Part shown: one piece after another, positions 1 to 64,000 of the stretch
Layout of the letters: each line of letters opens with the position of its first letter
Numbering within the stretch: position 1 is the stretch's first letter
NCBI GenBank assembly: GCA_035569395.1
Contig: DATMNC010000063.1
Span: 91,059-155,058 of the forward strand
Direction of reading: 5' to 3'
DNA from: Thermoanaerobaculia bacterium
Lineage (GTDB): Bacteria; Acidobacteriota; Thermoanaerobaculia; Gp7-AA8
Length of the DNA: 64,000 nt
Made by a program: the position numbers and the translations under genes
Notes under the pieces: generated by a model
What the model saw: only the letters and a program-made list of their open reading frames with translations
What the model was told of the DNA's origin: nothing
Databases searched by the model: none

Positions 1-1239
1 CATCTGGGCCGAGGAGTTGCGCACCTCGATGTAGGGGAACGTGTGCGCGCCGCACTTGTCGCCGAGGAGCAGCGAATCGCACTGCGAGTAATTGCGAGCC
101 CCCTCCGCCGACTTCATGATCTTCACTTCGCCGCGGTAGGTCTGCTGGCCGAAGCCGGCCGAAATCCCCTTCGAGATGATCGTCGAACGGGTGTTCTTGC
201 CGAGGTGAATCATCTTCGTACCGGTGTCGGCCTGCTGATAGTGATTCGTCAGCGCCACCGAGTAGAACTCGCCGACCGAGTTGTCCCCCTGCAGGATGCA
301 GCTCGGATACTTCCAGGTGATCGCGGAGCCGGTCTCTACCTGCGTCCACGACAACTTCGCATTCGTGAAGGCCTTGCCACGCTTGGTGACAAAGTTATAG
401 ATGCCGCCGCGCCCTTCCTTGTCGCCGGGATACCAGTTCTGCACGGTCGAGTACTTGATCGAGGCGTTGTCGAGCGCGACCAGCTCGACGACCGCGGCGT
501 GGAGCTGATTCTCATCGCGCATCGGTGCCGTGCATCCCTCGAGGTAGCTGACGGTGGCCCCTTCATCGGCGACGATCAGCGTCCGCTCGAACTGTCCGGT
601 ACCGGCCGAGTTGATCCGGAAATAGGTCGACAGCTCCATCGGGCAGCGAACGCCCTTCGGGATGTAGCAGAACGAACCGTCGGTGAAGACCGCGGCGTTG
701 AGCGTGGCGAAAAAGTTGTCGGTGTAGGGAACAACGCTGCCGAGGTACTTGCGGACCAGATCGGGGTGCTTCTGCACGGCGTCGGAGAACGAGCAGAAGA
801 TCACGCCCACCTTCGCCAACTCGGAGCGGAACGTCGTGGCGACGGAGACGGAATCGAAGACCGCGTCGACGGCCACGCCGGAGAGGCGCTTCTGCTCTTC
901 GAGCGAGATGCCGAGCTTGGCGAATGTGGCACGCAGCTCGGGGTCGACTTCATCGAGCGAGTTGAGCTTCTTTTTCTGCTTCGGCGCGGAGTAGTAGCAG
1001 ATGGACTGGTAGTCGATCGGGCCGTACTTGACGTTGGCCCACGTCGGCTCCTTCATCGTCGTCCAGTGGCGAAGAGCCTTGAGGCGGAAGTCGAGCATCC
1101 ACTCCGGCTCGTTCTTCTTCTTGGAGATGAGGCGGATGATGTCTTCGTTCAGCCCGGGAGGAGCCTGATCGGCTTCGATGTCGGTGACGAAGCCGTACTT
1201 GTACTCCTGACTGGCAATCTGTTCGATCGTGCTGGTCAT
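1..1239 (-). CDS. sufB: Fe-S cluster assembly protein SufB (3' end cut by window edge)
   Basis: Absent from the ORF track because it runs off the window. My reverse-strand translation from the ATG at 1239 reads [24 protein letters not shown]...[47 protein letters not shown]...[27 protein letters not shown], which is typical SufB. It overlaps the upstream Rrf2 gene by ATGA. The + strand ORF 43..1410 is its antisense shadow. Confidence 0.9.
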
Positions 1240-1706
1240 GATGGGTTTCCAACTTGCAAGAACGCCGGTTTGTCGACCCGCGGTACCGGCATCACGCCAC
1301 GCGTGAGGTCGCCGAGCGTTACCTGCTCGAATGCTCCTTTGACCGCACGGTTGATGCCGAACATGAATCGCCGCGACGGGCAGGCCACACGGATGGCGCA
1401 GGCGGCGTGACCCTGATCGTCCGTCGTTTCGCACTCGACGAGATCCCACGGACCTTCGAGCGCGTCGATGAGCTGGCCGAGGGTGACGGACTCGGCGTCG
1501 CCGTGAAAGGTGTAGCCGCCTCCGACGCCGCGATGTGACTCGATCACCTCGCTCTGATGGAGCGTTTTGAGGACCTTGGTGATCATCGGCACCGGCAGAT
1601 GGTAGAACTCGGCAATCTCCCTCGCCGAGGCAACCTCACCGTTGTGACGGGCAAGATAGACGGCGGCAAGAAGGCCGTAATCAGTGAGTTTGGAGATCTT
1701 CAGCAT
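1236..1706 (-). CDS. Rrf2-family transcriptional regulator (IscR/SufR-like)
   Basis: The N-terminus [21 protein letters not shown]...[23 protein letters not shown] is a typical Rrf2 winged helix, followed by a Cys cluster (CAIRVACPS). It is translationally coupled to sufB. Confidence 0.85.
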
Positions 1707-1845
1707 CGTTCGTTCCGTTAGGAGTTCCGTCAGTACGTTCGTGAAAAGAGCGAAACAGTACCACTACGGTACGGTTTGTTCAACTGATACGCAACGTTGC
1801 TTCTTCCCGCTCGCTCCTGGCATACAAGCTGCGACTGATTAGGGC

Positions 1846-2319
1846 GTGATGATCCGGAAAATCCCAACCCTCGCCGCGTTCGCTCTCGTCGTTTTCGCTT
1901 GCAGCAGGTCCGGCAAGATGCAGCGTGATCAGAAGCAGTACGACGTCGTGCCCGAAGGATCGGCGAGCGGCGTGACGTCGACCATCAACGGGCCGGGAGA
2001 GACGACTGCGCCGGTAACCGACACGAACGCCGACACGACGACGAACTTCACCATCCCGGCGAATCCGAGTCCGCTCGGCAACGACACGGCTGGGACGACG
2101 GCCCCGGTCGCACAGCAACCGTTACGTCCTCGCGTCTATACACCGCCGCCGCGACCGCAGGAGTTGCGGCCGGAGCCGGCAACGGACACGACGATGACGA
2201 CAACGGACTCGGAAACGACAACCACAACAACAACCACCTCGCCGAGCACGAAGAAGAAATCGGAGAAGGATCAGCCTCCTCCGCCTCCGCCAACCGGCAC
2301 GACCGGTACACGAGGCTAA
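1846..2319 (+). CDS. Thr/Pro-rich lipoprotein, function unknown
   Basis: Signal peptide plus lipobox (LVVFAC), then a low-complexity T/P-rich tail. The start may be GTG 1846 or ATG 1849. Confidence 0.55.
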   Translation: MMIRKIPTLAAFALVVFACSRSGKMQRDQKQYDVVPEGSASGVTSTINGPGETTAPVTDTNADTTTNFTIPANPSPLGNDTAGTTAPVAQQPLRPRVYTPPPRPQELRPEPATDTTMTTTDSETTTTTTTTSPSTKKKSEKDQPPPPPPTGTTGTRG

Positions 2320-2387
2320 TCCGCCCTTATCTGTGTCTATCTTCGCAGATCTGCGGATCAAAACTGTCGAGATAGAATGCGCCGCCA

Positions 2388-3275
2388 ATGCCGCGCCTCA
2401 CCTTTCAAGACCTCACCCTGCGCCTGCAGAACTTCTGGGCGGAGCGCGGCTGCATGATCGAAACCCCGCTCGATCTCGAAGTCGGCGCGGGCACGATGCA
2501 TCCCGCCACCTTCCTCCGCGTCCTCGGGCCGGAACCGTGGAGCGTCGGCTACGTGCAGCCGTCGCGCCGCCCGGCTGACGGCCGTTACGGCGACAACCCG
2601 TTCCGGCTCGGCAAGCACTACCAGTTTCAGGTCATCCTTAAGCCGTCGCCGCTGGACGTGCAGGAGCTGTATCTCGACTCGCTACGCGCACTCGGTCTCG
2701 ACCTGACCCGCCACGACATCCGCTTCGAGGAGGACAACTGGGAGTCGCCCACCCTCGGCGCATGGGGCGTCGGCTGGCAAGTCCTCCTCGACGGGATGGA
2801 GATCACCCAGTTCACCTATTTCCAGCAGGCAGGCGGCATCGATCTGGCTCCTATCTCCGCGGAGATCACCTACGGCCTGGAGCGCCTGACGATGTTTCTC
2901 TCCCGCCAGCCCTCGGTATACGACATCGAATGGGGAGCCGGCTTCGGCTATGGCCCGGTGCGGAAGCAGGACGAGTTCGAGTTCTCGAAGTACTACTTCG
3001 AGGTCGCCAACATCGCGTTGCATTGGAACCTTTTCGAGGAGTACGAGAAGGAAGCAAGAAGCTGTCTCGAAGCGAAACTGGTCCTGCCAGCCTACGACTG
3101 GACGCTGAAATGCTCGCACGTGTTCAACACGCTCGACGCGCGCGGCGCTGTCTCCGTTACGGAACGGGTCGGCATCATCAAACGCGTACGCGAGCTGGCC
3201 GTCGCCTGCGCGCAACAGTACCTGGCCTCTCGTGAAGCGCTCGGATTTCCGCTGCTGAAGGCGTCCAATGGCTGA
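2388..3275 (+). CDS. glyQ: glycine--tRNA ligase alpha subunit
   Basis: [47 protein letters not shown]...[22 protein letters not shown] is a hallmark GlyQ sequence. Confidence 0.95.
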
Positions 3276-5352
3276 GTACTTTTTCGAGCTGCTGACGGAA
3301 GAGATCCCGGCCTGGATGCACACCGCCGCGCAAGCGACGTTGCTGCAGCAATTGACGAAACTGACGCAGGACCTCGGCGAGCCGCCCGACGACCGCAATC
3401 CGGTCGTCGTCAACAGCACCCCGCGCCGCATCATCTTCTTCCTCTCGCGCATCCCGCTCCGCGAGAGCGACCGCGAAGAAGAGGTGAAGGGGCCGCCTGT
3501 GAAGGCCGCTTATGACGCCGAGGGGAAGCCTACGCAGGCGCTGAACGGCTTCCTGAAAAAGAACAGCGCCACGATCGATGACGTGATCACGGGCGGCGAT
3601 TACATACGCGTCAAGCGCACGATCAAGGGCCGATCCGCGGGGGAGATTCTGCAGGAGCGCGTGCCGCCGATCATCGAGTCGTTGCGCTGGCCGAAGATGA
3701 TGCGGTGGGGAAAGGGCGAGCATTCCTACATCCGCCCGATCCACTCCGTCGTCTCCGTACTTGACGGCGAGCATCTGCCGATCACGATCTTCGACATCCC
3801 GTCCGGGGCAACCACGCGCGGCCACCGCACGCTGGCGCCGCAACCGATCGAGGTGCTCTCGTACAACGATTACGTGACGAAGCTGGAGCTGGCGCGCGTC
3901 GTCATCGACGCCGACCGCCGCCGCCAGGTGATGGCCGAGCGCGCCCGCGTCCTTGGCCAGCAGGCAGGCGGCACCCCGTCGGTCGACCCCTCGATCTGGT
4001 CGCAGTGGCAGTACCTCACCGAATACCCTGGCGTCGTTCGCGCCGAATTCGGCCGCGAATACCTGTCGCTGCCGGACGAGGTGCTGGTCACGGTGATGCG
4101 CGTCCATCAGAAGCAGCTCCCGATCCGTACCGCCGACGGACGGCTCACCAGTTTCTTCCTGGCCGTTCTCGACAACGACGCCGATCCGGACGGCAACGCC
4201 GCTTACGGCAATTCATTCGTCACGAACGCCCGCTTCGCCGATGCGAAGTTTTTCTATGAGACCGACCGAAAGCGGACACTCGAGTCGCGCCTCGATCAAC
4301 TCGAGCATCTGCAGTTTCAGGAGAAGCTCGGCAACTATCGCGACAAGACCAGGCGCATCGAGGAGATCGCAGCCGCCATCTCCGACGACGCCGATACACT
4401 CGCCGCGGCTCGACTCTGCAAAACCGATCTCCCCACGGAGATGGTCAAAGAGTTCACCGACCTCCAGGGAAAGATCGGCGGCATCTACGCCCGCGAGGAA
4501 GGGCTGCCGGAGAACACGTGGCAGGCCATCTACGATCACTATCTTCCGGTCAACATCGACGATGCGCTTCCGCGCACGCTCAGCGGGACGATCGTCTCGC
4601 TCGCCGACAAGATCGACACCCTCGCCGGATTCTTCCGCATCGGCGCGAAGCCAACCGGATCGAAGGACCCCTTCGCCCTGCGCCGCGCCGCACAGGGCAT
4701 CGTGCAGATCCTGCTCAACCGCGACAAGCGGTCCCTGAAGATCGGCATCGATAAGCTGATCGACATCGCCCTCGCAGCTCACCAGCAACCCAGCAACCCA
4801 GCAACCCAGCAACCCAAAGACGACCTCCTCGCCTTCTTCGCCGAGCGCGTTCGCACGATCCTGGAAGCCTCGGCATACGGCTTTGCCTACGACGAGATCG
4901 CAGCGGCCATGGAGGCGGGATGGGCATCGTCCCTCACCGACCTCGTCGACCGCATCACCGCGCTGAAGGCGATGCGCAACGAACCGAATTTCCTCTCGAT
5001 CCTCGACTCCGCCAAACGCATCGCCAACATCACCTCGGGTCAGGAGTCCGCGGCACGCGTCGATCCCTCGAAGCTCGAGAGCGACACGGAACGGCGGCTG
5101 GCCGAGCTCGTCCCGTTGATGAGCGATCAGATCGATGAGATGATCGGTGAACGTAATTACAAACTCGCGCTCGAGACCTTTGCCGCCATGGCGCCGGAGC
5201 TCGAGACGTTCTTCGACGAAGTGATGGTCATGGTCGAAGACGAGGGCGTGCGCCGCAACCGCATGGCGCTGCTGCGCACCGTCGGCAACGCCGTCATGAA
5301 GATCGCCGACGTGACCAGGATCGTCGTCAACCGGCGCGAGTATCGGGCATGA
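3268..5352 (+). CDS. glyS: glycine--tRNA ligase beta subunit
   Basis: Overlaps the glyQ stop. 694 aa with GlyS-like blocks ([48 protein letters not shown]). Contains a repeat-derived insert at 4783..4815. Confidence 0.92.
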
Positions 5353-6584
5353 ACGCTACAGTGAAGGCGCGGACTCTGCTGGCGTTGCTCCTCATCCTGA
5401 GTTGCGCGGGTCCCGCGCCGAAACCGGCCTCGGATCAGCAAGGCCCGAACGAGCTCCCCACCGATATCATCAACGAGCAGTCGAGCCTCCTCGACATCAC
5501 GCGCGGCGCGACGATCGTCTCCCGCACCGGCGAGGCCATGCTGCTCACCTCGGCCATCTACACGATCGACGGCGAGATCAGCTCGTTCTGGGCGCCGCCG
5601 CCCCGCGACTATCCGCAGTCGATCGTAATCGCCCTCGGCGCGCGGAGCCGTATCGACCGGGTCGGGTTTCGCACACTCGTCAAAGGGGCGTACGAAGCGA
5701 ATCATGTGACGTTCGAGCGCTCGCTCGACGGCTCCGCGTGGCAGCCATTGGGAACGATGACGGCGCGCCAGATCAGCGAAGCGCAATGGCTCGATGTCAC
5801 GCCATCCGAGGCCGCGTATCTGCGCATCACGGTCCCTGACGCCAGGCATCCCGTGCGTGACGTTCGCCTGCAATCGCTCCTCGCGCACGGCACGGAGACT
5901 GGTCCGCGGAGCGACCCACCGCTCGACGGCTGCTGGTCGATCAACGGCGAGGCCGCCGGCTTCGTCCAGCGCGGCGGGCGCGCAACCGGCGTCGTCGCTC
6001 AGGGCACCCTGCCTGTTTTTTTCGCCGGGGGCACGAATGGCAGGATGTGGCGTTTCAACTGGATTCGCGGCAACGACTACGGTTTCACGGCGCTCACCGT
6101 GTCGCCCGACGGCAAACATCTCAGTGCTCTCGACTGGCACGAGGAAGCGATCCCGCTCTTCGTCTCCCTCCCCTGGTCTGGCGAGCGTGCTCCCTGCACC
6201 GCCCCCGCTCCGCGCGACGACGTTCCGCTGGCGGTGCTCCGGCGCGCAAACCACGTAGCGATGTTCGCGTTGCAATTTGATTCGGCAGGGGAGCTGGTTG
6301 TCGGAGCCAGCCGCGAGGAGCTGCAGTCACTGGCTGGCATCATTCACAACGCGCCGGTTCCTCTTCGCATCGTGGCACACGAGTTCCGCCAGGCTGACGC
6401 GAAACGCAACAAAGAATTCGCCGAGCATGAGATCGCCTCGGTTCGCAAGGCGCTCGAGAGCCTCGGCACCGGCCTCGGGCGCGTCGACTTCCTTGCCGCC
6501 GGCAGCGACTCCCCCCGCCAGACGCCGGCCACCGACGCCGCGAGGGTGATCTACTCCAGCGTTGAGCTGGAAGTTCGGAGATAA
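5349..6584 (+). CDS. lipoprotein with discoidin-like N-domain and OmpA-like C-terminal segment (tentative)
   Basis: Signal peptide plus lipobox (LILSCAG). ATGA overlap with the glyS stop. The domain guesses rest on sequence character only. Confidence 0.55.
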   Translation: MNATVKARTLLALLLILSCAGPAPKPASDQQGPNELPTDIINEQSSLLDITRGATIVSRTGEAMLLTSAIYTIDGEISSFWAPPPRDYPQSIVIALGARSRIDRVGFRTLVKGAYEANHVTFERSLDGSAWQPLGTMTARQISEAQWLDVTPSEAAYLRITVPDARHPVRDVRLQSLLAHGTETGPRSDPPLDGCWSINGEAAGFVQRGGRATGVVAQGTLPVFFAGGTNGRMWRFNWIRGNDYGFTALTVSPDGKHLSALDWHEEAIPLFVSLPWSGERAPCTAPAPRDDVPLAVLRRANHVAMFALQFDSAGELVVGASREELQSLAGIIHNAPVPLRIVAHEFRQADAKRNKEFAEHEIASVRKALESLGTGLGRVDFLAAGSDSPRQTPATDAARVIYSSVELEVRR

Positions 6585-6594
6585 TCGCGCCGCG

Positions 6595-9336
6595 ATGGGG
6601 CAGCCGCAATACGTCTACTACTTCGGCGACGGTAACGCCGAGGGCAACGCCAAAATGAAGGAAGTCCTCGGCGGCAAAGGCGCGGGCCTGGCCGAGATGA
6701 CGAACATCGGCGTTCCCGTCCCTCCCGGCTTCACCATCTCCACCGGCGTCTGCACCTGGTTCTATGACCACGGGAAGACGTACCCGCCGGAACTGAAGAG
6801 CGCCGTGGAAGAGAACCTCGCACGCGTCGAGAAATCCGTCGGCCGCAAATTCGGCGATCGCAACAAACCGCTCCTCGTCTCCGTCCGCTCTGGCGCGCGC
6901 GCGTCGATGCCGGGCATGATGGACACGATCCTCAACCTCGGCCTGAACGACCAGACGGTGCAGGGACTGGCCACCTCGTCGAAAGACGAGCGCTTCGCCC
7001 TCGACTCGTACCGGCGCTTCATCCAGATGTACTCCGGAGTCGTGCTGGAGATTGACAAGGATCACTTCGAGCACGAGCTTTTTGCGCTGCGCGACAAGTC
7101 GGGCGTCAAGACCGACGCAGAGATCCCGGCCGAGGGATTGCGCGGCCTGGTCGAAACATACAAAGGCATCGTCCGCGAGAAAAGCGGCAACGACTTTCCG
7201 CAGGATGTGCAGCAGCAGCTCTGGGGTGCCATCGGCGCGGTCTTCAACTCCTGGAACAACCAGCGCGCCATCACCTACCGCAAACTCAATCAGATCCCCA
7301 ACGAATGGGGCACAGCCGTCAACGTGCAATCGATGGTCTTCGGGAACATGGGAGACGACTGCGCCACCGGTGTGGCCTTCACGCGCAATCCCGCCACCGG
7401 CGAGCACCGCTTCTTTGGCGAATACCTCCCCAACGCCCAGGGCGAAGACGTCGTAGCCGGCATCCGCACACCGCTGCCGATCTCGAAAGCGCAGGCGCTC
7501 GAGCACGAGAAGTCGCTCGAAGAAACCATGCCCGAGGCCTACAGCCAGCTCGAGGAGGTCTACAAGAAACTCGAAAGCCACTACCGTGACATGCAGGACA
7601 TCGAGTTCACCATCCAATCGGGCAAGCTCTATCTCCTGCAGACGCGCACCGGCAAGCGGACCGGCTTCGCCGCGGTGAAGATCGCTTGCGACATGGTCGA
7701 CGAAGGTCTCATCAACAACATCGAGGCAGTCTCACGCGTCGAGGCCGGCCAGATCGTGCAGCTCCTCGCGCCGGTGTTCGATACGAAGGAGAAGCAGAAA
7801 GCGACGTCGGGTGGCCGCGTCCTCGGGCGCGGACTTCCGGCTGGTCCGGGCGCCGCGGCGGGGCGCATCGCCTTCAACGCCGATCGCGCCGTGCAGATGG
7901 CGAAGGATAGTGATGATCCGGTGATCCTCGTGCGGATCGAGACGTCGCCCGAGGATATCGCCGGCATGCATAGCGCGGCCGGCATCCTCACGACCCGCGG
8001 GGGACTGACCTCGCACGCGGCAGTCGTCGCCCGCGGCATGGGGCGGCCGTGCATCGTCGGCGCCGGTGTGCTGCGCGTCGACTACAGCAAAGGAGAGCTG
8101 CGTAGCGAGGGGCACGAGCCGCTGGAAGAAGGCGATTGGTTGTCGATCGACGGCTCCACCGGCGAGATCATCGGCGGCAAAGTCGAGACGAGACCCTCCG
8201 AGGTCATCCAAGTGTTACTGGAAGGATCTCTGCCCGCCGATCAGTCAGAGACGTTCCGCAATTTCGATCGCCTCCTCAAATGGGCCGACGAGATCCGTAC
8301 CCTCGGCGTCCGCACGAATGCCGATACGCCGAACGATGCCCGCGTGGCGCGGCTCTTCGGCGCGGCCGGCATCGGTCTCTGCCGGACAGAGCACATGTTC
8401 TTTTCCGAGGACCGCATCCTGCGTGTCCGCGAAATGATCCTGGCGCGCAACGAGGCTGGGCGGCGGAAGTCGCTCGATCAGTTGCTGCCGTTCCAGAAGG
8501 CCGACTTCGAAGGGATCTTCCGCGAGCTGGACGGTCTGCCGGTCACGATCCGCCTCCTCGACCCGCCGCTCCACGAGTTCCTCCCGCACAGCGAGCAACA
8601 GATCTCCGCGGTGGCCCGCGATATGGGATGGGGCTTCGTCGAACTGCGCGCCAAGGTGAACCAGCTCCACGAATCGAATCCGATGCTCGGGCACCGCGGC
8701 TGCCGGCTGGCGATCACGTTCCCGGAGATCTACGAGATGCAGGTGCGGGCGATCTTCCTGGCCGCCTGCGAGGTGAAGAAGGACGGCATCGATGCCCGTC
8801 CCGAGGTGATGATCCCTCTGGTCGGCACGGTCAGAGAGCTGGCGATGTTGAAGGAGATGGTCCAGCGCGTTGCCGCCGAGGTAATCAAGGAGCAGGGCAC
8901 CGAACTGCCGATCATCGTCGGCACGATGATCGAGATTCCCCGCGCTGCCTTGATCGCCGATCAGCTCGGCCAGGTAGCGGAGTTCTTCTCATTCGGCACG
9001 AACGATCTGACGCAGATGACATTCGGCTACTCACGCGACGATGCCGGATCGTTTCTCCCCGAGTATGTCGAAAAGAGGATTCTTCCGAAGGATCCATTCG
9101 AGTCGATCGATCAGGAAGGCGTCGGCCAGTTGGTGCGCCTCGGCACGGAACGCGGCCGGAGCACGAACAAAGAGCTGAAAGTCGGCGTCTGCGGCGAGCA
9201 CGGCGGCGATCCCGACTCCATCCGCTTCTTCCGAACCTGCGGATTGAACTACGTGTCCTGCTCCCCCTACCGCGTACCGGTGGCACGTCTGGCGGCGGCA
9301 CAGGCAGAGCTGGAGTTCAAGCAGTACGAGGGGTGA
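6595..9336 (+). CDS. ppdK: pyruvate, phosphate dikinase
   Basis: YVYYFGDGNAEGNAKMKEVLGGKGAGLAEMTNIGVPVPPGFTIST, a phospho-His region GGLTSHAAVVARGMG, and a C-terminal PEP-utilising TIM barrel. I prefer the ATG at 6595 (GGAGA 13 nt upstream) over the track's TTG at 6562. Confidence 0.93.
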   Translation: MGQPQYVYYFGDGNAEGNAKMKEVLGGKGAGLAEMTNIGVPVPPGFTISTGVCTWFYDHGKTYPPELKSAVEENLARVEKSVGRKFGDRNKPLLVSVRSGARASMPGMMDTILNLGLNDQTVQGLATSSKDERFALDSYRRFIQMYSGVVLEIDKDHFEHELFALRDKSGVKTDAEIPAEGLRGLVETYKGIVREKSGNDFPQDVQQQLWGAIGAVFNSWNNQRAITYRKLNQIPNEWGTAVNVQSMVFGNMGDDCATGVAFTRNPATGEHRFFGEYLPNAQGEDVVAGIRTPLPISKAQALEHEKSLEETMPEAYSQLEEVYKKLESHYRDMQDIEFTIQSGKLYLLQTRTGKRTGFAAVKIACDMVDEGLINNIEAVSRVEAGQIVQLLAPVFDTKEKQKATSGGRVLGRGLPAGPGAAAGRIAFNADRAVQMAKDSDDPVILVRIETSPEDIAGMHSAAGILTTRGGLTSHAAVVARGMGRPCIVGAGVLRVDYSKGELRSEGHEPLEEGDWLSIDGSTGEIIGGKVETRPSEVIQVLLEGSLPADQSETFRNFDRLLKWADEIRTLGVRTNADTPNDARVARLFGAAGIGLCRTEHMFFSEDRILRVREMILARNEAGRRKSLDQLLPFQKADFEGIFRELDGLPVTIRLLDPPLHEFLPHSEQQISAVARDMGWGFVELRAKVNQLHESNPMLGHRGCRLAITFPEIYEMQVRAIFLAACEVKKDGIDARPEVMIPLVGTVRELAMLKEMVQRVAAEVIKEQGTELPIIVGTMIEIPRAALIADQLGQVAEFFSFGTNDLTQMTFGYSRDDAGSFLPEYVEKRILPKDPFESIDQEGVGQLVRLGTERGRSTNKELKVGVCGEHGGDPDSIRFFRTCGLNYVSCSPYRVPVARLAAAQAELEFKQYEG

Positions 9337-9347
9337 GCTGAAACCCC

Positions 9348-9442
9348 GAATGTTCAATGTTGAATGTTCACTGTTAAGTGTTGAATGTGGTGTCGTTTAG
9401 GTCACTTTCCATTCAACATTGAACATTCAACATTCAACATTG
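9348..9442. repeat. inverted arrays of GAATGTT / AACATTC heptamers (element E1)
   Basis: Left arm: GAATGTT CAATGTT GAATGTT CACTGTT AAGTGTT GAATGTG. About 18 nt of loop. Right arm: CATTCA ACATTGA ACATTCA ACATTCA ACATTG. Lies between the convergent ppdK and dedA stops. Confidence 0.85.
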
Positions 9443-9453
9443 CCTTTAAGCCT

Positions 9454-10026
9454 TCAACCTTCCCCGATCTCCTCGCGCTTTTCCTTCCACTTGTGGTACG
9501 CCCAGAAACCGAGCGCGGCCACGGCCAGCACGATCAGCCCGTATTTTTCAATATGCGCGGCCCGCCCGAGGACCCGCTCGACGGCACGGCCGAAGTAGAA
9601 GCCGGCAGTGCCGATGATGATCGCCCAGACCATGCACGTAAGTGCCTCGTATAGCAGGAACTTGAGCGTCGAGACCTTCGAGATGCCGATGATCACCGCG
9701 CAGGTGATGCGCAAGCCGTAGAGCCACTGGGTGATGAAGATCGCCGGCGCTCCGTAACGCTCGAAAAGGCGGATCCCCTTACCGAAGTGACGCTTCATCC
9801 TCGGGAAGCGGTCGAGCAGTCTCACCCCCTGTGTCCGTCCGAGCCAGAACCAGAAGACGTGACCGGAGTATGCGCCGGTGCAGGCTGTGGCGATGACGAA
9901 CGGGAGCCTGAGATAACCACGCTCGGCAAAGAAGCCGGCCATCACCAGGATCGTCTCCCCTTCGAGGAACGTCCCAACGAAGACAGCGAGGTATCCAAAC
10001 TTCTGGAGCAGTAGCTCGGGCGTCAT
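9454..10026 (-). CDS. DedA-family membrane protein
   Basis: FGYLAVFVGTFLEGETILVMAGFFAERGYL plus multiple TM segments, typical of DedA/SNARE-associated proteins. Confidence 0.85.
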   Translation of the reverse strand: MTPELLLQKFGYLAVFVGTFLEGETILVMAGFFAERGYLRLPFVIATACTGAYSGHVFWFWLGRTQGVRLLDRFPRMKRHFGKGIRLFERYGAPAIFITQWLYGLRITCAVIIGISKVSTLKFLLYEALTCMVWAIIIGTAGFYFGRAVERVLGRAAHIEKYGLIVLAVAALGFWAYHKWKEKREEIGEG

Positions 10027-10111
10027 TCAAACCCGCAAGGTGCAAGATTCGGGGAGGGTCATGAAATTTGGTCTGCGAAGACTAACATTGAACACGGTAG
10101 CGGAGGACCCG

Positions 10112-10657
10112 ATGAAACCGATCGCCATCAGTAGCTATCTCGCATTTGCAGCCCTGTCGCTGTATGCGGCCGATCCGCAGGCGGCGAAAGAGGACCCCAC
10201 GCCACAAACGGTGACGCACACCCAGAAGGTTCTCTCGCAGCAGAATAGTGTGACTGCCGGCGGCGACTCGCCGCTCGTCCGGGCAGCGAAGGCTAGTCAT
10301 GCCGGCAGGAAGTCATCGTCCCCGGTCATCACGAACGAAACACTCGTGCATGAGGGCGGACACTTCACGACCACGAGCTCGCAGCCACCACTTCCGTCCG
10401 GCGGCAGATCAGCGGGACCCTCCCTCGATCAGATGGAGGCTGAGGCACGTCGCGCCAGGATGGAAGCAGCGGCCTCCGCCGAGCTGGCCCGGAAGCTCGA
10501 AGAGCAGAAGACGTATGCGGCCGGCCGTGCGGCCATACGCGCGCAAGGCGACACGGCCGAAGGTCTCTACGCCGATTCACCGGGGGGCGAGAACGGAGCG
10601 ATCCAGACCGTCAAGCCGGAGACATTGCCGACAGCACCAGCGAAACCGCCGCAATAA
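10112..10657 (+). CDS. secreted hypothetical protein
   Basis: ATG at 10112 preceded by GGAGGA. Signal peptide MKPIAISSYLAFAALSLYA. The remainder is low-complexity. Confidence 0.55.
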   Translation: MKPIAISSYLAFAALSLYAADPQAAKEDPTPQTVTHTQKVLSQQNSVTAGGDSPLVRAAKASHAGRKSSSPVITNETLVHEGGHFTTTSSQPPLPSGGRSAGPSLDQMEAEARRARMEAAASAELARKLEEQKTYAAGRAAIRAQGDTAEGLYADSPGGENGAIQTVKPETLPTAPAKPPQ

Positions 10658-10745
10658 CGGTTGCGCGGTCTCGGGGTTGCGAGGTCTCGCGGTGTTGGCT
10701 AACTCAAGCAACCGCGAGACCTCGAAACCTCGAGACCCCGCAAGG
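10658..10745. repeat. inverted arrays of GGTTGCG / GGTCTCG octamer units (element E2)
   Basis: cggttgcgcggtctcggggttgcgaggtctcgcggtgttgg, a loop, then caaccgcgagacctcgaaacctcgagaccccgcaagg. Starts right after the stop at 10657 and ends at the gpsA stop. Confidence 0.85.
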
Positions 10746-10748
10746 CCT

Positions 10749-11750
10749 TTACGGTGCCGCCTCGGCTTTCAACGACCTCGTCATCAGCCGCTGCAACGCC
10801 GTTCGCGGCGACTGGCCCTGGTGCAGCACGCCATACATCTCGGAGGTGATGGGCATCTCAATGCCATGCCGGTCCGCCAACTCCTTGGCTGCCTTCGATG
10901 TCCTCACCCCCTCGGCGACGGTGCGCGATTCAGACAGGATCTCGGCGAGAGGCTTCCCTTTGCCGAGGGCCACACCCACGCTCCGGTTGCGTGACAGGGA
11001 GCCGGTGCAGGTCAGAACGAGATCGCCCATTCCGGCGAGACCGGCCAGCGTCTCGACGCGCCCGCCGAGGGCGACGGAAAGCTTCGTCACCTCGTGAAGA
11101 CCGCGGGTGATCAGCGCGGCGGTCGTGTTCGACCCCAGTCCGAGGCCTTCGATCACACCGGCGGCGACGGCGATGACGTTCTTCAGCGAGCCGGCCAGCT
11201 CCACGCCGGTGACATCGCTCGAGTTGTAAATGCGAAACGTCGGCGAGGACAAGGCGTGCTGCACCTCTTCGGCGAGCTCCAGATCGAGCGACGCGATGAC
11301 CGCCGCCGTCGGATCGCCGCGCGCCATCTCGAGCGCGAACGTCGGTCCTGACAGCACGGCGAACGAGCGAAGCGAGCGTCCCAATTCGAGCGCCGTCACC
11401 TCCGACATCCGTTGCAGGGTGTCGATCTCGATCCCTTTCGTCGCGCTGACGATGGCTGTCTCACCCCGAAGATGTGGCCGCATCTGAGCCAGGACGCCGC
11501 GGTAGTGGTGGCTCGGCACGATCATGAACATCACATCGCTGAACGCAACGGCCTCGGCGAGCGAGCTCGTAGCATGGACCCTTTGGTCGAGCTCGATGCT
11601 CGGCAAATAGATCGGGTTATGGCGCGTATCCCTGATCTCCGCGGCAACATTCGGATCGTGTGCCCACAGAACGACCTCGTTGCCGCAGCGCGCTGCCACC
11701 GCGGCCACGGCCGTTCCGAACGATCCAGCGCCGATGATCGAGAGCTTCAT
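10749..11750 (-). CDS. gpsA: NAD(P)H-dependent glycerol-3-phosphate dehydrogenase
   Basis: MKLSIIGAGSFGTAVAAV...HNPIYLPSIEL...NRSVGVALGKGK. The true start is the ATG at 11750. The track ORF extends to 12203, across plsY, and that extension is spurious. Confidence 0.9.
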   Translation of the reverse strand: MKLSIIGAGSFGTAVAAVAARCGNEVVLWAHDPNVAAEIRDTRHNPIYLPSIELDQRVHATSSLAEAVAFSDVMFMIVPSHHYRGVLAQMRPHLRGETAIVSATKGIEIDTLQRMSEVTALELGRSLRSFAVLSGPTFALEMARGDPTAAVIASLDLELAEEVQHALSSPTFRIYNSSDVTGVELAGSLKNVIAVAAGVIEGLGLGSNTTAALITRGLHEVTKLSVALGGRVETLAGLAGMGDLVLTCTGSLSRNRSVGVALGKGKPLAEILSESRTVAEGVRTSKAAKELADRHGIEMPITSEMYGVLHQGQSPRTALQRLMTRSLKAEAAP

Positions 11751-12427
11751 TCCTCTTTTCTCCCGTCGGTGCTGCCCATCCCGCCCATCCTGCGTTCCGT
11801 CCCCTGCGCCAGCCGGGAAATGTTGGAGTGATGTTTGAGGATGATGGCCAGCGCGATCAGGGTGCTGATGATGATCGTCCAGAACGGCGCATGGACCAGA
11901 AAGCGAAGAAACAGCGGAATCGACGCCGCGCTGAGAATCGAGGCCAGCGACACGAAGCGTGTGGCGAGTATGACGATCAGAAACACGAGCACACCAGCCG
12001 CGACAGCGATTGGATCGAGCGCCAGAAATACCCCGGTGGCCGTGGCCACCCCTTTTCCGCCGTGGAATCGCAGCCAGGCGGGGTACATGTGCGCGAGCAC
12101 GGCGATCAGTCCCGCCAGCGCGATCCACAGCGACATCGAGTAGAGGGGAGACGTATGCGCCGCGTCCGCAACGAGCGGCCAGTCCGGCCGTCCCACGATC
12201 CATCGCCCCAGGGCGACAGCGGCATAGCCCTTGGCGATGTCGAGAAGCAGGGCGATGATCCCCGGCACTTTCCCAAAGTTCCGGGCGACGTTCGTCGCCC
12301 CGACATTCCGGCTGCCGTGATAGCGAATGTCGGCTCCTGCCACGATCTTCACCACAAGATAACTGAACGGAATCGATCCGATCAGGTACGCAGCGATGAG
12401 GAGGAGGAATGGAAGGGCAGGCCCCAT
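11747..12427 (-). CDS. plsY: glycerol-3-phosphate acyltransferase PlsY
   Basis: YLIGSIPFSYLVVKIV...GSRNVGATNVARNFG...HGGKGVATATG are PlsY motifs. ATGA overlap with gpsA. Confidence 0.9.
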   Translation of the reverse strand: MGPALPFLLLIAAYLIGSIPFSYLVVKIVAGADIRYHGSRNVGATNVARNFGKVPGIIALLLDIAKGYAAVALGRWIVGRPDWPLVADAAHTSPLYSMSLWIALAGLIAVLAHMYPAWLRFHGGKGVATATGVFLALDPIAVAAGVLVFLIVILATRFVSLASILSAASIPLFLRFLVHAPFWTIIISTLIALAIILKHHSNISRLAQGTERRMGGMGSTDGRKEE

Positions 12428-12448
12428 GCGGCGGGTATTGTAGAGCGC

Positions 12449-12970
12449 TCAGCGTGAGGCCAGCCGCTCGACCGCGGCGCGCAACGTCGGCGGATCGATG
12501 GCTGGATACTTGTACAGCGAAGACGCGATCTCTTCGAAAAGCGCTCGCAGCCGATTCGGATCGACCAGACCGTCGCGCACCATCGAATCAACGTCAAGAA
12601 GATCTTTGTGATGAGCGCGCTCGAGCTTCGACAACGCTTGCGTATAGAAATCGAAGTGATAAAAAGAAATCGAGCCCTCGCGAGAAATGAAGGGACTCCG
12701 CTCTTCCCATCCGGGCAGCGCGGGGACGAAGTCGGCGGGCGAGGCCAACTCTACGTTGACGTGCAGACGTTCCTTTACCTCCGGGATCGCGCGAAGGATG
12801 CGATCGTTCTCCGGCACGATGGTGATGTCGACGTCGATCGTACTGACTCGCCATCCGCGAAGCACCGCGCTTGCACCTCCGGCGATGTAGACACGGCCCG
12901 GCTCCCGCGCCTCGGCGGCGATGGCGCGCATGAAGGCGCGAAGCCGTGGTTCCGTTACGGCTTCACGCAT
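12449..12970 (-). CDS. minimal nucleotidyltransferase-fold protein (DUF6036-like, tentative)
   Basis: GGASAVLRGWRVSTIDVDI fits the hG[GS]x9-13DhD nucleotidyltransferase signature. 173 aa. Overlaps the upstream small ORF by 16 nt. Confidence 0.6.
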   Translation of the reverse strand: MREAVTEPRLRAFMRAIAAEAREPGRVYIAGGASAVLRGWRVSTIDVDITIVPENDRILRAIPEVKERLHVNVELASPADFVPALPGWEERSPFISREGSISFYHFDFYTQALSKLERAHHKDLLDVDSMVRDGLVDPNRLRALFEEIASSLYKYPAIDPPTLRAAVERLASR

Positions 12971-13236
12971 TCCGCCGCCCGCTCGAAGCTCACCAGTTTC
13001 CGGATCAACGCGTTGTAGCGCGAATGGGCGGAATCGGAATCCTCTTCGGCCAGCTTCGCGTAGAGCCGGTCCTCGGGGAAGTACGGCGTGTCGTCAGGAA
13101 CGTCAAATCCAATCCGGCGCAGACGCGGCGCGCCAATGAGGACCAGCAGCGAGGGGATCGACTCCACTCCCGACGCAAGATCGCGCAACCCTTCGCGAAT
13201 CAGATCGGCACCGGGAAGAGCGTCGGAGACTTCCAC
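12955..13236 (-). CDS. small hypothetical protein paired with the nucleotidyltransferase
   Basis: The ORF is open to 13296, but that would overlap the upstream PLP-enzyme gene, so I place a likely GTG start at 13236. No recognisable domain. Confidence 0.4.
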   Translation of the reverse strand: MEVSDALPGADLIREGLRDLASGVESIPSLLVLIGAPRLRRIGFDVPDDTPYFPEDRLYAKLAEEDSDSAHSRYNALIRKLVSFERAAECVKP

Positions 13237-13246
13237 GGCCAGCAGT

Positions 13247-14386
13247 TTAGATCCCCGCGAACGCGTTCTCCAGGTCGGCGATGAGGTCATCGACATCCTC
13301 GATGCCGACGGAAATGCGGACCAGGCCGGGGGTGATGCCGAGGCGGGTTCGTGTTTCCAGGGGAACGGACGCGTGCGTCATCGTCTCCGGGTGTGAGATC
13401 AGCGTCTCCACGCCGCCGAGCGATTCGGCGAGGGAGCAGAGGCGGACGCGGTCGAGAAACTTCTTGGCGTTCTCCTTCGAGCCCAACTCGAAGGAGATCA
13501 TCGAGCCGAAGCCGCGCATCTGCCGTTTCGCCAGCTCATGCTGGGGATGATCGGGCAGGCCGGGGTAGTACGTCTTCACCACCTTCGAATGACCGGAGAT
13601 GTACGTCGCCATGGTCCGGCCGTTCTCCTCATGCTGCTTCATCCGGACTGCAAGCGTCTTCACGCCGCGCAGGACGAGCCACGAATCGAACGGCGAAAGG
13701 ATCGCCCCGACGGCGTTCTGAAGGAACCCGATCTGTTCGGCGATGGCGTCGTCGTTCGAAACCACTACCCCGCCCACCGAATCGGAATGGCCGTTGATGA
13801 ACTTCGTCGTGGAGTGGACGACGATGTCCGCGCCGAGCTCGATCGGCCGCTGCAGATAGGGCGAGCAGAAGGTGTTGTCGACCACCACCAGCGCTCCGCC
13901 GGAGTGCGCCAGCTCCGCGCAGGCGGCGATGTCGGTCACCGTCATCATCGGATTCGTCGGCGATTCCAGAAAAACGATCTTCGTATTCGGCCGCAGCGCC
14001 GCGCGGACGTTGGCCACGTGCGACGTGTCGACGTACGTGAACTCGAGACCGAACTTCTCGCAGACCTTGCTGAAGAGACGATAGGAGCCGCCATACATGT
14101 TCTCAGCAGCGACCACGTGATCGCCGGATCGCAGCAGACGGAAGACCGTGTCGGTGGCCGACATACCGGACGCAAAGCAGTGCGCGTGCTTTCCGCCTTC
14201 GAGCGCGGCGAGGTTCGCTTCGAGTACCGATCGCGTCGGGTTTTGCGTGCGCGCGTATTCATAACCCTTGTGCTTGCCGAGCTCCGGCTGCACGTAGGTC
14301 GAAGTCTGGAAGATCGGATAGGTCACCGAACCGGTAACCGGTTCCGGTTCCTGGCCGGCATGGATGCAATCAGTCGAGAAAGCCAT
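13247..14386 (-). CDS. Cys/Met-metabolism PLP enzyme (cystathionine gamma-lyase/synthase family)
   Basis: TDCIHAGQEPEPVTGSV..PIFQTSTY...YARTQNPT...STTKFINGHSD (PLP Lys)...LAESLGGVETLISHP are typical of the MetB/MetC/CGL family. Confidence 0.88.
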   Translation of the reverse strand: MAFSTDCIHAGQEPEPVTGSVTYPIFQTSTYVQPELGKHKGYEYARTQNPTRSVLEANLAALEGGKHAHCFASGMSATDTVFRLLRSGDHVVAAENMYGGSYRLFSKVCEKFGLEFTYVDTSHVANVRAALRPNTKIVFLESPTNPMMTVTDIAACAELAHSGGALVVVDNTFCSPYLQRPIELGADIVVHSTTKFINGHSDSVGGVVVSNDDAIAEQIGFLQNAVGAILSPFDSWLVLRGVKTLAVRMKQHEENGRTMATYISGHSKVVKTYYPGLPDHPQHELAKRQMRGFGSMISFELGSKENAKKFLDRVRLCSLAESLGGVETLISHPETMTHASVPLETRTRLGITPGLVRISVGIEDVDDLIADLENAFAGI

Positions 14387-14418
14387 GGAGGTCCTTTCGA
14401 AGTCTGGGGAAGTGCTCT

Positions 14419-14495
14419 GTTATCCGTTGTCGGTTGCCAGTTGTCGGTTGGTAAGCTTGAACGACCGCCGGCTCCGATAACCGATAACCGACAAC
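14419..14495. repeat. inverted arrays of GTTGTCG / CGATAAC heptamers (element E3)
   Basis: gttatccgttgtcggttgccagttgtcggttgg, a loop, then ccgataaccgataaccgacaac. Lies between two co-directional minus-strand genes, and the right arm touches the stop at 14496. Confidence 0.85.
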
Positions 14496-15455
14496 TCAGT
14501 TGTGCTCCATATCCTTCGCCCACTTCGTATAGATGCCTTTCGACATATAGCGTTCGGCGGCATCGGGGATGATCGTGACGACGCGTTTGCCGGGGCCGAG
14601 TTTTGCAGCCACCTGCACCGCCGCTGCGACATTCGCGCCCGCTGATGATGCCCCCAACACTCCCTCCTCGGCCGCAAGCCTGCGCACCATGACGAAGGCG
14701 GGATCGTCGTAGATCTGGATCACCTCGTCGGCCAGCGACATGTCCAGCACGGGCGGGATGAAAGACGACGCACCGATCCCTTCGACCTCGTGCGGACCGG
14801 CCTCTCCCCCCTTGAGGATCGAGCCCTGCGGCTCGACGACGACGCACCAGCAGGCAGGATTGCGCTCCTTCAGATACCTGGCCACTCCGCTGAACGTCCC
14901 GCCGGTACCGGCACCAGCCAGCCATCCATCGACGCGGCCTTCCATCTGCTCCCAGATCTCGGGACCGGTCGTGGAGTAGTGCGATTCGGTGTTGTAGGGA
15001 TTAGCGAACTGTTGCGGCACGTAGGAGTCGGGAATGGTGCGCGACAACTCCTCGGCCATGGCGATGGCACCCTTCATCCCATCGTCTTTCGGCGTCAGAA
15101 CGACCTGACCGCCGAGGGCCTTCATCACCTCGCGCTTCTCGATGGAGAAATTCTCGGGAACGCAGAGGATGACGTGGTACCCCATGCGCGTGCCCGCCAG
15201 CGCCAATGCGATTCCGGTGTTGCCCGCGGTCGGCTCGATGATCGTGCCGCCCTTGACGATTTTCCCATCGCGCTCGGCGCGCTCGATCATTCCGACGCCG
15301 ATACGGTCCTTGACGGAGAACGCGGGATTGAGAAACTCCAGCTTCACGAAGAGGTCGGCCATGTCCGGACCGGGGATGTTCGCGAGCTGAAGCATCGGCG
15401 TGTTGCCGACGAGATCGAGGATGCTGCGGACAGGTTTGGGGAGTTGGCGGCTCAA
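14496..15455 (-). CDS. cysteine synthase / cystathionine beta-synthase family PLP enzyme
   Basis: LDLVGNTPMLQL...LEFLNPAFSVKDRIG (PLP Lys)...EPTAGNTGIALA...GAGTGGTFSG. The track N-terminus (to 15578) is a translation of the repeat element. I propose the TTG at 15455, but the start is uncertain. Confidence 0.85.
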   Translation of the reverse strand: MSRQLPKPVRSILDLVGNTPMLQLANIPGPDMADLFVKLEFLNPAFSVKDRIGVGMIERAERDGKIVKGGTIIEPTAGNTGIALALAGTRMGYHVILCVPENFSIEKREVMKALGGQVVLTPKDDGMKGAIAMAEELSRTIPDSYVPQQFANPYNTESHYSTTGPEIWEQMEGRVDGWLAGAGTGGTFSGVARYLKERNPACWCVVVEPQGSILKGGEAGPHEVEGIGASSFIPPVLDMSLADEVIQIYDDPAFVMVRRLAAEEGVLGASSAGANVAAAVQVAAKLGPGKRVVTIIPDAAERYMSKGIYTKWAKDMEHN

Positions 15456-15481
15456 GCGGGGCGGGATTGTATACGGGGTTT

Positions 15482-15634
15482 CGCGGTCTCGCGGTTGCGG
15501 GGTCGCGCGGTGGGGTTGGGGGTTACTGGGTTGCTGAGTTGCTGGGCACGTTGACTCAGCAACCTTGCAACCAAGCAACCCAGTAACCGAGCACCAACCG
15601 CGAGACCGCGCAACCCCGAGACCCCCGCAACCGC
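15482..15634. repeat. long compound inverted array (GGTCTCG/GGTTGCG outer, GGTTGCTG inner; element E4)
   Basis: Left: cgcggtctcgcggttgcggggtcgcgcggtggggttgggggttactgggttgctgagttgctggg. Loop: cacgttga. Right: ctcagcaaccttgcaaccaagcaacccagtaaccgagcaccaaccgcgagaccgcgcaaccccgagacccccgcaaccgc. Confidence 0.85.
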
Positions 15635-15664
15635 AAAAAAACGGCGGGCCCGAGAGCCCGCCGT
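15635..15664 (-). terminator. rho-independent terminator of the zinc-ribbon gene
   Basis: The minus strand reads ACGGCGGGC-TCTCGG-GCCCGCCGT followed by TTTTTTT, 24 nt downstream of the stop at 15688. Confidence 0.8.
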
Positions 15665-15687
15665 CGTTGAAGTTATCGAATGAATGT

Positions 15688-16008
15688 CTACGCCCAGCTT
15701 GAAGACCGGGTAGTCGACCGGCGCTGGTTGTAGCAATCGCGGCAATAGACAGGTTTACCGCTGACTGGGGTGAACGGCACTTCGGTCGCGACTCCGCAGC
15801 TATCGCACGTCACACTCACCATCGAACGCTCACGGCCACCGCCGCCGTTTCCGTCGCGCGCGACCTTCCGCTTGTCGCGGCAGTTCTTGCAGCGCTTCGG
15901 CTCGTTCGTGAAACCACGCTCTGAGTAGAAGGCCTGCTCGTTCTTGCTGAACACGAATTCCTGTCCGCAATCGGCGCAGTTGAGAGACTTGTCGTTGAAT
16001 GTGTCCAT
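15688..16008 (-). CDS. double CxxC zinc-ribbon protein
   Basis: CADCGQEFVFSKNEQAFYSERGF..PKRCKNC and CDSCG...PVYCRDC are two zinc-ribbon modules. AGGAGA sits 8 nt upstream of the ATG. Confidence 0.75.
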   Translation of the reverse strand: MDTFNDKSLNCADCGQEFVFSKNEQAFYSERGFTNEPKRCKNCRDKRKVARDGNGGGGRERSMVSVTCDSCGVATEVPFTPVSGKPVYCRDCYNQRRSTTRSSSWA

Positions 16009-16306
16009 GAACCTTGATCTCCTAAGTTGTTCCTTGTTCGTACAATCAGATGGTGATGCCGCAGCTCAGAGTGTGTGCGGGGTGCCGCGACCTCGCCCCC
16101 GCTTTGGTGCTTCACAAGCGAAATCGGATCGGTCGACCAGCCTCCCTTCGGTAACGAACACAGCACGCCCCCAGAACGCTCTGTCGCGGTTCATGGAAGT
16201 GTTTTAGCCCTGGATTCGTTGGTCCGCCTTTTAGCATAGATGTCCAGTCCAGGCAACGAATTAGGCCTTGCTCAAAATAAGTTGATCAACGTATTGACCA
16301 TTGATC

Positions 16307-17140
16307 ATGGAACATCAGATTCGTATCGGACCGGCCGGATGGAGCTACAAGGATTGGGAGGGGGTCGTCTATCCGCCTCATCGCTCGAAGTTCGATCAAC
16401 TCGCCTATCTGGCGTCGTTCTTCAACACCATCGAGATCAACTCGCCGTTCTATCGAATCCCGCCGCCAACCCATGCGAAGTCGTGGGTTCGCCGCGTGGC
16501 CGCCAATCCCGATTTCAAGTTCACCACGAAGGTCTTTCGCGGCTTCACTCACGACTCCTCGGAGCTCGCCCCTGGAGACGTGAAGGCGTTCCGCGACTAT
16601 CTCGATCCCCTGGCGGATGCGAGCCGCCTGGGTGCCGTTCTGCTGCAGTACCCCTGGAGCTTCCGGAACAGCGAAGAATCACGCGGCAAGCTGACGAAGC
16701 TCTTCGCTGATCTCGACGGCTTTCCGCTCGCTCTGGAAGTGCGGCACTCCACGTTTCAAAACGACGAGTTCTTCCAATTCCTGAACGAGCACAACGTAGC
16801 CTGGGTGAACGTCGACCAGCCGCTCTTTCACGATTCCGTAAAGCCGGCCGGCGTCACCACCGGGCCGATCGGCTACGCCCGCTTACACGGACGCAACTAC
16901 GAGAAGTGGTTCGCGCACGGCGAGAGTTGGGAGCGCTACAACTATCTCTATTCGAAAGAAGAGCTTGCGCCCTGGGTCGATCGCATTCAGACGATGGCGC
17001 AGTCGAAGGAGACGTACGTCGTGACGAACAACCACTTCCGCGGCCAAGCCATCGTCAACGCCGTGGAGTTGGAGGAGTCCGTTGGGATGGAGGCGAAGAT
17101 GCCTCCGCGGTTGAAAGAAATTTATCCGGGCAGAGCGTAG
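16307..17140 (+). CDS. DUF72 family protein
   Basis: IRIGPAGWSYKDWEGVVYP...FNTIEINSPFYRIP is a typical DUF72 (UPF0759) N-terminus. I prefer the ATG at 16307 to the TTG at 16301. Confidence 0.85.
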   Translation: MEHQIRIGPAGWSYKDWEGVVYPPHRSKFDQLAYLASFFNTIEINSPFYRIPPPTHAKSWVRRVAANPDFKFTTKVFRGFTHDSSELAPGDVKAFRDYLDPLADASRLGAVLLQYPWSFRNSEESRGKLTKLFADLDGFPLALEVRHSTFQNDEFFQFLNEHNVAWVNVDQPLFHDSVKPAGVTTGPIGYARLHGRNYEKWFAHGESWERYNYLYSKEELAPWVDRIQTMAQSKETYVVTNNHFRGQAIVNAVELEESVGMEAKMPPRLKEIYPGRA

Positions 17141-17171
17141 CAGTTGATGACCAGCGTCCTGCAACTTGCAA

Positions 17172-17203
17172 GCGCGGGCGGGACGCCCGCGGTCCCAGGG
17201 GGG
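17172..17203. repeat. GC-rich 32-nt palindromic element, copy 1
   Basis: gcgcgggcgggacgcccgcggtcccagggggg. A second, inverted copy lies at 28885..28916 (about 28/32 identical). Confidence 0.7.
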
Positions 17204-17282
17204 CCAGGAGTCTGCGCGGCAGAACGATCTAGCGGAGATGGTGGCCGAGCCTTGGGCAACCAGCGCCGCCGGCCGTGCCGGC

Positions 17283-17810
17283 CTACCGCGCCACGAACGC
17301 CGGCATCGGGCCCAGCGCTCGCGCAAGGTTCACGTGCCCGGCGAGCGTCTCGGCTGGCTCGTCGTTCACCAGAATCCGCACGCGCTTCGCTTCGGGAAAA
17401 TTCGTGGTGACCGTCTGCACGACCGAATAGACGGCCATCAGCTCCTCATGACTGCCGGTGCCCCATCCCTGCGACAAGGTGTTGCCGCCGAGGTCGACGA
17501 AGGCAGTGCCGTCGGGGAGGAGAAACGCGCCGCGGACGACGGTATCACGTGGAAAAACCGCCGGAACCCCGGCGTTGGCCGATCCCTTCAGCAATTCGCG
17601 GGCAACGACCGAAAGCGCGCCGGCGGGGTTCTCCGGCAGCGCCACGTTACGCGTCTCGCGCACGAGGAGCATCTCCGGCCCTTCGAAGAAAAGCGTCACA
17701 GGGCGGACGGCGACCTTGTTCTCGACATTGAGGTTCTGGGTGAGCGCCCTCTTCTGACATCCCCCCGCGACCGCCAGAATCGCCAGCGACAGCATCGCCG
17801 CCCTGCGCAC
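17283..17810 (-). CDS. GerMN-domain lipoprotein
   Basis: Lipobox LAVAGGC. A GerMN-like body (VTLFF...LVRETR...ELLKG...GTAFVDL...AVYSVVQTV). GTG start 1 nt into the amidase stop. Confidence 0.75.
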   Translation of the reverse strand: MRRAAMLSLAILAVAGGCQKRALTQNLNVENKVAVRPVTLFFEGPEMLLVRETRNVALPENPAGALSVVARELLKGSANAGVPAVFPRDTVVRGAFLLPDGTAFVDLGGNTLSQGWGTGSHEELMAVYSVVQTVTTNFPEAKRVRILVNDEPAETLAGHVNLARALGPMPAFVAR

Positions 17811-19408
17811 TACGTCCCCGTCCTCGTCGTAGCTGCTTTTGTGATGGTGGTGGGTGCCGTGGGTGCGGTCGTCGTCGGAGCGGCAGGGGGTGTCGGCGGC
17901 TGGGCGATACCGATGCGCGTTTCGTAGTCGATCTTGTAGCGCTCCACCGCTTTCGTCAGCGCCTCGACGACCGTGGCCTGGAACGTATCGGACTTGATTT
18001 TCAACTCTTCGTCGGGGTTGGTGATGAATGCGACCTCAACCAGCGCGGCAGGCATGGTGGCCCCGACCAGTACTTTGAAGGGTGCCTGCTTCACCCCTCG
18101 GCTCTGGATGCCGGTGATGCGGTTCATCTCCTCCTGAACGGCCTGGGCCAGGCGGTTCGACTCGTTGAGGTACTCCTGCTGCGCCAGATCCCACAGCATC
18201 AGTTTCAGATCGCTCGACGCGGCCGGCGCGGCGCTGTTTTTGGCCGCGTTCTCAACCTCGGCGGCCTTCTCGGCCAGTTTGTCCGAGGCATCCAGGGATA
18301 GGAAATACGTCTCCGCACCGTGTGCTCCTTTGACGATGGCCGCGTTCATGTGCACGGAAAGAAAAAGATCGGCGTGGTACTGATTGGCGATCGCCGTGCG
18401 CTGATCGAGCGGGACGACGGTGTCGTCGTTCCGGGTCAGAATCACCCGCGTCTTCAGCTTTGCCTCGAGCGCGGCGGCCAGCCGGCGGCAGAGCGTCAGC
18501 GTGGCGTCTTTTTCCAAAAGGCCGCCGGGACCGATGGCGCCGACCTCCTTACCGCCGTGGCCGGGGTCGATGACGATGGTGTGGATGCCGGGTGATTCGA
18601 CCGGCTTCGGCGACGTGAGCGGCTGCGGCGTCCCCGGGCCCGATGCCGCGCCCTTACGAAGATCGAGAACGATCCGGAACGGGTTCTCGAGCCGATAGGC
18701 ATCGCCGACGACGTCCGGCGCGGTGAGCTGGATGCGCAGGTCGTTGCCGATGAATGAGGTCTTGGCCACGTACGGATCGTCGTGAGCCTGCTCGACGTAG
18801 GGTGCGCGAATGGCACTCCGGAACCGGATCGTGTACGCGCCCGTCTCCTTGACGATGGTGTAGTCGGCAGGCGCGGTGAGGGTCAGGACGACTTTCGAAA
18901 TCCCCTGCACGTTGGCGACGGAGACCTGCACGGTGACCGCGGTCGTCTGCGCCGGATGCACTTGAAGAAGGCGCCCGGCCGGGTCCCATGTCACCTCGAG
19001 TGCCGAGGCCCGGACCAGGAATCCCTGGAAAAACTGCCACGGCACGAACGGGCGGTTGTCGATCGTGATCGGTGCCACCGGCATTTCGATCAGCTCGTCT
19101 TTGACCACCCCGAACCGGCTGTCGGTCCCGAAGGCAGCCACGGTGTTGTTGAACGTAGCCTTGAAGCCGTTGCCGTCGCGCGTTACCGATCCGCCGAGGG
19201 CGGCCATCGCCTCATCCGCGGCAAAGAAGGTCTGGCCATTCTGATGCGCGACAGTGATGACGTGATCGCCGTTCGCCGCGCGCACGGTGGCCTGATTGGC
19301 CGGGTTCGGCGGAGCGGCGGCCGGTGTCGGGGCCTGCGCGAGGAGGAGCAGTGCGGAAGAGAACGCGATCGCCAGGAGACCAAGAGAGCGAGGCATAGTG
19401 CCAGTCAT
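17810..19408 (-). CDS. N-acetylmuramoyl-L-alanine amidase (Amidase_3, AmiC-like with AMIN-type N-domains)
   Basis: IVIDPGHGGKEVGAIG...LFLSVHMNA...GAETYFLS...APFKVLVGATMPAALVEVAFITNPDE. Confidence 0.88.
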   Translation of the reverse strand: MTGTMPRSLGLLAIAFSSALLLLAQAPTPAAAPPNPANQATVRAANGDHVITVAHQNGQTFFAADEAMAALGGSVTRDGNGFKATFNNTVAAFGTDSRFGVVKDELIEMPVAPITIDNRPFVPWQFFQGFLVRASALEVTWDPAGRLLQVHPAQTTAVTVQVSVANVQGISKVVLTLTAPADYTIVKETGAYTIRFRSAIRAPYVEQAHDDPYVAKTSFIGNDLRIQLTAPDVVGDAYRLENPFRIVLDLRKGAASGPGTPQPLTSPKPVESPGIHTIVIDPGHGGKEVGAIGPGGLLEKDATLTLCRRLAAALEAKLKTRVILTRNDDTVVPLDQRTAIANQYHADLFLSVHMNAAIVKGAHGAETYFLSLDASDKLAEKAAEVENAAKNSAAPAASSDLKLMLWDLAQQEYLNESNRLAQAVQEEMNRITGIQSRGVKQAPFKVLVGATMPAALVEVAFITNPDEELKIKSDTFQATVVEALTKAVERYKIDYETRIGIAQPPTPPAAPTTTAPTAPTTITKAATTRTGT

Positions 19409-20295
19409 AGAGACTTGGGGATTATCGCACGGAGGATTCGCCTGGCCCGTGCGCTCGGCGCTTCTCCTTCGGCGCGAACGTGAGTCTCCGGGTGATCTTC
19501 ACCGAGAAGCACCTCGCGTGTTCGGAGATAGCCGATGCGTGTCAACACGTCGAGCACCTCCCAACGGCGCTCGGTGAAGCCGAACGGCAGACGATGACGG
19601 GGACGGATCACGACGACACGCGGATCGGTGACGACGTGCTCGTAGTCGCCTTTCTTCTTGAAGAGCCCACCCTCCGATTCCCCTTTCTGCGTCACCACGA
19701 CCACCGCGTCGCATCCTTCGGCGAGGGCTTTCTCATACGGGGCATTGTCGGAGATGCCGCCGTCGCCGTACGCCACCCCATCGATGATGGGGCGATGCGT
19801 GTAGAACGGTGGGAGGTAGTTGGTGGCCAGGAGTAGCTGGAGCGGATCGTCGACGTCGCGCGCGTTGAAGATGACGTTGGCGCCGTCGCGAAAGCGGGTG
19901 ACCGAGACGAAGAGCGGAAGCGCGTCCGGCTGGCGAAAGCGACCGGACCCGATGAATCGGTCGAAGTTGCGCTTGTGCATGTGGCGAAAGCGCCACGGCG
20001 AGTGGTCGACGAGCAGATTGCGCAGATCGATGTGCGGCATGCGCATGAACGACCGCCAGTAGTAGCGGATCCGCGCCTCGGAGCGGGCGGCGACGATGGC
20101 GGCGTTCCACGCGCCGGCGGAAACGCCGATCGTCAGCGACGGCGTAACTCCGAGCTCGGCCAGCGCCTCGATCACGCCGATCTGAAAGGCACAGCGGGAG
20201 GAGCCGCCTGAGAACACATAGCCAACTTTCCCGGCGTCACGAAGCAGAGCGAGACGATCCAAGGACTTCAGCTTATCCTTTTGCGGTGAACGCAA
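19405..20295 (-). CDS. patatin-like phospholipase
   Basis: GYVFSGGSSRCAFQIG (oxyanion GGxR), GVSAGA (GxSxG) and a DGG motif (YGDGGISDN). ATGA overlap with the amidase gene. The TTG start is uncertain. Confidence 0.8.
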   Translation of the reverse strand: MRSPQKDKLKSLDRLALLRDAGKVGYVFSGGSSRCAFQIGVIEALAELGVTPSLTIGVSAGAWNAAIVAARSEARIRYYWRSFMRMPHIDLRNLLVDHSPWRFRHMHKRNFDRFIGSGRFRQPDALPLFVSVTRFRDGANVIFNARDVDDPLQLLLATNYLPPFYTHRPIIDGVAYGDGGISDNAPYEKALAEGCDAVVVVTQKGESEGGLFKKKGDYEHVVTDPRVVVIRPRHRLPFGFTERRWEVLDVLTRIGYLRTREVLLGEDHPETHVRAEGEAPSARARRILRAIIPKSL

Positions 20296-20879
20296 AACGA
20301 TTCATCCTCATTCTGGCTCTGCTGACGGTCGCCTGTGGTGGCGGAAATGAGCCCGCCGGCCCGCATGTGGCAAGAGATCCGATCAGCGTCCGCGGCTGGA
20401 TCGTCGACGTTGATACCGGCCCGAACAACGCCTACCACACCATCGAAACGGAAGCGGCCCGCAAGCAGAATCTCTTCCGCGGAACGAATGTCTGGATCGA
20501 GAACGCGCCGTATGTCTCAGGCGGCGTGGCGGAGACGGGAGCATTCCTCCTTCTCGATGTGCCGCCCGGCAATATCACGATCATGTTCTCCGCCCCCGGC
20601 GCCCCTGCGGCACGGCTGGTCCTCGGCCAGATCCCCGGCAATGCCGACGTCTTCGTCCCGGCCATGATGTTGAAGCGCGATGGTGTCGCGCTGCTCGATC
20701 CCGCCAGCGTCAAGGTGCGACTGGCAGACAACGTCAGCGAAGCCGCACCCACCGGCGCGTTCGCCATCGTCGCCGGCCAGCGAGTCCCGGTGATGCGTAC
20801 GCCGATCAATCAGATGATCGACCGCCTCGACTACCCGACGCCACCGACGGCGCAAAGACCGCTGGCAACGGTGAAGTAA
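20286..20879 (+). CDS. lipoprotein, function unknown
   Basis: MNAKRFILILALLTVACGG gives a signal peptide and lipobox. GTG start. Its 5' end overlaps the divergent patatin ORF by 10 nt if both starts are as drawn. Confidence 0.55.
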   Translation: MNAKRFILILALLTVACGGGNEPAGPHVARDPISVRGWIVDVDTGPNNAYHTIETEAARKQNLFRGTNVWIENAPYVSGGVAETGAFLLLDVPPGNITIMFSAPGAPAARLVLGQIPGNADVFVPAMMLKRDGVALLDPASVKVRLADNVSEAAPTGAFAIVAGQRVPVMRTPINQMIDRLDYPTPPTAQRPLATVK

Positions 20880-20889
20880 CTGGCCGGCG

Positions 20890-20985
20890 GCGCGTTGTCG
20901 GTTGTCAGTTGTCGGTTGTCAGTTGGCGCACGTCGAGGCTACGTAAATCGCGGCCTAGTCCGACAACCGATAACCGACAACGCGC
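20890..20985. repeat. inverted arrays of GTTGTCG/GTTGTCA heptamers (element E5)
   Basis: gcgcgttgtcggttgtcagttgtcggttgtcagttgg, a 33-nt loop, then ccgacaaccgataaccgacaacgcgc. Lies between convergent stops. Confidence 0.85.
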
Positions 20986-21001
20986 GGCGTAGCGCGCGCA
21001 G

Positions 21002-21580
21002 TTACTTCACGCGGGTCCCGACGAAGAATCCGTTCACGTTCAAGCCCGGGTTTCGTCCGGCGAAACCGCCGTTGGAGATGTGGAAGTAGCGATAGCCGAC
21101 ATACAGCGGCGTCCTGGCGTTCGGGAAAAGGGCGACGCCGAGGCCGAGCTGCGAATTGAAATTGAGCTTTGACGTCGCCGCGGGAATGCGACGGTTCGAC
21201 CACATCGGACCGGTGCCGAGGTCGGCGTACGGCCGCAGGGTCGACGACGACCCCCAATACTGCCGGATGAAGAAGTGCGCCCACTCCGCGCGCACGGAGT
21301 CGTCGGGATCGCCGTAGGTATAACCGAACCAGCTCCGCGGCTGGCGCACGTCGGAATAGTCGATGTCGACACCTGCCCGGGCATTGGGCAGATAGCGCTC
21401 GAGAAGTCGGGGAAGCTTCGGGCGGCCAATCAGCTCGAAGCTGATCATCCGGAAGCGAGACTGGCCGTGACGGTTTGTCTCACTCTTCGCATTGGCCAGA
21501 TAGATGTTGAAATCGCCGGCGAACGCGGGCGAGGAAAGCAGTAGCAGGAGAACGACGGATCGGGCGACGAATCGGACCAT
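21002..21580 (-). CDS. PagL-like lipid A deacylase / acyloxyacyl hydrolase outer-membrane protein
   Basis: Signal peptide MVRFVARSVVLLLLLSSPAFA, beta-barrel character, and a C-terminal YRYFHISNGG (HxSNG catalytic motif of the PagL family). Confidence 0.7.
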   Translation of the reverse strand: MVRFVARSVVLLLLLSSPAFAGDFNIYLANAKSETNRHGQSRFRMISFELIGRPKLPRLLERYLPNARAGVDIDYSDVRQPRSWFGYTYGDPDDSVRAEWAHFFIRQYWGSSSTLRPYADLGTGPMWSNRRIPAATSKLNFNSQLGLGVALFPNARTPLYVGYRYFHISNGGFAGRNPGLNVNGFFVGTRVK

Positions 21581-21639
21581 GGCCGCGCATTCTAAACGCG
21601 CTGGCATCCGGCGTGAACAAGCTCTGCTGAGAGGTACCC

Positions 21640-22119
21640 ATGCCCGATCGAAGGCAAAAAGCCAGAGGCAACATCCTGTCGCGCTTCGCGACGGCGGCGA
21701 CGAACTGGACCGGGTCGACCGGCGCGTTCGTCACTGCGGCGTTGATCATCATCGTCTGGGGCGCCACCGGATCGATCTTCCACTACTCCGACACCTGGCA
21801 GCTCATCATCAATACCGGCACCACCATCGTCACGTTTCTGATGGTCTTCCTCATTCAGCGCGCCCAGAACCGTGACGCACTGGCGGTACAACTCAAGCTC
21901 GACGAGATCGTGGCCGCCCTCGAAGGGGCCAGCAACCGCCTAATCTCGGTCGAAGACCTGGCCGAGGATGAGCTGAAGGTTCTACGCATCCACTACCAGC
22001 GCCTCGCTGAAATGGCCAAGCGCGACGAAACGATCACCGAGTCGCATTCGATCGAAGAAGCCGAGGCAAGGCATAACTTCAAGGAGGATCGGAGGAAGGC
22101 GAGGATGGGGACGAAGTAG
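21640..22119 (+). CDS. low-affinity iron permease family protein
   Basis: GSIFHYSDTWQLIINTGTTIVTFLMVFLIQRAQNRDALAVQLKLDEIV matches the conserved core of that family. Confidence 0.8.
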   Translation: MPDRRQKARGNILSRFATAATNWTGSTGAFVTAALIIIVWGATGSIFHYSDTWQLIINTGTTIVTFLMVFLIQRAQNRDALAVQLKLDEIVAALEGASNRLISVEDLAEDELKVLRIHYQRLAEMAKRDETITESHSIEEAEARHNFKEDRRKARMGTK

Positions 22120-22120
22120 G

Positions 22121-22287
22121 TTGCTCGGTTGCTGGGTTGCTGGGTTGCTGGGTTACTCGGTTGCTGGATTACTGGGTTGCTCGGTTGTCGGTTGTCGGTT
22201 GTCGGTTGTCGAGGATCAAATCGTAACCTGTAAACTCAGCAACTCAGCAACTCAGCAACTCAGCAACCGCGCGACCCCGCAACCCCG
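22121..22287. repeat. largest array: GTTGCTGG octamers + GTTGTCG heptamers facing CTCAGCAA octamers (element E6)
   Basis: gttgctcg gttgctgg x3 gttactcg gttgctgg attactgg gttgctcg gttgtcg x4, about 25 nt of spacer, then ctcagcaa x4 ccgcgcga ccccgcaa ccccg. Fills the whole gap between convergent stops. Confidence 0.9.
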
Positions 22288-22289
22288 TC

Positions 22290-23261
22290 TCACACCGACC
22301 CAATCAGCTCCGCGAACTTCTTCAGATCGATGTTCCCGCCGGAGATGACGGCGACGATCGGTCCCTCGCCCGCTCTTCCGCTGAGCGCCGCCGCAACGGA
22401 GAGCGCGCCGGCACCTTCTGCGATGACGCGAACCTTCTCGGCGACGAGGCGCATGGCCCGCTTCGTCTCGTCGAGCGTGACTACGACCGATCCATCGACG
22501 ATCCCCTGCATCCTCTCCCACATGCGCGGAAAGACGCTCTTGCCGCCCGCGCCGTCGACGAACGACGGCTGGAAGTCGTCGAACTTCTGCGGCGACCCCG
22601 CCTCGAACGATTTCGCGCCCGGCGAGGCGGTCTCCGGCTCCGCGCCGAGAATCCTCACCGAGGGTGCGAGCTGACGGATGGCGCTGCCGATGCCGGAGAC
22701 CAGTCCGCCGCCGCCGATGGCGGCGATCACCGTCCTCACCTCCGGCAGATCTTCGAGAATCTCCAGCCCGAGCGAGGCATTGCCGGCGATGAAGTTGTGG
22801 TCATCGAAGGGATGGATGAACGATCCCTCTACCCCTTCGAAGGCCCGATCCTCCATGGCACGCCACGCGGCATCGAAGGGCGCCTTCACGACGCGCGCGC
22901 CGAGGTTGCGCATCCGCTCGATCTTCGTCTCCGGAGCGGTCTCGATCGTGACCACCGTGCACGGGATGCCGTACGCGCGCGCCGCGAAGGCCACGCCCTG
23001 TCCGGCATTTCCGGCGCTGATGGTCCATACCCCTTTGGCCCGCTCCTCGGGAGTGAGCATTGCCACGGCGTTCGCCGCGCCCCGGATCTTGAAGGCATTG
23101 ATCGGCTGCAGGTTGTCGAGCTTCAGCCAGATATCGGGCACCGGCGCGTCATGCCGCAGCTTGATCAGCGGCGTGCGCGTGATGATGCCGCGTATCCGCT
23201 CGCGCGCGGCGTAGATCTCATCGAGGGTGACGGGACGGACAGGAGGGGCGGCGGTCGGCAT
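22290..23261 (-). CDS. threonine/serine dehydratase-like PLP enzyme
   Basis: LKLDNLQPINAFKIRGAANA (PLP Lys), SAGNAGQGVAFAA and GGGGLVSG are typical of the Trp-synthase-beta-fold dehydratases. Confidence 0.85.
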   Translation of the reverse strand: MPTAAPPVRPVTLDEIYAARERIRGIITRTPLIKLRHDAPVPDIWLKLDNLQPINAFKIRGAANAVAMLTPEERAKGVWTISAGNAGQGVAFAARAYGIPCTVVTIETAPETKIERMRNLGARVVKAPFDAAWRAMEDRAFEGVEGSFIHPFDDHNFIAGNASLGLEILEDLPEVRTVIAAIGGGGLVSGIGSAIRQLAPSVRILGAEPETASPGAKSFEAGSPQKFDDFQPSFVDGAGGKSVFPRMWERMQGIVDGSVVVTLDETKRAMRLVAEKVRVIAEGAGALSVAAALSGRAGEGPIVAVISGGNIDLKKFAELIGSV

Positions 23262-23299
23262 GGGGAGACATTGTAAGAGACCTCGCCCATGGCATACTG

Positions 23300-23530
23300 A
23301 TGCACGTGAGCTCGATCAAGATCATCGTCGAGAAACATGACGACGGCTACGTCGCCTATCCTGTCGGAATGCGGGGCGTCGTCATCGGCGAAGGCGACAC
23401 GTACGATCAGGCGCTGGCGGACGTCCGGTCGGCGATTCAGTTTCACATCGAGACCTTTGGCGCTGGGGCGTTTGAGAATGACTCGCCGGTTCTCGACGCA
23501 TTCGTGGCCGAAACTGAAGTCACGGTCTGA
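23300..23530 (+). CDS. hicB: HicB-family antitoxin
   Basis: 76 aa. [44 protein letters not shown] is a HicB/UPF0150 fold signature. Its stop overlaps the hicA start. Confidence 0.75.
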
Positions 23531-23763
23531 TGCCGAAGTTTCCGGTGGACGCGCCGAAGGCGCGCGTGCTGGCTGCGTTTGGGCGGCTTGGTTTTACCGT
23601 CGTTCGAGAGCGTGAGCACATCGCACTGGAACGGGTGAACGAAGACGGCACGCGCACCCCGATGACCATTCCGAATCACCGCAGCCTGAGAGCTTCCACG
23701 CTTCGATCGATCTGTACACAGGCCGGAATCTCGCGCGACGACTTCCTGCACGCGTACCGATGA
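23530..23763 (+). CDS. hicA: HicA-family mRNA interferase toxin
   Basis: 77 aa. [23 protein letters not shown]...[30 protein letters not shown] resembles HicA (YcfA). Confidence 0.7.
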
Positions 23764-23770
23764 GGCGTAG

Positions 23771-25045
23771 CTACCGCACGATCGTCTCTTCCCTTCGCGG
23801 CCCGGTCGAGATGATCGTGGCCTGGCACTCCACCTCATCCTCGATGAACCGCACGTAATCCTTCGCTGCCTGCGGAAGATCGTCGTACGACGTCATGCCG
23901 ACCGTCGGCTCCTTCCACCCTTTGAACGTCCGGTACTCCGGCTTGTAGTCGTTGTGCGCGACCGCGAAGGCGGGAAACGTCTTCCAGACCTCGGAGCGGA
24001 CGTTGTAGCCGATGCAGACCGGAATCTGGTCAAACTCATCGAGGACGTCGAGCTTGGTCAGGGCGATGGCATCGAGTCCGTTCAGCATCGCCGAGGTGCG
24101 GAGGACGGGGAGATCGAGCCAGCCGGTACGGCGCGGACGGCCGGTGACGGTGCCGAACTCGTTGCCGCGGGCCCGCAGGTGCTCGCCGCTGGCATCGTTC
24201 AACTCCGTCGGAAACGCGCCGCCGCCGACGCGCGTCGTGTAGGCCTTGGCCACGCCGATGACGCGGTGGATGTGCTTCGGGGCCACGCCAAGGCCGGTGC
24301 AGACGCCGCCAACGACCGTGCTCGATGACGTCACGAACGGGTAGGTGCCGTGGTCGATGTCGAGCATCGCCCCCTGCGCCCCTTCGAACATCACCTTCTT
24401 GCCGGCGCGGATCTGTTCGTTGATCAGGATCGTTCCGTTGGTGATTCGGTCGGCCAGCACCTCGCCGTAGCGCGTGTAGTCGTCGTAGAGCTTCTGCGGG
24501 TTGAAGCCCTCCTTGCCGTAGACGCCCTTGAGCACCGGGTTCTTCTCGGCGCACGCGAATTCGATGCGGTCGCGCAGGACGTAGGGGTCGAGCAGGTCCG
24601 CCACGCGGATGCCGTAGCGGCTGACTTTCGTCTCGTAGGCGGGACCGATGCCGCGTCCGGTCGTGCCGATTTTCCCCGCCCCGGCCGCTTCCTCGCGGGC
24701 CAGATCGAGCGCCTTGTGGTACGGCAGGATGACCTGGGCGGAGTCGCTGATCTTGAGGTTCGAATCGATGACGACGCCGAGCGCCCGCAGTTTCTCGATC
24801 TCGTCGAGCAGCGCCTCGGGGTCGATGACCATTCCGTTGCCGAGGATGCAGAGCTTGTCGGGATGGAGAATCCCCGACGGGATGAGACGCAGCGAGAAAT
24901 GCTTCTCGCCGAATTTCACCGTGTGGCCGGCGTTATGACCACCCTGATAGCGGGCCACGACGTCGAAGGATTCGCAGAGAAGATCGACGATCTTCCCCTT
25001 CCCCTCGTCGCCCCATTGCGCGCCGATTACGGCAAGGTTCTGCAT
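23771..25045 (-). CDS. purA: adenylosuccinate synthetase
   Basis: VIGAQWGDEGKGKIVD...GGHNAGHT...GTTGRGIGPAYE...TTRVGGGAFPTEL. Confidence 0.95.
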   Translation of the reverse strand: MQNLAVIGAQWGDEGKGKIVDLLCESFDVVARYQGGHNAGHTVKFGEKHFSLRLIPSGILHPDKLCILGNGMVIDPEALLDEIEKLRALGVVIDSNLKISDSAQVILPYHKALDLAREEAAGAGKIGTTGRGIGPAYETKVSRYGIRVADLLDPYVLRDRIEFACAEKNPVLKGVYGKEGFNPQKLYDDYTRYGEVLADRITNGTILINEQIRAGKKVMFEGAQGAMLDIDHGTYPFVTSSSTVVGGVCTGLGVAPKHIHRVIGVAKAYTTRVGGGAFPTELNDASGEHLRARGNEFGTVTGRPRRTGWLDLPVLRTSAMLNGLDAIALTKLDVLDEFDQIPVCIGYNVRSEVWKTFPAFAVAHNDYKPEYRTFKGWKEPTVGMTSYDDLPQAAKDYVRFIEDEVECQATIISTGPRREETIVR

Positions 25046-25083
25046 TGCGGCGCGGAGCCTAGCATGTTGTACGGAGCTTGGGT

Positions 25084-25112
25084 GACAACCGACAACCGAT
25101 TACCGACAACCG
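25084..25112. repeat. solo array of GACAACC heptamers (element E7, no partner arm)
   Basis: gacaacc gacaacc gattacc gacaacc g, in the divergent purA / cupin promoter region. I found no complementary arm nearby. Confidence 0.7.
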
Positions 25113-25145
25113 CCGAAGAGCTATAGTAATCAAGCGAGGACCCTC

Positions 25146-25799
25146 ATGGATCTGCACAACATTCCCTCTACGCCCCCCCAGCCCGTCTATTCGCCGACGT
25201 CCGTTCCCGTCGAACAGTTCGTCGAAGGCATCCGCGAGCTATCGTCCGGGCTGATCACGAAGCAGAAGATCTATGACTTCCTGGCCACGTACGAGATCCG
25301 CGCCGAGGATCTGGAGCGCTACAAGATGTGGCTACCCGACCGCCACACCCGCAACAAGGTCTTCCGCAACGAGATGATCGAAGCGATGGTGATCTGCTGG
25401 CCGATCGGAGCCATCACCCCGCTTCACACCCATAACGGCCAGCTCGGATGGATGACGATGGTCGAGGGGAAGCTGGTGGTCGAGAATTACAAGCAGCTCG
25501 GCTGCAACCGCCCCGAGAATCAGCAGGTCGTGGGGATGGACTGCCTGGCCGGCGCCACCCGCATCGAGATGCAGTCCCTCGGCACGGAGCTTTGCGTCCC
25601 GGGCGGGCCGCTCAACACGGTCGACAAGACCCAGACCATCCACCGCATCAAGAATCTCGAGGAGTGGAACGAGCGCGCCGTCAGCCTCCACGTCTACTCG
25701 CGCCCCATCGACTCCTGCGTCGTCTTCGACATCGAGGCCGGCCGATGTTTCCGCAGAGATCTGAAATACGACAACGAGCCGGCAGGGCCGGCGGCCTGA
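25146..25799 (+). CDS. cysteine-dioxygenase-like cupin protein
   Basis: ICWPIGAITPLHTHNGQLGWMTMVEGKLVVENY is a cupin metal motif of CDO type. The assignment is by family resemblance only. Confidence 0.6.
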   Translation: MDLHNIPSTPPQPVYSPTSVPVEQFVEGIRELSSGLITKQKIYDFLATYEIRAEDLERYKMWLPDRHTRNKVFRNEMIEAMVICWPIGAITPLHTHNGQLGWMTMVEGKLVVENYKQLGCNRPENQQVVGMDCLAGATRIEMQSLGTELCVPGGPLNTVDKTQTIHRIKNLEEWNERAVSLHVYSRPIDSCVVFDIEAGRCFRRDLKYDNEPAGPAA

Positions 25800-25817
25800 G
25801 TTGCCTTGGCCAAATTG

Positions 25818-25916
25818 TCATCCTGAGACTGCCCCTTCGGCTGCGCTCAGGGCAGGCTCCGCCGCTGAGCGAGCGTAGCGAGCGAAAAGCGGCGGAGGAC
25901 GGCGAAGGATCTCGAG
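25818..25916. repeat. structured intergenic element (GTCATCCTGAG ... GAAGGATCTC type) with nested hairpins
   Basis: A perfect 10-bp stem, ctccgccgct (25858-67) with agcggcggag (25889-98), encloses gagcgagcg/tagcgagcg. A 6-bp stem pairs ctgccc with gggcag. The outer motif resembles a widespread short repeat that is often mis-translated as VILSEAKDL-type ORFs. Confidence 0.5.
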
Positions 25917-25974
25917 ATGCGCAGACTGGGGCAGAAGCGCAGCAGGGTTTGTTTCCAGCGATAGAGTTCGACCA

Positions 25975-26337
25975 ATGCCCGCAACCGCCATTCATCACAT
26001 CCAGATCGCCATGCCGCACGGCCAGGAGGTACGCGGCCGCGCCTTCTACGCCGACCTTCTCGGCCTGATCGAAATCCCCAAACCGGCCAGCCTGGCCGAG
26101 CGCGGCGGCCTCTGGTTCCGCATCGGATCGCTGGAGCTACACCTCGGCGTCGAGGACGATTTCCATCCGGCAAAGAAAGCGCATCCCGGGCTGCTGGTCG
26201 ATGATCTGCCATCGCTCGTGGCACGTCTTGAAGCAGCGGGACATACCACGAGGCCCGACAACCGGCTGGAAGGCTACGACCGGGCATACGTGAACGACCC
26301 GTTCGGCAATCGCGTCGAGCTGCTGCAACGGCGCTGA
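25975..26337 (+). CDS. VOC/glyoxalase-family protein
   Basis: 120 aa. IHHIQIAMPHGQE..ARAFYADLLGL...HPGLLVDDL...DPFGNRVEL. Confidence 0.8.
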   Translation: MPATAIHHIQIAMPHGQEVRGRAFYADLLGLIEIPKPASLAERGGLWFRIGSLELHLGVEDDFHPAKKAHPGLLVDDLPSLVARLEAAGHTTRPDNRLEGYDRAYVNDPFGNRVELLQRR

Positions 26338-26339
26338 GG

Positions 26340-27638
26340 CTACGGCGGTGGCCGCGTAAACACCTGCGGCTCCCCTTCAGGCCAGCGCATGCGGATCGTT
26401 CCGTCTTGTGCCAGCTCGAGGGCGATCGAGTCCTGCCGGTTGTAGAGCGTGTTCGTACCAGTGGGCATCAGATAGACCGTGTCGCGCGAATCCCCCCACC
26501 GCTGGTAGAGCGATCCCTCGTTCTCGATGATCTCGATCGCCGCGATGTCGGGATTCGAGAAACGGCCGAGCCATTTCTTCCGCTGGCCCTCCGTCGATGC
26601 CACCGCGGGCGGCGAAGGCATCACGCGCGGAGGCTCGATACCAAGCGCAATCGCTGCCAGCCCTTTCCCGATCCCGACCAGCGCTCCGCTTTGAACGTTC
26701 GTCAGCACGACCACGTAAAGGTCATCGTCGAGATACGCGGCCAGATAGGACGCCGTCCCGCTGAGAATCCCCGACTGCTCGATGACGTTGCGGTCGAAGT
26801 ACTTCCGTGCGCCCCAGCCGAAGGGATACTCGAGGGCCTTTCGCTTGAACGGCTTCTCGTTTCGAACGCTGCGCGCCCATCGATGAAGATCCTCGGCGCT
26901 GGAAATCACGGAGCCGCTGCCGATGGCTGACCACGTCCCTTCACAGGGAGCGTTCTGAAGCCCGGCCGGTCCCGGACCCGGAACGTAGCCGTGCAGACGC
27001 ATCGGGGTGATGGGACCCCTGCGGTCTATGGTCGTCTCCGAAAGGGCAAGCGGCGCGAAAATCTCTTTGGCCAGAAAGTCCTGCCAGGACAGTCCGGAAG
27101 CAACCTCGATGACACGCGCCAGCAGTGTGTAACCGCCGTTGCTGTAGCGGCTCTTCGTTCCCGGCTCGAATGCCAGCGGCTTCGCGGCGATCTGCTTCAC
27201 GAGATCGTCCAGCGTGACCTCGGAGCACGATAACGAGTCAGGGTCGGCCACACCCGACGAGTGACCGAGCAGTTGCCGGATGGTGATCTTCTCCCCAGCC
27301 GGAAATTCGGGTATGAACCTCGAAAGAGGATCGGTATAGGCAAGCTTGCCACGCTCGACGAGCATCGATATCGCAGCGGCCGTGAACGTCTTCGTAATCG
27401 AAGCGATCCGGAAACGGGAACGCCCCGACATCGGAACGTTCAGCTCCCAGTCCGCGAGGCCGTAGGCTTTCCGGACGAGCACCTTGTCGCCGCGAGCGAT
27501 CAGGACCACCCCGTTGAAATCGTGGGTCGCCGCGAGCGGCGCAATGTAGGCATCGACGCGCTTCGCAAGGTCACCATCGGAAACGGCGGCCGGGAGCGAT
27601 GTAGCGGTCAGCAGTAACAGGGCAGACAGGAATCGCAT
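26340..27638 (-). CDS. serine hydrolase (class C beta-lactamase / PBP4*-like), secreted
   Basis: Starts at MRFLSALLLLTATSLPA. SxxK motif in RIASITKTFTA, plus YSNGGY. The track ORF extends to 28094, and that extension is spurious. Confidence 0.85.
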   Translation of the reverse strand: MRFLSALLLLTATSLPAAVSDGDLAKRVDAYIAPLAATHDFNGVVLIARGDKVLVRKAYGLADWELNVPMSGRSRFRIASITKTFTAAAISMLVERGKLAYTDPLSRFIPEFPAGEKITIRQLLGHSSGVADPDSLSCSEVTLDDLVKQIAAKPLAFEPGTKSRYSNGGYTLLARVIEVASGLSWQDFLAKEIFAPLALSETTIDRRGPITPMRLHGYVPGPGPAGLQNAPCEGTWSAIGSGSVISSAEDLHRWARSVRNEKPFKRKALEYPFGWGARKYFDRNVIEQSGILSGTASYLAAYLDDDLYVVVLTNVQSGALVGIGKGLAAIALGIEPPRVMPSPPAVASTEGQRKKWLGRFSNPDIAAIEIIENEGSLYQRWGDSRDTVYLMPTGTNTLYNRQDSIALELAQDGTIRMRWPEGEPQVFTRPPP

Positions 27639-27692
27639 GGCGCATTTTGCGCAGTACCATTCGCGCCGCAAGAGAAAGTTGGGGAACATTCG

Positions 27693-28877
27693 ATGACACT
27701 CCTTTCCACACTCTCGTCCGAGCTCGATCAGATGGCTGCCGCGGGCACGCTCAAGCGCGAGCTGCTGATGAAATCGCCGCAAGGGGCGGTGGTCGACGTC
27801 GAGGGATTCGGCGACATCATCATGCTGACCTCGAACAATTATCTCGGCCTGGCCGACCATCCAGCCATCACCGAGGCGGCGGCAAAAGGGGAGCGCGACT
27901 ACGGATACGGCCTGGCCTCCGTCCGCTTCATCTGCGGGACCCAAACGATCCATAGGAAGCTCGAAGAGCGGATCGCCCGCTTCTTCGGCACCGAGGACAC
28001 CATCCTCTACGGCTCCTGCTGGAATGCGAATGAAGGACTGTTTCAGACCATCGCCCAGGAGCAGGACGCCATCATCTCGGACGAGCTGAATCACGCCTCG
28101 ATCATCGACGGCGTCCGCCTGGCGAAGGCGAAGAAGGAGCGCTACAAGAACCGCGACATGGCCGACCTGCGGCGCGCGCTCGAAGCGACGCGCTCCTCGC
28201 GCAACAAGGTGATCGTCACCGACGGCGTCTTCTCGATGGAAGGCTCCCTGGCCCCGCTGCCGGAGATCGTCGACCTCGCCGCCGAGTACGAGGCCTTTCT
28301 CGTCGTCGACGATTCACACGCCACCGGAGTGCTCGGCAACACCGGCCGTGGCACCGGCGAGGAGCTTGGCGTCTTCGACAAAATCGACGCGCATACCTCG
28401 ACCCTCGGCAAGGCCCTGGGCGGATCGCATGGCGGCTTCACCACCGGCCCCAAAACGCTCATCGACTATCTCCGCCAGAGATCGCGCCCCTACCTCTTCT
28501 CGAACACGCTCCCCCCCGCCGTGGTCATGGGCTCGATCGCGGCCTTCGACCTCCTCGAAAACGATCCGAGCTTCCTCATCCGGCTGCGCGAGAACACCAC
28601 CTACTTCCGCCAGCAGCTCACAGCCAAAGGCGTGAGCGTACGCGAAGGGATCCACCCGATCGTCCCGATCATCATCGGCGACACCGCCAAAGCGATCGCC
28701 ATCTCCGCCGATCTGCTCACCCGCGGCGTCTACGTCTCCGGCTTCGGCTTCCCCGTCGTCCCCCAAGGCGCCGCCCGCCTCCGCTGCCAGATCAGCGCCG
28801 CCCATACCCGCGAACACCTAGATCGCGCCATCGAAGCGATCGTGGAGGTGGGAAGGAAGTTCGAAGTGGTCGGCTAG
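27693..28877 (+). CDS. kbl: glycine C-acetyltransferase (2-amino-3-ketobutyrate CoA ligase)
   Basis: NNYLGLADHP, VRFICGTQTIHRKLEERIARFFG, LNHASIIDG, TDGVFSMEG, STLGKALGG, FGFPVVPQGAARLRCQISAAH. BioF is the closest alternative. Confidence 0.85.
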   Translation: MTLLSTLSSELDQMAAAGTLKRELLMKSPQGAVVDVEGFGDIIMLTSNNYLGLADHPAITEAAAKGERDYGYGLASVRFICGTQTIHRKLEERIARFFGTEDTILYGSCWNANEGLFQTIAQEQDAIISDELNHASIIDGVRLAKAKKERYKNRDMADLRRALEATRSSRNKVIVTDGVFSMEGSLAPLPEIVDLAAEYEAFLVVDDSHATGVLGNTGRGTGEELGVFDKIDAHTSTLGKALGGSHGGFTTGPKTLIDYLRQRSRPYLFSNTLPPAVVMGSIAAFDLLENDPSFLIRLRENTTYFRQQLTAKGVSVREGIHPIVPIIIGDTAKAIAISADLLTRGVYVSGFGFPVVPQGAARLRCQISAAHTREHLDRAIEAIVEVGRKFEVVG

Positions 28878-28884
28878 TTTCTCG

Positions 28885-28916
28885 CCCCCCTGGGACCGCG
28901 TGCGTCCCGCGCGCGC
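28885..28916. repeat. GC-rich 32-nt palindromic element, copy 2 (inverted)
   Basis: cccccctgggaccgcgtgcgtcccgcgcgcgc is the reverse complement of the copy at 17172..17203, with about 4 differences. Confidence 0.7.
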
Positions 28917-28953
28917 GTCCTCGCGCGATCGTGAGGTTTACTCTCAACCGATC

Positions 28954-29025
28954 ATCCGCAGATGTCGCAGATGTACGCAGATAAAACCGTTCCCCAATCT
29001 GCGTCTATCTGCGTCATCTGCGGAT
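28954..29025. repeat. inverted arrays of CGCAGAT units, period about 9 (element E8)
   Basis: atccgcagatg tcgcagatg tacgcagat, a 13-nt loop, then atctgcgtct atctgcgtc atctgcggat. Confidence 0.85.
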
Positions 29026-29077
29026 AAGGTCACGACACGTCTGGTTCGGCAATATCAAGTCATGCCCCCTCTGGCTC

Positions 29078-29776
29078 CTACTCTGGGTACTTCATTGCAG
29101 TAAGGATACGAATTATCTCGCTGGCGTTCAGTTCCCTACCGACTAGCGTCATTCGCATCGGCGCGAATACGGCCAACATGCGCTTGTAAGTTGCGATCGT
29201 TGGCATACGCGAGTTCAGATCACGCCCCTTGAACTCAGCGTATCTATTCATCTGCTCAACGAGAAATTGAGCGATGCTTCCAAGAGATGCCTCGTTGTTA
29301 CCGTCGAAGCCCCAAAAGCGAACGGACTTCCCAAAGGGATCCCCGTCTCTTTCAACCCGCTCGCGGTCCTTCTTGGTCAGCTTGGCGTAACCTCGCTCCA
29401 GGAAGCTCCACATCTCCAAAACGTCTCCGACGAAATCTACGTCTTCCGGGCTGTCTTCCTCATCATTGAAGATCCCAGGAAGCATCCACTTCGGGGCCCA
29501 GTAGTGCCCTTCATCGATTACCCCACAAATGAAATCAGGGATGTCGCCGTCTATTTCGAGAGCCTTATAGATATCCCGCATCATCGTCGCCAGAAGCTTC
29601 TCGCCGTCGCTAAACTTCACCGCGAAGCGAGTCGAGCGAGATAACCCAATCTCGACGAGTCTTCGCATCGCCTCCGCGCGCGACGGCAAATCATCCTGTT
29701 CTGCTCGCCATCTATCCACCCTGTTCAGGGTTTCTTCATCAACACGCATTTCGAATCTCTCCGTCTTTGCGACCAT
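29078..29776 (-). CDS. ribbon-helix-helix + YfbU-domain protein
   Basis: The N-terminus FEMRVDEETLNRVDRWRAEQDDLPSRAEAMRRLVEIGL is RHH-like. The remainder (KLLATMMRDIYKAL...EMWSFLERGYAKL...FWGFDGNNE...FLVEQMNRY) resembles YfbU/UPF0304. Local GC is lower. I prefer the start at MVAKTE. Confidence 0.65.
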   Translation of the reverse strand: MVAKTERFEMRVDEETLNRVDRWRAEQDDLPSRAEAMRRLVEIGLSRSTRFAVKFSDGEKLLATMMRDIYKALEIDGDIPDFICGVIDEGHYWAPKWMLPGIFNDEEDSPEDVDFVGDVLEMWSFLERGYAKLTKKDRERVERDGDPFGKSVRFWGFDGNNEASLGSIAQFLVEQMNRYAEFKGRDLNSRMPTIATYKRMLAVFAPMRMTLVGRELNASEIIRILTAMKYPE

Positions 29777-30037
29777 CGAAACCCCCGTGACTAGAATGTA
29801 CGTAGCTCTTCCGACGCTACCGTACAAACGTACGACATTTCACGGTTGCTTGTCAATGGTGAAGATTGGCGTCTGGGTTGTGAAGTGGGCGTCTCTCGAA
29901 ACCAAACCCAATCTGTCTAAGCGGAAGCCGTTTGGGCTAGGCCTTCGTTCTTTGGTGCGCGGATGCTCAAGAATGCGACCCGATTTTCGACCCCTACACA
30001 CAGCCGCGCTGGGCGCGAGCCGGGCGTCCACACTACG

Positions 30038-30262
30038 CTACTCCAGCGTCAAGCAAACGACATCCTCTCCGCTGGCAGTCGCAAGAGGGCGATCAAACGT
30101 GATGACCTGCCCGCGGTTCCGCCGCGCCACGCCGAGAAGGTAGCGGTCCGTCACGTGCTTCGCGCTCCCCGCGGACCGAACCTCCAAGGGCCCTAGAGGG
30201 CACAAGGGCCAGGCCTTCGTTTTTCGATTTTGCGACGTTCAAGTCCAGTAAGTGCATTGGTA
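30038..30262 (-). pseudogene. decayed PIN-domain (VapC-like) toxin remnant
   Basis: The minus strand reads MHLLDLNV... (PIN N-terminal motif). In another frame it reads ...SAKHVTDRYLLGVARRNRGQVITFDRPLATASGEDVVCLTLE*, a PIN C-terminal TDxYL...TFDR motif. The middle of the domain is missing and a frameshift is required. Confidence 0.45.
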
Positions 30263-30502
30263 AGAACGCATTACAAGCAATCACTTATAGCTGCGGCGCG
30301 TTCGCGCCGGAGCTTGCGAAGACCTTTAAATGGCGCGTTTTCAATCACTTGGTCTTCGATCATTCGCTGATGCTACATATGGGACGCCTCGCGTGAGTAG
30401 GCGCCTAAGTGTTTGAAGAGACGTCGGTTAAGCATGCCTTGGGCATCACCGAGGCTAAGCCCGAAGGGCTGACATTCGTCGGTCCCCGAGGTTCAACGTC
30501 CC

Positions 30503-30755
30503 ATTCGATGAGGTTGGCGAAGCATTCGATGAGGTTAACGACCTATTCGATGAGGTCATCGACCCATTCAATGAGGTCGTCGAAGCATTCGATGACCTCG
30601 CCGAAGCATTCGATGACGTCGTCGGACCTATTCGATGAGGTCGGCGAAGCATTCGATGAGGTTGACGAGGCATTCGATGAGGTCGACGAAGCATTCAATG
30701 AGGTTGGCGAAGTATTCGATGAGGTTGGGGACCTCATCGATGACGTCGGAAAAGC
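30503..30755. repeat. eleven tandem copies of a 21-bp unit ATTCGATGAGGTYGRCGAAGC, plus a partial inverted twelfth
   Basis: Units start at 30503, 30524, 30545, 30566, 30587, 30608 (22 nt), 30630, 30651, 30672, 30693 and 30714. The last unit forms an 8-bp hairpin, gatgaggt-tgggg-acctcatc, with a partial inverted unit (30735-30755). Confidence 0.9.
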
Positions 30756-31011
30756 CGGCAATCTCACCAATAATGGTGAGCATCTTTACGGAAGGGGAGC
30801 TTGTAGCATGGGGTGTGAGTGTGGTACCATAACACTAGGTTGACACACGGTTATGGCAGATTTGCACGAAGCCGCCCTGGGAAGAGACGCGAAAACATCG
30901 CGGCGGGGCGGGGTGTGTTCGCCCGGATCGCGCCTGAATGGGCGGGAATCGTGGCGTCGTCTGTTTCGGCGCGGCCGAAGAAACCTCCGTTCCGCCGAGG
31001 GTTTCCTTGGC

Positions 31012-31533
31012 ATGGCGCGCCAGATCATTGAGCGCTGCGAGACGATTGCAATGGAACACCCGATCAAGGCGGTCCATGACATGTATCGCGTGACGGGACT
31101 GCTTGTCGACGCGGCAGGCCGGCTCGACCGTTTAGGCGAGTGTATTCGCGAGACGTACGACCGCATCGCCGAGGCACCGGCATACGCCGGCGAAGCTCCC
31201 GCGCGGATGATCGCCGACATGCAGAGCTGGATTGAGGCCGGCACGAAGTTGGCCCTGCTCGGAAACCGATTCGACAAGGCATTCGCCGAGCTGATCGAAT
31301 ATGCCCAGAGTGGTAACGCCCCGCTCGATATGTCCGAGCTGCTCAGGAGACGGACGCATCCGGTTCCTGTCCTGGCCCGGCATCCGTCGCCGCGGGTCCT
31401 ATTGATCGAGAACGATCGCATTTTCTGCATTCATGTCCGGCGTCAACGGCCGGTTCGTCTGGCCGTCGCCGAAGCTCCAACACGGGTCTCCCGAGGCCGC
31501 GCTCCTCCGCCTGTCTCAATCTGCTCGCTCTGA
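31012..31533 (+). CDS. hypothetical protein
   Basis: An ORF with no recognisable domain. I prefer the ATG at 31012 (MARQIIERCE...). Its coding status rests only on length and codon bias. Confidence 0.4.
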   Translation: MARQIIERCETIAMEHPIKAVHDMYRVTGLLVDAAGRLDRLGECIRETYDRIAEAPAYAGEAPARMIADMQSWIEAGTKLALLGNRFDKAFAELIEYAQSGNAPLDMSELLRRRTHPVPVLARHPSPRVLLIENDRIFCIHVRRQRPVRLAVAEAPTRVSRGRAPPPVSICSL

Positions 31534-31569
31534 TCACAGCAGCTTTGAGAAAGGAAAAAAGGAGGACTT

Positions 31570-32160
31570 GTGTCCAACAACACTGAAGTACCCGTTACAA
31601 CCACCCCACAGCCGTCCTACCGGGATGATGCGGTAGCGCTCATCGACGACATTCGCGCCATGAAGCAGCGAGTGCCGAATTTCGTGGTCCCGGAGACCAA
31701 AAACGCCGGCCGGCAACTGGCGGCAGCCGCCTCGGTACCTCCGCCGTTCGTCGACCTGGCGGCGTTGGCGATCCGGAACAACGAGGAGCTGACCCGCGGA
31801 GGAAACTCGGGTTCCGTGCAGATGCGGGACAAGATGGACTTCGCGGACGCCTACGATCCGGTGGCGGATGAGCTGGAGGCTTTGGCTCACTTCGTCCGCC
31901 ACAGCGTACGCGTGGCGAGAAACAGCGCCGGGAGCAACGCCCTGATGACCTACTCCATGGCGCAGCGTCTGGCCAAACGGCCCGAGACCGCCAGTCTCGC
32001 TCCGCATGTCGCTGACATGAAGAGCGCCCTCGGCCCTCGGGGGCGCAAGACCAAAGCCAAGCCGGCGCCGAAGCCGGCAACCCCGGTTCCGTCCACTCCG
32101 ACGGAGCCCTCGCCGGTGACGCCATCGTCACCGACGACCGCTCCGAAGACGACGACGTAA
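31570..32160 (+). CDS. hypothetical protein with Pro/Thr-rich C-terminal tail
   Basis: GTG start preceded by AAGGAGG. 196 aa. No recognisable domain. Confidence 0.5.
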   Translation: MSNNTEVPVTTTPQPSYRDDAVALIDDIRAMKQRVPNFVVPETKNAGRQLAAAASVPPPFVDLAALAIRNNEELTRGGNSGSVQMRDKMDFADAYDPVADELEALAHFVRHSVRVARNSAGSNALMTYSMAQRLAKRPETASLAPHVADMKSALGPRGRKTKAKPAPKPATPVPSTPTEPSPVTPSSPTTAPKTTT

Positions 32161-32179
32161 TCGGTCTCGTGCAGTAAGC

Positions 32180-32212
32180 CCGCGCGGGCGCGTCCGAAGG
32201 CGCGCCCGCGCA
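32180..32212. terminator. GC-rich hairpin between convergent genes (possible bidirectional terminator)
   Basis: gcgcgggcgcg-tccgaag-(g)cgcgcccgcgc gives an 11-bp stem. The U-tract is weak. Confidence 0.4.
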
Positions 32213-32224
32213 TTTGTCTCCTGG

Positions 32225-33145
32225 TCAGGTGCTTATTCGGGCGCGTAACCGCCGGACAATGCGACGGTAACGAGCGAGATGTTCCGGCGACGGAGCAGCC
32301 AGAGGGTCGTCCAAGTCCCACCCGACCTCTTCGGCATGATCGACTTTCCAGACTTCCCACGGAGTCTTGTTCCGCCTAGCGGAATCGAATGAAACCATTC
32401 CGTCGCTCACGAGACGCCTCGCGGCCATGAGGGCGAAGGTTCCCGAGAACGCGGCGCATGTATGAAACAGAGGCAACGCCGGCGGGGTTCCCTGGCGGCC
32501 CGTTCCAACGATGTTGCGATAGAGAACGTCGTTACGATCAGGGTTCGCCGCGGCAAATTTTTTCGCCGCGTCTGTCGTAAGGTCACCCAGAGCGCCACTC
32601 GATTCGACTTCACGCAAAATGACCGGATCGATGCCGAAAAGGGAATGTAGCGCTTTCGCTGACGAGTGCAAGTCCGCGATCGGTGAGCCGAGGTGCGGCG
32701 TGCCGATCGTGACCAACGACTTCACGCGTGCCGCGACGCCCGCAATTTGCGCGAGCGCAAACCGTGCGTCGAGGCCTCCCAAGCCGTGGGCAATCACGTA
32801 TCCGCGCTCCGTCGGAGAAAAGAAATCCCTGATTGCTGTTGCGAGTGCGTTCGCTCTCTCGCTTACGGGTCCGTAGGGATTGATAAAAGGCGTCCGTACT
32901 TTGATACCAAGTCTCGTTAAGTCCTCGGCGACGCCTTTGAAATACGTAACATGTTGATTGAGAATATCAATCGCTCCGAAGCCCAATGGGCCATGCGCAA
33001 GAATGACCTTCACGGAGGTTAGAGGGGACGCCGACCCGATACTTCCGGCGGCATCCAGCAACCGATGATACCTGAACTCACGCGGAGGCGGAGACGCGGA
33101 GGAGATGACCAGTCTCCGCGTGAGTCCTTCAGGCCAGAAGGACAA
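32225..33145 (-). CDS. alpha/beta-hydrolase, lipase-like, nucleophile Ser replaced by Gly
   Basis: VILAHGPLGFG... and YVIAHGLGGLDARFAL align by eye to the bacterial family I lipase blocks (LVHG..., GHSQGG). The GxSxG position reads H-G-L-G-G. TTG start. Confidence 0.6.
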   Translation of the reverse strand: MSFWPEGLTRRLVISSASPPPREFRYHRLLDAAGSIGSASPLTSVKVILAHGPLGFGAIDILNQHVTYFKGVAEDLTRLGIKVRTPFINPYGPVSERANALATAIRDFFSPTERGYVIAHGLGGLDARFALAQIAGVAARVKSLVTIGTPHLGSPIADLHSSAKALHSLFGIDPVILREVESSGALGDLTTDAAKKFAAANPDRNDVLYRNIVGTGRQGTPPALPLFHTCAAFSGTFALMAARRLVSDGMVSFDSARRNKTPWEVWKVDHAEEVGWDLDDPLAAPSPEHLARYRRIVRRLRARIST

Positions 33146-34027
33146 CTATGTAACCGGAAACCGGCACACATCCCTCAGCAGACACACATCGCAGTTCTCC
33201 TTCCTTCTCCTCCTGCTGCACAGATCGAGGATCCCCAGGCGGCAGATGGCGAAGTCGTAGCGGACCGGGTCGGCGGGGTCAAACTTCGCGAGTCGGTTGG
33301 TCAGGGCGCGAGCGGCTTTCCAGTCGGCGGATTTGCGGTCGTTCAGGCCGAGGAAGGTGGCGATGCGGTGGACGTGGGTGTCGACCGGCATCACGAGCTT
33401 TGACGGGTCGACGAAAGGCCAGATGCCGAGGTCGGGGGGGGTGGTGCGGACCATCCAGCGGAGGAAGAGATTCATCCGTTTGCAGGCGGAGCCGTTGGCG
33501 GGAGAGGTAAGGAGATAATCGAGCGCCTTCGTGCGGCGCTTGCCGATCAAGGCGGCGACGAAGCGGGTCAGGGAGGGGCCGATGTCCTTGTCGGCGTCGT
33601 CGTAGCAGAGGCGGAAAAGGTCGCCGAGCGTGCCGTGCGTGCGGATGGCGGCGGCGAGGCAGGTCAGCAGCGCCACCAGTTCCGGGGTCTTGTGGAAGCG
33701 GTGGGAGAAGCCGGCGAATCTCCGTCTGCCTTCCGCGGGAACGAACGTCGTCAGATAGAGGTAGGGCGAGGGAGCCATACGGTCGAGCACCCGGCCAACG
33801 TTGGCAACGACGATGTCGGCACGGCCGTAGGCGAAGGCGGCGGCGAGGATGCCGGCCACCTCCTGGTCGCGCGGATCGTCGTAGCGGAGGACGAGCTGGA
33901 GCGGATCGGGCTCGATGGTCGAGACGTCGAACGTGGCCACGAGGGCGTCCAAGCGCTGCCGGAGCAGCTCCCCTCGCACCGGCATTCTCGGCATGTCCAA
34001 GCCAAACGTCGAAACCCGCTTCAGCAT
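33146..34027 (-). CDS. TIGR02757 / DUF2400 family protein
   Basis: DPLQLVLRYDDPRDQEVAGILAAAFAYGRADIV...FSHRFHK...FLRWMVR...VDTHVHRIA...DFAICRLG. The start is uncertain (34027, 33994 or 33985). The track N-terminus to 34324 is spurious. Confidence 0.8.
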   Translation of the reverse strand: MLKRVSTFGLDMPRMPVRGELLRQRLDALVATFDVSTIEPDPLQLVLRYDDPRDQEVAGILAAAFAYGRADIVVANVGRVLDRMAPSPYLYLTTFVPAEGRRRFAGFSHRFHKTPELVALLTCLAAAIRTHGTLGDLFRLCYDDADKDIGPSLTRFVAALIGKRRTKALDYLLTSPANGSACKRMNLFLRWMVRTTPPDLGIWPFVDPSKLVMPVDTHVHRIATFLGLNDRKSADWKAARALTNRLAKFDPADPVRYDFAICRLGILDLCSRRRRKENCDVCLLRDVCRFPVT

Positions 34028-34073
34028 TCTTCGTCTAAAGGTCGTACATTCGTACGTCACCGGGAGGATCCCC

Positions 34074-37000
34074 ATGCGCGCATTCCGCCGCCTGCTCTGC
34101 GTCTCGTTCGTGCTGTCGTCGTTCGTAGCGCCGCTGCGCGCGGCCGTCATCGGAACCGTCATCAACATCGACGGAAAGCCGCTCACCGGTGCCAAGGTGT
34201 CGCTCTTCGCGCCGGAGCTGATCACGGCACAGGGGCCGCGCCTCCTCTCGGACGAGCCGCAGCGGAAGCCGCTGGCGACGATGGCTACCGACTCCGGCGG
34301 CAAGTTCTCCTTCGACGTCCCCAAGGATCAGACGGTCGTCGACGTGCGCGTCGATGCCGCGGGGTACGCTCCCTCCGGCATCCGCCTCAACGCCGCCGAT
34401 GACGACGCCGGGGCGATGATGCTGGCACAGGCTCCATCCGTTCGGGGAACGATCACAGCAAACGGGAAGCCGGTCGCGAACGCCACCGTGATCATTCTCG
34501 GCGGCGCGGAGTACACGACGAAGACCGACGCCGACGGCCACTACAGCGCCCCCGATCCCTCGAAATGGGCCTTTCGCATCATCGTTCTTCATCCCGACTT
34601 CGCCATGGTCGAAGAGCTGCTCGGTCCCGCCGGGACAAAGAAGGGATCCGACTTCTCGATGACCGCCGGTGTGGCCATCAAGGGCCGCGTCGTCGCGGAA
34701 GACGGCCAGACGCCGGTTGCTGAGGCTCAGCTTTTTCTCGACGGCTGGCCGTCCGGCAAATCTGCTGCCGATGGAACCTTCACCATCGCCCACGCCCCCA
34801 AAGACTGGGAGACCGTCGTGGCACGCAAAGACACCCGTGTGGCGCAGCGCGCACGGACGGCGGCCGTGGCCATGCTGAAGCTGGGCAAGAGCGCGACCGT
34901 CAGCGGCAACGTCCGCGACGTGAAGTCGCAACTGCCGGTGGCCGGTGCGCGCGTCTCCCTCGGCCCCACCGGACGCTTCGGCGCCCGCGACGCCTCGGTC
35001 GATGCGATCTCCGACGCCAAAGGAAACTTCATCATCACGGGAGTGGCCGCGGGCACGTACGAGATCCGGCCGACCCGGCCAGGCTACGAGATCAGCGGCA
35101 TGCAGGCGGTGCATCTGAAAGCGGCCGATGCCGCCCAGAAAACACTCTACGCGACGGCGCGCGGGCGCATCAGCGGGTCGGTGATCGACGAGGACAAGCG
35201 GCCGGTGGCGGCCGCGCATCTGACGACGCGTCGGGCCTCGCGCAACAACGACATGTTCGCCCTGATGGGGCGCGGGGGTGCCGGCAGCGATGGCTACAGC
35301 GCGCCCGACGGCCATTTCGTCCTTCGCAATGTGGAGATCGAGGCCGATCTGCAGGTCGATGCGGTGAAGCGCGGCTTTCCGGTGGCGAAGTCGCCTTCGC
35401 TCAAACTGGCCGCGGCCGAGCGGAAGACCGGCCTGACGATCACCATTCCGCGCGGCGTGGCCATTACGGGCAAGGTCACCGACAAGGACAAGAAGCCGCT
35501 ATCCGGCGTCGGCGTCGAGGCGATCGAGTCGTCCGCCGATGCGTCGGCCGGGATGCGCCGGATGGTCGTATCGAGCATGCAAGGCAACCGCAACGACGAG
35601 TTGGTCCGCACGGGCAGCGACGGCACGTTCCTGATCCGGGTCAAGGAAGGAACGTACGACCTGGCCTTCAAGCGCGAGGGTTACTCGGCGAAGTCGGTGC
35701 GCGGCACGAAAGTCGACGCGAATACGAAGCCGTTGGAGGTCATGCTCGCTCCCGGCGTCGAGATCAGCGGCCGCGTCACGCGCGGCGGAGCGGGCGTGGA
35801 GGGAGTGACCGTCCGCAGCATCTCGCAGGACGGCATGGCCTCGGCGGTTACGTCGAGCGACGGCTCGTTCACCATCACCGATCTTACCCCCGGGCAGATG
35901 ATGCTGAACGCCAGCAAACAGGATTCGTTCATCCAGGAGATGCGCTCGGTCACCGCTCCCGCGCGCGACGTTCTCATCGATCTCCCTCCCGGCGGCCGGA
36001 TCACCGGTCACGTGCTGGACAAGAGCTCGCACCAGCCGGTGACGTCGTTCCAGGCAGGCGTAACGACCTCCCGCGGCGGCGGGGGCATGGTGGTGATGAT
36101 GCCGCCGATGCAGAAGCAGTTCACGAGCGACGACGGCTCCTTCGTCCTGGAAGGCATCAAGCCGGGCACGACACAGGTCGTCGTGAACGCACCCGGCTAC
36201 ACCACGGCGCGCGTACCGAACATCGAGGTCGAGGACGGCAAGACGGCGCCGGACGTCGAGGTCGACGTCGAGAGCGGATCGAAGCTGACCGGCCACGTTA
36301 CCGATGCGAGCGGCACCCCGCTGGCGGGCGTGGCGGTGAGCAGCAATCCCATGGCCGGGGGCGGCGGGCGTGTGATGCGCTTCGACGCGACCGACAGCAG
36401 CGCCACGACCGACCCGAGCGGCGAGTACTCGTTCGATTCGCTCGAGGCCGGCGAGAAGACGTTCTCGTTCTCCAGGAGCGGGTACGTCGCCCAGCAGCAG
36501 ACGGTGACGATCACCGCCGGCAAAGACGCGCGTCTCGACGTGCAGCTTTCGAGCGGGATGCGGGCCGCCGGCTTCGTCGTCACCGACGGCGGCGCGCCGA
36601 TTCCGGATGCATCGGTGCGCGCGGTCTCCGCCGCCGAGATGGACGGCGGCCGCGATGCACGCACCGACGCCAACGGCGCCTTCGCCTTCGAAGGTCTCGC
36701 TCCCGGGCACTACACGTTCACGGCGGGGAAAACCGGTTTCGCGCCGGCTACTCTGCGCGACATCGACATCGCGACATCGGGACCGGTGCGCGTCATTCTG
36801 ACGGGCGGCGGCGTCATCACCGGCCACGTCAACGGCCTGACCGCGCCGGAGCTCGAGCAGGCCACGGTCTCCGCCACCGTCTCGGGAAGTGGCGGCGGGG
36901 GCGGGTTCGGGGGCGGCGGGGGCGGTGGCGCGGCCTCGGTTGCCGTCGATGCCGCCGGCAACTTCCGCATCGATGGGGCTCCCTCAGGCACGGTCCGCGT

Positions 37001-38117
37001 GTCGGCGCGTACCGGTGCCATGTTCGGTGGGTCGGTCAAGACGGCGGCGCCGAAGACGGTCGAGCTCGAAGCCGGCGGAACGGCGCAGGTGGACATCGAT
37101 TTCAAATCGAGCACGGTCATCAGCGGCCGCGTCACAAGGAACGGAGTTGCGGTGGCCAGGGCCCAGGTTTCGTTCATCCCGCGCAGCGGACAGCAGACGA
37201 GCGTGAGCGGACCGGCCGACTCAGACGGCCACTATGAACTGAGCGGCCTCGACGACGGCACATATACGGTCCAGACGGTGGACATGGCCAGCCTGAGCCC
37301 GTTCACCACGCAGTACGAGGTCCACGGCTCGAATACGTTCGACATCACCATGAAGACGGTGACCCTGCACGGCCATGTCATCGACGCCGGCGATTCGCAC
37401 CCTCTTAATGAGGCGAACGTGCAGCTTCAGTCCCCGGGGCAGTCGTTCATCGGCAGCCGTACCGCCGTGACCGACTCCGCCGGAAACTTCACCATCGACA
37501 ATGTGCCGTCCGGGAACTACCAGATCACCGCGGACAAGACCGGCTACGGGCATGACGCGCGGACGATCACAATCGGTGATTCGACACCTGACGATGTGCA
37601 ATTTCAGCTCTCGCCGGGCGACGGCATCACCATTCGCGCCGTCGACACGCGCGACAACACGGCCCTCACCGTTAATGTCGTGCGCGTGATCGACTCGCAG
37701 GGAAATGAGGTTCCGCCCCAACAGGGCTTCTTCGGCGGCAGCAGCGCGGTGGTCACGCTGGCTCTCTCACCAGGCGTCTACCGCGTCACGGTCTCGGCGA
37801 GGAACTACGCGCCGCAGACGATTTCGATGGCGTCGCCGTCACAGCAGATGGTTCGCTTCTCGCCGGGCGGCTCGATCGTCCTGCATTCGACGGACTCAAC
37901 ACCACGAAACTACAGGCTGATCGATTCGTCCGGCGTCCCGTTTGGAATGAATCCCATTTCGCAGGGCATCTTCCCGCTTCCACCCGGCACCACCCCGCTG
38001 AACAACGTCACCGCCGGCCACTACCAGTTGCAAGTCATCGACAAAAGCAGCGGCCGCGTGACGAAGACGGTGGAGATCGATGTGCTGGATGGGCAGCAGA
38101 GCATTATCAACGTGTAA
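34074..38117 (+). CDS. 1347-aa secreted protein made of about 15 carboxypeptidase-regulatory-like (CarbopepD_reg/PEGA-type) beta-sandwich repeats
   Basis: ATG at 34074 with GGGAGGA 6 nt upstream. Signal peptide MRAFRRLLCVSFVLSSFVAPLRA. A recurring G(R/T)V.D..G.P(V/L)..A.V......T.(T/S)D..G.F....(L/V).(P/A)G.Y pattern. A poly-Gly linker lies at 36883..36935. Confidence 0.85.
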   Translation: MRAFRRLLCVSFVLSSFVAPLRAAVIGTVINIDGKPLTGAKVSLFAPELITAQGPRLLSDEPQRKPLATMATDSGGKFSFDVPKDQTVVDVRVDAAGYAPSGIRLNAADDDAGAMMLAQAPSVRGTITANGKPVANATVIILGGAEYTTKTDADGHYSAPDPSKWAFRIIVLHPDFAMVEELLGPAGTKKGSDFSMTAGVAIKGRVVAEDGQTPVAEAQLFLDGWPSGKSAADGTFTIAHAPKDWETVVARKDTRVAQRARTAAVAMLKLGKSATVSGNVRDVKSQLPVAGARVSLGPTGRFGARDASVDAISDAKGNFIITGVAAGTYEIRPTRPGYEISGMQAVHLKAADAAQKTLYATARGRISGSVIDEDKRPVAAAHLTTRRASRNNDMFALMGRGGAGSDGYSAPDGHFVLRNVEIEADLQVDAVKRGFPVAKSPSLKLAAAERKTGLTITIPRGVAITGKVTDKDKKPLSGVGVEAIESSADASAGMRRMVVSSMQGNRNDELVRTGSDGTFLIRVKEGTYDLAFKREGYSAKSVRGTKVDANTKPLEVMLAPGVEISGRVTRGGAGVEGVTVRSISQDGMASAVTSSDGSFTITDLTPGQMMLNASKQDSFIQEMRSVTAPARDVLIDLPPGGRITGHVLDKSSHQPVTSFQAGVTTSRGGGGMVVMMPPMQKQFTSDDGSFVLEGIKPGTTQVVVNAPGYTTARVPNIEVEDGKTAPDVEVDVESGSKLTGHVTDASGTPLAGVAVSSNPMAGGGGRVMRFDATDSSATTDPSGEYSFDSLEAGEKTFSFSRSGYVAQQQTVTITAGKDARLDVQLSSGMRAAGFVVTDGGAPIPDASVRAVSAAEMDGGRDARTDANGAFAFEGLAPGHYTFTAGKTGFAPATLRDIDIATSGPVRVILTGGGVITGHVNGLTAPELEQATVSATVSGSGGGGGFGGGGGGGAASVAVDAAGNFRIDGAPSGTVRVSARTGAMFGGSVKTAAPKTVELEAGGTAQVDIDFKSSTVISGRVTRNGVAVARAQVSFIPRSGQQTSVSGPADSDGHYELSGLDDGTYTVQTVDMASLSPFTTQYEVHGSNTFDITMKTVTLHGHVIDAGDSHPLNEANVQLQSPGQSFIGSRTAVTDSAGNFTIDNVPSGNYQITADKTGYGHDARTITIGDSTPDDVQFQLSPGDGITIRAVDTRDNTALTVNVVRVIDSQGNEVPPQQGFFGGSSAVVTLALSPGVYRVTVSARNYAPQTISMASPSQQMVRFSPGGSIVLHSTDSTPRNYRLIDSSGVPFGMNPISQGIFPLPPGTTPLNNVTAGHYQLQVIDKSSGRVTKTVEIDVLDGQQSIINV

Positions 38118-38160
38118 GGCGTTGGCCGAGTGAGCCGGCATCCGTTACGTCAAAGCGTTT

Positions 38161-38219
38161 CACCACAGAGACACAGAGGCCACAGAGAAAACCTCTGTGT
38201 TCTCTGAGCCTCTGTGGTT
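38161..38219. repeat. inverted arrays of CACAGAG units (element E9)
   Basis: caccacagaga cacagagg ccacagagaa aa cctctgtg ttctctgag cctctgtggtta. The flanks (38140-60 and 38220-45) extend the imperfect stem. Confidence 0.85.
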
Positions 38220-38260
38220 AAAGCTTTTCGGATGTAACAACGCGGCAGAGGATCACTGAC

Positions 38261-38863
38261 TCACTCCTCATCGTGCTCGTCGATCGGCGGCGGCTCGGGC
38301 ATATCGACGGCGGCTTCGAGCGGCATGCGGTCCGGGCGGGGGGGCATTGGGCCGCCGAAGTTCTTGCGGTGTTTCTCCAGGCGCTTGAAGAGGTGGTGCA
38401 GGTCGTAAGTCAGGCGGAGGACGGTGCGGCGAAGCTTGTATTTGACGCGTTTGAAGGCCTCGAGATCGTCGCCGCGCAGCGTGGGGAGGAAGGACTGGAT
38501 CTCGGCGATGCGCTTGCGCACCTTGTCGAGATCCTTGTCCTGTACGTTCACGAAAAGCTCTTCGCCGTTGATCAGCATCGGTTCGGTGCCGGTCATCTGA
38601 TCGTCGAACCAGTGCCAGAGCTGAATCAGGTCGATGCGCCGGCCCTTGGAGAGGAACCTCGTCTCCAGCAGGTCCTGCCGGAAGTAGCCGAGGAGCTTGC
38701 GGTCGTCGGCGTGATTGAACTCGTCGTCCGTCAGATTGCGGGTGTTCCAGACGCCGTAGCGAATGATGTCGTTGCGCGTGCTCCGAAGCTGGCGCAGCGT
38801 CTCATCGAGAACCTTGAACGGCATTTGCGCGAGCGTTTGCGGCTCGAGTTGGGTCAAGGGCAT
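38261..38863 (-). CDS. hypothetical cytoplasmic protein (acidic C-terminus)
   Basis: 200 aa with no signal peptide and no recognisable domain. Lies 17 nt downstream of the metalloprotease gene. Confidence 0.55.
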   Translation of the reverse strand: MPLTQLEPQTLAQMPFKVLDETLRQLRSTRNDIIRYGVWNTRNLTDDEFNHADDRKLLGYFRQDLLETRFLSKGRRIDLIQLWHWFDDQMTGTEPMLINGEELFVNVQDKDLDKVRKRIAEIQSFLPTLRGDDLEAFKRVKYKLRRTVLRLTYDLHHLFKRLEKHRKNFGGPMPPRPDRMPLEAAVDMPEPPPIDEHDEE

Positions 38864-38879
38864 AGGCTTGAAGAATACC

Positions 38880-41800
38880 TCACTGTGCTGGCACGAAGAT
38901 CGGATCGCCCGTGTTGTTGTCGATGACGGACGCCCAGGCCAGCGTTTTGCCGGCGCCGGCGATCACCTGCACGTCGACGCGTCCGTTCACGACTGGTGAC
39001 GACGTCAATGCATCGACAGGGAACTGCACGAGCCGAAACGGGTCGATCGCTCGTTCCGCGCTGCCGAGCGAATTGCCGGCGGAATCGTAGAGCGTGAAGC
39101 GCAGGACCTGCACCGCGTCGCTGGCGTTGATTGCGCCGAGGTTTGTGCGGAAGGAGGAAGAGCGCTCGATGTGCAGCATCTCCTGGGGAGCGCTGCTGCT
39201 GTCTCCGGTGAAGGTCAAGGGGATGAACTGGCCATACGTACCGTTGCTGGATGAGGTGAAGGTGCGCGAGGTGGCGACGATGGCTCCGGACAGATCGGCG
39301 CGAAGCGTGCCGAATCCGCCGGTCCGGCCGAAGTAATTGCCGACGATGTCGTCGAGCCGCACGGCCTGACGCCCGGCCACGCTGCCGTGCTTGACCACCC
39401 TCTCGCCGGTGACGGCATCGACGTAGGTCAGGTCGAAGCTGCCGCCGCTGTCGGTGGGCGCGCTAAGAAAGACGTCGCTCCGCCAGAAGGTGTTCACGCC
39501 CGGCTGGCTGATCACCGGCGCCACGAACGCACCGGTACGCGGATTCGCCGCGGCGACGTAGATCGGATCGCCGCTGTGATTGTCGATGACCGATCCGTAG
39601 GCGACGATGCGGGCGTCGCCGCTGATCACGCGCAGCTCGGCGGTCATCAGCGGCGCGCCCGTTGCCGGGAACTGCAACTGGTCGAACGGAACGGCCGCGA
39701 AGTCCTGCGTCGAGAGCACCGCGCCGGTGGTGGCCTCGAACAAGGTCATGCGAACGGTGCCGCTGCCACCGGCCACCTCCGCAAAGCCGGTGTTCGTACG
39801 AAAATCGGCCGTCGCCTGGATCTGGGGCACGTAGGCAAGCGTCGAGGCGTCGAGCGTGCTGACCGCCGGGATGAACTGGCCGTAGGTTCCGCCATTCGCG
39901 TGCGTATACGTGCGGCTGGTGACGACGAGTGCGTCCGTATCGCCGAGAAACTCGAGCTGGCCGACGCCGCTCGTGCGCATCGTGGCGGAGACGACGTCGT
40001 CAAGCGCCATGACCTGATGCGGCGCGATCGACAGCTTCACCGCCGCGAAGTGACTCCAGCCGTCCTCGCCGGCGTGGGTGAAGATCGCCGTGACGTTCGC
40101 CGTCACCGCGCTGCCGTTGAAGAGACGTATGTCAGTCTGCCAATTCGTCCCCAGAGCGCCCGGTGCGTGGGCGACCGCCGCGATGTGCTTGCGCGGCGCA
40201 AACGACGACGGACGCGTCGTGGCGGGGACGTCGCCCGTGAAGGTGATACCGAGGGCCCACGAGATGAGTGTGCCGCTGTTCTGCGATTGAAGATCGCGAA
40301 CCGTCAGCGTCCATCTCCCGCCGGCGCCGTGGCCGCGGAAGATGTCGAGCCGCTCGGCAGGATCGGCATCGACGCCGTACGTCACCTGGGTTGCCGGCGC
40401 GTGATCGGTGGAAGGGTTCTGCAGGATGGCCGCCGTCCCGTCCGGCGCTGTGAGCACGATCTGCAGGTCTCCTCGGGAGGGATGCGCGATGTTGACGTTG
40501 ACGGAGAGGCTGTCGATCGTGCGGCTGTCGGTGAGATCGATCGTCGATGTGATCCCCGCCGGCGTGTTGTCCGGAATGGCCAGACCCTGCTGCGGCGACT
40601 GAAACAACGTCACCTCGCCGTGCGGCGCCGGATTGCAGTCGGAGCTGCCGAGGATCAGCCGGGTGGTGAAGGCGGTGCAGATCGCATTCGCATGCGAAGC
40701 GCCGTTGAGAACGCGGTCGGCATCGAGCAGCTTGAGGGCGATCACGGCATACGTCGGATCAGAAGGCGCGCCGAACATCGATTCCAGCACCAGCGTGTCC
40801 GCCATCCGTCGGCCATCGGTCACGCCGTGACGGCGCACGAGCGCGTCGAAGATCTCGCGGAGCGCGGATGACCAGATCTCGCCGTTCTTGTGCTCTGTCC
40901 CTGAGGTCCCACTGGTAAGGAAGTCGTTCATCGTCTTCGTGCCGTCGACGCGGCGAAGGCAGTCGGCGCCGGCGGGATAGCCGCACTCCTGCGAATCGTC
41001 GTCACCGAAGCAGCGCGCGTCCCAATCGGCGATGCAGTACTGGTCGCGGCCGCCGGCGAGACCGGGCTCATAGTTCGATGAGAAGGCCCAGTAGTCGCTG
41101 AACCCTTCGCCCATCGCCCGCGACTGGCTCGCCGAGGTGCCGAAGAAGACCGATGGCGCGATCCAATCTTCTACCGAGTGAAAAAACTCGTGCAGCACGA
41201 TGTCGGAGTCTTCCGCGTCGTCGACGCCGCCATCGCCGAAATACAGCTTCCCCTGCCCCGGCGTCAGAGTGCTTCCTACGTAGAGCGAATTGTCCGCGCC
41301 CGAAAGCGCGTGCGGATCGGCCGGAATCGAGTAGCCGACGACACGCCGGGCGCCCGTGTACCCGAGCGACTGCATGTAGCGCTGACTGCGATCAATATGA
41401 AAATAGACGTTCACTTCTTCGAACTGCGGCTGGCTGCGGTCGAACAGCAGCGGCTGTGAGGCATCGGCGTGCTGGGTGAATGGGGAGTCGGTATCGACGA
41501 TCTGGACGTTTGGTCCGATCAGCATGCCGGCCGGGTTGAGCTCGAGAAGGTCGACGAGCGAGTACGCGGCGTCAGGGACCGCCGCGGCGGAGTCGTTTTG
41601 ATCGCGAAGCGAAGGATCGTTCAGCTTCGCCACAGGATTCGGATCGAAGACTCTTCCCTTGGCCGTGATGTGGGCAAAGAGTGGTTGTGAGCGAAGGATC
41701 ACGCCGGTCGCGGCGTCGATGTAGTGCGCCACCGGTTCGTGCGGATTCTGCTCGACGACGACGCGCCATGCCGGCCGCGCCTCGCCGCTGACGTTGACGG

Positions 41801-42095
41801 CGACGAGCTGCTCGTCGCGCAGCAAACCGGAGGGGGCGCTTGCGAGCGCGGCACTCTTCGCAATCAGCGCGCGTTTCGGAGCGGCCTTGGCGATGGCGCG
41901 ATGCAGTTCACGGACACTGCCATCGTGATCGACGCACTCGATCACCTCACCCCCGACGACGGGCAGGCCGTCTACATACTGCGTGTAGTGCCGGTACGTG
42001 CCGACGAGCGACTCGCGCTCATAGTCGAGCCGCAGGTCCTGGGCATGGGCAGCCGCGGGGAGCAGGAGAACGAGAGAGACCATGAGCCGCCGCAT
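38880..42095 (-). CDS. secreted zinc metalloprotease (HExxH) with proprotein-convertase P-domain and duplicated C-terminal modules
   Basis: Signal peptide MRRLMVSLVLLLPAAAHA. HEFFHSVED zinc motif. A P-domain-like segment (IPDNTPAGITSTI...HPSRGDLQIVLTAPDG...GGRWTLTVRDLQSQNSGTLISWAL). Two C-terminal modules of about 215 aa, each ending in VIDN.(S/T)GDPI.V. Confidence 0.8.
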   Translation of the reverse strand: MRRLMVSLVLLLPAAAHAQDLRLDYERESLVGTYRHYTQYVDGLPVVGGEVIECVDHDGSVRELHRAIAKAAPKRALIAKSAALASAPSGLLRDEQLVAVNVSGEARPAWRVVVEQNPHEPVAHYIDAATGVILRSQPLFAHITAKGRVFDPNPVAKLNDPSLRDQNDSAAAVPDAAYSLVDLLELNPAGMLIGPNVQIVDTDSPFTQHADASQPLLFDRSQPQFEEVNVYFHIDRSQRYMQSLGYTGARRVVGYSIPADPHALSGADNSLYVGSTLTPGQGKLYFGDGGVDDAEDSDIVLHEFFHSVEDWIAPSVFFGTSASQSRAMGEGFSDYWAFSSNYEPGLAGGRDQYCIADWDARCFGDDDSQECGYPAGADCLRRVDGTKTMNDFLTSGTSGTEHKNGEIWSSALREIFDALVRRHGVTDGRRMADTLVLESMFGAPSDPTYAVIALKLLDADRVLNGASHANAICTAFTTRLILGSSDCNPAPHGEVTLFQSPQQGLAIPDNTPAGITSTIDLTDSRTIDSLSVNVNIAHPSRGDLQIVLTAPDGTAAILQNPSTDHAPATQVTYGVDADPAERLDIFRGHGAGGRWTLTVRDLQSQNSGTLISWALGITFTGDVPATTRPSSFAPRKHIAAVAHAPGALGTNWQTDIRLFNGSAVTANVTAIFTHAGEDGWSHFAAVKLSIAPHQVMALDDVVSATMRTSGVGQLEFLGDTDALVVTSRTYTHANGGTYGQFIPAVSTLDASTLAYVPQIQATADFRTNTGFAEVAGGSGTVRMTLFEATTGAVLSTQDFAAVPFDQLQFPATGAPLMTAELRVISGDARIVAYGSVIDNHSGDPIYVAAANPRTGAFVAPVISQPGVNTFWRSDVFLSAPTDSGGSFDLTYVDAVTGERVVKHGSVAGRQAVRLDDIVGNYFGRTGGFGTLRADLSGAIVATSRTFTSSSNGTYGQFIPLTFTGDSSSAPQEMLHIERSSSFRTNLGAINASDAVQVLRFTLYDSAGNSLGSAERAIDPFRLVQFPVDALTSSPVVNGRVDVQVIAGAGKTLAWASVIDNNTGDPIFVPAQ

Positions 42096-42138
42096 CCGTC
42101 CCGCAAACCGTGGGCTTACAGGGAAAATTCAGGCCGGT

Positions 42139-44466
42139 CTACGTCGCCGAGACCGTTTGCGGGTCCTCGGCTGAAGGGGGCGGCAATTGCTCGACCGCGG
42201 GAGTAACGGGCAACGAGAACGAGAAAGTCGTCCCCTGCCCTTCGCGGCTCTCCACCCAGATCGAGCCGCCGTGGCGCTCGACGATCTGCTTTGTAATGTA
42301 GAGACCCAGCCCGAGGCCGCCGTAATTCGTCGATGACACCTGGCGTCCACGATGGAAGCGCTCGAAGACCTGTCCAATCTCATCGGTGGGAATGCCAATC
42401 CCGCGGTCGGCCACGGACGTCACGAGCTGGTCGCCTCGTTCTTCCACGCTGACGAGGATCTCACTGCCGTCCGGCGAATACTTCACCGCGTTCTCCATCA
42501 GGTTTCCGAGCACCTGCTCGAGGCGGTCGCGGTCGCCGAGGACGCGCTTGTGACCGACGGGGAGATTGAGTTGGAAACGGCGCTCGCTGACGGCGGTGTG
42601 ATGGCGATGGACGACGTCGCTCACGAACGTCGTCCATGGGATCGGCTCGCGCCGGATCTCGAGACGGCCGGTCTCGATCCGTGAGACGTCGAGCAGCTCG
42701 AGGATGAGACGCGACATCCGATCGATCTGATCGAGGGCGATGTCGAGATACTCCTCCGAGGTGCGCAGATCGTTTTCGCGGATCAGCGTCTTCGCCAGTT
42801 GCGTGTACCCCTTGATCGATGTCACTGGAGTGCGGAGCTCATGCGAGGCGATGGAAAGGAACTCGTCCTTCAGGCGCGAGAGGTCTTCCACCTTGCGCCG
42901 GGCATCGACCTGATCGGTGTAGAGCTTGGCGTTTTCGATGGCCAGGGCGGCGCGCTCGGCGAGGATCTCGGCCAGCGGCAGCTTCTCGTCGCTCATGGCG
43001 CGATCGGGATCGTTTGCGGCGATGACCAGCGCACCGAGCATCTCGCGGCGCGTGCGCAGCGGAAGAATCAGGAGCGAGGCCAGCTTCATCGGCGCGGCGT
43101 GATAGCCCCCTTCGAGCTCGGGCCCGGCCGGCTGAGCACCGCCGAGGTTTTGTGTCAGTGAGGGATAGCCGGTGCTGACGACCTGGCCGATGATCCCTTC
43201 GCCGACCACGAGCGGCTGCCGGTAGATGTACGACCAGGCTAACCCGATGGAGGTCATCTCCCGGTGATAGATCGAAGCAACACGCAGCTCGCTCGAGTCC
43301 GACGACTTGAGAATGACCGCGGCCCAGTCGCCCAACACCTCGGCTACACGTTCCGCGATCGCCTGCGTGACCCAGACCGGATCGATGTTGCTGGCGAAGA
43401 AGGCCCCGGCGTCGGCCAGGATCTGCGCCCGCTCGGCCTGCAGTTGCATCGCCTCCTCGAGCCGCCGCCGCTCGGTGATGTCGCGGAACGTGACGATGAC
43501 GCCGGAGATGCGGCCGTCGTCACGCAGAGGCGTAGCGCTTACGGAGATTGCGATCTGCCTCTCCTCCCGCATCACCATCATCGTGATGTCGCGCACGGGG
43601 CGGCCGGTAGACAGCGCCCGCGCCGCCGGCAGCTCACTGGCGTCGACCGGCTCGCCCGCATCGTTCAACAAGCCATAGACCTCGGCATGTTGAAAGATCG
43701 GCACGCCAACGTCCGATCGTCCAAGCAGATTTTTCGCGGCCCGATTCAGGTACGCGGTCTTTCCCTCGGCGTCGACCAGCACGACGCCATCCGACATGCC
43801 TCCGATCATCGTCTCGGTGCGTTTCACCTGCCGGTTGATCGAGGCGATGAGCGATTGCTGGATACGCCAGATCAGGTACGCGGCCAGGACGATGATGATG
43901 GCGCTGACGATCACCATCAGCAGAGTCAGACCGGTGCGCATGCTGCCGATGCGCGCAAGATCGTGACGCTCCTCGCGCTCGTGCTCGTCAGCCATCGTGC
44001 CGGCATAGTCGGGAGCAGCGCGGTAGAGCTTCGACGCCTCGACCATGTACTCATTGGCGTTGGCGTCACGATCTTCGCGGAGAGAAGACATTTCCTGGTC
44101 GGTGAGTTGCTTCACCTCGTTGAAGTTCTTGCGCATCGAGGCGACGACCTTCGCGTCGTGCGGATCGGTGGCCAGTTGGCTGGCCCTGGCGGCGACCTTC
44201 CTGAAGTCGCGGATGGCCTCGTAATACTGCTGCAGGAACTGGGTCTGCCGCGTGAGCGCGAAACCGCGCGCCGCGGCCATGATCATCAGCGTGTCGTCAT
44301 TCATCGCGTAGAGGGCGTCGAGGAGCGGCGTCGCGCCCTCGACGATGCGCGACTCCTGGCGATTGGAGAGATGAAGGATTCCGATCGTCAGCGCCAGGCC
44401 CGCGGCGATGAGTACCACCAACACCGCGAAGGCGCTCCACAACGTGCTCCGAATCGAGGAATCCAT
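42139..44466 (-). CDS. sensor histidine kinase (CHASE3-HAMP-PAS-GAF-HisKA-HATPase architecture, by eye)
   Basis: N-terminal TM segment followed by a CHASE3-like region. FLSIASHELRTPVTSI (H-box). GLGLGLYITKQIVERHGGSIWVESREGQGTTF (G2 box). No response regulator is adjacent. Confidence 0.85.
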   Translation of the reverse strand: MDSSIRSTLWSAFAVLVVLIAAGLALTIGILHLSNRQESRIVEGATPLLDALYAMNDDTLMIMAAARGFALTRQTQFLQQYYEAIRDFRKVAARASQLATDPHDAKVVASMRKNFNEVKQLTDQEMSSLREDRDANANEYMVEASKLYRAAPDYAGTMADEHEREERHDLARIGSMRTGLTLLMVIVSAIIIVLAAYLIWRIQQSLIASINRQVKRTETMIGGMSDGVVLVDAEGKTAYLNRAAKNLLGRSDVGVPIFQHAEVYGLLNDAGEPVDASELPAARALSTGRPVRDITMMVMREERQIAISVSATPLRDDGRISGVIVTFRDITERRRLEEAMQLQAERAQILADAGAFFASNIDPVWVTQAIAERVAEVLGDWAAVILKSSDSSELRVASIYHREMTSIGLAWSYIYRQPLVVGEGIIGQVVSTGYPSLTQNLGGAQPAGPELEGGYHAAPMKLASLLILPLRTRREMLGALVIAANDPDRAMSDEKLPLAEILAERAALAIENAKLYTDQVDARRKVEDLSRLKDEFLSIASHELRTPVTSIKGYTQLAKTLIRENDLRTSEEYLDIALDQIDRMSRLILELLDVSRIETGRLEIRREPIPWTTFVSDVVHRHHTAVSERRFQLNLPVGHKRVLGDRDRLEQVLGNLMENAVKYSPDGSEILVSVEERGDQLVTSVADRGIGIPTDEIGQVFERFHRGRQVSSTNYGGLGLGLYITKQIVERHGGSIWVESREGQGTTFSFSLPVTPAVEQLPPPSAEDPQTVSAT

Positions 44467-44609
44467 ACTTGCCGGCTCAGCCGGTTTCGGGATGCAAGAT
44501 CGACGCCGGTGCCCAGCGGCGGACGTTGATCCAAGTACCTTCGTTTCAGCGACTTCCAGATGGGCATCGCTGGAACGGCGGATGCAGGATCGGTCCCCGG
44601 AGGAGTCTC

Positions 44610-45458
44610 ATGGAACTCAGGCCGTTGCGCAACGCTACGATTTCATTCGGCCTCGTGGCCATCCCGGTCCGCTTCTACACGGCCACGAAATCGGAAGACG
44701 TTCACTTCAATCTGTTGCACGCAAGTTGCGGCACCCGCGTCAATCGTAAATGGTGGTGCCCGCATCACGAGAAGATCGTCGACTCGGATGAGTTGATCCG
44801 CGGCTATGCGATCTCGAAATCAAAGTACGTGACCTTCACCGACGAGGAGATCGAGACGCTGGAGACAGACGACAACCGCGCCCTCGAGATCACCGAGTTC
44901 GTCGATCTGCATGAAATCGATCCGCTCTTCTTCGAGAAGGCCTATTTTCTGGGACCGTCGCCCGGCGGCGGAAAGACCTACCGGCTTCTCTCCCAGGCCA
45001 TGAAGAAGCAGGACAAAGTGGCCGTGGCCCGCTGGGTCGCGGCGGGCAAGGAGCACCTTGTGGTCCTGCGGCCGTACGATAAGGGCCTCGTGCTGCACAC
45101 GATGTATTACGCCGACGAGGTACGCGACTTCGGCGCGATCGATCTCGAATCGTCGCCGGCGAGTGAGAAGGAAGTCAAACTCGCCGAGATGCTGATCGAT
45201 GAGTTGACCGAGAAGAAGTTCGATCCTCTCGCGTTCAAGGATGAATACCGCAAACGCCTGCTGGACCGCATCCGCGCCAAATCGAAAGGCAAGGCGATCG
45301 AGCCGGAGGAAAAAGAAGAGGAGAAAGGCGGCGAAGTCATCGACATCATGGATGCGCTCCGCCGCAGTCTCAGCAAAGGCCGCGGCGCGGCAAAACCGGC
45401 ACGCGCGAGGCCTGTTGCGCGAAGGAAGACGACTTCGAGGAAGAGAAAGGCATCGTGA
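44610..45458 (+). CDS. ku: Ku DNA end-binding protein
   Basis: ATG at 44610 after GGAGGAG. ISFGLVAIPVRFYTATKSEDVHFNLLH...IRGYAISKSKYVTFTDEEI...YFLGP. Basic C-terminal tail. Confidence 0.9.
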   Translation: MELRPLRNATISFGLVAIPVRFYTATKSEDVHFNLLHASCGTRVNRKWWCPHHEKIVDSDELIRGYAISKSKYVTFTDEEIETLETDDNRALEITEFVDLHEIDPLFFEKAYFLGPSPGGGKTYRLLSQAMKKQDKVAVARWVAAGKEHLVVLRPYDKGLVLHTMYYADEVRDFGAIDLESSPASEKEVKLAEMLIDELTEKKFDPLAFKDEYRKRLLDRIRAKSKGKAIEPEEKEEEKGGEVIDIMDALRRSLSKGRGAAKPARARPVARRKTTSRKRKAS

Positions 45459-45462
45459 ACGA

Positions 45463-45588
45463 GGTCGTTGGGGTTCGCGGTTGCTGGGTTGCTGATTGCT
45501 GGGCTGCTGAGTAGAGCCGAGCAACACCAGCGACGAAACCCAGCAACTCTGCAACCCAGCAACTCAGTAACCCCGAAACCCAGCAACC
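45463..45588. repeat. inverted arrays of GGTTGCTG / CAGCAACY units (element E10)
   Basis: ggtcgttggggttcgcggttgctgggttgctgattgctgggctgctgag, a loop, then caacaccagcgacgaaacccagcaactctgcaacccagcaactcagtaaccccgaaacccagcaacc, ending directly at the ATG at 45589. Confidence 0.85.
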
Positions 45589-46395
45589 ATGTCCGACCCA
45601 CTCAAGAAATACCGATCCATGCGCGACTTCGGCGTGACGCCGGAGCCTTCAGGAGGGAAGCCGAAGAAGAGCCGATTACCGATCTTCGTCATCCAGAAGC
45701 ATGCCGCAACCCGTCTTCACTACGACTTTCGCCTGGAGATGGAGGGCGTGCTGAAGTCGTGGGCAATCCCGAAGGGGCCGTCGTACGACCCCACGGTCAA
45801 ACGTCTGGCGATGATGACGGAAGACCATCCGTACGATTACGCCTCGTTCGAGGGCGTGATCCCAGCCGGCAACTACGGCGGCGGAAACGTCATCATCTGG
45901 GACAACGGCACCTGGGAGCTCACCGAGCCCGACGATCCGGTCGAGGGGATCAAATCGGGAAAGCTCGCCTTTCGGATGTACGGGAAGAAGATGTTCGGTG
46001 AATGGGCGCTGGTGAGGATCAAAGGCCGGCCGGGCAGCAAGGGAAACGAGTGGCTGCTGCTCAAACATCGCGACGAGTTCGCCAATGCGGACGTCGATGT
46101 GACGGAGGTGGCTCCCCGCTCGATCATCTCGGATAAGACCGTCGAAGAAATCGGCACCTCGAAACGAACGTGGCAAAGCAACCGGCCGGCACAATCATCG
46201 GCAGGGCATGCGCCGACATTGGCCAGCCGACTGGAAGCGGAAAAGGCGAAGAAAACTACGAAGAAGCGTCCGTCCGCTTCGCCAACGACCCGATCTGCTC
46301 GAGCGCCAAAGAAAGCAGCTTCCGCTCCGAGTCGAAGCTCGCGCGCCGGATCGCCTCCGGCAGCGCCACCCACTCGACGTCGTCCACCTCGCTGA
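45589..46395 (+). CDS. stand-alone LigD 3'-phosphoesterase (PE) domain protein
   Basis: LKKYRSMRDFGVTPEP...FVIQKHAATRLHYDFRLE..GVLKSWAIPKGPS...EDHPYDY..FEG.IP...YGGG are LigD PE motifs. The basic tail overlaps the convergent NUDIX gene by 140 nt. Confidence 0.85.
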   Translation: MSDPLKKYRSMRDFGVTPEPSGGKPKKSRLPIFVIQKHAATRLHYDFRLEMEGVLKSWAIPKGPSYDPTVKRLAMMTEDHPYDYASFEGVIPAGNYGGGNVIIWDNGTWELTEPDDPVEGIKSGKLAFRMYGKKMFGEWALVRIKGRPGSKGNEWLLLKHRDEFANADVDVTEVAPRSIISDKTVEEIGTSKRTWQSNRPAQSSAGHAPTLASRLEAEKAKKTTKKRPSASPTTRSARAPKKAASAPSRSSRAGSPPAAPPTRRRPPR

Positions 46396-46717
46396 GCTGC
46401 GGGGTCATCGTCCCGCCGGTGTAACGCATCAGGTAGAAGTCGACGCTCTTCTTGATCAGCATGTCGCCGGCGCGGAAAAAATACTCGATGGTGTCGAGGA
46501 GACCGATGATCTCGGCGTCGAGGCCCGTCTCCTCCCGCACCTCGCGCAAGGCGGCCTGCTCCGACGTCTCGCCTGGCGAGACCGCTCCTTTGGGCAGCCC
46601 CCATCGCGAACGGCCGCGCGTGGCGATCATGGCCACGAACGGCACGCCGTCGCGAAGATCGATGACCGCGCCGCCGGAGGAATGCTCATTGCGGGTTTTC
46701 CGGCGCGAGTCGGGCAT
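46256..46717 (-). CDS. NUDIX hydrolase
   Basis: Nudix box GLPKGAVSPGETSEQAALREVREETG. Confidence 0.85.
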   Translation of the reverse strand: MPDSRRKTRNEHSSGGAVIDLRDGVPFVAMIATRGRSRWGLPKGAVSPGETSEQAALREVREETGLDAEIIGLLDTIEYFFRAGDMLIKKSVDFYLMRYTGGTMTPQLSEVDDVEWVALPEAIRRASFDSERKLLSLALEQIGSLAKRTDASS

Positions 46718-46727
46718 TCAGTAGATT

Positions 46728-48074
46728 CTACGTTTTCATCACGGCCAGAGCCATCGCCGCGAGGAGAGCCCCCAGCAGAACGAGCATCGTCGTCGATAGC
46801 GCCGGAACGCTACTGAGAGGAGTACCGACCGCCGCGGACGCGGTCGCGGAGTTGTTCGAGCCGTTGGAGTCGGGCACGGAGGCGGTCACGGTGGCGGTGT
46901 TGTTGATCGCCGTTCCCGCCGTTGTAGCCGGATCCACGACGACATTGACAGTAAAGGTGGCAACGACCGAAGCGGCCAGCGAGGGGATCGAACAGGTGAT
47001 CGTGCCGTTGGTGCCCGGAGTTGGCGCCGTACAGGACCAGCCTCCGGGAGAAACGAGCGAGGCGAACCGTAGCGGCGCTGGAAGAACGTCGTTCATCGTC
47101 ACCCCCGCGGCGTCGCTCGGCCCGGAGTTCGTGACTATGATCGTGTACTGCTGCGAACTCCCTGGGAGGACCAGCCCCGGTGTGCGCGCTTTGGTGATGC
47201 CGAGGTCGAAGACGACCGCCGATTGAACGCTCGCGGTTGCAGAGTCGTTCGCGGCGATCGAGTCGTCCGGCGAGGAGACCGTGGCCGTCGCCGACAGCGT
47301 GGTGCCGGCGGCGAGCGATGACGGGACCTGCGAAACGACCGTGAATGTTGCCGATGCCCCGGAATTGATCGTCGACGTGAGTGAGCAGGTCACGCTGCCG
47401 TTGGCTCCGACAGACGGCGTGGCACACGACCAACCCGGAGGGCCGGCAACCGAGACAAAGGTCGTCGGTGGCGGCAGCGGAAGATCGGCCGAGGCATTGA
47501 TGCCGGTGCTCGGACCGTTGTTGGTCACCGTCATCGTCCACGTCAGATTCGTTCCCGCGTTCACCGGGTTCGGCGACGCCGAAAGCGCCATACCGAAATC
47601 GCTGGAGGGTTGGATGATCACGTCGACGGCGAACGTATTGTCGTTGCTGTCGGGATCGGGAGTGGTGCTGGAGACGGTGGCCGTCGTGCTGAATGTGCCC
47701 GAGGCGGTCGGGGGACTCGATGCGGTAATCGTGAATGCATCCGAGCCAGGCGGCAGCGTCGCGGCGGTGCAGGTGACGGTCGCTCCGACCGTGCCGGGGG
47801 CGATCGCGTTGCACGACCAGCCGGGGGGAACACTCTCCGATTGGAACGCGATGCCGGCGGGAAGGGGAAAACTGAGCGATGGGTTGGCCGCGTCATCAGG
47901 TCCTTCGTTGTTCACTTGGATGACGTAGTCGAAGTTCGTGCCAGCGGCCACCGGTTGTGGCTGCGTCACGGATACCTGGATGGAGGCGCTGGCCGTCTGG
48001 GCCGTCGCCGATTGCGGGGCAAGAAAAAACTGAGCGGCGAAAACGATCGTCGCGGCAGTGCTGCTTTTGAACAT
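46728..48074 (-). CDS. DUF11-repeat surface protein with IPTL-CTERM-like sorting tail
   Basis: True start MFKSSTAATIVFAAQFFLAP at 48074. Four repeats, each with a V.NNGP...A and a PPGWSC motif. The C-terminus VPALSTTMLVLLGALLAAMALAVMKT is a tripartite sorting-signal shape. The track ORF to 48755 runs across tRNA genes and is spurious. Confidence 0.8.
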   Translation of the reverse strand: MFKSSTAATIVFAAQFFLAPQSATAQTASASIQVSVTQPQPVAAGTNFDYVIQVNNEGPDDAANPSLSFPLPAGIAFQSESVPPGWSCNAIAPGTVGATVTCTAATLPPGSDAFTITASSPPTASGTFSTTATVSSTTPDPDSNDNTFAVDVIIQPSSDFGMALSASPNPVNAGTNLTWTMTVTNNGPSTGINASADLPLPPPTTFVSVAGPPGWSCATPSVGANGSVTCSLTSTINSGASATFTVVSQVPSSLAAGTTLSATATVSSPDDSIAANDSATASVQSAVVFDLGITKARTPGLVLPGSSQQYTIIVTNSGPSDAAGVTMNDVLPAPLRFASLVSPGGWSCTAPTPGTNGTITCSIPSLAASVVATFTVNVVVDPATTAGTAINNTATVTASVPDSNGSNNSATASAAVGTPLSSVPALSTTMLVLLGALLAAMALAVMKT

Positions 48075-48212
48075 CGGATTGGGTCTCCCTGGATGGACTT
48101 CGGACGGGACATTATTGTCCCGATGAACGTTTCCGGTGCAAAGACGTGACGTAACGGTGAAAAAGGCGTACGCTTTTTTCCGTCTCGAGAAGCGATTGAC
48201 AGGAGGTTCATC

Positions 48213-48635
48213 GTGCCTTCGCTTGAAATCATCACTGTCGTCGGGGTGGTCGTCCTGGTGGTCCTGATCTGGTTTTTCGTCCGGCTGCGCGGCAAAGATC
48301 ATGTCGAGGAGGTGTTGGCGAAGCATCGCGGCACGGCCCGCGCCTGCAGCCGTGCCTGTCTCCTCGAGGGGATGGAACAGATTCCGGTCGCGCTCGTGCT
48401 GACCGCCGACGCCATCTATTACGAGAACAGCGATCTGCAAGCATCGATCGAGCTGCCGCTGATCGAGGAGGTCGAATACGACGATGAGACGGCGACCGGA
48501 CACACGGTAGCCGGCAAGGTTCTGCGGCTCCGGGCGCACAATCACGTATTCGAGTTCACCCTCGATCTGGCGACGGCTAAGCAGTGGGAGGCAGCGCTGC
48601 CGGCCCGCCGTATCGATCGTGCCAAAGCGGTCTGA
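48213..48635 (+). CDS. membrane-anchored hypothetical protein
   Basis: GTG after AGGAGG. One N-terminal TM helix (IITVVGVVVLVVLIWFFV). Confidence 0.55.
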   Translation: MPSLEIITVVGVVVLVVLIWFFVRLRGKDHVEEVLAKHRGTARACSRACLLEGMEQIPVALVLTADAIYYENSDLQASIELPLIEEVEYDDETATGHTVAGKVLRLRAHNHVFEFTLDLATAKQWEAALPARRIDRAKAV

Positions 48636-48677
48636 CGGAATCACGTCCGGCGCGACCGCTGTTGTGTGAGATCCCGT

Positions 48678-48754
<77 letters not shown>

Positions 48755-48771
48755 ATTCTCTTCTCCAACAC

Positions 48772-48848
48772 GTCCTCGTAGCTCAGTCGGATAGAGCAAC
48801 AGCCTTCTAAGCTGTGGGTCGCAGGTTCGATCCCTGCCGGGGACGCCA
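48772..48848 (+). tRNA. tRNA-Arg (anticodon TCT)
   Basis: Acceptor gtcctcg/cggggac, anticodon arm acagc-ctTCTaa-gctgt, T-arm gcagg-ttcgatc-cctgc. CCA is encoded. Its 3' 33 nt are repeated at 55213. Confidence 0.9.
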
Positions 48849-48937
48849 ATCGAATCAAGCACTTAGGCGTGTTTGGACAGGGCTAAGAAGGCTCTCGTAC
48901 CAACTTCTGTACCAAAGTCGATGTCGAACATCGTCGA

Positions 48938-49339
48938 TCACGGAGCGTCTGAGGCAGCAACCGTCAAGGCCGCGCCAATCTTGTCGTGCCACAGCCTTGG
49001 GCGCCCGCCCGCGAGCCACGACTGCGTCTTGGTGTAGCCCGTGTAGCCCATGTGATCAGCTATCGCGACCGCTTCGCGTTCGTTCAGCGCGTAGATCTCG
49101 GTCTCCTTAGCGACGTTCCACACATATGCGTGGATTAAGTTCGGGAACTTCCCGTACTTTCTGCTGATCGAGAAAGCTCGGCCCAACGCGGCCTTCATCT
49201 GAATCGGGCAAGCGACGAAGGACGAGTCGAGATCGAGATACGCGGTGAGGTCGATACCGTGGTCGCGCGCCGGAACGCGTATCTGTTTACCGAGCCAGAT
49301 GAACGGTGGGGACGGCGGTGAACACTTCGCGAATATCAC
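48938..49339 (-). CDS. hypothetical protein (possible PD-(D/E)xK-like, weak)
   Basis: 133-aa ORF inside the island. DHGIDL....PIQMK is reminiscent of a nuclease-fold core, but the match is weak. GTG start uncertain. Confidence 0.35.
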   Translation of the reverse strand: MIFAKCSPPSPPFIWLGKQIRVPARDHGIDLTAYLDLDSSFVACPIQMKAALGRAFSISRKYGKFPNLIHAYVWNVAKETEIYALNEREAVAIADHMGYTGYTKTQSWLAGGRPRLWHDKIGAALTVAASDAP

Positions 49340-49513
49340 CTGATTTTGGAAGGCGAAATCTGATTTGCGGATCGCCAGCGCCGGCTCGTTCCGATTATTT
49401 CATCGACCGGGGTAGGGAAAACTGAACTGGCGTCACTCCTTAGAAGGGAATCCAAAGAATCCAGTTGCCCGGACGTTGCCATCCACTACGTCTGCGCAAC
49501 CAAAGGAGTATCC

Positions 49514-50500
49514 ATGGCCATAGTCAAGCGCCATCGTTGGGTGTATTTTATCCTTTTCGGAGTCATCTTTTGGGGGGCCATGACATCTTCGAGATGCCGG
49601 CGCGAAACACCGCACCCCTACACGGTGGGTCTCGTCACCTGGGTCGGTTACGGACCGATCTACATCGCCCAAGAAAAACATTTCTTTCGGGATGCAGGGC
49701 TGGATTTGATCGTCAGAATCCTCGACGATCCAGGCGCGCGCGAGGCCGCTTATCAGGCGGATCAATTGGATTTTTTTCCGAACACGCCTGATGCGTTCAC
49801 GATCTTCTTCTCATCACAACAGCCACATGGCAAAATCGTGGCGGCGCTTGATGAGTCGCAGGGTGCGGACGGCGTCGTCGCGAAGAAAGAGGTCGCAACA
49901 ATCGCCGACCTCCGAGGCAAACGCGTCGGGTTTCAAAAAGGAATCACGAGTCACTTCCTTCTCCTTTATCTTCTAAATAATGCGGGACTGACGGGCGCGG
50001 ATGTGCAACAGGTCGACCTCAGCGCGGGAGATGCTGGTGCGGCGTTCGCCGCCGGTCGGCTGGATGCGGCTGTCACTTGGGAACCATGGCTGACCGTTGC
50101 GCGAAAATCTCCAGATAGCAGAGTTCTCGCAACATCCCTCGATGCGCCCGGCCTGATCGTCGATTGTGTGCTCGCTTCTGATCGTGCGATGGGTAACAAC
50201 GGCGACGCTGTTAAACGCTTCATGTCAGCATGGTTCCGAGCGGTTGAATTCATGAAAACAAATCCTGGCGAATCACAGGCAATCATAGCGAGAAACTTCA
50301 AAATGCCTCCTGCTCAAGTGGGTGAAATGCTTACGACTACGAAGTTCCTAAGTCGGGAGCAAAGTATTACTTACCTTCAGCGCGACCTCTCGGGCGTATT
50401 CAACAACGCCACACGCCTTTATCTTTCTAACCACGTCATTCGGAAGCCTCCACAGGTTAGTAATGTGATCGACACCACGCCGCTGAAGGCAATCAAGTGA
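49514..50500 (+). CDS. ABC transporter substrate-binding protein (NitT/TauT, NMT1-like)
   Basis: AAGGAG RBS. VGLVTWVGYGPIYIAQEKHFFRDAGLDL resembles sulfonate/nitrate/taurine-type binding proteins. Confidence 0.75.
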   Translation: MAIVKRHRWVYFILFGVIFWGAMTSSRCRRETPHPYTVGLVTWVGYGPIYIAQEKHFFRDAGLDLIVRILDDPGAREAAYQADQLDFFPNTPDAFTIFFSSQQPHGKIVAALDESQGADGVVAKKEVATIADLRGKRVGFQKGITSHFLLLYLLNNAGLTGADVQQVDLSAGDAGAAFAAGRLDAAVTWEPWLTVARKSPDSRVLATSLDAPGLIVDCVLASDRAMGNNGDAVKRFMSAWFRAVEFMKTNPGESQAIIARNFKMPPAQVGEMLTTTKFLSREQSITYLQRDLSGVFNNATRLYLSNHVIRKPPQVSNVIDTTPLKAIK

Positions 50501-51276
50501 AGGCATCGAGACCGTGGCGGACATACACCAGTGCCAGCGTTTCAATACTGCTAGGAATAGCTGCTTGGTCGGCAATTGCTCAAACAATTGGAGTAGGGAA
50601 TGTTTTTTTGCCAACTCCATGGTCAAGCGTCTCAACCTTGATCAACCTTTGTGAGCGAGAGGGCTTTTGGCGCGATATCGTCTGGAGTACCACTCGGGTC
50701 ACATCCGGGGCCGTGGCTGGCCTGCTAGTGGCGACCCCGTTAGGGCTATTGATTGCGATGAATCGTACGGCGTCGTGGCTGATCGAGCCACTTATCAGAG
50801 CGTTGCGATTTGTGCCTCTTAGCGCCTTTATACCAATCTCGTTTCTGCTCATAGGAACGAACGAACCTCAGAAAATTGCCGTGCTCTTTACGACGTCATT
50901 CTTGTATATTCTCCCGACGACGATCGATGCTGCGCGCAATGTCGAGCGGAACTACGTGGACGTCGGCCGAATGTGCGGCCTCACTACAACGCAGCTAACA
51001 ACTAAGGTCATTTTGCCCCGTATTTCCCCCCGTGTTCTGGACTCCTTTCGGGCCGCTCTGAGTATCGCTTGGTCATACGTATTGGTGGTGGAGATTACGG
51101 GCGCCAGCATCGGAATTGGTCATACTATGTCACTCGGCCAGCGGTACATCCAGCCGGGCGTGGTCTTCGCCGGTGTGATCGCGGTGTCGACTTTAGGTAT
51201 CGTGTTTGATTACTCTCTCAGGGCTGCTAGCCAGTATCTTTTTGGATGGGAACAGACGTTAACAATGTCTGCGTGA
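50497..51276 (+). CDS. ABC transporter permease (NitT/TauT family)
   Basis: Six predicted TM segments with an EAA-like loop (IDAARNVERNYVDVGRMCGLT). The start overlaps the upstream stop. Confidence 0.8.
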   Translation: MKASRPWRTYTSASVSILLGIAAWSAIAQTIGVGNVFLPTPWSSVSTLINLCEREGFWRDIVWSTTRVTSGAVAGLLVATPLGLLIAMNRTASWLIEPLIRALRFVPLSAFIPISFLLIGTNEPQKIAVLFTTSFLYILPTTIDAARNVERNYVDVGRMCGLTTTQLTTKVILPRISPRVLDSFRAALSIAWSYVLVVEITGASIGIGHTMSLGQRYIQPGVVFAGVIAVSTLGIVFDYSLRAASQYLFGWEQTLTMSA

Positions 51277-51281
51277 TCTCA

Positions 51282-52094
51282 ATGCACGGAGTGATTGCAC
51301 TACAGGTAGAGGCGCTACGCAAATCCTTCCGGAGAAAGGTCCCGCACCGCTGGCGCTCGCGCTACCGCACTATCGACGTACTAGACAAATTGTCATTTGT
51401 ATTACCGATGTTTCGCATTGCTGCGATTCTGGGGCCGTCCGGTTGTGGAAAATCGACGCTCTTACGAATACTCGCCGGTTTAGAGACCTCGGATGGCGGT
51501 CACGTCGCGATTCCACAAGAGTTACGTACCGGCATCGTCTTTCAGGCCGACAACTGCTTACCTTGGCTAACAGTGGCTCAAAACGTCGGCTTTGGCATTC
51601 GTGGTAGTGATTCCCGACGCCGGGAGACAATCAGTCGAGCGCTAGAAGTTGTCGAGCTGTCGGACCGCGCGGAGAGTTGGACGACAGAGTTATCCGGCGG
51701 ACAGCGGCAGCGTGTAGCTTTCGCGCGACTTATCGCCGCGAATCAAACGCTGTGGCTTCTCGACGAGCCCTTTTCAGCTCTCGACGCAAGGAGCAGGAAA
51801 ATCATGCAGCGGGTCGTTCGCGACGGAGTACGTGCCCGTCGCCGCTCTGTCGTCCTGGTTACCCACGATATCGATGAAGCGCTGTCGCTAGCGGACGTGA
51901 TCATCCTGCTTTCGCGACCGCCCGCCCGTGTAGCTCTTACCGTTCGCAACTTAAGGGAGATACGCGCCGACCTTAGCGCGTACACGGTGTGCATGCAGTT
52001 CTTGCGCGACTGTCTGGGCGACACCACCCCACGGGATGCTCCGGCTCTGATCGCTCGTCACGTTGCATTTGAAAAGGATGCGAATGCCGCTTGA
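51282..52094 (+). CDS. ABC transporter ATP-binding protein
   Basis: Walker A GPSGCGKST, signature LSGGQRQRVAFAR, Walker B LWLLDEPFSALD. Confidence 0.88.
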   Translation: MHGVIALQVEALRKSFRRKVPHRWRSRYRTIDVLDKLSFVLPMFRIAAILGPSGCGKSTLLRILAGLETSDGGHVAIPQELRTGIVFQADNCLPWLTVAQNVGFGIRGSDSRRRETISRALEVVELSDRAESWTTELSGGQRQRVAFARLIAANQTLWLLDEPFSALDARSRKIMQRVVRDGVRARRRSVVLVTHDIDEALSLADVIILLSRPPARVALTVRNLREIRADLSAYTVCMQFLRDCLGDTTPRDAPALIARHVAFEKDANAA

Positions 52095-53049
52095 AGCGAC
52101 GGACGTTGTCTTCGGTTGCTTAGTCGCGAGTCTGGTGGCGCTATTGGTGCCCGGTCGCTCCGCGCCATGGTACGACCTCGACGCCCTACTCACCCAAAGT
52201 TTTCGCGTCGTGCGCAGAGCGATCGCGCCGGAGGCCGCCGTTGCGGACGCCGCCTTTGTTCGTTCGTCGGCAGAGCGCGCCCGATTCCTCAAGGGCGCCG
52301 TTTCTGGCATAGCGCTCATTCTTCTGCTTCCATTACATCACTGGACCGGCACGCAGTGGGCTGTTGACTGGCTGTGGTATGTTCCCGATTGGACGCGGCA
52401 TACGTCTGAAGGACTCTGGCCCGCCCTCGCGGAGTACCTCCACGAAGAGGAACATTATTGGCGCAATGCACCGTACCAACTGTGGGAAATCTGCGTCTTC
52501 GTATGGGCGATTCCCTTCCTGAGCGGCTCGGTGAGAGACGACTGCGTTGACTGGCTCTCTCAGGCGAAGATGGGTACCAAAAGCGCTTTGCGTTACTACA
52601 GAGTTGTAAGTGCAATATCGTGGACGGTCGCTGTAGTCGGGGCCGCAACTCTCGTCGTGCTGCAAAACCCATTCGTGAGGCTGTCCTTCGAACTTGGATT
52701 TGTGGCGGTGGTCATGCTGTTTGACCTTTGGTTCGCGTGGAAGTACTATGCGCTTAGACGACACTTGTCGGCCGTGCAATTTATGGAAATCGTATTTGTA
52801 ATTGACCTCCCGGCTGTTGTGGCCTTTACTGTGTTATTGTTATTCATGCGGTCAAGTTTTCTGGAGGACTTACCTTACCGATCGCATTGGTCGAGCCCGT
52901 TTGTCGCTGGCGCGTCGGCGCTTAATTTGATGTTCGCCAGTAGTGCTACGATAGTTTTGAAGACGATCCATGCTTATAGGCGCGCGGCGACGGACGCAAA
53001 TGTTGCGTCGAGAGAAACTGCCGGCGATGAGGTCGCGGTGACATCATGA
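52084..53049 (+). CDS. polytopic membrane protein, function unknown
   Basis: About 7 hydrophobic helices. Overlaps both neighbours. No recognisable family. Confidence 0.55.
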   Translation: MPLEATDVVFGCLVASLVALLVPGRSAPWYDLDALLTQSFRVVRRAIAPEAAVADAAFVRSSAERARFLKGAVSGIALILLLPLHHWTGTQWAVDWLWYVPDWTRHTSEGLWPALAEYLHEEEHYWRNAPYQLWEICVFVWAIPFLSGSVRDDCVDWLSQAKMGTKSALRYYRVVSAISWTVAVVGAATLVVLQNPFVRLSFELGFVAVVMLFDLWFAWKYYALRRHLSAVQFMEIVFVIDLPAVVAFTVLLLFMRSSFLEDLPYRSHWSSPFVAGASALNLMFASSATIVLKTIHAYRRAATDANVASRETAGDEVAVTS

Positions 53050-54236
53050 ACGGTGAGGCATATTGGCGCTCGATACGACGGGAATTTCGCCTTTCCGCCG
53101 ATTTGGTGCATCTTTCCGGTTTCTGGTTGTCGTCACATCCTCGGCGGGTTCGCGATCGTATCGAGCAACACCGACGTGGTCTAGATGAAAACCCCTACCT
53201 ATACGTTACGCGTAACGAAGAGTTCTTTGAAAATGAGATGTATACAGAACTCGAGCAATTGCTGAGCGCGGAACCGGGCGAAGTGGCAGTTACTGAAAGC
53301 ACAACGACCGGCTTAGGGTACGCTTTTAATGGCATGTCGTTGGAGCCTAACGCCGAAATTCTCACGACGCTACATGAACACTACTCATCGATTGCGTCGC
53401 TAGAGCTGCTGGCCCGGCGAACTGGTGCAAAACTAAACGCCGTTCAGTTATACGAAGATGGTGTTGATACCTCGACAGATGAGATCGTTGATCGATTAGT
53501 AAGCGCACTCACACCGGCAACTCGCTTAGTGGTGCTGACTCTGGTGCATTCCTGCACGGGGGTTGTTATTCCATTAACAGCCATAACTGCAGCAGTACGC
53601 GCGCGCTTGGGAAACTCTGTCATAGTCGCTGTTGACGCCACGCACGCAATAGGTGCGCTGCCGATCAATGTGCAAATGCTGGGATGCGATCTGCTGGCCG
53701 GAGGATGTCACAAGTGGCTTAACGGACCCCGCGGGACCGGTGTCATATGGGGTAAACTAAAGACTCTAGAAAGCATCGTAGAGACCATTCCGTCGTTTGC
53801 AGTTGGTTCGCTTGGTAGATTTACCGGACGGGCCGCGAACGTGCCTGTGACCACGGGCCAGCGTCTCTCGCCCGGTGGATTTCATTGCTTTGAGCACCGC
53901 TGGGCGATAGCGGAGGCGGTGAGGTTCATGACGGCAATCGGCATTGGAAATGTTTACGCCCGTATACAAGACCTGGCGGAGCGTTTGAAGGAGAGGCTCA
54001 GTGAGATCCGAAATGTGAGAGTTATTACGCCGATGGGACGGGAGAATTCTGCGGGAATTGTGTGTTTCGAGGTGGCCGGTATTGAGCCGGAGGAAACGAT
54101 GTCACAACTCCTTCGGAACGGAGTAGTTGCTAGCGTATCGCCATATCGGAGACGATATTGCCGGTTCACACCGTTTATTTTTAATCTTTTCGAGGACATT
54201 GAGCGAGCGGCGACTACAGTCGCCGCGATCGCGTAA
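53046..54236 (+). CDS. class V aminotransferase / cysteine-desulfurase-like PLP enzyme
   Basis: VDATHAIG and GGCHKWLNGPRGTGVIWG (PLP Lys in HK) are typical of the class V fold (isopenicillin-N-epimerase-like). Confidence 0.75.
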   Translation: MNGEAYWRSIRREFRLSADLVHLSGFWLSSHPRRVRDRIEQHRRGLDENPYLYVTRNEEFFENEMYTELEQLLSAEPGEVAVTESTTTGLGYAFNGMSLEPNAEILTTLHEHYSSIASLELLARRTGAKLNAVQLYEDGVDTSTDEIVDRLVSALTPATRLVVLTLVHSCTGVVIPLTAITAAVRARLGNSVIVAVDATHAIGALPINVQMLGCDLLAGGCHKWLNGPRGTGVIWGKLKTLESIVETIPSFAVGSLGRFTGRAANVPVTTGQRLSPGGFHCFEHRWAIAEAVRFMTAIGIGNVYARIQDLAERLKERLSEIRNVRVITPMGRENSAGIVCFEVAGIEPEETMSQLLRNGVVASVSPYRRRYCRFTPFIFNLFEDIERAATTVAAIA

Positions 54237-54364
54237 TCGTAGCGATACCTTGGTAATCGTAACAACCATGAGGAGGGCCGCAGATCTTTGCTCTTCGGTT
54301 ATTCGTGTGAGAATGTACGGAATTGACAGCGTGCTGAAGCCTTCGCCTCTACCCCAGACTGCTG

Positions 54365-55198
54365 AGTATTTGGCACCTTGAGGGGAGGTGACGCAGGTAG
54401 TTGTCGATGTCCCGAACGGACGCAGGGGAAACAGGAAGCGATGCAGTGAGGTGCTGCTTGCCCATCTTAGCCAGAGCGTTCGTCAGTCCAGATCGACAGA
54501 CATCAAGTCTGTTGGTTGGAGGCTACACCTAGACGGCGTGTGCATCGCCTCAATCGTGAACAAGCCGCTCGCGAAATCGATGTCGCAGCGCAGCTTCAGG
54601 ATCTCGCCGAATCGCATTCCCGTGTCCAGCGCTCAGATGATGATCGGGCGAAGGTGCTGGCGCCTCGGGTGCTCGCACGCGATCAACAAGCGAGTCTCGT
54701 CTTCGCGACTCAGGATCCTCGTCCTCTTCTTCTCATCAGCGACCGAGATGAGCGGATCGCCCGCGTGACGGATTTCGCTCGATCCACGCCTCGCGCTTCG
54801 TGATGTTGAGCATCCGCCGGAGCGTCGAGAAGAGCCCGTTCACGTAGGCGATCGATCTCTGATGGTCGTCGGCAGCTGGAGTCTTCAAGATCCTTCGCTT
54901 GAGGGCGACGATCTCGCCGTCGGTGATTGATCTGAGTTGCCGCACTCCGAACTGAAACAGCAACCTTCACGAATCCACGAGCGGTCTTCCATGCGCGCAT
55001 CCCTGCGACCTTCCGCTTGTCGATGTATTCGGCAGGGACTGCATTCGTTTGCTCGTAATGGTCAGCCAGCTCGACGAACGGCGCGATGACGACTGATCGA
55101 CTCCCTTGAGGTGTCCATTTGTACCTCATGTTGTACCAATCGGGTTGTCCGATACCGTACAACGCTGTCAGGCACAGAGTACACAGAAACCAATGCAA
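54365..55198 (-). pseudogene. decayed tyrosine recombinase (island integrase)
   Basis: Minus-strand fragments lie in three frames: MRYKWTPQGS...AEYIDKRKV; [53 protein letters not shown] (SAM-like N-domain); [48 protein letters not shown] (box I with an in-frame stop). The HxxR/Tyr region is missing. Confidence 0.75.
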
Positions 55199-55212
55199 AC
55201 AAATGACTGAAT

Positions 55213-55244
55213 GGGTCGCAGGTTCGATCCCTGCGGGGGACCCA
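55213..55244 (+). repeat. direct repeat of the tRNA-Arg 3' end (distal att site)
   Basis: gggtcgcaggttcgatccctgcGggggacCca versus tRNA gggtcgcaggttcgatccctgcCggggacGcca. The first 22 nt are identical, and about 30 of 32 positions match. Confidence 0.85.
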
Positions 55245-55333
55245 GGCCGAGTGTTAAAACCGCGAGGGTCGCAGAAGCCACGCAGATTGATGTTCTGCGT
55301 GACTTCGCAACCCCGAGAGCCGTCGAGCCCGGC

Positions 55334-55732
55334 CTACATCGACCGGCGGTTGGCGCTGTCGTCGGGGCGGAACTCGTTGCTCTCCGGACGCGGCGACGCG
55401 CTCCGCTCCATCTCTCCGTACGTGCCTCGGTCGCTTGCGCGGCCGATGTAATTCTGACGCTCGGTGTCGGTGGCGACGGGAGTGGTGTTCTCTTCCGCAA
55501 CCGTCTGGCGTGTCCGCCCGCGGCTGTGGCCACCCTCGCGGCCGATCGCCGACATGTGCGCGCGGTCGCGGCTCACCGCTTCGCCGCCTTTGCGGCCAGC
55601 CACGCGTGCTTCGTCGGATGTAAATTCGTGAGCGGTTCCCTTCGAGTGGGCCGCTCGCCCACCTTTGCTGGCGATGTCGCGCTGTTTGGACGGGTCCATC
55701 GAGGCAAAACCGCGTTTGCTTGTATTCGCCAT
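55334..55732 (-). CDS. KGG-repeat general stress protein
   Basis: Starts at MANTSKRGFASMDPSKQRDIASKGGRAAH after AAGGAG. Repeated (A/R)xKGG motifs as in YciG-type stress proteins. The track N-terminus to 55939 is spurious. Confidence 0.8.
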   Translation of the reverse strand: MANTSKRGFASMDPSKQRDIASKGGRAAHSKGTAHEFTSDEARVAGRKGGEAVSRDRAHMSAIGREGGHSRGRTRQTVAEENTTPVATDTERQNYIGRASDRGTYGEMERSASPRPESNEFRPDDSANRRSM

Positions 55733-55939
55733 GAGTATCTCCTTTGAGTCCTTCCTGAGTTCTTCGAAGTAGGTACCGCGAGAACTGCATCGAACTGCGT
55801 GAGGCGAGCTAATCAGGTTCACGAACTGTGCCATGAACTCCGTAATAACTACTGCTTTATCCCGGGTTGCGCGAACGGGGAATTGACCCTGCTCAATCCG
55901 CATTCTGCGGTGTGCATTTGGCACCACGGTCTGAGCCAC

Positions 55940-56032
55940 GGAGAGATGGGTGAGTGGCTGAAACCAACGGTTTGCTAAACCGTCGTAGGGTCTAAAGCTC
56001 TACCGAGGGTTCGAATCCCTCTCTCTCCGCCA
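55940..56032 (+). tRNA. tRNA-Ser (anticodon GCT)
   Basis: Acceptor ggagaga/tctctcc, anticodon arm acggt-ttGCTaa-accgt, long variable arm, T-arm gaggg-ttcgaat-ccctc. CCA is encoded. Confidence 0.9.
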
Positions 56033-56145
56033 CCGGGCACGGCCCGGTTCGTTGGTTGGGCAAGCCTCGGCCACCATCCTCTCTCTCACGCTTACGGCAA
56101 CGAGTGCGTTCGTTACCTGTTTGCGGCAATGGATCTTGCTGTCCT

Positions 56146-57387
56146 TTAGCGGCTGAGTGCGCGTTCCACGGAATCGATCGTCGCCTCGATCTCGATCGTT
56201 CGCTCAGGCGGCACATTGCGGAGAATGGCGTCCGTGTCCTTCAGCAGGTGGCCGGTCAGGACGCAGACGACCCGCTCGCCCTCCTTCATGACCCCCGAGG
56301 CGCGTAACTTTTTCACCCCCGCCAGGGTTGTCGCCGACGCCGGCTCGCAGCCGATGCCCATCTCGTCGATCTCGCGCTTGGCCTGCATCAGCTCATCGTC
56401 CGTCACCTGTTCGACGATGCCGTTCGTCAGTTGAATGGCGGTGACCGCTTTGGCGTGGCTGACCGGATCGCCGATGCGGATGGCGCTGGCGACTGTCTCC
56501 GCGGTGATGCGATGCCGCTCTGAAAAACCGTCCCGAAAGCTGCGGTAGAACGGGTTGGCGCCGCTGGCCTGGATCGATGCCAGCCGCGGCATCGTGGCGA
56601 TCCAGCCGGCGTCAAGAGCCTCGCGAAGCGCTTTGCCGAACGAGCTGGTGTTGCCGAGGTTCCCGGCCGGGACGACGATCCAGTCGGGAGCGTTCCACTC
56701 CAGATCCTGAAGCAGTTCCCAGACGATCGTTTTTTGTCCCTCGATGCGGAACGGGTTGATGGAGTTGACGAGATAGATGCCGAGGCGGTCGCTGGCTTCG
56801 CGGACGAGCTGCATCGCCGCATCGAAATCGCCGCGAACCGCGAGCACGGTGGCGCCGTACGCCAGGGTCTGGGCCAGTTTCCCGGTCGACACCTTCCCGG
56901 ATGGAATGAAGACGATGGCGCGCAGGCCGGCTTGGGCGGCGTAGGCGGCGAGCGACGCGCTCGTGTTGCCGGTCGATGCGCAGGCGACGGCGCGCGCGCC
57001 AAGGCGTTTAGCCTGCGTCATGGCCACGGTCATGCCGCGGTCTTTGAAGGAGCCGGTTGGGTTTTCGCCTTCGTGTTTGAACAGGATGGTGAAGCCGTTG
57101 TCGGTTTTCGGTTGTCGGTTGTCATCCGACTCCCGTTCATACATCCGCGTTGCCCCTTCAGGATGCGTGATGATCTCGTTCTCCTCGACCTCCAGCACCG
57201 CCTCGCGGAAACGCCAGACGCCGCTCTTGTCGATGGTGCGGCGGCTGGAGAGACGCGCGTCGAATGTCTCCCGCTGCGGCACGACGTCGCGCTCGACGCT
57301 CAGCAGCTCGCCGCACTCGCACGTGTACCGCACCTCGGACGTATCAAAGCGCCGCCCGCAGCCGATGCACTGGAGCCATTCGCTCAT
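56146..57387 (-). CDS. thrC: threonine synthase (with N-terminal zinc ribbon)
   Basis: CIGCGRRF...YTCECG, HEGENPTGSFKDRGM (PLP Lys) and ASTGNTSASLAAYAA. Contains a heptamer-repeat insert at 57097..57124. Confidence 0.92.
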   Translation of the reverse strand: MSEWLQCIGCGRRFDTSEVRYTCECGELLSVERDVVPQRETFDARLSSRRTIDKSGVWRFREAVLEVEENEIITHPEGATRMYERESDDNRQPKTDNGFTILFKHEGENPTGSFKDRGMTVAMTQAKRLGARAVACASTGNTSASLAAYAAQAGLRAIVFIPSGKVSTGKLAQTLAYGATVLAVRGDFDAAMQLVREASDRLGIYLVNSINPFRIEGQKTIVWELLQDLEWNAPDWIVVPAGNLGNTSSFGKALREALDAGWIATMPRLASIQASGANPFYRSFRDGFSERHRITAETVASAIRIGDPVSHAKAVTAIQLTNGIVEQVTDDELMQAKREIDEMGIGCEPASATTLAGVKKLRASGVMKEGERVVCVLTGHLLKDTDAILRNVPPERTIEIEATIDSVERALSR

Positions 57388-58298
57388 ACGGCACGCACTC
57401 CCCGCCGCGCGATCGGCGAGACGTTCACGACAGACCCGACTTGTCCGAACGCCTTCTGCATCACCCTGGCGACGCGCCGCGCGGCATCGTCGTCTTCACA
57501 GATGGCGACGAGTGTCGGCCCGGAGCCGCTGATGGTGCAGGCGAAGGCGCCAGCGTCGGTGGCCGCGCGCTTGACGGCGTTGAAGTGCGGAATGAGCGCG
57601 GCGCGACGCGGCTCGGCATAGCGATCGTCGAGCGCGCGGCGCAGTAGCTCTCCGTCGCCGGTAGCGAAGGCGTGCAGGACGCCGGCGGTGTTCGCCATCT
57701 GCTGCACCCACACCGCGCGGCCGGACGTCGATGGCAAAACCTCGCGCGCCGCTTTCGTCTCAATGCGCCCGTCAGGGGTCACGAGTGCGAGGCGCCAGTC
57801 CGCCATTACCGTCAGCGCGACGATGTCGATCGGCCGCACAGAACGCGAAAGCGCCAGTCCGCCGAGGATCGAAGGCGCGATGTTGTCGAGATGCTCGCCC
57901 GCGACCATCATTTCCCCTTGCAGCGCGGCCGCGGCCAGCTCGTTGGGAGCTGTTTCCGATCCCATCGCCAGCGCCGCCGCGAAGGCGCCGGCGACGCTGC
58001 TGGCCGCGCTCCCGCCAAGGCCGCCGGAGAGCGGGAGACCCTTCTCGATGGTGACGATCGGGTTGCGAGCGTCGCCATGCGCGCGGAGCCAGGCGATGGC
58101 CGCGATCGCCGCCGCGTTGCGCTGGGGATCGAGCGGTACGTGCGCGGCGTCGACACCGATGATGGCGTCGATACGCGCATCGCCATCGGTGAGCTCGACG
58201 GTCACGCGATCGCCGAGCCCTTCGATCGCCAGGCCGAGGACGTCGAAGCCGGGACCGACGTTGCCGATCGAGCCGGGGGCGAACGCACTCCCTTTCAC
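57384..58298 (-). CDS. thrB: homoserine kinase
   Basis: APGSIGNVGPGFDVLGLA and KGLPLSGGLGGSAASSVA (GHMP kinase motif). 4-nt overlaps with both neighbours. Confidence 0.9.
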   Translation of the reverse strand: MKGSAFAPGSIGNVGPGFDVLGLAIEGLGDRVTVELTDGDARIDAIIGVDAAHVPLDPQRNAAAIAAIAWLRAHGDARNPIVTIEKGLPLSGGLGGSAASSVAGAFAAALAMGSETAPNELAAAALQGEMMVAGEHLDNIAPSILGGLALSRSVRPIDIVALTVMADWRLALVTPDGRIETKAAREVLPSTSGRAVWVQQMANTAGVLHAFATGDGELLRRALDDRYAEPRRAALIPHFNAVKRAATDAGAFACTISGSGPTLVAICEDDDAARRVARVMQKAFGQVGSVVNVSPIARRGVRAV

Positions 58299-60844
58299 CG
58301 GGGACGCCTCCGCCGCTCCTCCATGGCGATGGCCACGATGTCGTTCAGAACTCCGGCCGCGGTCACCTTCGCCCCGGCCCCCGGACCGGTCACGACGAGC
58401 GGGTTGGTCTTGTAACGCTTCGAATAGATGGCCACCTGATTGTCGGTGCCGCGGAGATGCGCGAGCGGCGAGCTTGCAGGGACAGCCTCGATGCCGACCG
58501 AGATCGAGCGGCTGCGAATCCTGGCGACATAGCGCAGAACCTTCCCCCCGCGCCGCGCGCGGTCGACGCGTTCGCGCCAGGCCTCGTTGAGCGAGCCGAG
58601 ACTGAGGACGAAGGCGCGCGCGTCGGCGTGAACACCATCGTCATGGAAAAGCGGCTCGAGCTCAATCTCGTCCGGCTCCGCGCGGTAACCGAGAGTGCGC
58701 GCCAGAATCAATGCCTTGCGCGCCACGTCTTTACCGGAGAGATCGTCGCGCGGATCGGGCTCCGTGTATCCGAGCTCCCACGCTTTTCTGACAGCCTCGG
58801 AGAATGCCACTCCATCTTCCAGCGCCGTCGTGATGAAACCGAGCGTGCCGGAGAAACAGCCGAGGATCATCTCGATCGAATCACCGGCGCTTTGCAGTTT
58901 GGCGATGGTGTCGAGCACCGGCAGGCCGGCGCCGGCGGTGGCTTCATAGCGAATCGATAGATGGCGCTCTCTCGCCGTTGCCATCAGGCGATCGAATTCC
59001 ATCTGCGGCCCGGCCAACGGTTTCTTGTTCGCGCAGACGACGTGGAAACCGTGCTCGAGCGCCTCCTGCAGCAGCGGCGCGGTCTCTTCGGAGGTGAGAT
59101 CGACCAGCACCGGCCGGTACGACGGCAGCATCCACAACTCGCTGCGCATCATCGCTTCGAGCTCGCGCAGCGTCAGCGGCGAACCGCGCTCGAAGAGGCG
59201 CGCGCCGGATGCCTTCTGTTTGGCAAATCGCCGCAGGGTTCCGGGGGCGAAGCCTTTGTCGTCGATCTGAATGCCGGAACGATCGGCGACGGCGACGACC
59301 TTGAGATCGATGCCGAGATCGCGGCGAAGATGCGGCTGCTGGGCGATGAGCTGCCGTGCCAGCTCGCGTCCGATCTGGCCGAAGCCGAGGAGCGTGAGCT
59401 TGGCCTCGCGCCCGGTCGTGTCGGCGAGTGGGCGAACCTTGTGCAATTGGTATTCGGAGTGGAGCGCTAGGAGCGCGCGCGTGGCATCGCTCTCGGCGAC
59501 GGCCACGGTAATGTTGAGCTCCGACGATCCCTGCGCGATGGCCACGATGTTGACGCCGGCCGCGGCGATCGCGGAGAAGGTGCGGGCGGCGATGCCAGAG
59601 GTGCCGCGCATGCCGAGGCCCACCACGGCGATCAGCGCCACACGCTTCTCGGCGTCGATGCGGTCGATCAAGAGCATTTTCCGTTCGGATTCGAAAACAC
59701 GCTCGAGCGCGGCCACGGCATGATCGGCCTCCGCTTCCGGCACGACGAAGCAGATGCTCGATTCGCTGGAAGCCTGGCTGATCATCGAGACCGAATGTCC
59801 CGCCATCGAGAGCGCGGTGAATGCGCGGCCCGCCACGCCCGGCACACCGATCATCCCTTTGCCTTCGATAGAAACGAGCGCCTGGCGATGAATGGCCGTG
59901 AGCGCTTTGACCGGATACGCGCCCGCTTTCACATCGCCGGCGATTCGCGTGCCGGTGCTCGTCTCGCGAAATGTGTTCCGCACGAAGAGCGGGATCTTTC
60001 TGTCGACGAGCGGGATCATCGTGCGGGGATGCAGCACCTTGGCGCCGTAGTAGGCCAGCTCCGCCGCCTCGCGGTAATGCATGCTGGCGATGACGCGCGC
60101 GGCGGGAACGCTCTTCGGATCGGCGGTCATGAGGCCGTCGACTTCTTTGTAGAGCGTCAAAGCGCGCGCGCGTACGCTGCGGGCCACGATGGCAGCGGAG
60201 AAGTCGCTGCCTCCGCGCCCGAGAGTGACCAGCGAGCCATCCGGACCGTTGGCGATGTAGCCGGGAATGATCACGACGTTCCCTTTGGCGAGCAGCGGCA
60301 GAATGTGTTTCTTCGCCGCGCTCTCGCATCGCGCGAGGTTCGGCCAGAGCGTGCCGAGGCGATCCTCCGTCTGGATGACGTCGACCGCATCGACGTAGAC
60401 CGCATCGATCCCCGCTTCATTCGCGGCCGCCGCGAAGATCCGCGCGACGGCGCGTTCTCCGCGCGCCACGAGCGCATCCAGCGCGCGCGGTGTCAACTCC
60501 CGGAGCACGGCGATGCTCTCCATCATCGAGCGCATCTCGTGCACCGAATCGCGAATCACTTCCGTAAGCTCCTCGGCACGGCGCTTCGATGCGATCAGCT
60601 CCGAGACCAGCAACATGTGCCGCGCTTCCAGCTCCGCCGCCGCATCTTCGCAATGCCCGCGATCGCGCCGTAACGCCGCGTGCCCCGCGTCGAGCAGCAG
60701 GTCGGTAATGCCGTTCATCGCCGAAACGACCACAACGACATTCGGAGCGGCGCGCCGCACGTGCGCCAGCGCAACGCGAATGGCCTCGGCATCACCGACC
60801 GCGACGCCGCCAAACTTGAATGCCTCGGGAGAGGACTGCGTCAT
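58295..60844 (-). CDS. thrA: bifunctional aspartokinase / homoserine dehydrogenase
   Basis: KFGGVAVGDAE...VVVVSAMNGITD (aspartokinase), ACT region, then LLGFGQIGRELARQL...GYTEPDPRDDLSGKDVARK (homoserine dehydrogenase). Confidence 0.92.
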   Translation of the reverse strand: MTQSSPEAFKFGGVAVGDAEAIRVALAHVRRAAPNVVVVVSAMNGITDLLLDAGHAALRRDRGHCEDAAAELEARHMLLVSELIASKRRAEELTEVIRDSVHEMRSMMESIAVLRELTPRALDALVARGERAVARIFAAAANEAGIDAVYVDAVDVIQTEDRLGTLWPNLARCESAAKKHILPLLAKGNVVIIPGYIANGPDGSLVTLGRGGSDFSAAIVARSVRARALTLYKEVDGLMTADPKSVPAARVIASMHYREAAELAYYGAKVLHPRTMIPLVDRKIPLFVRNTFRETSTGTRIAGDVKAGAYPVKALTAIHRQALVSIEGKGMIGVPGVAGRAFTALSMAGHSVSMISQASSESSICFVVPEAEADHAVAALERVFESERKMLLIDRIDAEKRVALIAVVGLGMRGTSGIAARTFSAIAAAGVNIVAIAQGSSELNITVAVAESDATRALLALHSEYQLHKVRPLADTTGREAKLTLLGFGQIGRELARQLIAQQPHLRRDLGIDLKVVAVADRSGIQIDDKGFAPGTLRRFAKQKASGARLFERGSPLTLRELEAMMRSELWMLPSYRPVLVDLTSEETAPLLQEALEHGFHVVCANKKPLAGPQMEFDRLMATARERHLSIRYEATAGAGLPVLDTIAKLQSAGDSIEMILGCFSGTLGFITTALEDGVAFSEAVRKAWELGYTEPDPRDDLSGKDVARKALILARTLGYRAEPDEIELEPLFHDDGVHADARAFVLSLGSLNEAWRERVDRARRGGKVLRYVARIRSRSISVGIEAVPASSPLAHLRGTDNQVAIYSKRYKTNPLVVTGPGAGAKVTAAGVLNDIVAIAMEERRRRPR

Positions 60845-60924
60845 GGAAATCGGAGTATAGGTGAGGGCATCAGTCTGACTGAAAGTACAGAAACCGTTTC
60901 ATAATGATGCCTGGAGGTAACCAA

Positions 60925-61290
60925 ATGGCACGTGGCCTTCGCGTCGTACTCGCCAACCTCGCTCCGCTTGCCCTGATGTGGATCATGGGGTTCGCGCTGG
61001 TACAGACGGGCGAACGCTTTTCAGCACCGGTTACGCTCCTGGAAGCCGGTCAATTGACCGGGATCATCATCGGTGCCGCGCTCGCGTGGAAGCTTCGGGC
61101 GCGAGTCGCTCTTTTCCTGCTGGCGGTCTTCTTCGCGGAGGTCGGCTCGTTGTTGATCGCTCATTTGTACTACCGCGTCGATTGCGTGAACGGCGGCCCG
61201 GTGCAGATGGCAATTTTGTTGGCGAGCGTGCTCGGTGTCATCGTCGGCTCGGTCATCAACCGCGGCCGTGTGTCCGCCGCGGCCGCTTGA
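60925..61290 (+). CDS. small membrane protein, function unknown
   Basis: Four hydrophobic helices. I prefer the ATG at 60925 (GGAGG 9 nt upstream) to 60904. Confidence 0.55.
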   Translation: MARGLRVVLANLAPLALMWIMGFALVQTGERFSAPVTLLEAGQLTGIIIGAALAWKLRARVALFLLAVFFAEVGSLLIAHLYYRVDCVNGGPVQMAILLASVLGVIVGSVINRGRVSAAAA

Positions 61291-61324
61291 CGTCATCCTC
61301 CATCTCCGCGTATAACCTGACTCG

Positions 61325-61411
61325 ATGACTTCCGTGCTCTCGATGGTGGCGACGATGACCTGCGCATGTCCGATGTGTCCCATGCGCGGGCACGACTTCT
61401 TCGAGAGCTGA
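61325..61411 (+). CDS. candidate 28-codon Met/Cys-rich small ORF (leader peptide or precursor peptide?)
   Basis: MTSVLSMVATMTCACPMCPMRGHDFFES has 6 Met and 3 Cys in 28 codons, with high GC3. No obvious SD. A terminator follows 27 nt downstream. It could be a chance ORF. Confidence 0.25.
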   Translation: MTSVLSMVATMTCACPMCPMRGHDFFES

Positions 61412-61437
61412 TCCAGGCTTCCACGAACGAACTCAAA

Positions 61438-61474
61438 CCCGCAACGGCGTGCCGTCGCGGGTTTTCTGTTTCTG
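61438..61474 (+). terminator. rho-independent terminator upstream of the ATP-grasp gene
   Basis: acccgcaacgg-cgtg-ccgtcgcgggt (10 of 11 pairs) followed by ttttctgtttct. Confidence 0.7.
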
Positions 61475-61516
61475 CCCACCTCTCACGCCGTCCGGGTCAA
61501 CCAGAAAGGATGACCG

Positions 61517-62494
61517 ATGGCGCAGCAGAGACCGATCGCGATTTACTACGAGCACCCGCAGTGGTTCCGTCCCCTGTTTCACGAGCTGGAGCGGCGTGAA
61601 ACTCCCTACGTCCGCATCGATGCCGGCCAGCATCGCTTCACCCCCGGCGAAGGGCCGCGCAACGGTTCGCGTCCCGCGCTGCTTTTCAACCGCATGTCGC
61701 CTTCGGCATGGAAGCGCGGCCGCCGTTCGGCAATCTTCTACACGCACGACTACCTCGCCCACCTCGAGCGCGAGAACGTGGCCGTGTTCAACGGGGCGGC
61801 TTCCTACCGCTTCGAGACCAGCAAGGCCTTGCAGCTCTCGCTGCTGTCGCAACTCGGATTTCCCAGCCCGCGCACGCGCATCGTCAACCACCCCTCGTTG
61901 TTGCCGGAAGCGGCGGAGGGACTGCTCTTCCCGCTCATCGTCAAGCCGAACATCGGCGGCAGCGGCGCGGGGATCCGCCGCTTCGATACGTTCCTCTCCC
62001 TCGTCGAGACATCCGAAGATCCTTCACTCGCCGACAGCGTCGACGGCACGCTTCTCCTTCAGGAGTACCACCCGCCACGCAATCGCAGCATCGTGCGCGT
62101 GGAAACGCTGGAGCACCGCTACCTCTACGGCATCCGCGTCCATCTCGGCGATGAGGAAGGCTTCGATCTCTGCCCCGCGGATGTCTGTAAAACGACGGAC
62201 GGCCGTGAGCTGACCTCCTCCGCCTGTCCTGCCGATGCGGTGAAGCGTGGCCTCAGCGTCGAGCCGTACGAGCCGCCCACGGAGATCATCGACGCCGTCG
62301 AACGGATCGCCGCCGCCGCGCACCTCGACGTCGGCGGCATCGAGTATCTCGAAAGCGAACGCGATGGCGAGATCTACTTCTACGACATCAACGCCCTCTC
62401 GAACTTCGTGGCCGACCCCGTCTCGGTCGTCGGTTTCGACCCGACAGCGCGGCTCGTCGACGCCCTCGTGGCCCGCGCGGAGAGTGCGTCATGA
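61517..62494 (+). CDS. ATP-grasp domain protein (RimK-like ligase family)
   Basis: LFPLIVKPNIGGSGAGIRRF...LLQEY...GGIEYLESERDGEIYFYDINALSNF is ATP-grasp-like. AAAGGA RBS. Confidence 0.75.
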   Translation: MAQQRPIAIYYEHPQWFRPLFHELERRETPYVRIDAGQHRFTPGEGPRNGSRPALLFNRMSPSAWKRGRRSAIFYTHDYLAHLERENVAVFNGAASYRFETSKALQLSLLSQLGFPSPRTRIVNHPSLLPEAAEGLLFPLIVKPNIGGSGAGIRRFDTFLSLVETSEDPSLADSVDGTLLLQEYHPPRNRSIVRVETLEHRYLYGIRVHLGDEEGFDLCPADVCKTTDGRELTSSACPADAVKRGLSVEPYEPPTEIIDAVERIAAAAHLDVGGIEYLESERDGEIYFYDINALSNFVADPVSVVGFDPTARLVDALVARAESAS

Positions 62495-63579
62495 GCCTTC
62501 GATACGGTTACTGGCTTCCGATGTTCGGAGGATGGCTTCGCAACGTCGACGATGAGCAGATGGAGGCGAGCTGGCGCTACGTGCGCGATCTGGCCGTGCG
62601 CAGCGAACAGATCGGCTACGACATCAGCCTCCTTGCCGAGCTCAATCTGAACGACATCAAAGGCGTCGACGAGCCGAGTCTCGACGCCTGGACTACCGCC
62701 GCCGCGCTGGCCGCGGTCACCGATCGCCTGGAGCTGATGGTGGCCGTCCGCCCGACGTTTCATCATCCGGCCCTTCTGGCCAAGCATGCGGCCAGCATCG
62801 ATCAGATCAGCAAGGGCCGTATCTCGCTCAACGTCGTCTCCGCCTGGTGGCGCGACGAAGCGCTGCAATACGGACTAGCCTTCGACGAGCACGACACGCG
62901 CTACGAGCGCACCGCGGAATGGCTGGCCGTCGTCGACGGACTCTGGTCGCAGCCGCGCTTCAGCTACGAAGGGACTCACTACACGATCCGCAACGCCATC
63001 CTCGAGCCGAAGCCGGTGCGCAAACCGGTGATCTACGCCGGAGGCGAATCGGAAACGGCCAAGAACCTCATCGCTGAGCGTGCCGACGCCTACGTCATGC
63101 ATGGCGACCCCCCCGAACGGCTGGCGCCGAAGATCGCTGACATGGCCGCGCGCCGCGAACGCCTCGCACCGGGGAAACCGCCGCTGCAGTTCGGTGTGGC
63201 CGGCTTCGTCGTCTGCCGCAATTCCGAGGAGGCCGCCCGGCGTGAGCTGGCCCGCATCACCGACGTGAAAGCGACCGCACGTGGTTTTTCCAACTACGAG
63301 CAGTGGCTCTCCGGCACGAAGCTCGAGCAACACGTGTCGTTGGAGGACTACTCGGTCTCCAACCGAGGATTGCGAACGGGACTGGTCGGAACGCCGGAGC
63401 AGATCTCGGTACGGCTCGATGAGCTGGAACGGATCGGCATCGATCTCACGCTTCTTCAGTTCAGCCCGCAGGCGGAGGAGATGGAGCGCTTCGCGGCGGA
63501 TGTGATCGCCAAACGCGGCGCGCTGTCACACGGCGCGGAACGACGCATTCCCGATAGCGAACGAGTATTGATAACCTAG
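62491..63579 (+). CDS. LLM-class flavin-dependent monooxygenase (SfnG / dimethylsulfone-monooxygenase-like branch, tentative)
   Basis: YGYWLPMFGGWL, ASIDQISKGRISLNVVSAWW, EHDTRYERTAEW and LVGTPEQISVRLDELERIGIDL resemble luciferase-like monooxygenases. The sub-family call is from memory of SfnG-type sequences only. Confidence 0.75.
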   Translation: MSLRYGYWLPMFGGWLRNVDDEQMEASWRYVRDLAVRSEQIGYDISLLAELNLNDIKGVDEPSLDAWTTAAALAAVTDRLELMVAVRPTFHHPALLAKHAASIDQISKGRISLNVVSAWWRDEALQYGLAFDEHDTRYERTAEWLAVVDGLWSQPRFSYEGTHYTIRNAILEPKPVRKPVIYAGGESETAKNLIAERADAYVMHGDPPERLAPKIADMAARRERLAPGKPPLQFGVAGFVVCRNSEEAARRELARITDVKATARGFSNYEQWLSGTKLEQHVSLEDYSVSNRGLRTGLVGTPEQISVRLDELERIGIDLTLLQFSPQAEEMERFAADVIAKRGALSHGAERRIPDSERVLIT

Positions 63580-63584
63580 CGTCT

Positions 63585-64000
63585 ATGACGACCACAGAGA
63601 TAGCCGGTGCGATGACCGCCGAAGAGATGATCGCGCTCACCAAGCGCCACACGATTTTTTCCTGGTCCGCGCAGGCGAGCGTGAATCCGATCGCGATGGT
63701 GCGCGGCGAAGGGATCTACTTCTGGGACGCCGACGGCAAGCGCTACATGGACATGAACTCGCAGCTCATGTGCGTGAACATCGGTCACGGCGAGAAGCGC
63801 GTCATCGAGGCCATCAAGCGTCAGGCCGACGAGCTGGTCTACGCAGGCCCCGGGATGGCCAGCCCCGTTCGCGCGCGCCTCGGAAAGATGCTTGCCGATC
63901 TCACACCCGGCGATCTCAATCGCTTCTTCTTCACCCTCGGCGGTGCCGAGGCCAACGAAAACGCCATCCGGATCGCGCGGATGGTCACTGGGCGGCAGAA
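63585..64000 (+). CDS. class III (omega) aminotransferase, 5' part only
   Basis: Not in the track because it runs off the window. My translation is MTTTEIAGAMTAEEMIALTKRHTIFSWSAQASVNPIAMVRGEGIYFWDADGKRYMDMNSQLMCVNIGHGEKRVIEAIKRQADEL...TLGGAEANENAIRIAR. Confidence 0.8.
   Translation, partial: MTTTEIAGAMTAEEMIALTKRHTIFSWSAQASVNPIAMVRGEGIYFWDADGKRYMDMNSQLMCVNIGHGEKRVIEAIKRQADELVYAGPGMASPVRARLGKMLADLTPGDLNRFFFTLGGAEANENAIRIARMVTGRQ

Follow-up and report, generated by a model that had tools for sequence, protein, structure and literature searches.

Facing arrays of short tandem units in the intergenic DNA of a Thermoanaerobaculia bacterium, possible palindromic microsatellites with the G-rich arm first

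The intergenic DNA of an uncultured soil bacterium of the Thermoanaerobaculia (Acidobacteriota), considered here in a window of 64,000 nucleotides (the whole stretch analysed), carries arrays of short tandem units, mostly as facing inverted pairs (Table 1). It is proposed, tentatively, that these elements are palindromic microsatellites, built by slippage and for the most part tolerated, in which the roles of terminator or stabiliser are at most secondary; with the same reserve, they are regarded as neither dedicated terminators nor mobile elements of conserved sequence. This reading is favoured because elements are also found between divergent promoters and behind a canonical terminator, and because no sense-strand bias is seen. 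The arrays are not a new class. They belong together with the STRRs of cyanobacteria and the GGGAATC arrays of Xanthomonas, with many unit families in the present case. New here are the recurrence of families, the swapping of elements at orthologous sites, an indel of one unit, nesting in mirror order, and the rule that the G-rich arm lies 5'.

Tandem Repeats Finder, applied to the 64-kb window, and reading of the sequence confirmed arrays of 7-10-nt units, in 2.7-11.6 copies, at all ten sites where a sequence-only reading had placed them. At a period of 7-9 and at least 2.8 copies, the window contains 21 arrays, compared with 1.1 +/- 0.95 expected from 40 Markov shuffles; 17 of the 21 are intergenic, though intergenic DNA makes up only 10.2% of the window. 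The inverted-repeat search agreed with the earlier description of nine sites with an inverted partner and one solo arm: facing reverse-complement arms of 22-61 nt (72-100% complementary, loops of 5-79 nt) were found at nine of the ten sites, and no facing arm was found at 25084-25112. The assignment of the sites to six convergent, three co-directional and one divergent gap is likewise correct on gene annotation. The unit length, given as 7-9 nt, requires amendment: the units are of 7, 8 and 9-10 nt, and the 8-mers often alternate in twos, being then read as a 16-mer. At the gathering threshold, Rfam matched three tRNAs in the window and no array. A CRISPR array was rejected, since CRISPRs have 23-47-nt repeats with unique spacers of similar size, whereas the units here measure 7-10 nt, directly adjoin one another, and face an inverted partner. 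It is hardly conceivable that the arrays were created by short-read assemblers at low-complexity sequence. Two assemblies do differ by one unit in one array; however, the remaining arrays are identical in independent ENA contigs, orthologous elements occur in many MAGs from different studies, two chromosome-level assemblies of relatives (OY970284.1 and OY970380.1) among them, and cultured isolates of other phyla have the same kinds of array. Because the arrays are present in independent assemblies and in chromosome-level relatives, they are not artefacts, an outcome for which the earlier description had allowed.

Table 1. Arrays and paired elements of the window. MFE and z are given for the two strands, separated by a slash.
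Position	Strand	Element	Gene context	MFE (kcal/mol)	z
9348..9442		Paired, GAATGTT family; 5' arm 9348-9389, loop of about 20 nt, 3' arm 9410-9442	Gap between convergent stops of pyruvate phosphate dikinase (+) and VTT-domain gene (-)	-40.0 / -35.6	-6.7 / -4.9
10658..10745		Paired, alternating 8-mers NGGTTGCG + NGGTCTCG	Begins 1 nt past one stop, ends 3 nt short of convergent glycerol-3-phosphate dehydrogenase stop	-63.8 / -61.6	-9.0 / -8.0
14419..14495		Paired, GTTGTCG/GTTATCG family	Between co-directional (-) genes of PALP-family enzyme and Cys/Met-metabolism PLP enzyme; abuts upstream stop codon		-3.4 on both strands
15474..15634		Nested in mirror order, outer GGTTGCG/GGTCTCG, inner GGTTGCTG	Flanked by conserved canonical terminator (15640-15665, -) and conserved GTATACAAT box upstream of PALP gene	about -96	-8.8
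20887..20988		Paired, GTTGTCG/GTTGTCA family; GCGC clamps at base	Gap between convergent stops of 197-aa protein and PagL-like protein		-5.2 / -6.7
22119..22288		Largest element; + strand has about 8 GGTTGCTN, 4 GGTTGTC, loop, 4 AACTCAGC, then CGCGACC/CGCAACC units; at about 22175-22211 the unit number differs by one (7 nt) between assemblies	Occupies gap between convergent stops of iron permease and PALP enzyme	-75.8 / -69.9	-7.5 / -7.8
25084..25112	+	Solo arm, 4 GACAACC units, C-rich on + strand; no fold	Between divergent purA and cysteine dioxygenase genes, amid their -10-like boxes		about 0
28954..29025		Paired, CGCAGAT core, period 9-10 nt	Between convergent aminotransferase gene and YfbU-domain gene; preceded by a small hairpin, then a T-rich tract (28919-28936)	-48.4 / -46.6	-10.4 / -9.6
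38158..38222		Paired, CACAGAG core, period 8-9 nt	Gap between convergent stops of 1400-aa CarboxypepD_reg repeat protein and 200-aa protein		-6.4 / -7.5
45463..45588		Paired, GGTTGCTG family; C-rich arm stops exactly at ATG at 45589	Fills co-directional (+) gap from ku to LigD 3'-phosphoesterase-domain gene	-66.0 / -69.7	-6.4 / -6.1
4782..4816	+	Intragenic array, CCAGCAAC x 4.4, same octamer family	In frame in glyS (glycyl-tRNA synthetase beta subunit)		
57097..57123	-	Intragenic array, GTTGTCG x 3.9 on + strand, GACAACC in mRNA, same heptamer family	Inside 413-aa PALP-family gene, apparently thrC; encodes ...DDNRQPKTDN...		

It had been supposed that the unit sequence is specific to each locus. 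This does not hold, as a small set of families recurs at unrelated loci, in relatives, and in distant phyla. GTTGTCG/GTTATCG units are found at five window sites and GGTTGCTG at four; at least eight unrelated families exist side by side in one genome, and in multi-family elements they are nested in mirror order. The families of the window are also present in other phyla, cultured isolates included, and the architecture itself extends to at least six further lineages (Pyrinomonadaceae, Blastocatellia, Nitrospirota, Clostridiaceae, a cyanobacterium, and Bryobacterales), the dominant period across phyla being 7 nt. The window units contain GG at most and lack the G3+ runs on which the G-quadruplex trait of the Xanthomonas and Nostoc families depends; G3+ runs are confined to some of the units of relatives (GGGGAGT, GGGAGTC). 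The sequence CACAAAGG, related to the CACAGAG unit of 38158..38222, sits at another gap in L083 and L089.

Folding of both strands gave very stable structures for each of the nine paired elements (MFE from -31 to -97 kcal/mol, z from -3.4 to -10.4) and no fold for the solo arm. The suggestion that the periodic arms pair in several registers was upheld by permuting the units within the 3' arm: in single-family hairpins the fraction of shuffles at least as stable was 0.71-1.0, and both multi-family elements were weakened (0.05 for 10658..10745 and 0.017 for 15474..15634). Arms of complementary units pair in any register, so that gain or loss of a unit leaves the hairpin intact, and the RNA fold would return the flanking stop and start codons to proximity. 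Register-tolerant pairing and this fold probably explain the toleration of elements in any type of intergenic gap and, occasionally, in frame within genes.

The comparison with orthologous sites supports slippage, one of the origins first suggested. Over about 55.5 kb, the window and the ENA contigs differ by two SNPs and a single indel, precisely one GTTGTCG unit, and between the window and L084 the unit numbers shift independently in each arm; growth by slippage is supported by this lone 7-nt indel and by the independent arm changes between species. Unit family changes between relatives as well as unit number: where flanking proteins are 85-98% identical, an orthologous gap may lack an element, have one, or have one of another family with an unrelated loop, and whole elements are cleanly lost and replaced between species at about 95% amino-acid identity. 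Separate REP-like palindromes were also observed in the same gaps of relatives. Orthologous loops are 54-74% identical and the arms keep the unit consensus (e.g., GGGGAGT in L085, L094, L095, and L098); because the consensus is conserved while the loops decay, pairing within a unit family appears to be maintained. It is proposed that a short intergenic inverted repeat or solo array would grow by replication slippage of a 7-8-nt unit, each arm independently. New layers may then arise in the loop, leading to mirror-ordered nested families, and whole elements are lost and replaced over species divergence.

Slippage that is purely neutral does not account for all of the data. Among facing pairs, the 5' arm is the G-rich one in 77 cases versus 6, when ordinary hairpins, taken as a control, show no such bias (396:388). 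Two families have no exception (27:0 and 36:0, together 63:0), the 5' arm is G-rich or neutral at all paired sites of the window, and the rule spans unit families, gene contexts, and phyla. In solo arrays it is the C/A-rich strand that is found in mRNA (29:8). Neither the strand rule, nor the strong G/C asymmetry of the units, nor the conservation of the unit consensus relative to loops is predicted by neutral slippage, and some directional process or constraint would have to enforce the G-rich 5' arm. That the rule is the footprint of a dedicated directional mechanism, and not of selection on hairpin stability, seems doubtful; two forms of such a mechanism would suit the geometry. In the first, a general single-strand binder covering about 7 nt would coat the first-made G/T-rich arm and decide hairpin formation; if hairpins are gated in this way, the arrays would be tunable switches for read-through or translational coupling. 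In the other form, the elements would be scars of breaks, short G-rich repeats being added to both 3' ends before the ends are joined, which would give a head-to-head geometry as in fused telomeres. Genes for Ku and LigD are present in the organism.

Six of the 10 convergent gaps of the window contain an element, versus one of its 10 divergent gaps. Over the window and 17 syntenic loci, convergent gaps carry elements at 2-3 times the density per kb; the gene calls of relatives are crude (third-position GC), and orthologous sites do not count as independent. No enrichment in convergent gaps emerges from a wider, repeat-ascertained set limited to one family: its 33 classified GGTTGCTG elements, drawn from about 49 loci of Thermoanaerobaculia, comprise 4 convergent, 11 divergent, and 18 co-directional cases vs 25, 33, and 64 gaps available. 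Every type of gap holds elements. Arrays begin 1-12 nt past stop codons; the distances in another sample were 3, 3, 6, 6, 10, and 23 nt, with one outlier of 387 nt.

These positions raise the question of whether the elements are dedicated bidirectional terminators or 3' mRNA stabilisers, in which the hairpin is selected and slippage only builds or tunes it. This is rather unlikely, though it deserves serious consideration. Very stable hairpins on both strands, abutment on stop codons, and the preference for convergent gaps in the window and syntenic loci argue for it, as do the scarcity of canonical terminators in the region scanned, the conservation of the arm consensus relative to loops, and the similar clustering of Xanthomonas arrays near stop codons (PMC4692102); the convergent preference and the few canonical terminators count at the same time against mere toleration. 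Other palindromes, or small hairpins with a T-rich tract behind them, occupy the corresponding gaps of relatives. In the PALP2/FeP gap the array-less relatives have such a hairpin and tract, canonical-terminator-like by eye, and this suggests functional substitution. The elements share with intrinsic (Rho-independent) terminators the stable hairpin downstream of a stop codon. The short GC-rich stem, loop of 3-8 nt, and directly adjoining 3' U-tract of such terminators, however, are not seen: no U-tract exists on either side (at most four T within 10 nt past any element, either strand), stems are of 22-61 nt with periodic mismatches, and loops are of 5-79 nt. Elements occur in promoter gaps, too. 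In the cysteine dioxygenase/purA gap they lie between two -10-like boxes, and relatives have full hairpins of other unit families there; in six relatives full hairpins are located between divergent promoters. In the zfT/PALP gap the element is placed behind a conserved canonical terminator, and two relatives have no element there. The element within the ku-ligD pair ends at an ATG, a place at which to terminate would do harm; in several close relatives the gaps measure only 8-30 nt and contain no hairpin; and in co-directional gaps the sense RNA folds more weakly than the antisense in 10 of 12 cases. Neither the 33-element sample nor the strand rule, which hairpin stability cannot explain, fits such a role. 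The missing U-tract, the sites between divergent promoters and behind a canonical terminator, and the absence of wider convergent enrichment and of sense bias weaken this role, which the sequence-only reading had proposed.

It is improbable that the arrays are protein-binding sites, whether for a low-specificity binder of single-stranded RNA or DNA (about 7 nt; a cold-shock domain, S1, or other OB fold), which would coat the first-made arm and so gate the hairpin, or for an omega-like binder of heptads in dsDNA. The dominant 7-nt period across phyla would agree with this reading, and the G-rich arm comes first on every transcript or exposed strand, exactly as a competitor of hairpin folding needs. 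Omega prefers direct and convergent heptads to divergent ones, which also speaks for this reading; the heptads of its operators have the consensus WATCACW and lie upstream of promoters, near an omega gene. The omega (RHH) operators of inc18 plasmids were nevertheless rejected as a match, the units being unlike WATCACW and most sites lying at 3' ends; no RHH-family Pfam match was found among the window genes scanned or annotated in L081, L222, and L223. A precedent is given by CspB, which binds heptamer repeats with one protein per heptamer (MacGregor, 2015; PMC4679880). However, a single sequence-specific protein is excluded because the unit families of one genome number at least eight and are unrelated, and no candidate gene is linked to the elements. 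There is no core-plus-linker signature, because unit variation is not concentrated at fixed positions (the two most variable positions hold a share of 0.73 vs 0.68 expected). Cyanobacteria, which are not known to have CspA-type proteins, show the same architecture. Transposase-driven spread of non-autonomous mobile elements (MITE, REP/BIME, or REPIN type) is a very unlikely explanation, even if the same unit families recur at many unrelated loci and, in related genomes, at differing gaps, one whole element gives way to another between close species, and L084 has a whole extra inner hairpin within the loop of an element that it has in common with the window. Each element has its own loop and flanks, both across the window and among 15 one-family elements of a single genome (the loops of the 15 GGTTGCTG elements of OY970284.1 have no similarity visible on inspection), arm lengths vary continuously by whole units, and the same units occur in unrelated phyla. 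No terminal inverted repeats independent of the arrays were seen, nor target-site duplications at empty versus filled junctions, where the ambiguity is 2 nt at most, and no transposase, RAYT (Y1) included, was found among the window proteins scanned. With unique internal loops and such junctions, the elements are not MITEs.

The sequence-only reading recognised no described family; however, the Xanthomonas, cyanobacterial, and TAACTGA arrays are published precedents for arrays of this kind. Rehm et al. (2015; PMC4692102) reported in Xanthomonas GGGAATC heptamer arrays near stop codons, which form 70-75 convergent inverted pairs in each genome. They are mostly of about four copies and mostly intergenic and differ in length between species; their one dominant unit contains G3 and was studied as a G-quadruplex former (PMC4692102). 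The arrays here resemble them in the tandem 7-nt units, the intergenic position at or overlapping stops, and the convergent opposite-strand pairs, which are G-first, and all traits common to the Xanthomonas and STRR kind (at least three head-to-tail copies, intergenic location, G-first pairs, variation in unit number) are found. Unlike in Xanthomonas, there are at least eight families of 7-10 nt, no G3 runs in the window units, nested mirror-order layers, whole-element exchange at orthologous gaps, and an Acidobacteriota host. The same study cites heptanucleotide repeats of Calothrix and reports few inverted pairs in Nostoc (PMC4692102). Cyanobacterial STRRs share with the present arrays several heptamer families per genome and a tandem, intergenic arrangement, and in the Heteroscytonema locus L054 facing inverted arrays are G-first as here; STRRs are described mainly as direct arrays, whereas most arrays here are paired and many units are 8-mers. 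The Calothrix repeats are reportedly the 1990 STRRs of Mazel et al. The TAACTGA direct repeats of Beggiatoaceae, cyanobacteria, and Bacteroidetes (MacGregor, 2015; PMC4679880) are intergenic in several phyla, with the A/C-rich strand in mRNA just upstream of start codons; they are almost exclusively direct, with one inverted case, and translational regulation was proposed. Rotated, TAACTGA reads GATAACT, and a single mismatch separates this from the units GATAACC and GACAACT seen here; the solo-array bias and the arm ending at ATG 45589 are further similarities, but the arrays here are mainly facing inverted pairs. The REP, BIME, and REPIN sequences of proteobacteria are also intergenic, located after stops, and form hairpins and inverted pairs, and REPs protect upstream mRNA from 3' exonucleases. 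By analogy with REP, the elements at convergent 3' ends probably form barriers that lack a U-tract and impede read-through and 3' exonucleases; any such role is regarded as secondary and context-dependent. REPs, however, have a conserved 20-40-nt palindrome in hundreds of copies and depend on RAYT, whereas the arms here are periodic 7-8-mer arrays of several families, with unique loops and no linked transposase.

Heptamer repeats have been recognised since the 1990s as over-represented in bacterial intergenic DNA, without an accepted origin or function. The lineage studied here is a dense natural experiment, with many families together, nested layers, quick turnover at orthologous sites, and complete genomes of relatives. 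In practice, the arrays offer hypervariable markers and are likely break points of short-read assembly in Acidobacteriota. Two regularities constrain any model, namely the 5' position of the G-rich arm in pairs and the presence of the C/A-rich strand in mRNA for solo arrays. If the strand rule reflects a mechanism, then it would bear on how palindromes are created and tolerated in bacteria and on 3'-end formation in terminator-poor phyla.

Tandem Repeats Finder detects short-period arrays at all ten intergenic sites of the window, and the units that the sequence-only reading had assigned to them are the same on reading the sequence. Arrays with a period of 7–9 nt and at least 2.8 copies number 21, against 1.1 ± 0.95 expected (mean over 40 Markov shuffles), which is far beyond chance; 17 of them are located in non-coding DNA, which constitutes 10.2% of the window. 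An inverted-repeat search recovered a facing arm at nine sites and none at 25084–25112, in agreement with the earlier description of nine paired sites and a solo arm. The arms of the paired sites are 22–61 nt long, 72–100% complementary, and 5–97 nt apart. Folding on both strands, suggested by that reading, showed strong hairpins on each, with near-equal energies; the nine paired elements reach, as single strands, minimum free energies of −31 to −97 kcal/mol (z-scores −3.4 to −10.4), and the solo arm does not fold. The stems are composed of 6–8 bp blocks with single mismatches between them. The description of the repeats as short tandem units was correct, but the given length of 7–9 nt was too narrow, as several elements consist of 8-mers, often two alternating, and two have periods of 9–10 nt. 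A conserved core with a variable linker within the units was considered and rejected (the two most variable positions hold 0.73 of the variation vs. 0.68 expected); variation was concentrated by position at p < 0.05 in only 2 of 26 arrays. At the gathering threshold, Rfam matches in the window are three tRNAs and nothing else.

The window was compared with two matching contigs of the ENA assembly ERZ27253680, and over ~55.5 kb two substitutions and one indel were found. The sole indel falls in the array at about 22175–22211 and amounts to exactly one GTTGTCG unit; arrays therefore differ by whole units between near-identical genomes. Both ENA contigs stop within a 1400-aa CarboxypepD_reg repeat gene (35046–35959), and the window thus represents another assembly, bridging this repetitive coding region. 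Orthologous intergenic gaps were then extracted from 17 syntenic loci of Thermoanaerobaculia MAGs (Acidobacteriota), found with a PagL-like protein, two of them on complete-chromosome assemblies (OY970284.1 and OY970380.1). In the window, the gap between PALP2 and the iron permease is made up of arrays (170 nt), and in five relatives (loci L086, L090, L094, L095, and L098) it is 8–32 nt long, without an array. The window and L084 have GGTTGCTG plus GTTGTCG units in this gap, L082 has GGTCTCGC units, L083 and L089 a CACAAAGG hairpin, and L088 a hairpin of GAATGTT type. Between PALP1 and CysMet, GTTRTCG units are found in the window and L084; L082, L094, and L095 carry GGGAGTCG there, and L093 carries GATGAAS. 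The units appearing in the relatives’ gaps (GAATGTT, CACAGAG-like, GGTTGCTG, GTTGTCG, and GGTCTCG) are the small set present at other sites of the window. The unit “alphabet” is therefore common and its assignment to gaps is not, so the earlier claim that each unit is private to its locus does not hold. The PagL–hyp197 element has 3 units in its left arm and 4.5 in its right arm in the window, and 4 and 3.5, respectively, in L084; these independent unit counts, together with the one-unit indel, support the slippage that the sequence-only reading had listed among possible explanations. All relatives keep a canonical terminator, GGCGGGCYCTCGGGCCCGCC with a T-run after it, in the zfT–PALP1 gap. 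The element is placed between this terminator and a conserved GTATACAAT box, and it is absent from L082 and L093. In the window it consists of two layers in mirror order, and L084 adds a third at the centre, a GGTTATCG hairpin that has a loop of its own. Orthologous gaps gain, lose, and exchange elements; these draw on shared unit families, with nesting in mirror order. It is also worth noticing that the zfT–PALP1 terminator is nearly the sole convincing canonical one in 20 kb. In some relatives (L082 10598–10767, L097, and L093), gaps occupied by tandem-unit hairpins in the window contain REP-type palindromes, among whose motifs are GGCGTCTCGCC and GTCATTCCGAA...TTCGGAATGAC; hairpin-forming DNA of various kinds seems to be drawn to these gaps.

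The relation of the two arms was analyzed by shuffling the unit order of the 3′ arm. In single-family elements the fold was not weakened (0.71–1.0 of the shuffles were at least as stable), and in the two multi-family elements it was (0.05 and 0.017). Families are therefore mirrored between the arms and unit variants are not. Fine-scale co-evolution of the arms was rejected, since in single-family elements the mirror order of variants is no better than shuffled. Mirrored families without mirrored variants would be expected from independent slippage in the two arms of a common seed. The loops of orthologous elements are only 54–74% identical and both arms keep the same unit consensus. As the loops decayed and the arm consensus was kept, something preserves complementarity at the family level; either selection or templated correction would do so.

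The elements obey a strand rule, by which the G-rich arm is 5′ in the facing pair (G-first). This order was found for 27 (GGTTGTC)n arrays with a partner and the reverse for none, and (GGTTGCTG)n pairs are 36 G-first and 0 C-first among the matches listed. With all unit families and loci considered, the numbers are 77 G-first vs. 6, and for loci chosen without the repeat pattern 32 vs. 2; a few exceptions are genuine. A strict exact pattern for G-first and C-first pairs matched only two of the loci examined. The order is alike in convergent, co-directional, and divergent gaps. It is not a general property of hairpins or terminators: GC-rich perfect hairpins outside the arrays are divided 396:388 and U-tract-bearing ones 15:10 after removal of duplicates, with which an earlier, redundant ratio of 24:9 was lost. 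Of the solo (GGTTGTC)n arrays in co-directional gaps, 29 place the C/A-rich strand in mRNA and 8 the other strand, which agrees with the figures for Nostoc (Rehm et al., 2015; PMC4692102) and with the orientation of TAACTGA arrays. In paired GGTTGCTG elements, among the matches listed, the longer arm is the one C-rich in mRNA in 12 vs. 1. The hairpin energy is the same for both mirror forms, and the rule must therefore come from the making of the elements or from a directional reading process. Per unit, nearest-neighbour RNA:DNA energies are about −11.2 kcal/mol for r(GACAACC) and −10.1 kcal/mol for r(GGUUGUC); a weaker RNA:DNA hybrid of the 3′ arm was rejected as the cause, because these values go in the wrong direction. 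Cyanobacteria are not known to have Rho, and their pairs are G-first in 4 of 4 cases. This, together with the C-rich mRNA strand of the solo arrays, weakens avoidance of Rho as a universal cause.

The gene contexts of the ten sites (six convergent, three co-directional, and one divergent) were confirmed. Considering window gaps of at least 40 nt, elements occupy 6 of 10 convergent, 3 of 9 co-directional, and 1 of 10 divergent ones. Over the window and the 17 syntenic loci, whose sites are partly orthologous and hence not independent, there are 1.44, 0.52, and 0.67 elements per kb of gap, respectively. A wider sample was taken from a pattern scan for (GGTTGCTG)3, using Thermoanaerobaculia loci among the matches listed, with crude gene calls; OY970284.1 alone gave at least 17 loci. 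The elements of this sample are 4 convergent, 11 divergent, and 18 co-directional, with 25, 33, and 64 gaps available. The enrichment in convergent gaps is thus visible in the window, but among the matches listed the wider GGTTGCTG sample has no such preference. The element of the divergent CDO–purA gap has a conserved −10-like box on either side, TATAGT (18 nt before the CDO ATG) and TGCTAGGCT (10 nt before the purA ATG), and is probably outside both transcripts. A conserved promoter-like box, GTATACAAT, was also observed upstream of the PALP gene; boxes so close to start codons suggest that mRNAs of this lineage are leaderless or have very short leaders. Several elements have a C-rich arm ending 0–17 nt ahead of a start codon that lacks an obvious Shine–Dalgarno sequence (window 45588/45589, L276, and L273; e.g., CAGCAACC-ATG), recalling the Beggiatoaceae TAACTGA arrays, which end 1 nt before start codons.

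The occupancy of the convergent window gaps, the highest of the three gap types, speaks for elements being dedicated terminators or stabilisers. However, no U-tract follows any element on either strand. In co-directional gaps the sense-strand fold is weaker than the antisense one in 10 of 12 cases, by which RNA-level selection on the transcribed strand was also rejected. Moreover, the ku–ligD gap is filled by an element right up to the ATG. These observations argue against dedicated terminators, as does the missing convergent preference in the wider sample, and we regard this explanation as unlikely. Barrier effects may still occur where elements happen to sit at 3′ ends. A tentative reading, the most plausible to us although held with less than even confidence, is that of slippage-grown, tolerated inverted arrays. 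They would have started as a short inverted repeat and grown through replication slippage in each arm, and they would be tolerated because a self-pairing insert brings its flanks back together; a terminator or stabiliser role would be secondary, if there is any. That the arrays serve for protein binding is less probable than a terminator role, and their being classical mobile elements is very improbable. Assembly artefacts can be practically dismissed, since the arrays are seen in independent assemblies.

Two arrays of the intergenic unit families are also present, in frame, within genes (see the table). The one in glyS, an essential gene, resembles an insertion born from a repeat. The PALP-family gene carrying the other is apparently thrC of a thrA-thrB-thrC operon. 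The 21-nt repeat is of a kind unlike the intergenic arrays, and its ORF has no Pfam match. The HicA pair is missing in some relatives, with a differing purA–PALP2 distance. The low-GC stretch may be an acquired island.

Features of the window with their positions
Feature	Position	Context	Remark
In-frame octamer array, CCAGCAAC x 4.4	4782–4816	Glycyl-tRNA synthetase beta-subunit gene (glyS)	Same family as intergenic elements
In-frame heptamer array, GACAACC in mRNA	57097–57123	Near N-terminus, 413-aa PALP-family gene	Encodes DDNRQPKTDN
Apparent thrA-thrB-thrC operon	56146–60844		
Conserved promoter-like boxes	15396–15470; 25046–25145	Close to start codons	
Intrinsic terminator, − strand	15640–15665	After double treble-clef zinc-finger gene	Textbook type, 11-bp GC stem and T-run; same position in L082–L095
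Small HicA-toxin gene and partner gene	23300–23763	Between purA and PALP gene	
21-nt tandem repeat, 10.6 copies	30502–30725	144-aa ORF 30409–30843 (+)	In frame, FDEVGEA-like heptad peptides
ku gene, then LigD 3′-phosphoesterase-domain gene	44610–46395	Non-homologous end-joining	One of the largest hairpin elements between
Low-GC stretch (0.55–0.58 vs. about 0.63 elsewhere)	48678–56032	ABC-transporter-like operon	tRNA-Pro and tRNA-Arg at one end, tRNA-Ser at the other

The sequence-only reading recognized no described family, but close precedents exist. In each of two Xanthomonas genomes, ~185 GGGAATC heptamer arrays were reported, with a strong bias to adjoin or overlap stop codons, lengths varying between species, and no established function; GGGGA(C/T)T arrays of Nostoc were also treated and heptanucleotide repeats of Calothrix cited (Rehm et al., 2015; PMC4692102). 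TAACTGA arrays, mostly “forward” and just upstream of start codons, were described in Beggiatoaceae, cyanobacteria, and Bacteroidetes (MacGregor, 2015; PMC4679880). Rotated, TAACTGA reads GATAACT, which differs at a single position from GATAACC and from GACAACT, both units of this lineage. The Calothrix repeats are presumably the STRRs of Mazel et al. (1990). Beyond PMC4692102, PMC4679880, and the works cited there, no further descriptions of inverted heptamer arrays were found in the literature. The facing-array architecture is also present at unrelated loci, picked for other reasons, of Pyrinomonadaceae, Blastocatellia, Nitrospirota, Clostridiaceae (32% GC), a Heteroscytonema cyanobacterium, Bryobacterales, and Acidobacteriaceae. 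In pattern scans, exact (GGTTGTC)3 occurs at more than 118 loci in many phyla, and exact (GGTTGCTG)3 at at least 100 loci, mostly of Thermoanaerobaculia, also of Paenibacillus, Streptomyces, Acidovorax, and others. The arrays thus belong to a kind of repeat reported in other phyla, and the precedents and wide occurrence make them a rich new instance of a described, unexplained kind and no new category. The strand rule merits a proper genome-wide test; the category is known, and this system is an unusually informative representative of it.
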